A DNA stretch of 64,000 nucleotides from Pristiophorus japonicus (GCF_044704955.1 NC_091983.1:218736001-218800000), one strand, 5' to 3'; counted from the stretch's first letter, positions 1-64,000 are shown. Numbers and translations: made by a program. The notes: generated from the sequence alone by a model not told the origin.

Positions 1-1057
1 GTAAATATGGAAACCAAAACTACATGCAGTATTCCAGGTGTGGCCTCACCAATACCTTATATAGCTGTAGCAAGACTTCCCTGCTTTTATTCTCCATCCC
101 CTTTGCAATAAAGGCCAAGATACCATTGGCCTTCCTGATCACTTGCTGTACCTGCATACTATCCTTTTGTGTTTCATGCACAAGTACCCCCAGGTCCCGC
201 TGTACTGTGGCACTTTGCAATCTTTCTCCATTTAAATAATAACTTGCTCTTTGATTTTTTTTCTGCCAAAGTGCATGACCTCACACTTTCCGACATTATA
301 CTCCATCTGCCAAATTTTTTCCCACTCACTTAGCCTGTCTATGTCCTTCTGCAGATGTTTTGTGTCCTCCTCACATATTGCTTTTCCTCCCATCTTTGTA
401 TTGTCACAAAAATTGGCTACGTTACACTCGATCCTTTCTTCCAAGTCGGTAATATAGATTATAAATAGTTGGGGTCCCAGCACTGATCCATGCGGCACCC
501 CACAGAATAATCCATTTATCCGGACTCTATGTTCTCTATTAGTTAGCCAATCCTCTATCCATGCTAATATATTACCCCCAACCCCGTGAACTTTTATCTT
601 GTGCAGTAACCTTTTATGTGGCACCTTGTCAAATGCCTTCTGGAAGTCCAAATACACCACATCCACTTGTTCCCCTTTATCCATCCTGTTTGTTACATCC
701 TCAAAGAATTCCAGCAAATTTGTCAAACATGATGTCCCCTTCATAAATCCATGCTGACTCTGCCTGACCGAATTTTACTTTTCCAAATGTCCTGCTACTG
801 CTTCTTTAATAATGGACTCCAACATTTTCCCAACGACAGATGTTAGACTAACTGGTCTATAGTTTCCTGCTTTTTGTCTGCCTCCTTTTTTAAATAGGGG
901 CGTTAAATTTGCAGTTTTCCAATCTGCTGGGCCCTCCCCAGAATCCAGGGAATTTTGGTAAATTACCACCAATGCATCCACAATCCCTGCCGCTACTTCT
1001 CTTAAGACCCTGGGATGCAAGCCATCAGGTCCAGGGGATTTATCTGCCTTTAGTCCC
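1..1057 (-). mobile_element. CR1/HER1-type LINE fragment (reverse transcriptase)
   Basis: ORFs 775..1020, 232..744 and 20..220 carry NYRPVSLTS, YLDFQKAFDKVPH, GSVLGP and VRPHLEYC, with frameshifts between them. Confidence 0.92.
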
Positions 1058-1795
1058 TCACTCTGTCCTTAATTATAGATTCCAATAACTGGGACCTTCT
1101 GATCTGAAAGGTGGGTAGTGAGACAGCAGGTCATTAACCGCCAGCCTATCAGTGCATCGGACTTCCCGCTCTCATAACTCTCAATTCGAATTGCCTGCTC
1201 CCATCAGGGTCTTCCTTCAGCTGCGAAGGTGAGATTATTGGTGCTGCTCCGTCTACACGAACAGCGGGCATGCTTTGTTTTGTAGATTACCCAGCAAGTA
1301 AAAGCTCCATAACATACTCGCCTCCCCATTCTTTATCCTTCTCCCTTGGGCAGCCACTTTACTACTATTATTCAGAAGATGATGTATAAATGCAAGTTGT
1401 TGGTGTTAATTGCTACCAGGTGGCACCTGGTAGAATGTGTACATGTGTTTGTGTGCTACACCTGTGAGTGAGCGTGTGTGTAGACACCAGGTAAGGACAA
1501 GATCTGACTTGGTTGTGATGTTTGGCTGCTGTTGCCCACTTTGGTAGCAAAGTGATTTGCCACCCGTGAAATTGTAGCTCAGGAGGAGCCAGTGCCTTCA
1601 GAAAAGGGAATCAGAAAATTGGGCAGCGGAAAACAAGCAGATGCATTTTTGGCATCGTGGAACACATGCAACTGGAGGTAACAGTCAGTCATTCAAGATT
1701 TTACTGGAAGACAGTGACCATTTATCTGTTACATTGAATGCATTTTTGTAGGGAGGTGATTCCTAACTGGATTGCTTTTCATTATTGCATCACAG

Positions 1796-1858
1796 GTGAA
1801 CATGTCTCCTAACCTGTCATCAAAACACGCACCTCTCAACAAGAACATCTATCAACAG
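1796..1858 (+). CDS. TTLL15-like (tubulin-tyrosine ligase-like ATP-grasp enzyme), internal exon A; upstream exons lie before the window
   Basis: Acceptor ttgcatcacag|GTG and donor CAG|gtcagt; 63 nt, phase 0/0. Encodes VNMSPNLSSKHAPLNKNIYQQ, matching the TTL (E)VNxSP motif in its TTLL15-type form NMSPNLSSxH..N..Y.Q. Confidence 0.85.
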
Positions 1859-1919
1859 GTCAGTCGGCAAAATTTGAGAAGTAGAACGACTCTGTTCGGT
1901 TTTTCAGGGGAGATACACT

Positions 1920-4900
1920 GGGCCGTAATGTGTGGCCCCTGCGTGTGCGTACAAGGTGTGCACGCTCCCGTAAGGGCCGCGCAAGTTCCGGGTTTTCTCG
2001 CGCGAAGCGCATGCGCAAAAAAACTGAACTTATGATCTGTCACCTGTCCCTGGGAAAAGGGCATTCACAGGCGGAGAGTTGGGCTATTTGCCCAACTTCT
2101 GCCCAGTGAAGGCTCGTGAAATTCTTACGCCTGGTAATGCCTGCTTTTACAAGAGTTTAAAAAAACATAAAAATAACATTTTATCAATCATTTATACATT
2201 AAAAACCCTCTGCAATAAGCTAAGTTTATTTTTTAGCCCCGTTAAAACATATACATTTTATTTTTCAAAAAATTAAATTTTTGTTTTAAAAATTTAACTA
2301 AATGCCACTTTAATCAATTTTAAATATGTAATGGTGTTGTATATGCTGACTATGGAAGTACTCTATGTGTAGTCACTGTGAGATTGTATAAGATGGAGAC
2401 TTGTTTACCTGATGTATTATTAGTAAGGTTCACACCATGTACATACATGCTGGCACCACTAGAGGGTGCAACTGGTGGAGACTGGGGGTTTCCTGCCCTG
2501 GTGGCAGGGTCCTGTATAAAAGGCTGCGCACCATGCTTGCATAGCACTCTGGAGTTTGGAATATAGGACCAAGGTCACTACGGTTCAAATACAACACATT
2601 GCCTTGTGGAGTCATTCATAAGTACACTATAGACATAACAACTGCCGACGAAAATAAGAACTTTCACATGATTATGGCTAGCTTTGGCACACTAAAAGAC
2701 TTTGCAGAGGGTGATGATTGGGATGCCTTCACAGAAAGTTCGAGCAATATTTCGTGGCAAACGACCTGGCAGGGGACACGGACGCATCGGCGGAGAAACG
2801 CAAGGCTATACTGCTGACCAGTTGTGGGCCCGAGGTCTACCGCCTCGTCAGGGACTTGCTGGCACCCACAAAGGCCAAAGATAAGACATACAACGAGCTG
2901 ACTGAACTAATTCGCGACCAACTTAAACCAAAGGAGAGCATCCTCACGACCAGGCACAGATTCTACACGCATTGTAGACCTGAGGGCCAGGAGATTGCAA
3001 AATATGCTGCCGACCTCAGGAGACTTGCAGCACCGTTTGAGTTTGGCACACCTCAACGAAGCATTGCGAGACATCTTCGTTATAGGAATTGGCCACGAGG
3101 GCCTCCTTCACAAGCTACTATCTGTCGACACCACAGTCAACCTGCAGAAAGCCCATCGGCATCACAGGCATCACTTGCAGCGCCAAGCAAATCATTCAGC
3201 CTGTGGACTCAAACCTGGCAAGTACTGTACACAGAATGATGCCTTTCACAGGCAAGACTGTAGAACATGGCTCTGCCCAGGGCAGAGAGCACAGACCTCA
3301 GGGTTCCAGAATTCAGAGTCCGCCGAGGGGTGCTAATCGAGTAGCACCATGCTGGTGTTGCGGAGAAAACCATAGGGCTCAACCAGTGTCTGTTTGCGGA
3401 GTACGTATGCAAAGCCTGTAATACGAAGGGCCACCTCCAGCGCATGTGTAAAAGAAATACGACTCACCGTGTAGCAGAGGAGTCGGTAGATGACTTTGAA
3501 TCCAGCAGGAAGTATGATGATTTGGCCAGAGAGGCAGCTCAGCCCCAAGAAGAAGTGTATGGAGTGTATACCTACACCACCGATTATCCTCCAGTGAAGA
3601 TGGAAGTCGAGATGAACGGCGTTCCAGTCTTCATGGAAGTGGACACGGGAGTGAGCCAGTCAGTGATGAGCCAGATTGCCTTCGAGAGGCTGTGGACATA
3701 AAACGACCCCAGCTGATTCCAGTGCAGGAAAAGTTCCGCACCTACACCAAGGAGCCGATCCCAGTCCTTGGTAGTGCAGATGTAAGTGTAATCCATAATG
3801 GCCTGATGCATAAGTTATCTCTGTGGATTGTTGCAGGTGATGGTCCAACGCTACTCGGAAGAAGGTGGATGGGGAAGATCCAGTGGAAATGGGAAGATCT
3901 TTTCACTACAACAATCGACGCCCCCCGTGCTCAGAGCAAAACCTCACCTTCGCTTGGGCAAGGCACCAGAGAACAGACCAGCGCAGCACCTGAGGCACAG
4001 ACCGTCCATCACAACTGCGTGGCAATGATACCTTCCCGGCTCCAGTGGCAGGACTCCTGGCGAGGAAGATCGAATTCACAAGTACCTTCCCAGCGTTTGT
4101 GGCAGAATCATGGGAGAGAAGGATCAAGACAGTCGACCTCGAAGACCGAGGCAAGATGGCGTTCTTGTTGCAGCGAGGAGCAGCGTGGTTGAAAAGAAAG
4201 ATGGCCGCGGCAATATCATGAGGTGCAACGCTGTGGGGTATAACAAAGGATCTGATTGGGTTAAAGCCAGCAGGGTTCTCTTAAAGGAGACCTGCAACCA
4301 ACTGAACTTAAAGAGACATTGTATGCATGGCAATCAATGTAACAAACCGATTAAGATTGTGAACAGAATGTTATTGCGAGATGGCGGCACTGTAAAGAAT
4401 AGAATGTTGTTGTGAGATGTTGGTACCAGTCCTAATATAAAGAACCAAATGTTGTTGCGAGATGTCGGCAATAGACTGTCCCCTAGAGCAGCAATCGAGC
4501 GAATTTGGGAGGTCTATCCCACGCTGCAGGCACCCGATGGCACCATTTGCCACGGACCTGTGCCAATACGTGCAGTCGGCCGCCGCTGCCCACCACCCGG
4601 GTGGAGATGGCGCAGCCCCCAGACCCAGTCGCTACCTCGGCCATGTCCGGGAGTGAAAGGTCAGGACCAACGAGTTCCCCAAACGGGACCTGGAACAGCC
4701 AGGTTCCCAACACCATGAGTGAGCAAGCAAAAGACTCTGCAGCCCTCAAAGGAGGACACAGAGGCCACACACATCTGTGGCTCTGCCCACCACTAGGCAA
4801 AGGCAAAGGCCCTGAGCCCTGACTCGGTGAGCGAACCAAGCCCTCCCTGCTAGCAGGGGGCGCAGCACCGCCATCAGATGACTAGGACCCCGTCCGGTTG

Positions 4901-5942
4901 CTCTAGAACTAGCGTCCTCGCATACCTGTACTGCTACCTCAGTAATGACCATGATGAAACCATGAATGCAATCTACCCAATCCTGGCCCGACCGTAAAAC
5001 GTAACGAATGTAAGTCACGGAACCTAGGTGCCACGATGCAAACTGAAAAAATATATTTTCCTCCTTTCTTTGAAATTGCACTGTGTCTGATCCTGTATGT
5101 TAATGGAACGGGCCAGCTGCATGATCTCGCTGTTGGGGTGGGAGGATGGTGGGGGAGGGAAATGAATGTATGTAGCCATGGACACACACACATCGATCAC
5201 ACCCAGAACCCACTGGAACCTCCACCGCATCATTGAACCATCCAATCTGATAACCACTACCCAACGTTGTGGCAAAAGGACTTAGGGGCTAACAGGGAGA
5301 GGGCCAAGCCAAAGCACAGCCAAGGTGCAAGGGCTATTGGGACTTAAGTCTGGGGAGAGCTAAGCCAGAGCACATAGTGCAAAGGTAATTGGCACAAAGG
5401 ACTTGGGGGGAGAGTGATGTTGTATATGCTGACTGTGGATGTGCTCTATGTGTAGTCACTGTGAGATTGTATAAGATGGAGCCTTGTTTATCTGAAGGAC
5501 TATCAATGAGGTTCACACGGTGTACATACATGCTGGCGCCCCTAGAAGGTGCAACTGTTGGAGACCGGGGGTTTCCTGCCCTGGTGGCAGGGTCCTGTAT
5601 AAAAGGCTGCACACCATGCATGCACAGCACTCTGAGTTTGGAATAAAGGACCAAGGTCACTACAGTTCAAGTACAACACATTGCCTTGTGGAGTCATTCA
5701 TAAGTACACTATAGACATAACAATGGGAATTCCCTTCTTTTATTGGTTGGGCTGGCCCACGTGATCCATGGGACGTTTGCGAACCGCATGCGCCTCTGAG
5801 ACGTGGGCCTCTACCTGCGGGTACCCGGAGAGGCCCAGGACCGTGAGTTTCTGTACTTCCCGCACCACCAGGTACGCAGGCATTTTATTTGTAGATCAGA
5901 GACATTTCCCTGCGGGAAGCCTCCAACCGCAAATTCAGAGCC
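1920..5942. mobile_element. Non-autonomous GC-rich DNA transposon (Harbinger-like MITE) interrupted by the LTR element
   Basis: Imperfect termini gggccgtaatgtgtgg ... ccgcaaattcagagcc; halves at 1920-2334 and 5723-5942. Confidence 0.4.
2335..5722 (+). mobile_element. Gypsy (Mag-like) LTR retrotransposon, non-autonomous (gag + protease only)
   Basis: LTRs at 2335-2640 and 5418-5722 (TG...CA), 4-bp TSD ATGG on both sides, PBS-like actgccgacgaa and PPT ggggggagagtga. Gag at 2670-3450 has a double Cys/His knuckle and the protease has VDTG. No RT, RNase H or integrase is present. Confidence 0.92.
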
Positions 5943-5944
5943 AA

Positions 5945-6140
5945 TATCCTGAGTTTGAATTCAGCCCAGTCTGATGGGATGAAAGTCTCCTCTCTGCCTG
6001 ACATTTTTAAGATTCCTGCATGAAGTACATGGTGGTTTCAGTCCAGTTCCTATTGGTTACGATTCCACAATACAAATCTACCTGTAATTCACAAAAAGAG
6101 AAACATCAGTCTCACCCAAGGAAACCACAAAAACACCATT
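5945..6140 (+). mobile_element. tRNA-derived SINE fragment (AmnSINE2-like from memory)
   Basis: B-box-like gagtttgaattcagccc followed by tcagtccagttccta. Related fragments lie near 24280-24340 and 56700-56840. Confidence 0.4.
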
Positions 6141-6167
6141 GTGGGGAATGGAAATGTCACATTAGTG

Positions 6168-7765
6168 CAGTGTTGTCCAATACATTAGTCACAAGCCACA
6201 TGTGGCTAATTGGGAATGTAAATGTGACTAATTATGTTTTGATTAGTAAATAAAAATTGAGTAATTGATGCTGCCATTGGGAATTTTTGATCTCAGTACA
6301 CATATTCTCACAGTGCATGCTTGTGTACTTTAACCCTTTTGTGCATTTGTTAGTAAAATGACAAGATGAAAAGGAGAGTGTGCAAGTGTTATTTGATCGT
6401 TGTTTGTGCTTTACTCCTTGGTTAATGCTTATTGGTTATCTGATAAAATGGAATGTTACACAGGTGAATGAGTGGAAACACCAGCAACATTATATAGAAA
6501 AGGGAGCTGTGATCGTGGTCAGCTCAACCAATCGGAATAACAGCTCCAGGCCAGAAGAAGACAGCAAGTCCAACCTATAATGAGGTGTTCCAACAGGGCA
6601 TGTCATGGCAAAGAGCACGTATCATCCAACCACGTTCTGGATGGAGAACAGGGGCGGGTTGGCAGGTCTCGCTGTCTGAGTCAACATACTCAGCATTCGC
6701 TCCGATGAACATAAGAACATAAGAAATAGGAACAGGAGTAGGCTTATTGGCCCCTCGAGCCTGCTCCGCCATTCAATAAGATCATGGCTGATCTGATCAT
6801 GGACTTAGCTCTACTTCCCCATTCACTCCCCATAACCCCTTATCCCCTTATCGTTTAAGAAACTGTCTATCTCTGTCCTAAATTCATTCAATGTCCCAGC
6901 TTCCACAGCTCTCTGAGGCAGCGAATTCCACAGATTTACAACCCTCTGAGAGAAGAAATTCTTCCTCATCTCTGTTTTAAATGGGCGGCCCCTTATTCTA
7001 AAATCATGCCCTCTAGTTCTAGTCTCCCCAATCAATGGAAACATCCTCTCTGCATCCACCTTGTCAAGCCCCCTCATAATCTTATACGTTTCGATAAGAT
7101 CACCTCTTATTCTTCTGAATTCCAATGAGTAGAGGCCCAACCTACTCAACCTTTCCTCATAAGTCAACCCCCTCATCCCCGGAATCAACCGAGTGAACCT
7201 TCTCTGAACTGCCTCCAAAGCAAGTATATCCTTGAGTAAATATGGAAACCAAAACTGCACGCAGTATTCCAGGTGTGGCCTCACTAATACCCTGTATAAC
7301 TGTAGCAAGACCTCCTTACTTTTATACTCCATTCCCTTTGCAATAAAGGCCAAGATACCATTGGCCTTCCTGATCACTTGCTGCACCTGCTTACTATCCT
7401 TTTGTGTTTCATGCACAAGTACCCCCAAAGTCAAAGTACTGCCTGTAACTATTGGACAAAACCTAGAAGCTGCACTGAGGTGTGCTGTCTGATAAATTCA
7501 TGCCATAATTCCAAACCTTGGTGAACGAGAAAGACTGCAAAGTTTTGCACTGAATGGTAGTAGATGTATGTGAAATAAATATACAGGTGAAGTACATTTA
7601 CCTGTAGTGTATATAAGGCGTTTTCTATTAAAATTAGTGCATGTGGCTAAAAGGGTGTTGCTGTGGTCACGCCTGGCATGGACTTGATGGGCTGAATGGC
7701 TTCCTTCTGTGCTGTAATGACTCTATGACTTTAATAATGACTCTATGTGACTATGGACAACACTG
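6168..7765. mobile_element. Non-autonomous hAT (Charlie/MER3-like) DNA transposon with a nested CR1
   Basis: Perfect TIR CAGTGTTGTCCA/TGGACAACACTG, perfect 8-bp TSD CATTAGTG (6160-6167 and 7766-7773), and subterminal catgtggcta at both ends. Confidence 0.88.
6706..7430 (-). mobile_element. 5'-truncated CR1/HER1 LINE
   Basis: ORF 6823..7434 is an ORF2 C-terminus; the 3' UTR hairpin and (ttcttatg)n tail are present. Confidence 0.93.
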
Positions 7766-7882
7766 CATTAGTGCAATAAGGAGCACTCTTTACATTCTTT
7801 ACGCTGCCTTGACCTGCTTGGGTGTATGGAGAGATGAAGAATTTTAATTCTCTGGAGTGTCCATCCCCAAGGCTCTTAGATT

Positions 7883-8021
7883 AGTACAAAAGCAAAATAC
7901 TGCGGATGCTGGAATCTGAAATAAAAACAGAAAATGCTGGGAGTACTCAGCAGGTCAGGCAGCATCTGTGGAGAGAGAGAAATCGAGTTAACATTTCAGG
8001 TCGATGACCCTTCGCCAGAAC
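7883..8021 (-). mobile_element. Penelope-like terminal repeat with a degenerate hammerhead ribozyme
   Basis: The minus strand reads CTGGCGA-AGGGTC-ATC-GACCT-GAAA-TGTTAAC followed by tgctgcctgacctgctgag. A related copy is at 37339-37486. Confidence 0.65.
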
Positions 8022-8254
8022 AGGGCTCTTAGACTATTAGTGGGTTTTCGTAGTTTGTAACTTCTTCGAATGTAACACCAAGCAGTAAAGATACAGTGTG
8101 ACGAGATTGCAGTGGTGGGACTAATTTTGCTACATGTAGAGAGTTAGCTCCCCAGCGGGCTTAGTTTGTAAAGGTAATGTGCAATGGAACTATACTGACG
8201 AGGAGGTCTCAGCTGAGTGCAGATTTATACCAGGTGCTGTTAATTTTTTTGCAG

Positions 8255-8319
8255 GTTGTATTCAGTACTCTAAACCTCGTGGGTGTCGCCAAGAGGATTG
8301 TGAGGAGCGAGAAAGAGAG
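8255..8319 (+). CDS. TTLL15-like exon B
   Basis: Acceptor tttttttgcag|GTT and donor AG|gtaaag; 65 nt, phase 0/2. Encodes VVFSTLNLVGVAKRIVRSEKE and continues exon A in frame (YQQ|VVF..LVG). Confidence 0.85.
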
Positions 8320-9396
8320 GTAAAGTAGCTGGAGCTCAGCACAAGAACTCTACTGAGGGGTAAGGGATGAGGGTGGGCAGGGACCACAGCTGAAAACAAA
8401 AACCTCCACCCCCGGAATAGGCTTTCTGATTGGGCAATGGTTGCGATACGCTCATTCCAGGTCAGTTTTAATTTAGCTGATTTTTCTGACCCACACGTGA
8501 GGGGATGAGGGATGTGAATTGTAATGTATTTGTTTCAGGGGTTCTTTGCTTAATAGAAATGAGTTGCTATGAACTCTTAAGAACTAGTTGTTTTGTTAAC
8601 AAAGGTTTAACAATCACACTATACATTACCAGTTCATCCACTAGGCTCACAACTGCATACCTCAACTGACTGGGGTTTTGTTGAGTCTTGTGAACCTCAC
8701 GTGACTGGCTAAGCCACTCACAATGCAACAGCTCTTCAAACCTGTGAGCATACTCACAGGTGCATACATTACACTGCTTCCCTTTTTTTTAGAAGCAAGG
8801 TATTTATACAATATTTCAAAGATTCCTTATCATGATTATAATTTTACAAATGTGACTGCTGAGCCGGAGTATCTTGTTGTGAGCGTTTAGCTTCCTCCTG
8901 CTCCGACCTCCATTTCTTTGCAGTTGGCTGGCTATGCCTGTTTTCTACATTCTTATTTGACTCAGGAGACTGTCTTGGGGAATTTCTGTTTTCATGGCGT
9001 GTAGCTCAGGATTCCTGACCTCTCTTCCTGTGTCCTCTTGAGTTTCCTTGGAACCCTTACATCAGTCCTAGTGTTAGCTTTCTTCCTAAGATCTTGATAT
9101 TCCCAATTATCAATACCCTGTCTAGTTGGTTTGCATTTCCATGTTGATCTTCTCAACTGAACCCCAACACCACCTCCCCCCCTCGGAAGATACACAGTCT
9201 CTGCAAGATTGTCCCATACCCGCAGAACCGCCTTCAGTCGGATGCATCTGAGTTGATGGAGATATGGACGTTGTGACCGTTGTGTCCATTAAAGTACTTG
9301 GACCTGCCAACTCACTGATCATCGTCCAAGTTAAGCTCATAATCATCTACTCGTGGTACCGAAGGTGCATCACTCACTAGAAACATTTGATCCACA

Positions 9397-11150
9397 TGAC
9401 TGCTAATGTAGTACCCTTGTTTAAGAAGGGTAAAAGGGATAGGCCGAGTAATTACAGGCCTGACAGCCGAACCTCAGTGGTGGGAAAATTATTGGATAAA
9501 ATCCTGAAAGACAGGATAAATCTGCAAGGATTAATTAGGGACAGTCGGCACAGATTTGTTAAGGGAAGATCGTGTTTGACTAACCTGAATTTTTTGATGA
9601 GCTAACCAGGAGGGTCGATGAGGGTAGTGCGTACGATGTAGTATATATGGACTTTAGCAAAGCTTTTGATAAGGTCCCACATGGTAGACTAGTCATGAAG
9701 GTTAAAGCCCATGGGATACAGGGCAAAGTGGCAAGTTGGATCCAAAATTGGCTTGGAGATAGGAAGCAAAGGGTAATGATTGATGGATGTTTTTGTGACT
9801 GGAAGGATGTTTCCAGTGGGGTTCCGCAGGGCTCAGTACTGGGTCCCTTGCTTTTTGTGGTATATATCAACGATTTAGATTTGAATATAGGGAGTATGAT
9901 TAAGAAGTTTGCAGACGACACTAAAATTGGCTGTGTGGTTGATAATGAAGAGGAAAGTCATGAGCTGCAGGAGGATATCAATCTACTGGTCAGGTGGGCA
10001 GAACAGTGGCAAGTGGAATTTAATTCAGAGAAGTGTGAGGTGATGCACTTTAGGAGGGCTAATAAGGAAAGGGTATACACATTAATTGGTAGGCTACTTA
10101 ATAGTGTAGACGAACAAAGGGACCTTGGAGTGCTTGTCCACAGATCCCTGAAAGTAGCAGGTCAGGTGGATAAGGTGGTTAAGAAGGCATACGGAATGCT
10201 TGCCTTTATTGGCCGAGGCACAGAATATAAGAGCAGGGAGGTTATGCTTAAATTGTATAATACTTTGGTTAGGCCACAGCTGGAGTACTGCGTGCAATTC
10301 TGGTCACCGTATTATAGGAAGGATGTGATTGCACTCGAGAGGATGCAGAGGAGATTTACTAGGATGCTGCCTGGAATGGAGAATCTTAGTTATGAGGACA
10401 GATTGGGTAGGCTGGGTTTGTTCTCTTTGGAACAGAGGAGGTTGAGAGGAGACCTCATTGAGGTGTACAAAATATTGAAGGGCCTGGACATAGTGGATAG
10501 TAAGGGCCTATTTCCATTGGTGGATGGAGTCTATTACGAGGGTGCATAGTTTTAAGGTGGTTGGTGGAAGGTTTAGAGGGAATTTGAGGGGGGGCTTCTT
10601 TACGCAGAGGATTGTGGGGATCTGGAACTCACTGCCTGGAAGAGTGGTGGATGCAGAAACCCTCACCACTTTTAAGAGATGGTTGGATGGGCACTTAAAG
10701 TGCAGTAACCTGCAGGGTTACGGACCTAGAGCTGGTAATTGGGATGACCATTTGTTGGACGGCACAGATATAATGGTAAATACTGCAGGGAATAGAATAC
10801 GGCCAGCGTGATCACCTGAGCTATTTTCGTTCGCCTGGATGGGTCGGAGAGGAATTTTCCCAGATTGTTTCTCCCTAAATTGGCCTGGGTTTTTATCTGG
10901 TTTTTGCCTCTCCCAGGAGATCACATGACTCAAGGGGGGGAGGACTGTAGATGTTTTTAGTATAAGGGATGTCGCAGTTGTGTGGGCGGACTGGTTGGGC
11001 TGGGTGCACTTTGCCTTTCTGTCATTGTTCATAGGTTTATATGCAACCTTCAGGGCTGCTAATCAAGGACTGTGCGGCTCTTTGTCGGCCGGCGCGGACA
11101 CGATGGGCCGAAATGGCCTCCTTCTGCGCTGTAAATTTCTATGTTTCTAT
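9397..11150 (+). mobile_element. CR1 LINE inserted in the Gypsy element
   Basis: ORF 9647..10549 is an RT (MDFSKAFDKVPH, GVPQGSVLGP, KFADDTK); the 3' tail is tttctatgtttctatg. Confidence 0.93.
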
Positions 11151-12255
11151 GAACCTTTCTGATGTATTCACCAATTTTGACCAAGTACTGCTTGGTGCCA
11201 CGTACCCGAATCATAGAAACATAGAAAATAGGTGCAGGAGTAGGCCATTCGGCCCTTCGAGCCTGCACCACCATTCAATAAGATCATGGCTGATCATTCA
11301 CCTCAGTACTCCTTTCCTGCTTTCTCTCCATACCTCTTGATCCCTTTAGCCGTAAGGGCCATATCTAACTCCCTCTTGCATATATCCAATGAACTGGCAT
11401 CAACAACTCTCTGCGGCAGGGAATTCCACAGGTTAAAAACTCTCTGAGTGAAGAAGTTTCTCTTCATCTCATTCCTAAATAGCTTACAGCTTATCTTTAG
11501 ACTATGTTCCCTGGTTCTGGAGTTACCCAACATCGGGAACATTCTTCCTGCATCTGACCTGTCCAGTCCTGTCAGAATTTTACATGTTTCTATGAGATCC
11601 CCTCTCATCCTTCTAAACTCCAGTGAATACAGGCCCAGTCGATCCAGTCTCTCCTCATATGTCAGTCCTGCCATCCCGGGAATCAGTCTGGTGAATCTTC
11701 ACTGCACTCCCTCAATAGCAAGAACGTCCTTCCCAGGAATTCCCTACCACAGAGAGTTGTTGATGCCAGTTCATTGGATATATTCAAGAGGGAGTTAGAT
11801 ATGGCCCTTACGGCTAAAGGGATCAAGAGGTATGGAGAGAAAGCAGGAAAGGAGTACTGAGGTGAATGATCAGCCATGATCTTATTGAATGGTGGTGCAG
11901 GCTCGAAGGGCCGAATGGCCTACTCCTGCACCTATTTTCTATGTTTCTGTGATTCGGGTATGTGGCACCAAGCAGTACTTAGTCAAAATTGGTAAATACA
12001 TCAGAAAGGTTCATAGGAGCATAGAAATTTGCAGCGCAGAAGGAGGCCATTTCGGCCCATCGTGTCCGCGCCGGCCGACAAAGAGCCGCACAGTCCTTGA
12101 TTAGCAGCCCTGAAGGTTGCATATAAACCTATGAACAATGACGGAAAGGCAAAGTGCACCCAGCCCAACCAGTCCGCCCCACACAACTGCGACATCCCTT
12201 ATACTAAAAACATCTACAGTCCTCCCCAACCGGAGCCAGGTGATCTCCTGGGAGA
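10909..12255. repeat. Inverted duplication with arms at about 10909-11427 and 11736-12255
   Basis: The arms are reverse complements (ORF pairs 11059..11274-/11889..12104+ and 10980..11162+/12001..12195-). The second arm is flanked by the 17-bp direct repeat agcaagaacgtccttcc (11717-11733, 12256-12272). Confidence 0.92.
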
Positions 12256-12585
12256 AGCAAGAACGTCCTTCCTCAGATTAGGAGACCAAAACTGAACACA
12301 ATATTCCAGGTGAGGCCTCACTAAGGCAACTGCAGTAAGACCTCCCTGCTCCTATACTCAAATCCCCTAGCTACGAAGGCCAACATACCTTCTTCACCGC
12401 CTGCTGTACCTGCATGCCAACTTTAAATGACTGATGTACCATGACACCCAGGTCTCGTTGCACCTCCCCTTTTCCTAATCTGCCGCCATTCAGATAATAT
12501 TCTGCCTTCGTGTTTTTGCCACCAAAATGGATAACCTCATATTTATCCACATTTTAGTGCATCTGCCACTCATTTGCCCACTCAT
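11210..12585 (-). mobile_element. CR1 LINE inserted in the Gypsy element, itself carrying an inverted duplication
   Basis: ORF 11303..11674 is an ORF2 C-terminus; the element resumes at 12256 after a 520-bp insert. Confidence 0.88.
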
Positions 12586-14751
12586 TGTACCAATGTTCCA
12601 TTTGCGTGGACTTGGCCTTTTTGACGTACTGAGAACTCTGACCTGATCACCCTTCTGAAAGCACCGTTCTTTAATAACGGAATGATAATGTTTCTGCACT
12701 GATTGTGCCTTCTCTACCTTAAGTTCGGTTGCAATAAACTGAGACGTGTCCTCAGTACGCTTCATCAATAATTCTGTTGTAGAATGGGGTGTAGTTCTAT
12801 ATTTGAAAAGACAGTTTGCAAACTGTGCTTCATGCGCACTGATGATCCAGTCTGTAGAACTTGTTTCCGCAAAGCCTCCTAGGCAATCCTGACTGACCTT
12901 TCAGCTGCACCATTCGAAGCAGGATGATATGGTGCTACCAACGTGTGTTTGATATCGTTGTGTCTGGCAAAATTCGCAAATTGCGTGGACCGAAATTGCG
13001 GCCCATTATCTGACACCATTTCTTCGGGCAAAAATATCCCGTAATTCATCCAATGTACGCTCTGTAGTCGTAGATGACCCCCGATGCCGTACTTCCAGCC
13101 ATTTGGAATGGCTATCGATTAGAACCAGAAAATGATCACTGTCCCTCTCGCAAAAATTAATATGTATTCTTTGGAATGGTCTCGTTGGCCAAGTCCATGT
13201 TTACAGCAGCGTTTTAGCTGGCATGGCCCTGCAGACTTGACAGATAGTGCACTTGCTTACTAATACTTCTAAGTTTTTATCCAACCCAGGCCAATAACCA
13301 AAACTTCGGGCCACCGCTTTCATACCTACGATGCCAGTATGCTCAGCGTGAAGTTCCGTCAGGACTTTGGCCCATAGTGCACGAGGAATGACTACTCTCA
13401 GGCCCCATTTTAGATATCCCTGCTCACATGATAATGAAAAGGGTTTTATTCCCTCATCAAAATGCGTCTATTCATCAGACCACCCTCGTAGGGTGTGCTC
13501 ATAGGCCCGCTTTCTGTGTGTGCTCTGCAATAACAGAGGTGGTGACTGGAAAGACCTTATCAACGAAATCTAGAGTAAAGATTGACTGTTCACGGCCAAT
13601 TTCAGAATCTTACTGAGGCAACCTTGAAAGGGCATCCGCCATTGCATTCTGCTTCAATGTACGATACTCGATTCTGTAATCGTGCTGAGACAATAAAGTA
13701 GTCCACCTTTGCATCCTGGAAGCCGCCATAGATGGAATTGCCTTTGGGCCTAGGATAGCTAGTAACGGTTTGTGATCGGTTACTCGCGTGAATTGGCGTC
13801 CCAAGACAAACTGGTGAAACTTTTTAATACCAAATATAATTGCCAAAGCCTCTTTCTCAATCTGGGCATAATTTTGTTCGCTTTTGTTGAGCGTACGCAA
13901 TGCAAAGGCTACTGGTTTTTCCTGTCCATCATTCATAACATGGCTGATCACTCCTCCCACACCATACCCAGAGGCCTCACACGCTAGTCTTAGTTCATGA
14001 GTCACATTATAATGGATGAGAATAGCACTATTGCTCCAGTGTCACTTGCATGTGTCGTATGCATTCTGTTGCTCTTCATTCCATATCCAACGCACCCCTT
14101 TCTTCAATAAATAATGGAGTGGTGTGAGCACCGTTGCTAGTCCAGGAAGGAAACGAGCATAATATTGGACCATGTCTAAAAAGGATCGTAATTCAATAAC
14201 ATTTTTCAGTTCTGGAGCCATGGTGATGGCTTGCACTTTCTCCTTAACTGGTTGGAGACCATTTTCATCTACCCGCAATCCTAGACAAACCATCTCACTG
14301 TATGAATGCACATTTACTCCTCTTCAGCTTCAGATTATGGTCATTGAACCATCTGAACACGTCTAAGATTTCCAGGTTTTCCTTCTCTGTGCTGGTGGCT
14401 ATCAACACATCATCTTGATTACACAAACAATGATTTATTCCCTGTATGATCTGATCCATGGTAGCCTCAAATATCTTTGGTGAGGACTTGATACCATAGG
14501 GCAACTTAGTGTATGAATATAAACCTTTGTGTGTGTTGATTGTCAGATACTGCTGACTATCCTAGTCAATGTGGAGTTGAGCATAGGCGTGGGAGAGATC
14601 TAGTTTTGAGAAGATTTTGGCTCCTGCTGGATCTGCATACAGGTCCTGTGATGTCGGTAAAGACTACAGTTCATCATCAACTGCTCGATTCAGGGTAATT
14701 TTATAATCCCCACGAAGCCGTACTGTTTTGTCTGCCTTCGGAACTGCAACT

Positions 14752-15165
14752 GTGATGGCCAGCGTGCTTTCTTTGATGGGGATGGGGTTGTGCAGGTGGC
14801 CTCAGCCTCTTCCGCAGCCTTGGTGCTTCTGGAGTAGTGGGTGATCTTCTCCTACAATAAAGAAGGGATTGTATTCATGAGAGTCTTCTGAGGTCTTTAA
14901 AGAATGTGCCTATCATGGTCAAATAACTGGAATGCAGTGTGTCGGATGTGAGAAGTAAGAGTTGCAATAGCGGCGAGTATGCGAGTCTGAGGGGAAGGAG
15001 GTGCATTGGTGTGTTCCAGTGATTACAGGGAAGTGAAGTGGGGTGGAGAGTATTGGGAGGCTGGAGGTGTGAGCAGAGAGTAAGAGAGCAGTAAACTTAC
15101 CTTGACAACACTTGTGAGCTCGCTGAACTTTTTGTGGCATTGCAGCCATGGTCTTGGAGCTAGAG
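14752..15165 (-). mobile_element. Harbinger-type Myb/SANT ORF remnant retaining an intron
   Basis: RPWLQCHKKFSELTSVVK|gtaagt (donor near 15100), then ttattgtag|EKITHY (near 14851). This resembles Myb/SANT-like R..QC.KKF.DL...K-EK..HN. Confidence 0.55.
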
Positions 15166-15332
15166 AAAAGAGCAGAGAAAGTGATTCAGAAAGGAGAGCA
15201 GAGAAAGTGACTGAAAGGAGAGCAAAGAAAGTGAGTGAAAGGAGGGAGAGAAAGAGACTGAAAGGAAAGAGAGAAAGTGACTGAAAGGAGAGGAGAGTGA
15301 GTGAGTGAAGGGAGGGCAGAGAAAGTGACTCA
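15165..15332. repeat. GA-rich tandem repeat (agagaaagtgactgaaaggagagc-like)
   Basis: About 6 degenerate units are directly visible. Confidence 0.8.
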
Positions 15333-15411
15333 AAGGATGAAGCTTTGCCCACAAACAACAGAACCTCTTTTTGACATTATCAAACAACGCCGATGCCCTT
15401 TATTTTCACAG

Positions 15412-15505
15412 ATCTGATGAGGCCAGTGAAATGCTTGTTAACGAGAGGGACATCCAAATATATCCCGAGCATTGCATAGAGAACTGCACCTCCTGCGATA
15501 CAAAG
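15412..15505 (+). CDS. TTLL15-like exon C
   Basis: Acceptor tattttcacag|A and donor AAG|gtactt; 94 nt, phase 2/0. AG+A gives Arg, then SDEASEMLVNERDIQIYPEHCIENCTSCDTK. Confidence 0.85.
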
Positions 15506-16203
15506 GTACTTGGACAAGTCACAATAAAAGGTTTGAAATGGCTTCCCCTTGGTTCGCCCTAGTGTGATACAGGAGCCACATTTCCTACAAGTCCCTAGTG
15601 GTGGGGTGCAGCTGCCTTCTACTCGGCACTTCACACTGGTTCAGCAAAGGCCAATAAGTCACTTTGGGGAATAACCAGTCAATGGCACAGTGTGTCGGGG
15701 CTCCTTCATACCTGAAAAACATCCATCATGAAGACTGTGTGTGTGTGTGTGTGAGTGTGTGGGAGGGGAGGGAGGGGGCTAGTGGTGTCAGGGGTGTGTG
15801 GTGGTGAGAGGGTCCCTCTGCAAGTGGAGTGATCTGTCTGCCCCCACAGTAAATGTTTAATCAGGAAAGTTAATGAGGGGAGGGGTGGGGTGAATGCAAC
15901 AGGATTCCTTTCTTGCAGCAGACATGGACTTCAGGTCATGTTATCTCCAAGCATCACCCCGGGTGATAGCAGTGGTTAGTGTGGAGATAGGACCAGCTAC
16001 TGTACTCGTGTTAGTGCTAACCACAGTAATCACTCCAAAAGGTGGTAATTCGGTGGCAGGTCATGATGACCGCTTTCCTGTGCCTGTACCGTACTGGGAG
16101 AGGCGATTGGATTCCACTCCTGGCTCCTGCTGGAAGGAAGGCAGGCATTTCCTGTTGTGGTTTGGAAAGTGCACTAACCTGGTTTTCTTATTTTGTATTG
16201 AAG

Positions 16204-16317
16204 AGATGCAGACTATGCGGACAGTGCCTGTCGACCCGGCTGAAGCCTGCCCTGGAAGAAGCTTTCCTGGAGCATGTGAATCGCGGAAACACCAGACGTG
16301 TGGTTCCTCAGCCGATG
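16204..16317 (+). CDS. TTLL15-like exon D
   Basis: Branch point cactaac, T-rich tract, acceptor ttgaag|AGA and donor ATG|gtaatg; 114 nt, phase 0/0. Encodes RCRLCGQCLSTRLKPALEEAFLEHVNRGNTRRVVPQPM (CxLCxxCL...AFxEHxxRGxxRRxxP). Confidence 0.85.
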
Positions 16318-16350
16318 GTAATGAGCTTGTTCTAATCGATAAAAAACAGA

Positions 16351-17046
16351 GGGGGCGAAATTGCGGACCGCCCCAGTTGGTAACAGCTGCGCCAAAGGCA
16401 GAAGTCCCGCCCCGGCAGCTAAATTGGACTTACCGCCCCGAGAGGAAGTAGAGCGCAAATTCTCGTGCTCTACTTTGTCTCGGGGACAGGACTGAGGCAC
16501 TAACCTTCAGCAATTTTCCAGCACTTCATGCAGAGGCGCATGTCACTGGCAAGAACACAGGGCCCTCCCCTTCCATTAAAGGGAAGGGCACACTGCAGAT
16601 TCTGCATTAGGGAGAAGGGGCCACCACTGGGGAGCGGGGTGCCATGACAGCAGCCCAGAAGCGGAGTGCCGGACCACAACATTGCAGCACGGACCCCGCG
16701 ATTTGAAGAGGGCAAAGCCGCGACCAGTAAGTTGGCCATTTAAAAAAATATCAGCACCGCACCTCTCCTTTAATTTTCGCCCCGCAAGCGGACTAAAGCC
16801 CGCTGTGTACCTCAGGGGCACTGCCAAATTTTCGCCCCGAGGGGAAAATGGGCCGCTGCGGACGTTGATGACGTTGTCATTGCCAGCGCAGCAGCTCGGG
16901 GAACTACCGGCGCTACCGGTTAGCGCCGCCACTAAACTCCCGCGGAATTGCGCTGGAGTCGGTAGCGGCGTCGCGCCTTGGCTGAGAAGTCTTTTGCGTC
17001 CCGGGGGGCACTAACCAGAGGTGCAAACGACCTGAATTTCTGCCCC
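16351..17046. mobile_element. GC-rich MITE (Harbinger-like)
   Basis: Termini gggggcgaaatt ... gaatttctgcccc; internal ttaaaggg motifs are shared with the copies at 21117, 21784 and 40551. Confidence 0.6.
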
Positions 17047-17359
17047 GCACAGTATAAATTCATCTTAGGCGAAGAGAGAAAAAAAGAACCACAGTCACAC
17101 ACAGGAACAGAGTAAAGGCAGAAGCATTTACTGTTGAGAGTGACGATGCCACTTGTACAAAGGTGGTATTACAAAATATAAAACTAAAATAGTTTTGCCT
17201 CAAACAAAACTAGGTGTGCCCACGCTGAGCTGTGGCACCCTGAAGAGGCTGAAAGTGCACCCACAGTGGCAGAGCAGAGAGAGTGGGGAACAAGGAGTAA
17301 CCCAGTGTTGGCGAAGCAGACGGTGACCAGGGGGACGTAAGGCAGAAGGTAGGGTAGGG

Positions 17360-19412
17360 TAGAAACATAGAAATATAGTAAATCGATGCAGGAGTAAGCC
17401 CTTTGAGCCTGCACCACCATTCAATAAGATCATGGCTGATCATGCAACTTCAGTACCCCATTCCTGCTTTCTCTCCATATCCCTTGATCCCTTTAGCCGT
17501 AAGGGGCCACATCTAACTCCCTTTTGAATATATCTAACGAACTGGACTCAACAACTTTCTGTGGTGGCGAATTCCACAGGTTCACAATTCTCTGAGTGAA
17601 GAAGTTTCTCCTCATCTCGGTCCTAAATGGCTTACCCCTTATCCTTAGACTGTGACCCCTGGTTCTGGACTTCCCCAACCTCGGGAACATTCTTCCTGCA
17701 TCTAACCTGTCCAATCCCGTCAGAATTTTATATGTTTCTATGAGATCTCCTCACATCCTTCTAAATTCCAGTGAATATAAGCCTAGTCGATCCAGTCTTT
17801 CTTCATATATTAGTCTTTCAACCGGGGAATCAGTCTGGTGATCCTTCGCTGCACTCCCTCAATAGCAAGGATGTCCTTCCTCAGATTAGGAGACCAAAAC
17901 TGGACACAATATTCAAGGTGTGGCCTCACCAAGGTCCTGTACAACTGCAGTAAGACCTCCCTGCTCCTATACTCAAATCCTCTCGCTATGAAGGCCAACA
18001 TGCCATTTGCCTTCTTCACCACCTGCTGTACCTGCATGCCAACTTTCAATGACTGATGTACCATGACACCCAGGTCTCGTTGCACTTCCCCTTTTACTAA
18101 TCTGTCACCATTCAGGTAATATTCTGCCTTCTTGCTTTTGCCACCAAAGTGGATAACCTCACATTTATCTACATTATACTGCATCTGCCATGCATTTGCC
18201 CACTCACCTAACCTGTCCAAGTCACCCTGCAGCCTCTTAGCATCCTCCTCACAGCTCACACTGACACCCAGCTTAGTGTCATCTGCAAACTTGGAGATAT
18301 TACATTCAATTCCTTCGTCTAAATCATTAATGTATATTATAAATAGCTGGGGTCCCAGCACTGAACCTTGCAATACCCCACTATTCACTGCCTGCCATTC
18401 TGAAAAGGACCCGTTTATTCCTACTCTTTGCTTCCTGTCTGCCAACCAGTTCTCTATCCACGTCAGTACATTACCCCCAATACCATGTGCTTTAATTTTG
18501 CACTCTAATGTCTTGTGTGGGACCTTGTCAAAAACCTTTTGAAAGTCCAAATACACCACATCCACTGGTTCTCCCTTGTCCACTCTACTATAACTCTCAA
18601 AAAATTCTAGAAGATTTGTCAAGCATGATTTCCCTTTCATAAATCCATGCTGACTTGGACCGATCCTGTCACTGCTTTTCAAATGCGCTGTTATTACATC
18701 TTTAATAATTGATTCCAACATTTTCCCCACCACCGATGTCAGGCTAACCAGTCTATAATTCCCTGTTTTCTCTCTCCCTCCTTTTTAAAAAATTGGGGTT
18801 ACATTAGCTGATCCATAGGAACTGATCCAGAGTCTATAGAATGTTGAAAAATGACCACCAATGCATCCATTATTTCTAGGGCCACTTCCTTAAGTACTCT
18901 GGGATGCAGACCATCAGGCCCTGGGGATTTATCGACCTTCAATCCCATCAATTTCCCGAACACAATTTCCTGATTAATAAGGATTTCCTTCAGTTCCTCC
19001 TTCTCGCTAGACCCTTGGTCCCCTAGTATTTCCGGAAGGTTATTTGTGCCTTCCTTAGTGAAGACAGAACAAAGCATTTGTTCAATTGGTCTGCCATTTC
19101 TTTGTTCCCCATTATAAATTCACCTGATTCTGACTGCAAAGGACCTACGTTTGTTTTCACTAATCTTTTTCTCTTCACATATCTATAGAAGCTTTTGCAG
19201 TCAGTTTTTATGTTCCCTGCAAGCTTCCTCTCATACTCTACTTTCCCCCTACTAATTAAACGTTTAGTCCTTCTCTGCTGAATTCTAAATTTCTCCCAGT
19301 CCTCAGGTTTGCTGCTTTTTCTGGCCGATTTATATGCCTCTTCCTTGGATTTAACACTATCCCTAATTTCCCTTGTTAGCCACGGTTGAGCCACCTTCCC
19401 CGTTTTATTTTT
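17360..19412 (-). mobile_element. CR1/HER1 LINE
   Basis: RT ORF 17810..18733 with flanking frameshifted ORFs; 3' tail at about 17360. Confidence 0.93.
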
Positions 19413-19745
19413 ACGCGGGGCGGGGTCGTGGAAGGATTTGAAAGCAACAAAGAGGATCTTGCAGTGGATCCACTGGGACTTGGAGTGCCAGTGGCGCTTA
19501 TCAAGGACAGGTGATGGGAGTGCAGGACTTTGCGTAGAAGAGACACAGGGCCTGGCGTTCTGAAGGGGTTGTAATTTGTGGTGGGGGTAGATGGGGAGGC
19601 CAAACAGGAGAGTAGCAGAAAGATCGAAGCTCGAGATTGTGCTGGGTAGATTAGAGTTTAGGTAGTGGCGGTGGGGGGAGTATAGTGGAGAATAGGTAGA
19701 TGAGGTTGGGAAAGTGAAGGAGAAAATAAAATGAGTGAACAGAAA
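19413..19745 (-). mobile_element. L2/Crack-like LINE fragment (probably continues at 17190-17360)
   Basis: LQPLQNA..HW...I.CKILFVAFKS.H..AP, an L2-type ORF2 C-terminal signature. Confidence 0.55.
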
Positions 19746-19774
19746 CAATTTAGTTCCATAGTCTACAAGCGCTC

Positions 19775-20160
19775 TACTCGGAACTCCTACACGGCAAGCG
19801 TGCCCTAGGTGGGCAGAGGAAACATTTCAAGGACACCCTCAAAGTTTCCTTGATAAAATGCAACATCCCCACTGACACCTGGGCGTCCCTGGTCAAAGAC
19901 CGCCCTAAATGGAGGAAGAGCATCCGGGAGGGCGCTGAGCACCTCGAGTCTCGTCGCCGAGAGCATGCAGAAAGCAAGCGCAGGCAGCGGAAGGAGTGTG
20001 CGGCAAACCAGACTCCCCACCCACCCTTTCCTTCAACCACTGTCTGTCCCACCTGTGACAGAGACTGTAATTCCCGTATTGGACTGTTCAGTCACCTGAG
20101 ATCTCACTTTTAAAGTGGAAGCAAGTCTTCCTCAATTTCGAGGGACTGCGTATGATGATA
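19775..20160 (+). mobile_element. RTE LINE 3' end
   Basis: ORF 19850..20113 has DRPKWR and CPTCDRDC..GLFSH; the tail is gagggactgcgtatgatga. Confidence 0.88.
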
Positions 20161-20831
20161 ATTTCAAATATTCCTTAGCCATTGAGGCTTCCGATTGCAG
20201 TTTATACAGCACTCTTTCTGCCTTATTGATTCACTGAACTGCAGGATTGGCAGTGGGAATTACAGGGTAGCTTTTCAATTTGATCCCAGTGAGTTTTATA
20301 GCCTTTAGGTCCAGCTCCAGTAATTCACCTAAAAGCTTTTAAGTGAGGAGTAGCAGCATGGAGTAGAGTCAGCACTGAATTGCAATCGGATATTTAATGT
20401 CCCATTACAGATGGTCACTGCCTCGTGCTTCCCAGCTGCTGGGAAATTTAACATTTCCATTTTATGTGAATTGTCATATTTACTAAAATGTCAAAATCTT
20501 AATTTTATTTGCACAATTTCCCCAAAAAGTGTAAATTTGCAACAGGTTGCCCACCCTTACTCCTCAGGATCCCTTGACTATGGAGGGCCAGTATCAGCCA
20601 AAGGTCCCACTTCTGATTGGAGGTTTGTGCACTGTGATTGTGTGTTTATAGATACACATCAGATGAGGACAGGATCAGGCTGGATGTCCATTAAAACTAA
20701 TCATCTAATTTGACAAGAGGGATTTGCCGCACGCACAAGGTATTTGTATCAGTACTCCCTGTGGAGCTGCGCCTCAGCAAGAATCAGTGCTCTCGGGAAA
20801 GGAGCAGAGATGAGTGGGAAAATACTGAGGC

Positions 20832-21112
20832 AGTATGAGGGTTTTGATAGAGTAAATGGGGAGAAACTGTTTCCACTGGCAAGAGGGCCAGTCACCAGAG
20901 GACACAGATTTAAGAAAATTGGCAAAAGAACCAGAGGTGAGATGAGAGTTTTTTTTAACGCAGTGAGTTATTATGATCTGGAATGCACTGCCTGAAAGGG
21001 TGGTGGAAGCAGATTCAATATACTGTAATAACTTTTCAGAGAGAATTGGATAAATACTTGAAAACAAAACATTTCTGGGGCTATGGGGAACGAGATGGGA
21101 AGTGGGACAAAT
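20832..21112 (+). mobile_element. CR1 3' fragment
   Basis: GFDRV..EKLFPL..TRGHRFK. Confidence 0.8.
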
Positions 21113-21783
21113 TAAATGGGGCCAAAATTGCCCCTTTCTATAAGAGCTGTGACTGCCTCAAAGAAGGTCGGTAAAGACTCGCTGCCTAGTCGGTGCGGAA
21201 TCGGCGACATTTCATAAATTGCCCTCCATTTTATTTCCAGCGGTGCTTGCCACCGTGCCGCCCATGTTGCCACCCCGTCAGGTACACGCCGACCCCTTTC
21301 CACCCCACTTGGGAAATTGCCCCGCAGGAGTGGATCGGCTGCCGCTCGGTGCCCCCGACAGCTTACCCCGGCGGGATGCTGTGTGTGGCTGGGCGGCGCG
21401 TCCGCCTTAAAGGGCACGCTGTCGTGGCCGCCATTTTATTTTAACTGTCGGCCGACTCCAAGGTCGGCCCGACAATGGCGCCCACAGGTTCGACCGGGCC
21501 TCCAACAGGTAGCCCGGCACCCCCGAAACCCTCACTTGTGACCCAGTTGGCCAAATTAAACTAACTGCATGATTGGGAGAAAAATCTTTAAGATTGTTGA
21601 GTGCGCCCCTTCCTGTCGGAGGGTAATTTTGGCTCCAATAGCTCTTTCAAAGAGCCGGCACAGGCACGGTGGGCAGAATGACCTTCTTCTGTGCTGTATG
21701 ATTGTAAGCAGACAGAAGAGTGGCACATTAGATTTGACCACCAACTTACCTTTGAATTCCCACTCCAGTGTGCCCTGCACCAT

Positions 21784-22515
21784 GGGCTAGAAATTCTGTA
21801 GATCCCCATTTGGGGCGATAACTATTGAAATCTTGGAAAAGTATCGCCAGGCGATAATGATTTTGTGCTCCCACGAAATTTAACTTTAGCGCTCCAAGAG
21901 AGAAGTGGAGTTCTAAATCAAGCTCTAACCACATCTCTTCGGGCACTGAAGTGCGGGAGTGGGGCGATAGTGGCAGAGCGCTGAACAATGATACGCATCA
22001 GAGGCTGCTTCCCTCGCTCAAAGGGAAGGGCCAGTGATGAGCCACAACATACTTCTGCTCAGTTCTGTGTTGCCAGGCGATCTGCGCGACTGCCATTACA
22101 GCCCCAAACACTCTCAGAGAATGGAGGGCTTGGACATCTTGCAACAATGAAGCGTCGAAAACTTTCAGCAGGCACCATATTGGTGCAAAGTTGGCCTACC
22201 TGAAAACCACTGCCTTTAATTAGTGCTCCCCAAGCGGCCAGTCCTCTTCCTGCTGTTGTTGACGCCCAGCAATACAGCAGGGGGAAGGAGACAGTTTCAC
22301 ATCCGGGGTGGTAACGGGCGCTGTGCACTTTATGACGTCATGGTTGGTGAGGTGCTAGAGGCTAAGGCGGTAAGAGTTAGCAGCAGTGCTAAACCAGCAC
22401 TGAAGTTCGCAGGTGTCGCTGAATTCGCCGCACCCGGTTGCTATTCCTTTAGTGCCCCATTACCGCACCGCCCAGGCGATAACGGGAGGCGCAAAGCAGC
22501 CGAATTTCTTCCCCT
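21784..22515. mobile_element. GC-rich MITE (Harbinger-like)
   Basis: Imperfect TIR gggctagaaattc / gaatttcttcccct, flanked by CAT on both sides (3-bp TSD). A related partial copy is at 21117-21560. Confidence 0.6.
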
Positions 22516-22554
22516 CATGTACCATCCCTGACTGAAAGGTCAGGAATGGCGCCC

Positions 22555-23622
22555 AGTTGCTTCGGATTGGTTACCGGACAGTAAACAGAGAGTAGGAATA
22601 AACAGGTCATTTTCGGATTGGCAGAGTGTAACTAGTGGGGTGGCGCAAGGATCGGTGCTTAGGCCTCAGCTATTCACAATATATATCAATGATTAGGGTG
22701 AGAGGCCCAAATGTAATATATCCAAGTTTTCTGATAGGTGGGAATGTAAGTTGTGAGGAGGATGCAAAGAGACTTCAAAGGGATATAGACAAGCTAAGTG
22801 AGTGGGCAACAACATGGCAAATGAAATATAATGTGGTGAAATGTGAAGTTATCAACAATGGTTGGAAAAATAGAAAAGCAGAGTATTTTTTAAACGGTAA
22901 GAGATTGGGAAATGTTGGTGTTCAGAGGGACCTGGGTGACCTTGTACACAAATCACCAAAAGTGAACATGCAGCTACAGCAAGCATGTAAGAAAGACATT
23001 TGGTATGTTGGCCTTTATTACAAGAGGATTTGAGTATAAGAGCAAAGATGCTTTACTGCAATTATATAGAGCCACACCTGGAGTATTGTGTACAGTTTTG
23101 GTCTCCTTACCTAAGGAAGGATGTATTTGCCATAGAGGGAGGGCAACGAAGGTTCACCAGACTGATTCCTGGGATGGGGGGGATTGCCCTATGAGGAGAG
23201 ATTGAGAGACTGGGCCAAATTCTTTAGAGTTTAGAAGAATGAGAGGTGATCTCATTGAAACATTCCAAATTGTTACAGGGCTTGACAGGGTAGATGCAGG
23301 GAGGATGTTTCCTCTGGCTGGGGAGTCTAGAACCAGAGGTCACAGTCTCAGAATAAGGGGTCGCCATTTAGGACTGAGATGAGGAGACATTTTTTCACTC
23401 AGAGGATGGTGAATCTTTGGCATTCTCTACCCCAGAGGGCTGTGGAGGCTGCGTCATTGAGTATATTCAAGACAGTGATGGCTAGATTTTTGAATATGAA
23501 GGGAATCGAGGGATATGGGGATAGTGCAGGAAAGTGAAGTTGAGGTAGAAGATCAGCCATGATCTTATTGAATGGCGGAGCAGGCTCAAGGGCCCGAATG
23601 GCCTACTCCTGCTCCTATTTCT
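22555..23622 (+). mobile_element. CR1 LINE (decayed)
   Basis: ORFs 22635..23033 and 23000..23194 cover the RT and its C-terminus. Confidence 0.88.
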
Positions 23623-24087
23623 TATAGAAACATAGAAAATAGGTGCAGGAGCAGGCCATTCAGCCCTTCTAGCCTGCACCGCCATTCAATGAGTTCATGG
23701 CTGAACATGCAACTTCAGTACCCCATTCCTGCCTTCTCGCCATACCCCTTGATCCCCCGAGTTGTAAGGACTTCATCTAACTCCCTTTTGAATATATTTA
23801 GTGAATTGGCCTCAACTACTTTCTGTGGTAGAGAATTCCACAGGTTCACCACTCTCTGGGTGAAGAAGTTTCTCCTCATCTCGGTCCTAAATGGCTTACC
23901 CCTTATCCTTAGACTGTGACCTCTGGTTCTGGACTTCCCCAACATTGGGAACATTCTTCCTGCATCCAACCTGTCCAAACCCGTCAGAATTTTAAACGTT
24001 TCTATGAGGTCCCCTCTCACTCTTCTGAACTCCAGTGAATACAAGCCCAGTTGATCCAGTCTTTCTTGATAGGTCAGTCCCACCATC
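23623..24087 (-). mobile_element. CR1 3' end, tail-to-tail with the previous copy
   Basis: ORF 23715..24086; tail tagaaacatagaaa. Confidence 0.9.
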
Positions 24088-24870
24088 CGACACCAGTCTC
24101 AGCCACTAGGGGGAGCCCCTGAAAGCTGCATGTCAAACATGTCCAATTTAGCCATGTCACTGTTGGGAGAAGCTGTATGGAGTGCTGAGTTTGCACACTG
24201 ATGCCCAGTCTCCTAATGCCACCCACTGTGTCAGAGGAGAATCCTGATTCTTGGAGACCTTGATGGCACAAGAAGTTATGAGTTCAGCCCTTCCACATCC
24301 TGGACTTCAGTTTGAATCCAGCCCAGACTGATAGTATGGGAGTCATAGAATCATAGAAGTTTACAGCACAGAAGGAGGCCATTCGGCCCATCGTGTCTGT
24401 GCCAGCCGAAGAAGAGCTACCCAACCTAATCCCACTTTCCAACTCTTGGTCCATAGCCTTGTAGGTTACGACACTTCAAGTGCATATCGATATACCTTTT
24501 AAATATGATGAGGGTTTCTGCCTCTACCACCCTTTCAGGCAGCGAGTTCCAGACTCTCTGGGTGAAAATAATTCTCCTTAACTCCCCTTTAATCCTTCTA
24601 CCAATTACTTTCAATCTATGCCCCCTGGTTATTGACTTCTGCTGAGGGAAATAGGTTCTTCCAACCCACTCTACTAGACCCCTCATAATCTTATACACCT
24701 CAATTAAGTCTCCCCTCAGCCTCCACTGTTCCAAAGAAAACAACCCCAGCCTATCCAATCTTCCCGCATAGCTAAAATTCTCCAGTCCTGACAAATTTCT
24801 CGTAAATCTCTTCACCCTCTCTAGTGTAATCTTTCCTGTAATGTGGTGACCAGAACTGTACGCAGTACTC

Positions 24871-25529
24871 ATCATCATCATCATAGGCAGTCCTTCAAAT
24901 CAAGGATGACTTGCTTCCATGTCAAAAGGTTCATGGGTGTTTCAATGACGGACCTAAAATTCCAGGTCCAAACTAAATCTTGAAGGGTGGAAGATGCCTG
25001 TGCGTGGATTTTTTTAACATGTGGTGACCGTTGCACACCAGCCACCACACGGGCTTGACAGAGCTAGCAAGGGTTAACCAAGACGACTGGACACCTGCTC
25101 TGCTGCACGGACCTAGTGCGCACACATATCGCAGTGTGGGCTGATCCGTGCTGTCCCTGGGCCCTCGCCTCTTCTGGGCCCTGAACTTGCGTCTCTCCTG
25201 GGCCCCAATCACGTCCCTCTACAATCTATTGCCGCTCCCGCTGTACCTGTCCACGCTCCAATCACTGGCCTGGACCTTGGTGACGTCACTTTTCACTGCC
25301 GTTGCTCTCCTGTTCCAGCACGTGCTGCTCCCTGGAGTATTATGCTGCCACGCTGCTCCTTCCGCTCTCCGGCCTGCTCCGATGGTGTTCGCAGACCGGG
25401 GGCCGTGCAGACTGCTGGGCTAGGCTGCCACGCTGCTCCGCCCACTCCCCGGCCTGCTCCGATGGTGCTCCGTGGCAGCCTAGTCCAGCAGTCTGCGTGG
25501 CCCGGGGTCTGCGAGCACCATCGGAGCAG
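24871..25529 (-). mobile_element. RTE-derived non-autonomous short element
   Basis: RTE-type tail (tga)n and 9-bp TSD gcagtactc (24862-24870, 25530-25538). Other copies are at 33720-34290 (+) and 45510-46060 (-). Confidence 0.8.
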
Positions 25530-26078
25530 GCAGTACTCTAGCTGTGGCCTAACTAGTGTTTTATACAGTTCAACCTCCCTGCTCTTGTATTCTATGCCTT
25601 GATTAATACAGGCAAGTATTCCGTATGCCTTCTTAACCACCTTATCTACCAGAGGGTCCAAGGTCCCTCTGTTCCTCTTCACTTCTCAGTATCCTCCCTT
25701 TTATTGTGTATTCCCTTACCTTGTTAGCACTCCCTAAATGCATTACCTCACACTTCTGCAGATTGAATTCCATTTGCCCCTTACTGCCCACTTGACCAGT
25801 TCAGCGATATCTTCCTGCAGTCTACAGCCTTTTTTCCTCACTATCAACCACACAACCAATGTTTGTATCATCTGCAATGCCCCCTACTTTGAAGTCTAAG
25901 TCATTGATATATACCACAAAAAGCTAGTACTGAGCCTTGCGGAACCCCATTGGAAACAGCCTTCCAGTCACAAAAACATGCGTCAACCATTACCCTTTGC
26001 TTTCTGGCACTGACCCAATTTTAGATCCAACTTGCCACTTTCCCTTGGATCCTATGGGCTATTACTTTTGTGACCAGT

Positions 26079-26862
26079 TGGGGTAAAAAGAAGGCTTCTT
26101 TTCCTCAAGGTGGACTCCCTGATATAAGGAGTCGACACCTGCCCTCTCTTGTATAGCGACCATGGAATCACTCAGACTAAACCTTGGTTCAACCGGTTTT
26201 TATTCAAGCATGCAGGGGAAATGTTCTGATGAACACTTTCCCAATCAGAGATTTTACAATTACAATTATACAGTTTTTCGAGGTGTGCGACCCTCCTATA
26301 AAACCACCGCTTGGCTTATTGCTCAGACTGGCTGAGTGGTTCTCCCCCACCTGTCCATCTCCCATGGTGTCAACTTTGCCTCAGTTTCTCATGACATGTT
26401 GATTAACTTTGTTTTCCAGGGTGGTGTCTCCTTATCCCTCTCCCAAGAACTAGTCAAAACTACCAGTCAATACCATCCTGTTCCCATGCTGCTATAATCT
26501 ATGTTCTCAAACATTTGTGTCCTTGTTCTGTACTGGATATGTACGCTTCCCTGAGTCTGTTCTAAGGTTAATCCAACGGATGGTTCAATAACCATCAGGC
26601 ATTGCTGCTTCCCACTTCTTCAACCAATGTAAGCGAGTGTGTAAGCGTGCTTTACATACACAAGCGAGTTTTACATAATCGGTCAATATTACAATCCATA
26701 CCATAAGACAGAGGAACTCCTGATTCCTCAGAAACTCCTAATACTGATAAGCCCTTTTAATCTGGACCACTTTATGTGTCAGATCAATTCACTACCTTCA
26801 GTATCCCTATTCGTGACCCTTGGTCTGTCTCCACTCTAGTGACCGTTTTTTATCCCCTTACA
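26079..26862 (-). mobile_element. Solo LTR (ERV-like or Gypsy)
   Basis: The minus strand reads TGTAAGGGGATAAAAA...TTTTTACCCCA (imperfect terminal inverted repeat) with AATAAA near 26200. It interrupts the CR1 precisely; no TSD is seen. Confidence 0.6.
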
Positions 26863-26935
26863 CTACCATGTCAAAAGCCTTGCTAAAATCCATATGGACT
26901 ACATCAAACACACTGTCCTCATCAACCCTCCTTGT

Positions 26936-27560
26936 TTGGGGGGCAGAGGTTATGAGCTGAAATTGTTGAACTTGATGTTGAGTCCAGAAGGCTGTAAAGT
27001 GCCTAATCGAAAGATGAGGTGCTGTTTCTCGAGCTTGCATTGAGCTTCGTTGGAACAGTGGAGGAGGCCGAGGACGGAGAGGTCAGAGTGGGACTGGAGT
27101 CAGAACAGATGCGACGGGGACGGAGAAACTGGGAGAATGGAATAGAGTCCTTACAGGAAGCAGGTGGGAGGAAGTGTAGTCCAGGTAGCAGTGGGAGTCA
27201 GTGGGCTTATAGTGGATGTTGGTGGATAACCTATCTCCAGAAATGAAGATAGAGAAGTCGAGGAAGGGAAAGGAAGAGTCGGAGATGGAGCATGTGAAGG
27301 TGAGGGAAGGGTGGAAATTGGAAGCCAAGTGAATGAAATTTTCTAGTTCAGGGCGAGAGCAGGAAACGGCACCGATACAGGCATCAATGTACCGCAAAAA
27401 GGTGTGAAGGAGGGACCTAAGTAGGACTGAAACATAGAATGTTCCATATATCCCATGGAAAGGAAGGCATAGCTAGGACCCATGCAGGTTCCCATAGCAA
27501 CACCTTTTATTTGGAGGAAGTGAGTGGAGTCAAAAGAGAAGTTGTTCAGTGTGAGAATAA
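26936..27560 (-). mobile_element. Penelope-like element, internally deleted
   Basis: RT motifs FLQIKGVAMGTCMGPSYA, RYIDAC, FPFLD and YKPTD, plus a GIY-YIG C-terminal LGTLQPSGLN. Confidence 0.85.
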
Positions 27561-27739
27561 TGTGCTTGTTTCTCATCTTGTGTCTGGGTTTCTCACCTTG
27601 ATCGTGAAAATTACATATATACATAAATTTTAATTGCTTTAAACCCAGTTCACAAACTGAAGAGGGCGGGGGAACAGAAAGGAGAGGTGATGTCCTCACA
27701 CTTTAAGAAAAGTTCACCTGTATACTGGTAATCTTACAG

Positions 27740-27859
27740 AGTCAACAAGACATGCAGCGATATCAGCCTTTGGAAGACAGCAGGCTAACGGAGGCCAATC
27801 AGCTGATGGCGTGGTGGTTCCGAGGGAAGTGCCTGCAGGATGCGGGCTGGTGCATGTGA
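27740..27859 (+). CDS. TTLL15-like terminal coding exon E
   Basis: Acceptor atcttacag|AGT; 120 nt including TGA. Encodes SQQDMQRYQPLEDSRLTEANQLMAWWFRGKCLQDAGWCM*, with the N.LM..WF.GKC..D..WC C-terminal signature. Confidence 0.85.
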   Translation, partial: SQQDMQRYQPLEDSRLTEANQLMAWWFRGKCLQDAGWCM

Positions 27860-28068
27860 CGGGAAAACTCGAGACCGGAAGTTCCTTCAGCAACTTGGTT
27901 ACCAGCAATGAATGGAAGCATGGGACTCTACACTGGCTGTGACCGCTCCTGCTTATGGTCCAGGAAGTATGTCTCTCTCTCTGAAGCTTTTGTGACAGAA
28001 ACAGAGATATTTACAAGTATTGCTACCCGCAAACAGTTACAAAACTGCAGCATCCAACCAGCTGTGCT

Positions 28069-28340
28069 AACCTACCCCAGGACTGTAGAGTTACAACTGC
28101 CCCTGACTGATACCAACCTACCCCAGGACTGAAGAGATACTGCCCCTTTACTGGTGCCAACCCACCCCCCCGGACTGAAGAATTACAACTGCGCCTGACT
28201 GGTACTAACCTACCCCCAGGACCGAAGAGTTACATCTGTCCCTGACTGGTGCCAACCTACCCCAGGACTGAAGAGTTACAACTGTCCCTTACGGTGCCAA
28301 CCTACTCCCTGGACCGAAGAGGTACAACTACCACTTACTG
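28069..28340 (+). repeat. About 46-bp minisatellite (about 6 copies) in the putative TTLL15-like 3' UTR
   Basis: Unit aacctaccccaggactgaagagttacaactgcccctgactggtgcc. Confidence 0.85.
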
Positions 28341-29554
28341 CAGACATGTACCAAACTGCATTCACTATGACAAACCAGGGATAACTTATGACTGCCTCAG
28401 GAGCCAAATAGCTTTACATGAAGAAAACAAAACACAAACATTTACTGGTTCTTCCACATGCCATCTTCAAGGGAATCCAAATCAGGAATGGGTGAACCCT
28501 CCATGGTTCAATGGCAGCTGAAGGAAGTAGCTTACAACAGATAGCAGGAAGAAGGAACAAATCCTCTCCAGTACTTCCTCCAATGGAGCCGTGAATTTAT
28601 CTCGTCAGAAGCTTCGAGCCTCGATCCCTGGAGTGTGTCCAAACGTCAGTAGGGATGATGAAAATGCCTGTTAATTCAATCATTTTGATTGCTTGTAAAA
28701 TTTGAATTATCCAGTCATTTGAATTAAGTAATTTAAGTAAAACAGCACGGGAGTGTTAATTGCTTGAAAAAAATTGAATGAACAGATACCTTGAATTATA
28801 CAACTTTGAATCGAGAGGAGCTAACTGTATAGCCCGACTAGCGTTAGTTAATGCAAACCACAGGTTAGTGTAACTGTAGGACAATTTGTCCTACAGGATT
28901 CAGTCCTACAGGATTCAGTTCTCCAGTCTGTATTGTTGCATGAAAGAATTGATTTAAATTCAGCTATTGATGTGTAGAAAGTTGTCTCAATTTACAGAAA
29001 CATGATGGAGCTCTGCACAAATATACCATTACAGGAAACATTGCAGTATATTGTCTTTCAGACATTGTATTACTAAACCATGGCTGCAGCCCTCAATATG
29101 ACTGTGAGATGGATTTTGGGGAAACAACTGCAGGAGGAAGGTACTGGCATATCACTGAGCACCTGCAGAGGGAGTCAGCCTCTCGTGTGTCTTTGCCAAA
29201 CCTGGATCAAGGGATTGATGACAAGTAAAGTCTGGCACACAGCACTGGACTTGCATGTCTAAAATATCAACCTGTCTGCCACGTTGTAAAGTTCCTTTCA
29301 CTGTGCCAAAATTGGATGTCAGTCATACTGCTAATGAGGAACCTGCTGAGAGGCATTACCTGGAAGCCAGGTATATATGTAGAGCTTGGTACCGACTAGA
29401 GATAAACAGCTACTGCCATAGCTTTCCACCTCCGTATGATGGAACCAGGGTTTGAAGGGGTATGGTGTGTGTCCATGCCCTGATCACCAGGATGGTGGTA
29501 GTGCAGCATCTTGTGTTGAGTTGTGCTACTTACACTGTACATGTGAGGGGACCC

Positions 29555-32500
29555 TGTTGTGTCCTTACACACTAGTATAAATTCACACGAGGCACATTCT
29601 GCAGACAAAGTCACTCTGTGACCTAACCTTTATTCACAGGACCAAGAAGTGATGAAGGTGGGTGGAGCTTCCCCTTTTATACCTGAAAGACCAGGCTAGA
29701 AGTGTCTCCCACAAGTTCACGCCCTGTGGTCAAGGTGTGCATTTCTTAGGTGTATATAGTATGCAGTGTTGTTACATGAAGGTTACATACATGACATCAC
29801 CTCCCCCCCCCCCCCCCCCACGTCTTGTGGGGTCAAAGATTAAGTCCTTCGGGCGATCGATGCTCTCTCGTGGAGCGCAGCAGTTGGGGCTCTGGTTGTT
29901 GAGCCTTGGCATGTGTCTCTGTCCTCTGTGGTGATTCCGGCCTGTCCGGGCTGGCCGCAGGGACTGTGCCTGCTGCTGAAAGTTCATGTTGTGGTGTGGG
30001 CAGCATCTCATGATCTTCCTCAGGTCCCTCAGTGTCCATGCTGAACCTTTTTTTTTTACTTGGTCCAGATGCTTGCGGCATATCTGTCCATTGTTAAGTC
30101 TGACCACTATGACCCTATTCACCTCTTTGCTAATTACAGGACCCTCAGGCCACTTGGGCCCCAAAGCGTGATAAAAACAAATACAGTCATCGATTTCTAT
30201 ACATCTCCCTTTTGAGTTATGGTCATGGCACTCATTTTGGGACTGGCACTTGCCCTCAACAATGTCTGACAGGACAGGATGAATGAGGGACAGCCGAGTT
30301 TTTAGTGTACGTTTCATGAGTAGTTCCGTGGGCGGGACTCCCGTGAGCGAATGCAGTCGGGACTTATAGACCAGCAGGAGGCGCAATAGGCGGCATTAAA
30401 GGGAGGGTCCTTGAATCCGGAGCATGCCTTGTTTTATGATTTGGATCGCACGTTCTGCCTGGTCATTGGAGGCCGGCTTGAACGGTGCTGTCCTGACATG
30501 TTTGATGCCATTACCCGACATGAACTCCCAGAATTCATAGCGAGTGAAACACGAGTTGTTGTCGCTAACCAGGATGTCCGGCAAGCTGTGGGTCGCAAAG
30601 ACTGCACGCAGACTCTCCACAGTAGTGGATGCCGTGCACGAATTCAGTATGATGCACTCGATCCATTTCGAGTACGCATCAACAACAATGAGGAACATTT
30701 TTCCCATGAACGGGCCCGCGTAGTCTACGTGAATACGTGACCATGGCCTGGTGGGCCAGGGTCACAGGCTGAGTGGGGCCTCCCTGGGGGCATTGCCCAG
30801 CTGGGCACACGTCGTGCACCTGCAAACACAGTGTTCCAGGTCTGAGTCAATTCCCGGCCACCATACATGTGACCGGGCAATGGCCTTCATTAGCATGATG
30901 CCTGGGTGCTCGCTGTGGAGTTCTCTGATGAATGCTTCCCTTCCCTTCTGAGGCATGACTACCTGGCTGCCCCATAGTAGGCAGTCGGCTTGGATGGAGA
31001 GCTCATCCATCCCTCTGAGAAACAGTCTGACCTCAGGGCATGCTCCATGTGCGGGTGCCCAATCCCCAGTTAGGTCACATTTCTTAATCAAGGATAGGAG
31101 GGGATCTCTGTTGGTCCAGATTTTGATCTGGCGGGCTGTGATGGGGGAGCCTGCGCTGTCAAAAGCATCGACAGCCATGACCATCTCAGCGCTTTGCTCC
31201 GCTGCCCCCTCAGTGCTGCTGAGCGCATCAGCGTAATTTTCAGTGCCTGGCCGGTGCCGTATGGTTTGGTCATACGCAGCCAGCGTGAGACCCCATCGCT
31301 GTATGCGAGCTGACGCATTGGCATTGACAGCTTTGCTGTCTGACAACAGGGATGTTAACGGCTTGTGATCCGTTTCTAACTCGAACCTTCTGCCAAAAAG
31401 GTACTGGTGCATCGTTTTCACCCCGTAGACACATGCGAGTGCTTCCTTTTCAACCATCCCATATCCCCTTTCTGCTTGGGAGAGCGACCTGGAGGCATAA
31501 GCCACAGGTTGGAGTTGGCCCTCATCATTACTCTGCTGCAACACGCACCCAACCCCATAGGATGATGCATCACATGTCAAAACCAATTTCTTACAGGGGT
31601 TGTAAAGGGGCAATAGCTTATTGGAACAAAGTAGGTTCCGTGCCCAATTGAACACCAGTTCCTGACAGTCCCCCCAAAACTAATCGCAACCCGCAGGAGC
31701 ACGTATAGCGGCTCCAACAATGTGCTTAAGTTCGGCAGAAAGTTCCCGAAATAGTTCAAGAGTCCCAGAAATGAACGTAACTCTGATGTGTTGCTGGGCC
31801 TGGGCGCACGGCGAATCGCCTCCATTTTGGATTCGGTAGGGTAGGCCGGATCCCGTCTGTGGCAACCCTCCTGCCCAAAAACTCGACCTCTGGGGCCAAA
31901 AATATATATTTGGACTTCTTTAGTCGCAGGCCTATCCGGTCCAGTCGACGTAGCACCTCCTCCAGGTTGTGGAGGTGTTCCTCGGTGTCTCGACCAGTGA
32001 TAAGGATGTCGTGCTGAAATACGATTGTTCCAGGGATGGATTTGAGCAGGCTTTCCATGTTCCTTTGAAAGATAGCGGCTGCTGAACGAATGCCAAACGG
32101 ACACCTGTTGTAGACAAACTGCCCCTTGTGTGCGGTGATGGTGGTCAGTAGCTTGGATTCTTCGGCCAGTTCCTGGGTCATGTAGGCTGAAGTGAGGTCC
32201 AACTTGGTGAACAGCTTGCCGCCTGCCAGCGTGGCAAAAAGATCCTCCGCTCTCGGAAGCGGATATTGGTCTTGTAGTGACACTTGGTTGATAGTGGCCT
32301 TGTAGTCGCCACAGATCCTGACCGAGCCATCCGTTTTTAGGACAGGGACGATGGGGCTTGCTCAGTCGCTGAATTCAACAGGCGGAATTATGCCCTCTCT
32401 TAGCAACCTGTCCAACTCACTCTCAATTCCCCCCCGCATCACATACGGCACAGCTCTGGCTTTATGGTGCACTGGTCTGGTGTCCGGGGTGATGCGTATC

Positions 32501-32650
32501 ACAACTTTGGTACCTTTGAAAGTCCCAACATCAGGTTGAAATAGTGACTCAAATTTCTGTAGGACCTGTGAGCATGAACTTCGCTCCACAGATGAAATGG
32601 CGTGCACATCCCCTCCATTTCCAGTTCATCTCGGCGAGCCAGCTCCTCCC
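29555..32650 (-). mobile_element. 5'-truncated Gypsy (Mag-like) retrotransposon with pol and 3' LTR
   Basis: LTR 29555-29796 (tgttgtg...catgaca) and poly-G PPT 29797-29820. Integrase ORFs 29772..30386 and 30396..30707, RNase H/zinc finger 30762..31655, RT 31756..32283. No gag or 5' LTR. Confidence 0.92.
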
Positions 32651-32691
32651 GAAATTTTGCTGTACAGTGTAGCTGATCTCGGTACTGCTCC

Positions 32692-33700
32692 TTACAAGTC
32701 CTCCGCTGTTCCTCAATTGTGCCACCGTTTAGTCTGTGTTTCCAGTCTACTTTAGCCAACTCTGCCCTCATCCCACTGTAGTCCCCTTTGTTTAAGCATA
32801 GTACGCTCGTTTGAGACACTACTTCCTCACCCTCAATCTGTATTACAAATTCAACCATACTGTGATCAGTCATTCCGAGAGGATCTTTTACTCGGAGATC
32901 GTTTATTATTCCTGACTCATTACACAGGACCAGATCTAAGATAGCTTGCTCCCTTGTAGGTTCTGTAACATACTGTTCTAAGAAACAATCCCGTATGCAT
33001 TCTATGAATTCCTCCTGAAGGCTACCCCGTGCGATTTGATTTGACCAATCGATATGTAGGTTAAAATCCCCCATGATTACTGCCGTTCCTTTTTCACATG
33101 CCTCCATTATTCCCTTGATTATTGCCTGCCCCACCGTGAAGTTATTATTTGGGGGCCTATAAACTACGCCCACCAGTGACTTTTTCCCCTTACTATCTCT
33201 AATCTCCACCCACAATGATTCAACATTTTGTTCATTAGAGCCAATATCATCTCTCACAACTGCCCTGATATCATCCTTTATTAACAGAGCTACCCCACCT
33301 CCTTTCCCTTCTTGTCTATCTTTCCGAATTGTCAGATACCCTTGTATGTTTAATTCCCAGTCTTGGCCACCCTGCAACCACGTTTCTGTAATACCCATTT
33401 GTAATGATTTGTGCCGTCAACTCATTTACTTTGTTTCGAATGCTGCGTGCGTTTAGGTAAAGTGTTTTAATACTGGTTTTAAACCATGATTATTAGTTTT
33501 GACCCCTCCTGCAGCCCCTTTATATTCAAACATATTGTCCCTTCCTATCACCTTGTGGATTACCCCAGTGCTACTCTGCTCTGTTGCCTCCTGCCTTTTG
33601 CATCCTTTCTTGGGGTTCTGTTCACCTGAGCTCTCACCCACTCTAACTAGCTCAGAGCCCTCTCCTGGGTTCCCATCCCCCTGCCAAGCTAGTTTAAAGC
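32692..33700 (-). mobile_element. CR1 LINE APE-endonuclease fragment
   Basis: ORF 32499..33398 has ITETW, GGGVAL, GVVYRPP, MGDFN and TDH, and is fused in frame to Gypsy sequence. Confidence 0.88.
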
Positions 33701-33719
33701 ACTATCAAAACCACCCGCG

Positions 33720-34290
33720 AGAACATTGGTCGGGAGCGGCGAGGTTGGGAGCGGCGAGGTTGGGAGCGGCGAGGTCGGGAGCGGCGAGGTCCGGAGGTCG
33801 GGAGCGGCGAGGAGCAGAGGTCGGGACCGGAGATCGGGAGAGGAGAGGACGGATGAGGCACAGAGGAGCAGAGAGGTCAGAGCCCAGAGGTGGAACACCG
33901 TGACCAAGACCAAGGGAAGGCGCAGCACGGGCCAGTAGTGAGGCTGTGAGGTCATGAGGCTCACATTGCGTTCTATGAATTCCATGTTGAGAGAGGTCCT
34001 GTGGGAAGGAGGAAGGAAGGAGGACAGTAGGAGTATGTTGGAGTTTGTGTGTATGTATTGGCACATGCGGCTGAGCCTGGTCTCCAGTCGTCTTGGATCC
34101 CCTTGCCACTGGAGCAAGAACTTGCGCCGTCAAGCCCGTGTGGTGGCCGGTGTAGAACGGACACCCACGTTAAAAGAATTCATGCACCGCCATCTTCCAC
34201 CGTTTAAAATGAGTTCATCAGTCATGTGAGCACTCATTTTTAGTGTGGAAGCCATCCTCGACCCCGAGGGACTGCTAATGATGATGATTA
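33720..34290 (+). mobile_element. RTE-derived short element with 15-bp 5' tandem repeats
   Basis: (gggagcggcgaggtt)n at 33731-33810; tail gagggactgctaatgatgatg. Confidence 0.7.
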
Positions 34291-34292
34291 AA

Positions 34293-34760
34293 AAATGGAT
34301 ATAGAAGCACTGAAGAGGGTGAAGAGAAGATTTATCAGGATGATACCAAAAATGCGCGGGTACATCTATCCAGAAAGGGTAAACAGGCTGGGTCTCTTTT
34401 CTCTTGAAGAGAGAATGCTGAGGGGTCTTTAAAATTATGAAAAGTTTTGATTGGGTAGATACAGAGAGAGTGTTCCACTTGTGGGGAAGAGCATAACTAG
34501 AGGCCATCAATATAAGATAGTCACCAAGAAATCCAATAGGGAATTCAGAAGAAACTTCTTTACCCAGAGAGTGTTGAGAATGTGGAACTCGCTACCACAA
34601 GGAGTGATTGAAGCAAATAGTATGGATGCATATAAGGGCCTGTTAGATAAGGAATAGAGGGTTATGCTGATAGGGTTAGATGAGGAAAGATGGGAGGCGG
34701 CTTGAGTGGAGCATAAGCACCGACATGGACTGGTTGGGCTGAATGGCCTGTTTCTGTAAT
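34293..34760 (+). mobile_element. CR1 3' fragment
   Basis: ORF 34451..34657 has TRGH and RNFFTQRV. Confidence 0.82.
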
Positions 34761-35336
34761 CATCAGGGTGTATCCTTATAGGAATAGAGTGTCACTTGGC
34801 TGACTTAAAAACAGAATGATATAGCTGCCAGGGCATCCCAAGTAATTTCTCAAAAGATCTGCTGGGTAACTGATCTTCGAGCTGACACAGTCCTTCAGTA
34901 GGTAAATGCACAATGTAGAGTGTAGCTGATCTCTGGGGATCAGCAACGCTCCAAGTTCAATCTCTACGCTGATCTCGGCTGCACAACGGATGGTCATTAC
35001 AGTTTACATTTAGCACCCCTGGGCTGGGGAGGAGGGCAAAAAAAGTCAAATCGAGTTCCCACTGCTGATCCACGTCCTGTGATTGTGCATGTGTGTGTGA
35101 ACACCAGGTGAGAACAGGATTGGGCTCAGCTGTGATGCCCTCCACAGTTTAACAGCCTGTTGATGCTGACTGTTAGCCATTCTTCATATCTGAGCCTATG
35201 AGGTACTGGAGGATGGTTGGCACCTGTGAAACCATGACCTGCTCTGTCAGCACCCACAGGAAAGGAGGGAAGAGAACTCGGGGGGAGCTTTCAGTCTTTG
35301 TGTGTCTTCATCAAAACCTCTTCTGAAACCAAACCA

Positions 35337-35597
35337 TTACTGAGTCTGTTCAGGAAGTGGATGGTCAGTGGCTGTGTCATTAGTTGCCACCTTTATCTGG
35401 TCAGTACTTTCTTGGTTGTCTTCCACTCCTTCATTGATGCATGATACTGTGTGCTTGCACTCAGACCTGATGCTGACTCTTGACCTCTCCGCCGTGGTTA
35501 AACTCCCATATTCAGAATTCTGGAGTGGGAGATGCTGTCTCTCATTCATTTCCACCTTCTCCATGACTGTTATTTCTTGACCATCTTCATCTCCTTC
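35337..35597 (-). CDS. FAM177B: FAM177B-like terminal coding exon
   Basis: Acceptor ctttacttctag|GAA, in frame with ORF 35337..35564. Encodes EGDEDGQEITVMEKVEMNERQHL...EYGSL...TQ*. The NERxHL..EYG segment resembles the FAM177B tail more than FAM177A1; the paralog call is an inference. Confidence 0.75.
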   Translation of the reverse strand, partial: EGDEDGQEITVMEKVEMNERQHLPLQNSEYGSLTTAERSRVSIRSECKHTVSCINEGVEDNQESTDQIKVATNDTATDHPLPEQTQ

Positions 35598-35679
35598 CTA
35601 GAAGTAAAGAGCAGCAACACCTTCAACTCTGAAAAAAACCTGCATTAATTTTCTTGCTAATTTTCCAACCCCTGACCTG

Positions 35680-36975
35680 CCCCTTCCCTCCCCCTCCTTT
35701 CACCTTGCCCTGCCCTGCCCTGCCCTCCCCTCCTTTCAGCCTTCCCTCCCCCTCCCCTCCCCATCCTTTTTCCTTGCATCTGCCTTCCCTTCCTCTCTCC
35801 TTGCCTCTGACTCCCTCTCCTCTCACCCTGTCTGTCCCCATCTCCCTCCCTCTCCTTGCTCCTTCCCTCCCTCCCCTTCCTCTCTCCCTACCTCACCCAT
35901 CTCCCTGACTCTCCCTCCCTCTCCTGTCTCCCTGCCTCTCCCTCCCTCACCTGTCTCCCTGCCTCTCCCTCCCTCCCTCACCTCTCTCCCTGCCTCTCCC
36001 TCCCCTCCTGCCCCCTTGCCTCTCCCTCTCTCACCTGTCTCCCTGCCTCTCCCTCCCTCTCCTGTCTCCCTGCCTCTCCCTCTCTCACCTGTCTCCCTGC
36101 CTCTCCCTCCCTCTCCTGTTTCCTGCCTCTCCCTCTCTCACCTGTCTCCCTGCCTCTCCCTCTCCCTCCCTCTCCTGTCTCCCTGCCTCTCCCTCTCTCA
36201 CCTGTCTCCCTCCCTCTCCTGTCTCCCTGCCTCTCCCTCCCCTCCTGCCCCCTTGCCTCTCCCTCTCACCTGTCTCCCTGCCTCTCCCTCCCTCTCCTGT
36301 CTCCCTGCCTCTCCCTCTCTCACCTGTCTCCCTGCCTCTCCCTCCCTCTCCTGTCTCCCTGCCTCTCCCTCTCTCACCTGTCTCCCTGCCTCTCCCTCCC
36401 TCTCCTGTCTCCCTGCCTCTCCCTCTCTCACCTGTCTCCCTGCCTCTCCCTCCCTCTCCTGTCTCCCTGCCTCTCCCTCTCTCACCTGTCTCCCTCCCTC
36501 TCTCACCTGTCTCACTGCCTCTCCCTCTCTCACCTGTTTCCCTGCCTCTCCCTCCATCTCCTGTCTCCCTGCCTCTCCCTCCCTCTCCTGTCTCCCTGCC
36601 TCTCCCTCCCTCTCCTGTCTCCCTGCCTCTCCCTCCCCTCCTGCCCCCTTGCCTCTCCCTTCCTCTCCTGCCTCCCTGCCTCTCCCTCTCTCACCTGTCT
36701 CCCTGCCTCTCCCTCCCTCTCCTGTCTCCCTGCCTCTCCCTCTCCCTCTCTCACCTGTCTCCCTGCCTCTCCCTCCCTCTCCTGTCTCCCTGCCTCTCCC
36801 TCTCTCACCTGTCTCCCTGCCTCTCCCTCTCTCACCTGTCTCCCTGCCTCTCCCTCCCTCACCTGTCTACCTGCCTCTCCCCTCCTGTCCCCTTGCCTCT
36901 CCCTCCCTCACCTCTCTCTCCCCGCCTGTCCCCTTGCCTCTGCCTCCCCCTCCTCTCTCCTTGCCTCTACCTCCT
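35680..36975. repeat. Pyrimidine-rich 22-bp minisatellite (cctgtctccctgcctctccctctctca-like) in the last FAM177 intron
   Basis: Directly visible; it generates spurious ORFs such as 35856..36977. Confidence 0.95.
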
Positions 36976-37119
36976 AGTCCTTTCTCCCTGCACCTGTTGT
37001 GGTCATTCATCTCATTTGATGTTTTGAGACCTTGCTGCAAGCAAATTGGCTGCTGTGTTTGCCTACACTGCACTTCAAAAGTAATTCATTGTATGTGAAG
37101 CACTTTGAGGGGATTTGTT

Positions 37120-37860
37120 GTGCTCAAATGTTGTATAAGTGCAGGTATTGGTCTAAAATGTTTGAGATGATTTATCAATAATAATTGTATGTCAGCATTG
37201 GTATAAAATGTTTGAGACAATTAATTAATAACCTATTGATAATTGTGTGTCAGTATTGGTCTGAGACAGTTTATTAGTATCTATTGATAATTTTATATCA
37301 ATATCAGTATAAAAGTTTATCAATAACTTGATAATTGTACAAAAGCAAAATGCTGCAGATGCTAGAAATCTGAAACAAAAACAGAAAATGCTGAAAATAC
37401 TCAGCTGATCAGGCAGCATCAGAAATGTTAACTCTGTTTCTCTCTCCACAGATGCTGCCTGACCTGAGTATTTCCAGCATTTTCTATTGATAATTGTACA
37501 TTATTATTAGTGTTAAATTGTCTGTTGATCATCTATTGAAAACTGTATATCAGTTTTTAAGTAAAATGGCCTACTGATAACCTATTGATAATTGTATCAG
37601 TATTAGTGTTAAATGATCTATTGATCATCTATTGATAGTTGTATATTATTATTAGTGTTAAATGAGTTATTGCTCATATTGAAAATTGCATATAAGTATT
37701 TGTGTAAATCATTTGAGACAGTCTGTTGACTACCTGTTGATGATTGTGTATCAATATGAAATGGTTTGTCAATAACCTATTGATAACTAGGTCATAATTA
37801 GTGTAAAAGATTTAATAATTGTCCATAATAATTGCACCTTGTTTAAATAATAATATATAA
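37120..37860. repeat. AT-rich degenerate tandem repeat (ctattgataattgta motif)
   Basis: The motif recurs at roughly 40-45 bp spacing. Confidence 0.7.
37339..37486. mobile_element. Penelope-like terminal repeat, inverted (palindromic) copy
   Basis: agaaaatgctg..tactcag..tcaggcagcatc ... gatgctgcctgacctgagtatttccagcattttct, flanked by ttgataattgtaca. Confidence 0.7.
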
Positions 37861-37879
37861 TGAAATATAAATATTCTCA

Positions 37880-40550
37880 CATACAAGGTGTTCAGAAAAG
37901 ATAGGAAAGGAGAAAAAAAGGTGGGTGGCAGTACTGATTTGGGAAGACAGTGTGGTGTTGGAAAGAGATGTCCTTGAGGGGGCAAAGATAGAATCCATTT
38001 GATTAGAGTTGAGAAGCAAAAAGGATATGATCACGCTATTGCGGGTATTCTACAGGCCTCCAAATAGAGAGAGATAGGGGAGCAAATCTACAGGGAAATC
38101 ACAGAGATATGCAAGAATTATAAAGATGTGATATTGGGGGACTTTAATTACTCAAATATCAATTGGGATAATGTTAGAGTAAAGGGAAAAGAGGGTGAGA
38201 AATTTCTGAAATGTGTTCAGGAGAACTTCCTTGACCTGTATGTTCTCGGCCCAACTAGAAAGGAGGCATTGCTGGATCTGGTGCTGGTGATTGAGATGGG
38301 CCAATGGACCAAGTGTCTGTGAGAGAACACTTGAGTAAGAGTGATCATCGTATCATAAGATTTAGATTAGTAATGGAGAAGAGCAAGGAACAATCTAAAG
38401 TGCAACTTCTAAATTGGAAGAGGACTAACTTCAATGGAATGAGAGGGGATCGAGCCAATATAAAATGGAATCAAATATTGACAGGAAAAACTGTAACGGA
38501 ACAATGGGTGATCTTTAATGAGATGTTTCAGGTACAGGCTAGGTACATTCCAACAAGAGGGAAAGGTAAAGGAACCAAAGCCAGGGCACCGTGGATAATG
38601 AGGGAGATAGGGAATATGATTAAACAAAAAAAAGAGGGTGTATGATGCATGTCAGGTGAATTCTTCGTGAGAACCAGGCCAATACGATAAGTTGACAGGG
38701 GAGGGTGAAGAGGAAAATAAGACCGGCAAAGAGAGAATATATGAGAATAGAATGGTGGTTAACATAAAAGGGAACCCAAACATTTTCTACCGACATGTAA
38801 ATAGCAAGCAGATAGTAAGAGGCGGAGTGGGGCCTCTTCGGGGCAAAGGTGGTGATATATGCTTGGAGGCGCAGGGCAAGGCTAGAATACTTAATGAGTA
38901 CTTTGTATCGGTGTTTACTAAGGAAGAGGTTGCTGACAAAATATCGGTAGAAGCGAAGATGGTAGAGGTAATGGATGGGGTGAAGACTGATAGGCAGGAT
39001 GTACTGAAAAGGCTGGCTATGCTTAGAGTGGATAAGTCGCCTGGTCCGGATGGCTTGCATCCCAGGTTGCTAAGGGAAGTGAGGGCGGAGATAGCAGAAG
39101 GATTGCCATAATCTTCCAATCTTCGCTAGATGCGGGGAAGGTGCCAGAGGATTGGAAAGTGGCAAATGTGACACCCTTGTTCAAGCAAGGGTGCAAGGAC
39201 AATCCTAGTAACTGGTAAGTTTAACATCACTGATGGATAAGGTTTTAGAAACAATAATAAGATAAAAAATTAATAGGCACTTAGAGAGGTTTAAATTAAT
39301 TAAGGTGAGCCAGCACGGATTTGTAAAAGGCAGATTGTGTTTGACTAATCTAATTGAATTTTTTGATGAAGTAACAGACAAGGTTAATGAAGGGAATGCA
39401 GTGGATGTTGTCTATATGGATTTTAAGAAAGCGTTTGACAGTGTACCACATAAAAGGCTGGTTAACAAAATTGAGGCTCATGGAACAGGAGGATCAGTGT
39501 CAACTTGGATAAGAAATTGACTTAAGAACAGAAGTCGTGGTGAATGTTTTTCAGACTGGAGGATGGTAGAAAGTGATGTTCCCAGGGGTCAGTGCTAAGA
39601 CCACTGCTTTTTTGATGTATATAAATGACTTGGATATTGGAATACAGAGTAAAATTTGCCAATGATACCAAACTTGGAAGTGTGGCAAACAGTGAGGATG
39701 ATACCAATCGACTGCAACAGGACATAGATAGGCTAACAGAATGGACAGACAAGTGGCAGATGGAATTTAATACGGAGAAGTGTGAGGTGATACATTTTGG
39801 CAGAAGGGATAGGGAGAGGAGGCACTATTGACTTAATGGCACAGTTCTAAAGAGTGTGCAAGGACAGAGGGACTTGGGGTTCATGTGCATAGATCTTTGA
39901 AGGTGGCAGGACATATTGAGAGAATAGCTAGCAAAGCATATGGGATCTTGGGCTTCATAAATAGAGGTATTGAGTACAAAAGCAGGGAAGTTTATAAAGC
40001 TCTGGTTAGGCCACAACTAGAGTATTGCGTCCAGTTCTGATCACCGCACTTTAAGAAGGATGTGAAGGTCCTTGAGAAGGTGCAGAGGAGATTTACCAGA
40101 ATGGTTTCAGGGATGAGAGATTTTAGCTACAAGGTTAGGTTGGAGAAGCTGGGCTTGTTCTCCTTGGAGCAAAGGAGGTTGAGGGGAGATTTGATAGAGG
40201 TGTAGAAGATTATGATGGGTTGGGATAAGGTAGACAGAAAGGCTGCTCCCATTAGCTGATGGTACAAGGACTAGGGAACACAGATTTTTGGGCAAGAGCT
40301 ACAGGGGGGATGTGAGGAAGCAATGTTTTAAGGAGCGAGTGGTAATGACCTGGAACTCGCTGCCTACGAGAGTGGTGGAAGCGGAGACGATCAATAATTT
40401 CAAAAGGAAATTGGATAGGCACTTGAGAGAAATAAACTTGCAGGTCTCTGGGGATAGAGCGGGGTAGTGGGACTAACTGGATTGCTCTGCAGAGAATCGG
40501 CATTGGCTCGATGGGCCGAATGGCTTTCTTCTGTGCCGTAATGACTCTAT
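37880..40550 (+). mobile_element. Long decayed CR1 LINE (endonuclease + RT)
   Basis: ORFs 38128..39831 have ILGDFN, SDH, KSPGPDG, MDFKKAFD and KFANDTK; tail atgactctat. Confidence 0.92.
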
Positions 40551-41250
40551 GGGGTTGAAATTGCCCCTCTCAGAAAGGCCCTTTAGCGCCTCCGGGAGAC
40601 ACTAACGGCCAGAGTGCTCCCCCCTCCCCCACAGGAATGGGGCTCCGCCGGCCAAAAGTTGTTTGCGCTGCTGCCTGCGATTAGCACACCGGTGTGGCAC
40701 TCGCATGGCGATGACATCGCCTTCATGCATGCCGACCCCTTATCGCCCCAAGCCGACCCCTTTGCGCCCTGTGGGGGAAATTGCCCCGTTGAACATGAGG
40801 TCGGCGCGGGGCGATGCCACCGACAGCCCCTCGGGGCGCCCTTAAAGGGGAGGTGGTAGTGCGGCAGTTAGGCATCTTTTTTCTGTCGGCCCAACAGTGG
40901 TGGCCAACATGCAGCCCGGCACCTCCTCTTGGGTGCCACCGGCTGATACCCTCCCTGATGGCCCAGTGAGCGCCACTAAAGTGACTGCACAGCTCAAGGT
41001 GGCCCTCCCCTTTAAAAGGGGAGAGATGTTGCAACGCGACACGTCTGCGTGGCGCTCATATGCTTAGCGTGATGCTCATGTGCTTAGCGTGACGCTGAGC
41101 ATCATGCCCCGCGAGCAACTGCAACCAATGTTTTTTTTAATTCAAAGAGGCCAATTGCGTGCCGGGGTCGGCGCTTCCCGCGCCAGCGTAAAATAATCAG
41201 CTAAATCAAATTGACCGCCCCAAACCCAGCAACGGGGCAATTTCAACCCC
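40551..41250. mobile_element. MITE with a perfect 17-bp TIR (Harbinger-like)
   Basis: GGGGTTGAAATTGCCCC ... GGGGCAATTTCAACCCC, inserted into the CR1 tail repeat (flanks tat / tgt). Confidence 0.85.
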
Positions 41251-41301
41251 TGTGACTCTATGACAATCTGGTGATTAGAGGTGTTAAGATGTTTAGCTGA
41301 C

Positions 41302-41399
41302 CTGGTCTTGAACACTATAGTATTCATCTACCGCATACTGGTACTTGGCTGATGTCAGTCCGAATAGGTTGGCCAGTTTCTCTCCAAGAAAGTCACAGG
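41302..41399 (-). CDS. FAM177B: FAM177B-like exon
   Basis: Acceptor ctttctcctag|CC and donor CAG|gtcagc; 98 nt, phase 1/0. Encodes (T)CDFLGEKLANLFGLTSAKYQYAVDEYYSVQDQ (FAM177 CDFLGEKxA...KYQYAxDEY motif). Confidence 0.9.
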
Positions 41400-42549
41400 C
41401 TAGGAGAAAGGAAGTGATAAAATGTCAGTGTTGTCAGTGAAAACTAAACACAGATAAGGAAGATCCCAGCTTCAATCGCTGGTCTGGGTGAGTAAGCCAG
41501 TAGTTTCCTTCTATGCTATTAAACTTCTATGGTCCTGTACATTGAGAAGCATCCAGTACAGCCGTTCGATGTCACGACTACACTGACCTAACCATCACTC
41601 AGGGTTGTGCGAAAGGTCCCAACCTCCCGGACCCCATCTTGCAGTGGCTGATGTGGGGTTTATGCATGGAACAGGCGACCATTTCTTTGGCAGCATATGT
41701 TCGGAGACTGGAGATAATCAGCTGATATAGGAGTCTGCAGAAAACCCAACCCGCAACTCCCTCAGTTAGCTGTTGCTAGCTTTGAGCGTGTAAGGCTGTT
41801 CTCTCGATATCTTCGTGTTCAGTGAAGGAACCATGCACAGAAGGAGGCCATTCCATTTTGTCTGAGCCGTCTCTTAGCCAGGGCTATCCAGAACTCATCC
41901 AGTGGCTCTGTTCTCCTGACACATGGTGTTCCCAATCACTGGGAAGCTGCTGGTCAGAGTATTATTTATTAAGAACCCGTTCTTCCCGTTATGAAATTAA
42001 GAAGAATTAAATGTAGCGCAGACTGTTTTGTGAGAGCCTGTAGTTCCCAATATCTCTGAATCTCTAAACTCTGCCCAATCTCCTCCCCATACAAACTCCA
42101 ATTTGTCCCAAACTCAACCACCTGCACTAGGTCTCATTCACCCATCACCCTATCCCCTCTGTCTCCCAAAGTATTGAATTCAAAATCCTTGCCCTTATTT
42201 ACAAATCCCAACATCTCGCTCTGCTCCACCTCTGCAACCTTCTCGAACTCAGACTCCTGTGCACCTCCCTTTTTTCACTTGAAGTATCCATTGACTTGAC
42301 TCTGGATGTTATTCCCCAAACCTCTTGGTCTTGCTACATCTATCGCCATCTTTAATAACCTGCTCAAAATGACCTTATTTCCTGAATCTTCAGCCAACTC
42401 TCCAAAACCTTGCATTGCTCAGTTGCCTCTCACCTAATGCTGCAGCGGTCAGTCCAGTTCTCTTAAATCATTCAGCACTTGGTCTGTCTCTCTCCTCCTA
42501 AATTGTCTCGCTCAGCCCATCCCCAACCCACGTACCGCTCACCCCATCC

Positions 42550-43940
42550 CATCATCATCATAGGCAGTCCCTCGAAATCGAGACAGACTTGCTTCAATTC
42601 TAAAAGTGAGTTCTTAGGTGACTGAACAGTCCAATGCAGGAATTACAGTCTCTGTCACAGGTTGGCCTGATCAAAGACACTAACGTTGGTGCGTCTGTCC
42701 TCCCAGGGGATTTTCAAGATCTTGCGGAGACATTATTGGTGGTATTTCTCCAGCGATTTGAGGTGTCTACTGTACATGGTCCATGTCTCTGAGCCATACA
42801 GGAGGGCAAGTATCACTACAGCCCTGTCGACCAAGAGCTTGGTGCCATATTTGGAGGCCTGATCTTCGAACACCCTCTCCCTCAAGCGGCCGAAGGCTGC
42901 ACTGGCGCACTGGAGGCGGTGTTGAATCTCGTCATCGATGTCTGCCCTTGCTGATAATAGGCTCCGAGGTATGGAAAGTGGTCCACGTTGTCCAGGGCCG
43001 CGCCGTGGATCTTGATGACTCGGGGGCAGTGCTGTGTGGCTGGATCAGGTTGGTGGAGGACCTTTGTCTTATGGAAGTTTAGTGTAAGGTCTATGCTTTC
43101 GTACGCCTCAGTGAAGATGTCGACTATAACTTGGAATTCAGTCTCTGAATGTGCGCAGACGCAGGCGTCGTCCGCGTACTGTAGCTCGACGACAGAGGTT
43201 GGGACGGTCTTGGATCTGGCCTGGAGACGACGAAGGTTGAACAGGTTCCCACTGGTTCTGTAGTTTAGTTCCACTCCAGCGGAAAGCTTGTTGAGTGTGA
43301 GGTAGAGCATGGCAGCAAGGAAGATCGAGAAGAGGGTTGGCGCGATGACGCAGCCCTGCTTGACCCCGGTCTGGATTGGATCTGTGGTGGATCCATTGGT
43401 CAGGATCACGGCCTGCATGTCATCATGGATCAGGCAGAGGACAACGACAAATTTTTGGAGGCAGCTGAAATGGAGGAGGACGCTCCATAGTCCCTCGCAA
43501 TTGACAGTGTCAAAGGCCTTTGAGAGGTCAAAGAAGGCCATGTATAAGGGTTGGTGCTGTTCCCTGCATTTCTCTTGCAGCTGTTGCACCATAAAGATCA
43601 TGTCCGTTGTACCCATTAGTGGATGGAATCCGCATTGTGACTCCGGGAGGAGTTCCTCAGCCACAGGGAGAAGACGGTTGAGAAGGATTCTAGCGATGAC
43701 TTTCCAGTGGCTGACAGCAGAGAGATTCCTCTGTAGTTGCCACAGTTGGATTGTGCCCGTTTTAAAAGATGGTCATGATCACTGCATCTCTGAGATCTCC
43801 GGGCATGCTCCCCTCCTTCCAGATGAGAGAGATGAGGTCATGCATTTGTGCTAATAGTGCCTCTCCGCCATATTTTAGTACCTCAGCAGGGATTCCATCT
43901 GTTCCTGATGCCTTGAGCTGGCGGATGGCCTTTTCTACCT
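42550..43940 (-). mobile_element. RTE LINE, internally deleted
   Basis: ORF 42882..43664 has PESQCGF, DLSKAFD, GVKQG and YADD. The (tga)n tail is at 42550, and a flanking duplication cagcccat..aacccacgtaccgctcacc is present. Confidence 0.92.
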
Positions 43941-44227
43941 AGTGCAGCCCATCACAACCCACGTACCGCTCCACCCATCCTCCAACGCACGTACCGCCCA
44001 TCCCCCAATCCACCCACCGCCCATCCCCCAACCCACCCATCCCCCAACCCATCCCCATGCCCCCACCGCCCATCCCCCAACTCAACCACCACCCATCCCG
44101 AATCCACCCGCCACTCCACCCATCAGTCTCGTTAAATTCTACTTTTTAACCTCTGGTTCCCATTCATTTCACACTTTGCTAAGTTAACTGTTCCCGATCT
44201 GGTCTTTAGCTGCTGTACAGTACTCAC

Positions 44228-44294
44228 TGAATAACGAAGTCCTGGCAAACTTCATCACCCAAAACCACAGGAAGTGCCTCCAGGGTAGTGTGGA
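44228..44294 (-). CDS. FAM177B: FAM177B-like exon
   Basis: Acceptor gtcttgcag|TCC and donor A|gtgagt; 67 nt, phase 0/1. Encodes STLPWRHFLWFWVMKFARTSLF (FAM177 LxWxxYLxFW region). Confidence 0.88.
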
Positions 44295-44629
44295 CTGCAA
44301 GACAATTATTTTCAGGAAAAGTTACAGATATTAAAACTTGTAACCAAAGAAAATCTTTTTTGAGTAGTTGCAGTTTTTTCCCCTAATTCCTTCTCTCTGG
44401 GAGACTCACTGGCCCTTATCTAAGTGACCAACTTTTCTACTTGAGCCTGGACAGTGAGCGATGAGCTGTCTGACCATAAGGAGCATCACAAAGCAGTCCC
44501 TGTCTTCACATGTATACACCTCCATTGACCTTTCCATCCTGGGTCCATTGATCTTTTGACAGACATTTTACTCTTTGTGTAACTATCTCCTTCATCATCC
44601 ATGAGGAAGAGAGTGGGGGGTTTGGGCAG

Positions 44630-45012
44630 CTGGTGGGTATGGGGAGGTGGTGGGGGGTATGGGGAGGTGGTGGGGGGTATGGGGAGGTGGTGGGGGGTAT
44701 GGGGAGGTGGTGGGGGGTATGGGGAGGTGGTGGGGGGTATGGGGAGGTGGTGGGGGGTATGGGGAGGTGGGGGGGGTGGGGGGGTATAAGGAGGTGATGG
44801 GGTGTATGGGGAGGTGGTGGGGGGTATGGGGAGGTGGGGGGGTATGGGGTGGTGGGGGGGGTATGGGGAGGTGGGGGGGGTATAAGGAGGTGATGGGGTG
44901 TATGGGCAGCTGGTGGGGAGGGTATGGGCAGCTGGTGGGGAGGGTATGGGCAGCTGGTGGGGGGTATAAGGAGGTGATGGGGTGTATGGGCAGCTGGTGG
45001 GGGGCATGGGGA
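44630..45012. repeat. G-rich 19-bp minisatellite (ggggtatggggaggtggtg) in a FAM177 intron
   Basis: Directly visible, with dense G-runs on the + strand. Confidence 0.95.
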
Positions 45013-45158
45013 GCTGTTATACAAAGGTCGCAAGTCTAACTGTACAGTCTAATCCTAGTTCAAAGTTGCTTAAATCAATTATTGGATAATTATTTTTTAC
45101 CACAGGAAATAATGGAATTATTAATCGACTGTATTCAGATTGCTGTTGGGGCACTTAC

Positions 45159-45320
45159 CGGATTGACTTTCTCAATCTCTTTCTGCTCCTCTTCGAGCTC
45201 CTCTTCAGTGCTGTATTCTTCCATAGTTTCTCCACTCGAAAAATGAATGAGTCTTCGGGGATCTTTCTTTCCTGCCTCAAATTCTTCAGGTTCAGCGTTT
45301 TGGGAACTCCCTCGCTCTAT
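45159..45320 (-). CDS. FAM177B: FAM177 family protein (FAM177B-like), first identifiable coding exon; 5' boundary and start uncertain
   Basis: Encodes IERGSSQNAEPEEFEAGKKDPRRLIHFSSGETMEEYSTEEELEEEQKEIEKVNP, containing the FAM177 PRRxIHFxxGExMEEYST motif. Donor CCG|gtaagt. Confidence 0.85.
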
Positions 45321-45374
45321 CTTTAACAGTAATTAGATCAGTGATTAGCTTAGTTTGCCCTGTTAGGTTACTCG

Positions 45375-46550
45375 TTGTGTAAAATGTTTTTGCCTGGACT
45401 GGAGAATTTTGAATACGAGGAAAGATTGGAGATGCTGGGTCTGTTTTCATTGAACAGAGGAGACTGAGGGGAGAACTTATTGAGGTGTATAAAATTATGA
45501 GGGGCCTGGATCATCATCCTAGGCAGTCCCTCGAAACGAGGATGACTTGCTTCCACGCCAAAAAGGGATGATTTCACATGGGTTTCAATGAAGGACCTAA
45601 TATTCCAGGTCCGGAACTACATCTTGAAGGCTGGAAGATGCCTGTGCTTAGATTTTTTTAACGTGTGGTGGCCGTTGCACACCAGCCACCACACGGGCTT
45701 GACGGAGCTAGGTCTTGGTCCAGTGGCAAGGATTGTCCAAGACGACTGGAGACCAGCTCTGCTGCACGGACCTGGTGCACACACAGTGTGGGCTGCCCCT
45801 GGGCCCTCGCCTCTTCTGGCCCGAACTCATGCCTTTCCCGGGCCCCGATCACGTCCCTCTACATTCTCTCGCCGCTCCTGCTGTATCTGCCCACGATCCA
45901 ATCACTGACCTGGATGAGGTCCCTCTTCGCTGCCTTCGCCCTCCTGCATCAGCTCGTGCTGTACACTGAAGTGGTACACTGCCACGCTGTCCAGGGGCCG
46001 CCGCTGGTTTTATGGCCCCGGCCTGCCGCTGATGGTCTCTCGCAGGTCGGGGCCGCCTACACTCCAAAAGTACTTCATGGGCTGTAAAGTGATTTGAGAC
46101 ATCCAGTGGTCGTGAAAGTCGCTATATAAATGCAAGTCTTTCTTTTTCCAGCACCCTGGAAGCTGCGCAGCACTCTGCAGTTCCTGCACAGCCAGCTCAC
46201 CGGCTTTTAGAGTGGATAGGAAGGACCTGTTTCCCTTGGCAGAGGGGTCAACAGCTCAGGGACATAGATTTAAAGTAACTGGTGGGAGGTTTGAAGGAGA
46301 TATGAGGGGAAATGTCTTCACTCACAGGGTGGTGGGGGTCTGGAACTCACTACCTGAAAGGGTGGTAGAGGCAGAAACCCTCACCATATTTAAAAGATAC
46401 TTGGATGTGCACCTGAAGTGCTGTAACCTACAGGGCTATGGACCAAGAGCTGGAAAGTGGGATTAGGCTGGATAGCTCTTGGTCGGCCGGCACGGATACA
46501 ATGGGCTGAAATGGCCTCCTTCCGTGTTGTAAATTTCTACGATTCTATGA
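45375..46550 (+). mobile_element. CR1 3' end split by an RTE-derived short element (45510-46060, -)
   Basis: CR1 pieces at 45375-45510 and 46210-46550 (ORF 46212..46466). Confidence 0.8.
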
Positions 46551-46699
46551 TTCATCTCGCCTCTGGTTCTTTGTCAATCCCCTTAAATCTGTGCCTTCTG
46601 GTTATCGACCCTTCAGCATTTGGAAACAGTGTCTCTTTATTTACTATATCTAAACTCTTCATGATTTAAAATACCTCTATCAGATCTCCTCTTAGCCTT

Positions 46700-47065
46700 A
46701 ACTTAATAAAATGTCCCAAGACGCTTATCAGCCACATAAAAAGATATTAGAACAAATGACAAGGTAGGTTTTAAGGAGCATCTTAAATGAGGATGGAGAG
46801 GTTTAGGGAGGGAATCCCAGAGTTTAGGGCCTTGGCAGCTGAAGTCACGGCCACCAATAGGGGCGAAGAAAATCAGGGGTGAACAAGAGGCCAGAATGGG
46901 AGCAGCGCAGAGATCTTGGCGGGTTGAAGGAGGTTACAGAGATAGGGAGGGGCGAGGCCAAGGAGGGATTTGAAAACAAGGGTGAGAATTTTAAAATTGA
47001 GGTGTTGCTGGATGGGGAGCCAATGTCGTTCAGTGAGCACAGGGGCGATGGGTGAACAGGACTTG
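46700..47065 (-). mobile_element. L2-like LINE 3' end (similar fragment at 42000-42420, +)
   Basis: Typical tail ggttttaaggagcatcttaaa..gggagggaatcccagag..gagaattttaaaattgagg. Confidence 0.55.
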
Positions 47066-47224
47066 GTTTTGTAACAGAATGCGATATATTGTTACAAGTT
47101 TGGTTTGACTTACTTGTTCATTTACATAAAGATCAGACTGTCTATTTGATCCAGATCAAATAGGTTTGCATCCTTGACTAAATTAGTAGCATTGTTCCTG
47201 GAAAATTGCAAATGTAACTACATT

Positions 47225-49557
47225 ATTTAAGAAAGTTGAATCAGAGAGCCCAGGAATTATAGACCTGTTGGTCTAACATCTGAGGAAGTTATTGGAATCT
47301 ATAATTAAGGACAGAGTGACTGAGAACTTAGAGAAATTTGAGCTGATTAGAGCGAGCTAACATAGATTTGTAAAGTGTAGGTCTTGTTTAACAAATCTAA
47401 TTGAACCTTTTGAGGAAGTAACTAAAGTAGTAGAAAAGAGAATGTCTATGGATGTAATTTATCTGGACTTCCAGAAGGAATTCAATAAGGTTCCACATAA
47501 GAGACTGTTAGCTAAAATTAAAGCTGATAGAATTGAAGGCAAATGATTGACCTGGTCAGGTAATTGGTTAGGTGCTAAAGGACGGAGTGTTAGGGATAAT
47601 GGATATGTACTCCAATTGGAAGGGAGTGACTAATGGTGCACTAGTGGATCTGTGCTGGAGCCTCAACTATTCACTGTATTTATTAATGACTTAGATAAGG
47701 CAATATAGAGCATAGTAGTAATGTGCATAAACTAGTAATCCAGAGTCCTGGACTAATGTTCCAGAGGCATGAGTTCAAATCCCACCACAGCAACTGGTGA
47801 ATTTAAATAGAGGTAATTAAATAAATCTGGAATAAAAAGCTGTCCCACAAATGGCCTATATGTGACTCCAGACCCACAGCAATCTGGTTGACTCTTAACT
47901 ACCCTCTGAAGTGGCCTCGCAAGCCACTCAGGTGTATAAGGTAGTAGCTCACCACCACCTTCTCAAAGGTAATTAGGGATGGACCATTACCTCGGGATGG
48001 GCAATAAATGCTGGCCTTGCGACGCCCATATCCTGTGAATGAATTTTTTAAAAAGCCGATGACGCAATGATGGTAAGCAATGTTGCCTTTAATTTTTTTT
48101 TTGGGGGGGTGGGGGGGGCAGGAGGTGCAGTCTTGTGCAGCCCATTCAAAGTACTGCACATGCGTGGTTTTTCCCGTTTAAAGGCCGGTGAGACGGCTGT
48201 GCGAGAGCTGCAGAGCGCTGCTTAAAGGGAACTTTGATGGTAAGTAGTGTGGTTGGGAGCATAAAATTACCATCATCATTATAGGCAGTCCCTCGGAATC
48301 AAGGATGACCTGCTTCCACTCTAAAAGTGAGTTCTCAGGTGACTGAGGAGTCCAATGCGGGACCTACAGTCTCTGTCACAGGTGGGGCAGACTGTGGTTG
48401 AAGGAAAAGGTGGTCAGGGAGCCTGGGGTGACACACGCTCCTTTTGCTGTCCACACTTGGTTTCTATTTGTCCTCGGCGATGGAAGTCGAGGTGCTCAGC
48501 GCCCTCCTGGATGCTCTTCCTCCACTTTGGGCAGTCGTGGGCCAGGGATTCCCAGGAGGGGCTGTTGCACTTTGTCAAGGAGGCTATGAGGGTGTACTTG
48601 AAGCATTTCCTCTGCCCACCTGGGGCTCGCCTGCCGTGTCGAAGCTCCGCGTTGAGCACTTGCTTCAGGAGTCTGATGTCGGGCGTGCGGACGATGTTGA
48701 CGATGGCTTACAAAGAGACATTGACAAATTAAGTGAGTGGGCAAAACTGTGGCAGATGGATTTCAGCGCAGGTAAGTGAGAGGTCATCCATTTTGGACCA
48801 AAAAAGGATAGATCCGAATATTATTTAAATGGTGAAAAGTTAGGAACAGTGACGGTACAATGAGATTTAGGCGTCCATGTTCACAGATCATTAAAATGAG
48901 TTGTCAGGTACAAAAATAATTTTTAAACGGCTAATGGAATGTTAGCCTTCAGAACAAGAAGGCTAGAATATAAAGGGAAGAAGTTTTGCTATAGCTATAC
49001 ACAGCCCTGGTTCGACCATATCTGGAGCACTGTGCACAGTTCTGGGCATCTTAGAAAGGATATATTGGCCTTGGAAGGAGTGCAGTGCAGATTCACCACA
49101 ATGTTATCAGGGCTCCGAGGGTTAGTTTATGAGGAGAGATTATGTAAACTAGGCTTGTAGTCCCTGGAATATAGAAGGTTCTGGGGTGATGTGATTGATG
49201 TTTTTAGGATTTTGAAAGGAATTTATAGGGTAGATATAGATTAAACTTTTTCTATTGGTGGGAGAGTCTAGGACAAGGGGCCATAACCTTGAAATCAGAG
49301 CCAGCCATTCAGGAGAGAAGTTAGGAAACACTTCTTCACACAAAGGGTGGTAGATGTATGGAACTCTCCCACAAAAAGCAGTCGATGCTAGCTCGGTTAA
49401 TCATTTCAAATCGGAGATCGATAGACTTTGGCTAGACAAGGGAATAAAAGGATACAGAGCCAAGGTGGGTAGATGGAGTTAAGACACAGATTAGTGATGA
49501 TCTAATTGAATAGGGGAACAGGCTTGAAGGAGTGAATGGCCTCCTCCTGTTCGTATG
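47225..49557 (+). mobile_element. Old CR1 LINE interrupted by a SINE (47705-48050) and an RTE 3' end (48270-48700, -)
   Basis: RT remnants at 47225-47700 and 48700-49557; RTE ORF 48414..48659; SINE B-box gagttcaaatccc. Confidence 0.8.
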
Positions 49558-49827
49558 TGTGGGGGTAGACAACACAAGTAACATAACATTCTCAAGTTCA
49601 CCTCAGAACCTTGGATGGGATTGAGGAGCGGGGGAGGGGGCAGATCCATCCAGCGTTCCCACAACCCATCACTATCCAGTGCTGGCAAGTGTGCACATGG
49701 ACATTGGGTAAAGAAAGCCTTGGTCAAATATCCTTTTAACAGTCACTATTCAGGCTCACACACAAAGAATGACCACTTGTGTGAGACACCAGAGGACAGA
49801 TGTCATCACTGAACTGTACCCCAGCAA

Positions 49828-50910
49828 AAAAGCCCATAGGATCCAGGGCAAAGTGGCAAGTTGGATCCAAAATTGGCTCGTCAGGAAGCAAAGGGTAAAG
49901 GTTGATGGGTGTTTTTGCAACTGAAAGGATGTCTCAAGTGGGGTTCCGCAGGGCTCAGTACTGGGTCCCTTGCTTTTTGTGATATTCATCAATGATCTAA
50001 ACTTGAATACGGGGATATGATTAAGAAGTTTGCAGATGATACCAAATCGGCTGTGTGGTTGATAATGAAGACGAAAGTTGCGGACTGCAGGAAGATGTCA
50101 ATCAACTGGTCAGGTGGACAGAACAGTGGCAAATGGAATTTAATCCAGAGAAGTGTGAGGTAATGCATTTGGGGAGGGCTAGCAAGGAAAGGGAATACAC
50201 ATAAATGGTAGGACACTGAGACGTGTAGAGGAACTCCACAGATCCCTGAAAGTAGCAGGCCAGGTAGATAAGGTGGTTAAGAAGGCATACGGAATGCTTG
50301 CTTTTATTAGCCGAGACATAGAATAAAAGAGCAGGGGAATTATGCGTGAACTGTATAAAACATTGGTTAGGCCACAGCTGGAGTACTGTGTGCAGTTCTG
50401 GTCACCATATTACAGGAAGGATGTGATTGCACTGGAGAGGGTACAGAGGAGATTTACGAGGATGTTGCCGGGAGTGGAGAATTTGAGCTATGAGGACAGA
50501 TTGGATAGGTTGGATTTGTTTTCATTGTAACAGAGGAGGCTGAGTGGAGACCTCATTGAGGTGTATAAAATTATGAGGAGCCTAGACAGAGTGGATAGAA
50601 AGGGCCTATTTACCTTAGCAGAGGAGTCAACAACCAGGGGGCATAAATTTAAAGGAATTGGTAGAAGGTTTAGAGGGGATTTGAGGGAAATTTCTTCACC
50701 CAGAGGGTTGTGGGGGTCTGGAACTCACTGCCTGAAAGGGTAGTAGAAGCAGAAACCCTCACCACATTTAAAAAGTACTTGGATGTGCACCTGAAGTGCT
50801 GTGACCTGCAGGGTTACGGACCTGGAACTGGAAAGAACTGGATAGCCTCTTGTTGGCTGACGTGGACATGAGGGGCCGAAATGGCCTCCTACCATGCTAT
50901 GATTCTATGA
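49828..50910 (+). mobile_element. CR1 LINE
   Basis: Same subfamily as 9397-11150; ORFs 50342..50530 and 50561..50743. Confidence 0.9.
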
Positions 50911-51212
50911 ATTGGAGCCTTCAGGAATGGTTAAAAAAATAAAACAAAATGGGAGTAATTTTTTTTAATGAATTCCTCCCTTGCAGTATGGGCTGATTGA
51001 GATTTCATACAGGGAGACAGACCAGTTCCACCACTGCACAGTGCAAGGCAGGAAACATTTTTTAGGACGATAACCTGGGAGGGCTCACCCAGTGGAATTT
51101 CGTGGCTTCTAATTCACAGACCAGGAAGGTCGAAGGTGCGATTCCCGTATCTCAGCCTGCAATTGGGCGAGAAAAGGGAGCAGCTTCTGCCAGGGACTCC
51201 TGCTGCAAACTG

Positions 51213-54200
51213 TATAGAAACATAGAAATTAGATGCAGGAGCAGTCCATTCGGCCCTTCGAGCCTGCACCGACATTCAATAAGATCATGGCTGATCATTC
51301 AACCTCAGTACCCCTTTCCTGCTTTCTCTCCATACCCCTTGATCCCTTTGGCCGTAAGGGCCATATCTAACTCCCTTTTGAATATATCTAACGAACTGGC
51401 CTCAACAACATTCTACGGTAGAGAATTCCACAGGTTAACCACTCTCTAAGTGAAGAAATTTCTCCTCATCTCGGTCCTAAATGGCTTACCTCTTATTCTT
51501 AGACTGTGACCCCTGGTTCTGGAACTCCCCAGCAACGGGAACATTCTTCCTGCCTCTAACCTGTCCAATCCCATCAGAATTTTATATGTTTCTGAGATCC
51601 CCTCTCATTCTTCTAAACTCCAGTGGATACAAGCCCAGTTGATCCAGTCTCTCCTCATATGTCAGTCCTGCCATCCCGGGAATCAATCTGGTGAACCTTC
51701 GCTGTACTCCCTCAATAGCAAGAACACCCTTCCTCAGATTAGGAGACCAAACTGAACACAATATTCCAGGTGTGGCCTCACCAAGGCACTGTACAACTGC
51801 AGTAAGACCTCCCTGCCCCTGTACTCAAATCCTCTAGCTATGAAGGCCAACATGCCATTTGCCTTCTTCACCGCCTGCTGTACCTGCATACCAAACTTCA
51901 ATGACTGATGTACCATGACACCCAAGTCTCGTTACACCTCCCCTTTTCCTAATTTGTCACCATTCAGATAATATTCTGTCTTCCTGTTTTTTCCACCAAA
52001 GTGGATAACTTCACATTTATCCACATTATACTGCATCTGCCATGCATTTGCCCACTCACCTAACCTGTCCAAGTCACCCTGCAGCCTCTTAGCATCCTCC
52101 CCACAGCTCACATTGACACCCAGCTTATTGTCATCTGCAAACTTGGAGATATTACATTCGATTCCTTCATCTAAATCATTGATGTATATTGTAAATAGCT
52201 GGGGTCCCAGCAACGAACCCTGCAGCACCCCATTGGTCACATAGAAACAGAAAATAGGTGCAGGAGTAGGCCATTCGACCCTTCGAGCCTGCACCACCAT
52301 TCAATAAGATCATGGCTGAACATGCAACTTCAGTACCCCATTCCTGCTTTCTCGCCATACCCCTTGATCCTAGTAGTAAGGACTACATCTAACTCCTTTT
52401 TGAATATAGTTAGTGAATTGGCCTCAACAACTTTCTGTGGCAGAGAATTCCACAGGTTCACCACTCTCTGGGTGAAGAAGTTTCTCCTCATCTCGGTCCT
52501 AAATGGCTACCCCTTATCCTTAGACTGTGACCCCTGGTTCTGGACTTCCCCATTCACTGCCTGCCATTCTGAAAAGGTCCCGTTTATTCCAACTCTGCTT
52601 CCCGTCTGCCAACCAGTTCTCTATTCACGTCAGTACATTACCCCAATACCATGTGCTTTAATTTTGCACTCTAATCTCTTGTGTGGGACCTTGTCAAAAG
52701 CCTTTTGAAAGTCCAAATACACCACATCCACTGGTTCTCCCTTGTCCACTCTACTAGTTACATCCTCAAAAAAATTCTAGATTTGTCAAGCATGATTTCC
52801 CTTTCATAAATCCATGCTGACTAGGGCCGATCCGGTCACTGCTTTCCAAATGCGCTGCTATTTCATCTTTAATAATTGATTCCACCATTTTCCCCACCAC
52901 CGATGTCAGGCTAACCGGTCTATAATTCCCCATTTTCTCTCTCCCTCCTTTTTTAAAAAGTGGTATTACATTAGCCACCCTCCAGTCCATAGGAACTGAT
53001 CCAGAGTCAATAGAATGTTGGAAAATGATAACCAATGCATCCACTATTTCTCGGGCCACTTCCTTAAGTACTCTGGGATCCTGCCTATCAGGCCCTGGGG
53101 ATTTATCGGCCTTCAATCCCATCAATTTCCCCAACACAATTTCTTGACTAATAAGGATTTCCTTCAGTTCCTCCTTTTCACTAGACCCTTGAACCCCTAG
53201 TATTTCCAGAAGGTTATTTGTGTCTTCCTTAGTGAAGACAGATCCAAAGTATTTGTTCAATTAGTCTGCCATTTCTTGTTCCTATTATAAATTCACTTGA
53301 TTCTGACTGCAAAGGACCTATGTTGGTCTTCACTAATCTTTTTCTCTTCACATATCTGCAGAAGCTTTTGCAGTCAGTTTTTATGTTCCCGGCAAGCTTA
53401 CTCTCATACTCTATTTCCCCCCCTCCTAATTAAACCCTTTGTCCTCCTCTGCTGAATTCTAAATTTTTCCCAGTCCTCAGGTTTGCTGCTTTTTCTGGCC
53501 AATTTATATGCCTCTTCCTTGGATTTAACACTACCCCTAATTTCCTTTGTTAGCCACAGTTGAGCTACCTTCCCCGTTTTATTTTTACTCCAGACAGGAA
53601 TGTACAATTGTTGAAGTTCATCCATGTAATCTATAAATGTCTGCCATTGCCTATCCACTGTCAACCCTTTAAGTATCATTTTCCAGTCTATCCTAGCCAA
53701 TTCACGTCTCATACCATCGAAGTAACCCTTCCTTAAGTTCAGGACCCTAGTCTCTGAATTAACACTGTCACTTTCCATCTTAATGAAGAATTCTACCATA
53801 TTATGGTCATTCTTCCCCAGGGACCTTGCACAAGATTGCTAATTAGTCCTCTCGCATTACACAACACCCAGTCTAGGATGGTCAGCTCGCTAGTTGGTCC
53901 CTTGACATATTGGTCTAGAAAGCCATCCCTAATACACTCCAGGAAATCCTCCTCCACTGCATTGCTACCAGCATGGTTAGCCCAATCTATATGTAGACTA
54001 AAGTCTCCCATGATAACTAATTTCCTGTTTGATGCCATCCCCAACCTCACTACTACTGTTTGGTGGTCTGTATACAACTCCCACTAGCGTTTTCTGCCCT
54101 TTGGTATTCCGCAGCTCTACCCATACAGATTCCACATCATCCAGGCTAATGTCCTTCTTACTATTGCATTAATTTCCTCTTTAACCAGCAACGCTACCCC

Positions 54201-54345
54201 ACCTCCTTTTCCTTTCTGTCTATCCTTCCTGGATGTTGAATACCCCTGGATGTTGAATTTCCAGCCTTGGTCACCCTGGAGCCATGTCTCCGTAATCCCA
54301 ATTATATTATAATCGTTAATAGCTGCCTGTGAAGTTAATTCATCC
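51213..54345 (-). mobile_element. Near full-length CR1 ORF2 with a nested CR1 3' end (52240-52550)
   Basis: ORFs 53793..54077 (endonuclease), 53404..53799, 52766..53260, 51932..52300 and 51734..51925. Confidence 0.92.
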
Positions 54346-55115
54346 TAATCTGTCACCATGTGTGTGCATGGACATGGGATGAGCATGGGATCCGGAAAAT
54401 AGCTATGGTGCAGGCTATCCCCCAATGGAAATGGACACTTTAGAGAGATAACAGAATGTCTGTCTGTCCCTGGACTAATCCCCCAGTGTGTGTCATTGGC
54501 TGGAGAGAAAAGCATTGTGTGAGAAAGAAAGCGTGACAACAACTGTAGTCCAACTCCAAGCCTGAATTGCTCTGCACCCTCCTCAATCAGCATTGTGCAG
54601 CCACCGTGGCACACATATATCTCATACTGCACAACACTTCAGATATTGGATGCAATATCAGACACTTAGAAATCAAAGATGGGCAGATCTGTGATGACCC
54701 AATCGGAGTATGTGAACCTGTTGGAAGTTCTCTAAGAATCCAGGGCCCAAACAGTTAAGTCGGCTGAACTGAACCACTCATTTACTCAGGGTTCCTCTCT
54801 TTACTCTTCAGGAGGGGCTGTGTTTACTTTCACTCAAACAGAGATGACTGTTTGCTCTTTACTGAGACTTCTGGCAACACAGCTTGCTTTAAACCAATGT
54901 AATGGTGGCTTAATAGTGGGCCACATTGACCCGAACCCTCTGGGAATGGGCAAAACTGACTGCAACTCTATGCAAGAGACAGCACACAGACCCCAGTGTC
55001 CCTCCCTTTCCCACTCCCTCCTTCTCCTTCTCCCTCTCCCTCTCCCACTCCCACTCCCACCTGTTCTCCGCTCTCTCCGGCTGCCTCCATTCTCCGAGCC
55101 CGAACACGGATTCAC

Positions 55116-55300
55116 CTCCACGGGCAGAAAAATCCAAAACACGCAGAGAACGAATGAGGAAGCAGATCGCAGGTGAGATTAAAGAAACCGGATCCCATCT
55201 CCTGCTGAGCCGTGTCACCTCGCCGGCAGCACCTGCCCTGTGTGGGTGTGTGAGAGCTGACCACGCCTCTTGGCCTCAGTGCCCTGGCGGGGGTAGTTCT
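55116..55300 (-). promoter_or_regulatory. Candidate promoter / non-coding first exon of the FAM177B-like gene
   Basis: Non-repetitive, relatively CpG-rich patch about 10 kb upstream of the coding exons, with a minus-strand donor GAG|gtgaat at 55115. There is no transcript support, and a + strand donor-like site (cag|gtgaga, near 55172) also exists. Confidence 0.3.
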
Positions 55301-55474
55301 GGAAAGTGGGAGAAGGCGGACCAGCCTTGTATGTGATGCCGTGCAGAGTTGAATCGGCTCCTGGCACTCACTGTCTAGTCTCACTCCAACAAGGTAATGC
55401 AGGGACTCAGAACTGGACATCAGCGACAGAGAGACTACAGGAGGAAACACACAAACTATTGGTTCTGGAATTGC

Positions 55475-56712
55475 CTCTGGGATCATGTGGTACAGTGGGT
55501 CACACACTGACCTTTCCCCTCTGGGACCATGTGGTACAGTGGGTCACACACTGACCTTTCCCCTCTGGGACTGGGTGATACAGTGGATCACACACTGACC
55601 TTTGCCCTCTGGGACTGGGTGGTACAGTGGGTCACACACTGACCTTTCCCCTCTGGGAATGGGTGGTACAGTGGGTCACACTCTAACCTTTCCCCTCTGG
55701 GATCATGTGGTACAGTGGGTCACACTCTAACCTTTCCCCTCTGGGACTGGCTGGTACAGTGGGTCACACACTGACCTTTCCCCTCTGGGACTGGGTGGTA
55801 CAGTGGGTCACACTCTAACCTTTCCCCTCTGGGACCATGTGGTACAGTGGGTCACACACTGACCTTTCCCCTCTGGGACCATGTGGTACAGTTGGTCACA
55901 CACTGACCTTTCCTCTCTGGGACCATGTGGTACAGCGCGTCACACTCTGACCTTTCCTCTGGGACTATCTGGTACAGTGCATCACACTCTGACCTTTCCC
56001 CTCTGGGACCATGTGGGACAGTTGGTCACATACTGACCTTTCCTCTCTGGGACCATGTGGTACAGCACGTCACACTCTGACCTTTCCCCTCTGGGACCAT
56101 GTGGTACAGTGCGTCACACTGACCTTTCCCCTCTGGGACCATGTGGTACAGTGCGTCACACTCTGACCTTTCCCCTCTGGGACCATGTGGTACAGTGCGT
56201 CACACTCTGACCTTTCCCCTCTGGGACCATGTGGTACAGTGGGTCACATGCTGACCTTTCCCCTCTGGGACCATGTGGTACAGTGCGTCACACTCTGACC
56301 TTTCCCCTCTGGGACCATGTGGTACAGTGGGTCACATGCTGACCTTTCCCCTCTGGGACCATGTGGTACAGTGGGTCACATGTTGACCTTTCCCCTCTGG
56401 GACCATGTGGTACAGTGGGTCACATGCTGACCTTTCCCCTCTGGGACTGGGTGGTACAGTGGGTCACACTCTGACCTTTCCCCTCTGGGACTGGGTGGTA
56501 CAGTGGGTCACACTCTGACCTTTCCTCTCTGGGACCATGTGGTACAGTGGGTCACATGCTGACCTTTCCCCTCTGGGACTGGGTGGTACAGTGCATCACA
56601 CTCTGACCTTTCCTCTCTGGGACCATGTGGTACAGTGGGTCATACACTGACCTTTCCCCTCTGGGACTGTGTGGCACAGTGGGTCACACATTGACTTTTC
56701 CCCTCTAGGACT
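55475..56712 (+). repeat. 44-bp minisatellite, about 28 copies
   Basis: Unit ctgacctttcccctctgggaccatgtggtacagtgggtcacaca; period 44 (55507, 55551, ...); no spacers. Confidence 0.95.
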
Positions 56713-57074
56713 AATAATTCTGCACTCTGCTGACTGTAAGGGATGCTTGAAATGAATTCGGTGCAAGTTGAAAATTCTTCCTACTGGTCACGGACCCTTA
56801 GCCCCTAATTCAGTACAATGAGGAATGTAACCAGAGGTTAAGTGAGAAATGCTAACATTTTTTTTATTCTCAGGATGGGCACCAGGCTGGCAAGGCCCCC
56901 TTTATTATCCACCCCTAGTTCTTAGGTGGTGGTGGTGGGCCTTCTCCTTCAGCATCTGCAGTCCTTGTGGTGACGGTGCTCCAGTAAGGTGCTATGCCAG
57001 GAATTTCAGGATACAACTGCAGCAACAATGAATGAACGATGATGCATGTCCAAGTGAGGATGGTGTGTGACTTG

Positions 57075-60000
57075 AGGAACTGGTCAGGTGGGCAGAGCAA
57101 TGGCAAATGGAATATAATTCCGAGAATTGTGAGGTAATGCACTTTGGGAGGGCTAATAAGGAAAGGGTATACTCATTAAGCGGTAGGCCACTTAATAGTG
57201 TAGATGAACAAAGGGAACTTGGAGTGCTTGTCCACAGATCCCTGAAAGTTGCAGGCCAGATGGATAAGATGGTTAAGAAGGCATACGGAATGCTTGCCTT
57301 TATTGGCCGAGGCACAGAATATAAGAGCAAGGAGGTTATGCTTAAATGGTATAATACTTTGGTTAGGCCACAGCTGAAGTACTGCGTGCAGTTCTGGTCA
57401 CCATATTACAGGAAGGACGTGATTGCACTAGAGAGGGTGCAGAGGAGATTTACTAAGATGCTGCATGGAATGGAGAATCTTAGTTATGAGGACAGATTGG
57501 ATCGGCTGGGTTTGTTCTCATTGGAACAGAGGAGGTTGAGAGGAGACCTCATTGAGGTGTACAAAATATTGAGGGGCCTGGACATAGTGGATAGTAAGGA
57601 CCTATTTCCATTGGTGGAGGGGTCTATTACGAGGGGGCATAGTTTTAAGGTGGTTGGTGGAAGGTTTAGGGATAGTGTTAAATCTAAGGAAGAGGCATCT
57701 AACTTGGCCAGAAAAAGCAGCAAACCTGAGAACTGGGAGAAATTTAGAATTCAGCAGAGGAGGACAAAGGGTTCAATTAGGAGGGAGAAAATAGAGTATG
57801 AGAGGAAGCTGCTGGGAACATAAAAACTGACTACAAAAGTATCTATAGATATGTGAAGAGAAAAAGATTAGTGAAGACAAATGTAAGTCATTTGCAGTCA
57901 GAATCAGGTGAATTTATAATGGGGAACAAGGAAATGGCAGACCAAGTGAACAAATACTTTGGTTCTGTCTTCACAAATAACCTTCCGGAAATATTAGGGG
58001 ACCGAGGGTCTCGCGAGAAGGAGGAACTGAAGGAAATCCTTATTAGTCAGGAAATGGCGTTAGGGAAATTGATGGGACTGAAGGCCGATAAATCCCCGGG
58101 GTCTGATAGTCTGCATCCCAGAGTACTTAAGGAAGTGGCCCGAGAAATAATGGATGCATTAGTGGTAATTTTCCAACATTCCATAGACTCTGAATCAGCT
58201 CCTATGGACTGGAGGGTAGCTAATGCAACACCAATTTTTAAAAAAAGGAGGGAGAGAAAACAGGTAATTATAGACCGGTTAGCCTGACATCAATAGTGGG
58301 GAAAATGTTGGAATCAATTATTAAAGATATAATAGCAGCGCATTTGGAAAGCAATGACAGGATCGGTCCAAGTCAGCATGGATTTATGAAAGGGAAATCA
58401 TACTTGACAAATCTAGAATTTTTTGAGGATGTAACTAGTAGAGTGGACAAGGGAGAACCAGTGGATGTGGTGTATTTGGGCTTTCAAAAGGCTTTTGACA
58501 AGAACATAAAAACATAAGAATTAGGAACAGGAGTAGGCCATCTAGCCCCTCGAGCCTGCTCCGCCATTCAACAAGATCATGGCTGATCTAGCTGTGGACT
58601 CAGCTCCACTTACCCGCCCGCTCCCCATAACCCTTAATTCCCTTTTTGGTTAAAAATCTATCTATCTGTGATTTGAATATATTTAATGAGCTAGCCTCTG
58701 GGAGAAGAACTCTCTGGGAGAAGAAATTCCTTCTCAACTCTGTTTTAAATTGGCTCCCCCGTATTTTGAGGCTGTGCCCCCTAGTTCTCGTCTCCCCGAC
58801 CAGTGGAAACAACCTCTCTACCTCTATCTTGTCTATCCCTTTCATTATTTTAAATGTATCTATAAGATCACGCCTCATCCTTCTGAACTCCAACGAGTAA
58901 AGACCCAGTCTACTCAATCTATCATCATAAGGTAACCCCCTCATCTCTGGAATCAGCCAAGTGAATCGTCTCTGTACCCCCTCCAAACTTAGTATATCCT
59001 TCCTTAAGTAAGGTGACCAAAACTGCACGCAGTACTCCAGGTGTGGCCTCACCAATACCCTATACAGTTGCAGAAGGACCTCCCTGCTTTTGTGCTCCAT
59101 CCCTCTCGCAATGAAGGCCAACATTCCGTTCGCCTTCCTGATTACCTGCTGCACCTGCAAACTAACTTTTTGGGATTCATGCACAAGGACTCCAAAAGAG
59201 TTTCATGCACAAGGACCCCCAGGTTCCTCTGCACCGCAGCATGTTGTAATTTCTCCCCATTCAAATAATAATCCTTTTTACTGTTTTTTTCCCCCCAAGG
59301 TGGATGACCTCACACTTTCCGACATTGTATTCCATCTGCCAAACCTTAGCCCATTCGCTTAACCTATCTAAATCTCTTTGCAGCCTCTCTCTGTCCTCTA
59401 CACAACCCGCTTTCCCACTAATCTTTGTCATCTACAAATTTTGTTACACTACACTCTGTCCCCTCTTCCAGGTTATTTATGTATATTGTAAATAGCTGTG
59501 GTCCCAGCACCGATCCCTGTGGCACACCACTAACCACCGATTTCCAACCCGAAAAGGACCCATTTATCCCGACTCTCTGCTTTCTGTTAGCCAGCCAGTT
59601 CTCTATCTATGCTAATATATTTCCACTGACTCCGCGTACCTCTATCTTCTGCAGTAACCTTTTGTGTGGCACCTTATCGAATGCCTTTTGAAAATCTAAA
59701 TACACCACATCCATCGGTACACCTCTATCCACCATGCTTGTTATATCCTCAAAGAATTCCAGTAAATTAGTTAAACATGATTTCCCCTTCATGATTCCAT
59801 GCTGCGTCTGCTTGATTGCACTATTCCTATCTAGATGTCCCGCTATTTCTTCCTTAATGATAGCTTCAAGCATTTTCCCCACTACAGATGTTAAACTAAC
59901 CAGCCTATAGTTACCTGCCTTTTGTTTGCCCCCTTTTTTAAACAGAGGCGTTAAATTAGCTGCTTTCCAATCCGCTGGTACCTCCCCAGAGTCCAGAGAA

Positions 60001-61420
60001 TTTTGGTAGATTATAACGAATGCATCTGCTATAACTTCCGCCATCTCTTTTAATACCCTGGGATGCATTTCATCAGGACCAGGGGACTTGTCTACCTTGA
60101 GTCCCATTAGCCTGTCCAGCACTACCCCCCTAGTGATAATGATTGTCTCAAGGTCCTCCCTTCCCACATTCCTGTGACCAGCAAGGTCCCACACAAGATA
60201 TTAGAGTGCAAAATTAAAGCACATGGTATTGGGGGTAATGTATTGATGTGGATAGAGAACTGGTTGGCAGACAGGAAGCAAAGAGTAGGAATAAACAGGT
60301 CCTTTTTAGAATGGCAGGCAGTGACTAGTGGGGTATTGCAAGGTTCAGTGCTGGGACCCCAGCTATCTACAATGTGCATTAATGATTTAGACAAAGGAAT
60401 TGAATGTAATATCTCCAAGTTTGCAGATGACACTAAGCTGGGTGTCAGTGTGAGCTGTGAGGAGGATGCTAAGAGGCTGCAGGGTGACTTGGACAAGTTA
60501 GGTGAGTGGGCAAATGCATAGCAGATGCAGTATAATGTAGATAAATGTGAGGTTATCCACTTTGGTGGCAAAAGCAGGAAGGCAGAATATTACATTAATG
60601 GTGACAGATTAGGAAAAGGGGAGGTGCAACGAGACCTGGGTGTCATGGTACATCAGTCATTGAAAGTTGGCATGCAGGTACAGCAGGCGGTTAAGAAAGC
60701 AAATGGCATGTTGGGCTTCATAACGAGTGGATTTGAGTATAAGAGCAGGGAGATCTTACTACAGTTGTATAGGGCCTTGGTGAGGCCACACCTGGAGTAT
60801 TGTGTACAGTTTTGGTCTCCTAATCTGAGGAAGGACATTCTTGCTATTGAGGGAGTGCAGCGAAGGTTCACCAGACTGATTCCCGGGATGGCAGGACTGA
60901 CATATCAAGAAAGACTGGATCGACTGGGCCTGTATTCACTGGAATTTAGAAGTATGAGAGGGGATCTCATAGAAACGTTTAAAATTCTGACGGGTTTAGA
61001 CAGGTTAGATGCAGGAAGAATGTTCCCAATGTTGGGGAAGTCCAGAACTAGGGGTCACAGTCTAAGGATAAGGGGTAAGCCATTTAGGACCGAGATGAGG
61101 AGAAACTTCTTCACCCAGAGAGTGGTGAACCTGTGGAATTCTCTGCCACAGAAAGTTTTTGAGGCCAATTCACTAAATATATTCAAAAAGGAGTTAGATG
61201 AAGTCCTTACTATTCGGGGGATCTAGGGGTTTGGCGAGAAAGCAGGAATGGGGTACTGAAGTTGCATGTTCAGCCATGAACTCATTGAATGGCGGTGCAG
61301 GCTCGAAGGGCCGAATGGCCTACTCCTGCACCTATTTTCTATGTTTCTAAAGTTGGTAATTGGGATTAGACTGGATGACCTTTTGTTGGCCGGCGCAGAT
61401 ATAATGGTAAGTACTGCAGG
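57075..61420 (+). mobile_element. Nested CR1 cluster: subfamily B (57075-57670, 61350-61420) > subfamily A (57670-58500, 60181-61349) > minus-strand CR1 (58501-60180)
   Basis: Chimeric ORF 57107..57823. KAFDK|VPH is split between 58500 and 60181. Minus ORFs 58600..59184 and 59607..60194; plus ORF 60525..61226. Confidence 0.9.
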
Positions 61421-63034
61421 GAATGGAATGCAGCCGGAGTGGGGGGCTGCCGTTCCCCTCCCCCAAAGGGACCAGTGCCTGCAGGGCACAGAGGGGCAAT
61501 GCTGAAACACAATTTGGGAAGTCAACATATACACAGGGACTACAACAGAAAATCAACACACACCAAAGTAAACTGTTTATTTTGTCTTCTCAACCTCAGA
61601 GCACTTCAAACAATGCAGTTTGAAATGATAAAATATGTCGTGCAGGTACTAGAGTAGCCTTTTTCAAAGTTTGAAGCAGTTTTCCACCCCCCCCTCCTTG
61701 TCCCACAATCTCTTGCTGACCATGTCCTCCCCTGACAGCAGACGACTGATAGTGAGAGGGAGTAAAAACCCTGGGCAATCTCCTGCCTTGGCCGACGGAC
61801 CAATTGTACTCACCTTTATTGCAACGGGGTTGGAGCTTGCCCCGGTGCCACCCGTAGCCAAGAGATCAGATACAGGCCACAATGCAAGCCAAATGCCCGG
61901 GGACAACTCCCCACCTGATAGCTCTCTGTGGCCTCCCTCAGAAGTGGCACTGCTCCAGACACACGGAAGCAGTGCAGTGGTGAACCCCTGCCCCAGCACT
62001 CCGGGGCAGAACAGTGATACTCCAGCCTGTGTCATCGCACCAGTCACCGATTCAGTCTGATAACCTCTCCTCCCCTTCAGTTTGCTCCCTCACTCTGCCA
62101 GCATCAATCTTAGCTCCACATTGGGGAGGGGAGGCAGCAGCTGTGGCTGTCCTCCAGTGCCTCAGACAAATTTACATTTTTCATGTGCTGTTCAACCACA
62201 GGGGCAGCATCACAGCCAAGTCAGGTACAGTCCTCACCCCACACCTGTAAGCTCTCCCACTGGCAGCCAGTGGATAGCAATCAGAAGGGAGCGCCCGGGC
62301 TGATTTTAATAGGTCACAGAGGTACTGAGGGGAATTGTGGCACTCAGTACAGGCTGAGGATTGAATCGACATAGAAATAACATAGCAGTTACAACAGGGA
62401 AACAGGCAATTTGGCCCCGCTGGCATTTACCCTCTCCCCCAGACAGGCACCTACCTGTATGGTTCAATCCGTTGATGAGGAATAGACAGTCGTTAAACAG
62501 TGACTTGTCACAGGCAGCCCCGTCAGGTGGGAGAGTGGAATAAACAATTAAAAAACTTTCTACTTTACGCCCCTAACAATAAACCGTTTAAACTAACAGT
62601 ATAAATGTGTTTATTTTTTCCAAGCAACATAAATTGATTAGATTTAACTGTTAAGCAGCACCATTACAATGGAGGAGATAATCTACACATGATTACATGA
62701 TAAACCAGCATTTTAACAACTGGCAGAGGAGATAGGAATATTGCAGGGTCATCGATCACCGATGCTATAACCTTTCCCCTGCCCTCAGAATGACCTAAGT
62801 TCCCCATTGATTGTTTACAGACCTTCAGGATAAATTAACATTTTTAACTATGTGAAAATTTGCTGTTTGCCCCAATGTTGTAAAAGTGTTCAGGAACCAA
62901 GATAAACAGATTCCAGTTAGTACAGTGCAGGCGTAGTGCTTCATTTGGACCACTAGAATCTGCTAGTGAGCTAATCCACTATTCGAAGAATTTGTAACGG
63001 AAAAATGGAAATGCCCCTCCACCCCCCCACAGCC

Positions 63035-63232
63035 TGGGACCACCCACAGCACGAGATCCCCCTGGGACCACCCACAGCACGAGATCCCCCTGGGACCACC
63101 CACAGCACGAGATCCCCCTGGGACCACCCACAGCACGAGATCCCCCTGGGACCACCCACAGCACGAGATCCCCCTGGGACCACCCACAGCACGAGACCCA
63201 AGCCTGAGGCCACCCACAGCTCGAGACCCTCC
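63035..63232. repeat. 28-bp minisatellite (gggaccacccacagcacgagatccccct), about 6 copies
   Basis: Directly visible. Confidence 0.93.
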
Positions 63233-64000
63233 ACGACTGCCCACAACCGCTCCCCACCACCCCCAGCCTGAAGGCACAAATTAATCCCACCCACTTACTC
63301 CTCAAACAAGTGTTCATTCTCCATGTGCGAGCCAAGATTGAGACTATTCAACTGTAGAGAGCATCACAGAGAAGTTTGATGTTTACATGCATCTGCACCT
63401 TCTGGCTGTGGTAAGTAGACAGCAGCAGGAACCCTAGCTGAATTTTATCCCTCTCATCTCTAGCCCAGGGACAGCTGAAGTCTCAGGGTGTGAGTAGTGC
63501 ATCAATGGCAGGCAGTCGGGACCAGGAACAGAAGGGATATCCCACCCTAATCACTGTTTGAAGAAACAAGTAGGCCTCGAGCTCTGGGCCTTGCATTCCA
63601 TTACAAAACCTGCCAATTAACTTTCTCTTTCCAAAAGAGATTTAAATGCATAATTTTTTTTTAAGCATATTTACAGTTGTGTGAGTGTGTGTGTAAATAT
63701 ATATTTATCTAGTATACATCTTAGTTCTTCCTTTGAAAGACAGTAGGAGATTTACTGACTGATATTGGAATAAATGTTTAATAAGTGTTCTCGGTTAGAA
63801 GGGCACTGGAGGCAAAAACCCTGAATCATTACGGAGACAGTGGACGCGATGATTTGGGAATGAGGGAACAGGCAACAAATGGAGGTTCTATCTTCACGGA
63901 ACAGCCGAATGTCTTTCCTCACTCTCTTTACACACTGGCAGACTTTCTTTGACGGCAGGGCTCGAGTGCCAGCGGAATAGGATATAAAAACAGCTCGGAT

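Follow-up and report, generated by a model that had tools for sequence, protein, structure and literature searches.

Gene structure

The window, a stretch of 64,000 nucleotides from the shark Pristiophorus japonicus, contains exons 11-15 of a 15-exon gene that spans 167 kb (Table 1); the 10 other coding exons are found upstream of the window, at distances of 19.6-139.1 kb. All five exons had been proposed from the sequence alone, and each was found on the + strand with the AG acceptors, GT donors and matching phases that were claimed. Joined, they encode residues 365-515 of the 515-aa database protein P0001, identical letter for letter, which bears out the open 151-aa C-terminus of the sequence-only reading. 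The complete spliced frame of the gene (1548 bases, open, its introns being GT-AG in 13 cases and GC-AG in one) encodes P0001 exactly, and the Glu of the E-x-N metal-binding motif, predicted to end the preceding exon, is the last codon of that exon, at G000:C7:218716433. Exon 14 also codes for an R-V-V-P strand that leads back into the core.

Table 1. Features of the gene in the window (positions counted from the first letter of the window; residues numbered as in P0001)
Feature	Position	Strand	Description
Coding exon 11 of 15	1796..1858	+	phase 0/0; aa 365-385; V-N366-M-S-P-N including the metal-binding Asn; Tyr383 at donor pocket
Coding exon 12	8255..8319	+	phase 0/2; aa 386-407; last helix of ATP-grasp core
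Coding exon 13	15412..15505	+	phase 2/0; aa 407-438; six-Cys module, first half (C428, C432, C435); in spliced contig
Coding exon 14	16204..16317	+	phase 0/0; aa 439-476; six-Cys module, second half (C440, C443, C446); in spliced contig
Coding exon 15	27740..27859	+	phase 0/TGA; aa 477-515; terminal helix with W502, C507, C514; in spliced contig
3' UTR, first part	27860..28050	+	spliced contig; 993 more contig bases past the compared stretch, end unmapped
Introns 11-14	1859..27739	.	6396, 7092, 698 and 11422 bases; filled with retroelement fragments of LINE type and Gypsy type

Contig 14 of run X5 (2590 bases; a run of unrecorded kind) carried three abutting pieces (15410-15502, 16201-16316 and 27739-28050) with no letters between them, i.e. 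the last three exons were intronless, and a contig of the DNA run X1 spanned 15064-16425 with the intron retained. Two of the four window junctions were thus directly shown; the 8319/15412 junction was absent from the listed pieces of the X5 comparison and 1858/8255 lay beyond the compared stretch. Among the runs listed with the last exon, none was marked as RNA, which has no bearing on expression.

At least 49% of positions 1796-27859 was repeated within the surrounding 264 kb, and reverse transcriptase, RNase H and integrase remnants were found inside the introns, in agreement with the earlier description of exons spread among transposons. The gene had also been called hidden, which was incorrect: it is already annotated in RefSeq/UniRef as 'probable tubulin polyglutamylase ttll-15', and the same reading had foreseen that automated annotation might name it. 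The more important finding concerns the N-terminus, which is coded upstream of the window. No neighbouring gene was seen when the non-repeated frames of the window and of the 60 kb upstream of exon 1 were inspected by eye, a search that is weak for short exons.

Family placement and taxonomic range

Searched singly against Pfam, the five exons gave no TTL match, being too short. The full P0001 matched TTL (PF03133) over residues 131-394 with 191.3 bits, well over the cut-off of 20.1, as anticipated. Identity was 45-51% to invertebrate TTLL15, versus 30% or less to TTLL4. P0001 was recovered in a 43-row clade with the named ttll-15 proteins (SH-aLRT 100, quick LG+G4 tree) and in a 34-row TTLL15 clade (SH-aLRT 99, mixture model tree), and its description as TTLL15-like stands. 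In the quick tree, the phylogeny that had been suggested as a check, it was separate from three named TTLL4 and from 15 other TTL-family loci of the same genome, none of them individually named and six under half filled. The locus ownC7b, which we take to be TTL from its motif, was also separate from TTLL15.

Among the best 120 of 529 matches, the vertebrate names came from three shark genera and three lamprey genera and no bony-vertebrate name was found; the putative loss from mammals and bony fish is seen only as this absence of names among the 120 matches listed. The claimed retention in a cartilaginous fish holds for the shark, but lampreys have the gene too; shark and lamprey sequences fell on one side of a branch with a support of 49.

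P0001 and its Mustelus counterpart differ at 2 of 98 conserved sites versus 78 of 417 other sites (p=4e-6), which supports purifying selection on the gene. The RefSeq models of two Scyliorhinus species are without their first 163-195 residues and make decay in some sharks possible, which would speak for a pseudogene, or for one of the known vertebrate TTLLs in diverged form. For this genome that explanation is refuted, and we assign it practically no probability: the upstream exons were recovered with neither stops nor frameshifts, the splice sites are canonical, a single locus was seen (a lower bound) and the protein lies in its own clade (SH-aLRT 99-100). It was rejected on the spliced contig, the tree, the open frame and the site constraint, and the gene is intact, as first proposed.

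No prokaryotic relatives of the animal family (two tight patterns) and no relatives of the bacterial-looking pair were confirmed in GTDB genomes, both by insensitive scans. In metagenomes, a first scan gave none and a later scan gave one locus of a bacterial-looking relative. Atlas searches returned TTL clusters only.

Catalytic core and active-site residues

The ATP and metal residues are retained: K147 in 87 of 88 aligned members, and K186, R251, D351, E364 and N366 in all 88. The P0001 model matched TTLL6 by Foldseek (E 5e-22), and VIA Z scores were 30.3 to TTLL6 (rmsd 4.5, 367 residues) and 30.2 to TTLL7 (rmsd 2.3, 298 residues), versus 13.3 for the best non-TTL fold.

The Arg of D-x-R (R219 of TTLL6, essential there according to the available part of the source; R202 of TTL) is replaced by Gly228 in 88/88. 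The R-x-D strand carries an invariant Arg349 at precisely the position that Gly occupies in other TTLLs; this Arg looks like a swap for the lost Arg and may compensate for the missing phosphate-binding residue. The Gly228 replacement removes an Arg typical of peptide-forming ATP-grasp ligases (PMC4431377, available part), the glycine loop has an invariant His and is shortened by three residues, and V-x-D-D-Y stands in place of H-L-T-N. These changes would suit a luminal ATP-binding protein that forms no amide bond, for example a pseudoenzyme, an enzyme that goes no further than carboxylate phosphorylation, or a partner with a chaperone-like role. We consider this improbable, given that all the metal and nucleotide ligands are invariant, that the new Arg349 is invariant as well and that algal and bacterial-looking members retain the same signature.

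K377 of TTLL6 aligned to Tyr383 in all four alignments (Y 86/88, F 2/88). In the available parts of the sources, K377 is described as invariant among glutamylases and essential, and the Tyr at this position of TTL as stacking on the donor tyrosine. Tyr383 stands in the position of K377, an arrangement shared with tubulin tyrosine ligase. For this reason the donor is probably a neutral or aromatic amino acid, or an amine, instead of glutamate; this is among the least certain steps of the proposal. The other donor-glutamate lysine of TTLL6, K283, may be kept as K295 (K/R 84/88), to which it aligned by MAFFT and hhalign; HMMER placed it at the variable position 291 (K 20/88). R191 aligned to R182, not to the initiase-type Q180 position, and the Q180 loop is three residues shorter and was not mappable. 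In the TTLL3/8/10 glycylases the K283/K377 positions are occupied by hydrophobic or polar residues and Q180 by Arg or Gln, as far as the available text goes. Tyr383 is compatible with the glycylase pattern at K377, the Q180 position being unmappable.

Tyr383 could also stack on an aromatic amine, as would suit a membrane-bound small-molecule ligase joining glutamate to a biogenic amine (the gamma-glutamyl amines of invertebrates). To our knowledge, the gamma-glutamylhistamine synthetase activity of Aplysia is uncloned; the literature search found no paper titled on that enzyme. The taxonomic range among the matches listed is rich in invertebrates, and at the one metagenome locus the bacterial-looking relative stands beside a fragment that may resemble a PLP decarboxylase. 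However, this fragment is without a Pfam match, and its locus is rearranged and the only one of its kind; the gene is also retained in algae and sponges, and free substrates would have to reach the lumen. We hold this explanation to be very improbable.

Probable N-terminal anchor and predicted topology

P0001 comprises a short tail (aa 1-13), a hydrophobic helix (14-32), a stem and the TTL-fold core (72-395), followed by the six-Cys module (428-446) and a terminal Cys pair. Its AlphaFold2 model (pLDDT 90.6) places residues 16-52 in a helix and 53-67 in a disordered linker, with the core after them. At the level of sequence, a short basic tail, a single helix, a stem and a C-terminal catalytic domain were all found, so the protein likely has the type II layout of Golgi enzymes, with a topology predicted from hydropathy and charge. 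The likely signal anchor, which would change the possible targets of the enzyme, was missed by the sequence-only reading because it is coded in exon 1, outside the window.

Anchors were scored as a 19-residue window of mean Kyte-Doolittle hydropathy of at least 1.6 before the core, in relatives whose N-terminus has at least 45 residues ahead of Gly86 (9 and 5 rows fell short and were omitted). The helix was found in 101/105 and 46/53 relatives of the two sets (147/158, leaving 11 without it). The anchor occurs in sponge, corals, molluscs, arthropods, nematodes, echinoderms, amphioxus, tunicates, lamprey and sharks and in the alga Mesostigma. Among 32 long control TTLLs, mostly of one subfamily (TTLL4), it was found in none within the first 110 residues and in one anywhere. 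Net charge was higher before than after the helix in 93/101 of the first set (mean +2.9 versus -0.2) and in 32/46 of the second. From this bias an N-in/C-out topology is predicted, in which the helix would anchor TTLL15 as a type II membrane protein with its catalytic domain facing the ER/Golgi lumen. The helix starts past residue 15 in 85/101, as suits a signal anchor more than a signal peptide that is cleaved.

N-glycosylation sequons gave no enrichment in support of the luminal reading: 51 N-x-T were seen versus 92 expected in the first set, and 67 versus 52, slightly above expectation, in the second. N154 and N431 are sequons common to P0001 and Mustelus. The catalytic Asn366 and Asn370 lie within N-x-S sequons in 88/88 and 83/88, and a luminal enzyme must keep them unglycosylated, which counts against a luminal position. 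A Pro after the sequon, or a Leu in the middle of N-x-S, lowers glycosylation occupancy.

Six-cysteine module and charge

Each of eight C-terminal Cys is conserved in 86-88 of the 88 members. They are lost in pairs, in four sequences only (435+446 in P0168, P0169 and P0230; 432+440 in P0139; 507+514 in P0168), and from this we infer the putative disulfides 428-443, 432-440, 435-446 and 507-514; the C-x-x-C spacing could also bind zinc. The six-Cys module is aligned at the site of the domain with which TTLL6 binds microtubules (positions 392-459 in the available part of the source). The net charge of this stretch has a median of -1 (range -7 to +5), with no cationic microtubule-binding domain, and the core has a median of +1 in the TTLL15 family versus +29 to +31 in three TTLL4.

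These data bear on a membrane-tethered, cytosol-facing enzyme that would glutamylate or glycylate tubulin or other acidic tails near membranes. Such an enzyme would account for the TTL fold and catalytic residues, for TTLL6/7 glutamylases as the nearest solved relatives, for the possible retention of K283 and for active-site Asn sequons, which would be harmless in the cytosol; the names 'tubulin monoglycylase TTLL15' (JGI) and 'probable tubulin polyglutamylase' (NCBI) and the weak effects on brood size of two double mutants in the worm (PMC7252309) also speak for it. Against it stand the positive charge before the helix in 93/101, the missing basic microtubule-binding stretch, the Tyr at K377 and the paired Cys losses. 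In the worm, tubulin glutamylation staining was unchanged by deletion of ttll-15 (PMC5051658), and no drop of glutamylation in axons was reported after additional deletion of ttll-9 and ttll-15 (PMC11216746), both in the available parts of these papers. We consider a cytosolic enzyme unlikely.

Proposed function

The anchor, the Cys module found instead of the microtubule-binding domain and the Tyr found instead of Lys377 point to a likely amide ligase of the secretory lumen, not a tubulin glutamylase. On balance we favour, with fair confidence, an intact TTLL15-clade enzyme, likely type II anchored and ER/Golgi-luminal, that would act on secreted proteins or glycans and not on tubulin; both topology and activity are predicted on sequence grounds. 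By the usual ATP-grasp chemistry, ATP would turn the carboxylate of the acceptor into an acyl-phosphate, with Arg349 standing in for the Arg lost at Gly228, and an amine would then attack. The product would be an amino acid or amine on a carboxyl group of a secreted protein or glycan; a protein carboxylate as acceptor is a first guess and, with the donor, among the least certain steps. No description of a secretory-lumen TTLL15 was found in the literature searched (the amidoligase survey of Iyer et al. 2009 was outside its scope).

It seems to us about equally easy to defend and to dispute that TTLL15 has been misnamed and is an ancient Golgi-type enzyme writing an amide modification so far undescribed, with a range that extends from green algae and sponges to lampreys and some sharks and with a loss in the bony vertebrates. 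Peptide tagging by the TTL family is known as a cytosolic tubulin code; if TTLL15 faces the lumen, extracellular molecules in most animals would receive a comparable amide modification, driven by ATP. This would explain the unchanged tubulin glutamylation of worm ttll-15 deletions, TTLL15 would no longer count among the tubulin enzymes studied in worm and fly, and the genetics of both animals would already be at hand for finding the modification. The shark and lamprey copies place the gene in early vertebrates and raise the question of which extracellular product vanished with it. The shark gene alone, as an annotated orthologue, is of modest interest.

Comparison with known systems

Invertebrate TTLL15 shares with P0001 its database name, 41-51% identity over most of its length (the C. 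elegans TTLL-15 protein itself was not identified among the compared sequences), the D-x-G and R-x-D signature, the Cys module and the anchor, including in two other nematodes. Unlike these, the shark gene is a vertebrate copy, with 15 exons over 167 kb. TTLL-15 is treated as a tubulin glutamylase in papers; its specificity 'has not been tested' (PMC7252309), and in the available text of PMC5051658 no microtubule-binding domain was found in the worm protein and 'transmembrane' occurs 0 times. The worm negatives are explicable by redundancy or tissue, as the worm authors argue.

TTLL4, TTLL6 and TTLL7 resemble P0001 in the TTL-type ATP-grasp fold and in the equivalents of K125, K174, R241, D346, E359 and N361. 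They differ in identity (30% or less) and in R219 (Gly in P0001), G344 (Arg), K377 (Tyr) and N264 (mostly Asp); only P0001 has the N-terminal anchor, a Cys module instead of the microtubule-binding domain and a core that is neutral, not basic. TTL has the same fold (VIA Z 24.2) and a Tyr at the K377 position, but its phmmer E was only 1e-6 to 1e-8 and it is separate in the tree. TTL is a soluble cytosolic enzyme.

A precedent is C7orf58/CPED1, a TTL-like ATP-grasp ligase predicted, in the available part of Anantharaman and Aravind 2010 (PMC2824669), to be secreted and to modify surface polymers, with repeated losses. No such name was present among the matches listed. CPED1 resembles P0001 as a predicted TTL-like ligase of the secretory pathway, and differs in its cadherin-like and PC-esterase domains, whereas P0001, at 515 aa, has Pfam TTL only.

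Gene structure and splicing

A sequence-only reading had proposed a hidden, apparently intact TTLL15-like gene in five small exons. All five peptide stretches were present on the forward strand of the window at the places claimed, with correct phases, pyrimidine-rich AG acceptors and GT donors. The gene is not hidden: a protein database search with the fourth of these five exons returned, at 100% identity, the 515-aa Pristiophorus japonicus protein P0001, already named 'probable tubulin polyglutamylase ttll-15 isoform X1'.

The P0001 gene comprises 15 exons (C7:218596896 to 218763859; window, G000:C7:218736001-218800000) in a genome of 5.9 Gb. The upstream exons were recovered, and 1548 spliced bases give P0001 exactly. 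Thirteen introns are GT-AG and one is GC-AG (intron 5, G000:C7:218647947-218652757). Two of the 57 Pfam TTL matches genome-wide lie upstream of the window exons on the same strand; a protein search of the genome revealed no second close locus (the first look was stricter, which makes the count a lower bound).

A 2590-base contig of run X5 (kind unrecorded) fuses exons 13, 14 and 15 with no extra letters, and the intron between exons 13 and 14 is retained in a DNA run contig. P0001 and its Mustelus counterpart differ at 2/98 sites conserved in non-vertebrate rows, against 78/417 remaining sites (p=4e-6). The open frame, the spliced contig and this constraint bear out the proposed intactness of the gene, which is also spliced and under selection.

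Annotated shark isoforms (P0002, P0006) skip either the in-frame exon 11, losing the catalytic N366, or exon 14, losing half of the Cys module. Among the Scyliorhinus proteins (P0002-P0005, P0180), RefSeq models of two catshark species begin at the Met equivalent to residue 164 or 196, with neither anchor nor K147. An older draft protein has the anchor, with exon 1 joined to exon 3 and exon 2 skipped. Decay or mis-modelling of catshark TTLL15 is possible. The 46-base tandem repeat of the window is probably inside the 3' UTR.

Features of the window
Feature	Position	Strand	Remarks
Coding exon 11	1796-1858	+	AG/GT sites, open frame
Coding exon 12	8255-8319	+	AG/GT sites, open frame
Coding exon 13	15412-15505	+	AG/GT sites, open frame
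Coding exon 14	16204-16317	+	AG/GT sites, open frame
Coding exon 15	27740-27859	+	AG acceptor, open frame to TGA stop
46-base tandem repeat	28064-28329		5.8 copies, just 3' of stop codon
Minisatellite	35882-36918		27 bases x 39
Minisatellite	55474-56711		44 bases x 28
Broken Gypsy-type LTR retrotransposon remnant	12882-14561	-	RT, RNase H, integrase pieces (both remnants)
Broken Gypsy-type LTR retrotransposon remnant	29775-32374	-

Family membership and taxonomic range

A protein database search (E <=1e-10) gave 529 proteins. Among the 120 listed, shark relatives were 78-81% identical; the next best (41-51%) came from hemichordate, arthropod, amphioxus, mollusc, echinoderm, annelid, sponge, coral and tunicate, mostly named ttll-15 (about one third of rows are unnamed). 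Long relatives (32 rows, mostly TTLL4) shared just 24-30% identity.

In a 64-row tree, 43 TTLL15-like rows formed a single clade (SH-aLRT 100), excluding three named TTLL4, three other long proteins and 15 other TTL-family loci of the shark genome, assembled from 51/55 exon pieces (the four left out belong to two further C18 copies). A mixture-model tree of 47 rows recovered the clade with support 99; branching order inside it was poorly supported. Databases already annotate the shark gene, which belongs to the known TTLL15 subfamily. Tree and named relatives partly support the proposed reading, placing the ligase apart from the other TTL-family loci of this genome; its loss in mammals is likely. 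Mammals are not known to have members besides TTL and TTLL1-13. On the minus strand of contig C18 (G000:C18:103594067-103797569), three TTL-family exon pairs resemble one another and follow in tandem, which suggests that a different TTLL gene was triplicated locally.

Named vertebrate TTLL15 came from Pristiophorus, Mustelus, Scyliorhinus, Lethenteron, Lampetra and Petromyzon. Among the 120/529 listed matches, which are cluster representatives, no name was from a bony vertebrate, ray or chimaera; on these names, loss in all three groups is likely. Non-animal members come from two green algae, Mesostigma and Cymbomonas, and from one marine protist transcriptome. Two bacterial-looking proteins (P0222, P0244) fuse the TTLL15 active-site signature to an HprK-related kinase-like domain (match below cut-off) and have neither anchor nor Cys module. 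Metagenome locus L077:1527-4215 belongs with them; there the gene is in two oppositely oriented pieces adjoining a family 2 glycosyltransferase. Extra Branchiostoma paralogues (P0015, P0016, P0022) have stems longer by 150-280 residues, in which no Pfam match was found.

Predicted N-terminal anchor and topology

The protein begins, in exon 1, with a 13-residue tail followed by a hydrophobic helix and a stem; because this exon lies upstream of the window, the anchor was invisible to the earlier reader. In rows with at least 45 residues before Gly86, an anchor was scored as 19 consecutive residues whose hydropathy averaged >=1.6. Of 114 first-search rows of 400-600 aa, 105 qualified and 101 had such a stretch; 53 of 58 further representatives qualified (46 with the stretch). 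Controls had none in their first 110 residues (0/32). Net charge was higher before the helix than after it in 93/101 and 32/46 rows, respectively.

By the positive-inside rule, this bias points to an N-in, C-out signal anchor, an arrangement shared with Golgi glycosyltransferases and kinases. It would place the catalytic domain in the secretory lumen, beyond reach of tubulin. N-glycosylation sequons were not enriched and two lie within the active site, which counts against a luminal location.

Eight C-terminal Cys are nearly invariant in aligned members and were lost pairwise in 4 of 181 aligned rows, behaving like disulfides; their C-x-x-C spacing could instead indicate zinc binding. The six-Cys module occupies the position of the TTLL6 microtubule-binding domain and is neutral in charge, and the core does not share the strongly basic charge of TTLL4. 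Paired Cys losses, neutral module and non-basic core would agree with a luminal domain.

In the literature searched (subscription papers mostly out of coverage), the whole word 'TTLL15' was absent; 'ttll-15' concerned C. elegans alone among the matches listed. No paper matched the gene ids CG4089 or K07C5.7, or at least three of the four terms TTLL, type II membrane, Golgi and ATP-grasp. Searches on secreted TTL-like/CPED1 ligases, Drosophila TTLLs and shark/lamprey gene loss listed nothing on the subfamily, by title or abstract start. Within this literature the anchor layout is undescribed; the helix may already be flagged by automatic annotation in databases. Worm TTLL-15 is described as having no mouse orthologue and no microtubule-binding domain, with tubulin glutamylation staining unchanged in the mutant (PMC5051658); its specificity is stated as untested (PMC7252309). 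[quoted passage not shown]

Active site

TTLL6 numbering follows Mahalingan et al. (bioRxiv 10.1101/2020.06.07.139295) and several alignments of TTLL15 members. K125, K174, R241, D346, E359 and N361 are all retained. The R219 position is Gly and the G344 position Arg in 88/88 members, from which we infer a swap between adjacent strands. At the phosphate loop, TTLL15 is shorter by three residues and has an invariant His, and H362 is replaced by Met. In P0001, residue 350, between invariant Arg349 and Asp351, is Cys (Phe in 75/88 and in other sharks).

In glutamylases, two invariant lysines, K377 and K283, grip the donor glutamate (bioRxiv 10.1101/2020.06.07.139295). The K377 position is Tyr in TTLL15; for K283 the alignments disagree on the counterpart. 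With catalytic residues kept and K377 replaced, TTLL15 is probably active, yet lacks a defining feature of glutamylases. A conserved Arg is typical of peptide ligases (PMC4431377). We consider it fairly likely that TTLL15 is an ATP-dependent amide ligase acting in the secretory lumen; the donor, proposed to be other than glutamate, and the acceptor are guesses.

The point claimed as new is that the subfamily, as read from its sequences, has the build of a Golgi enzyme without the determinants of a glutamylase; together these make it a candidate writer of an uncharacterised extracellular modification. At the K377 position, TTLL15 resembles TTL, which also carries Tyr.
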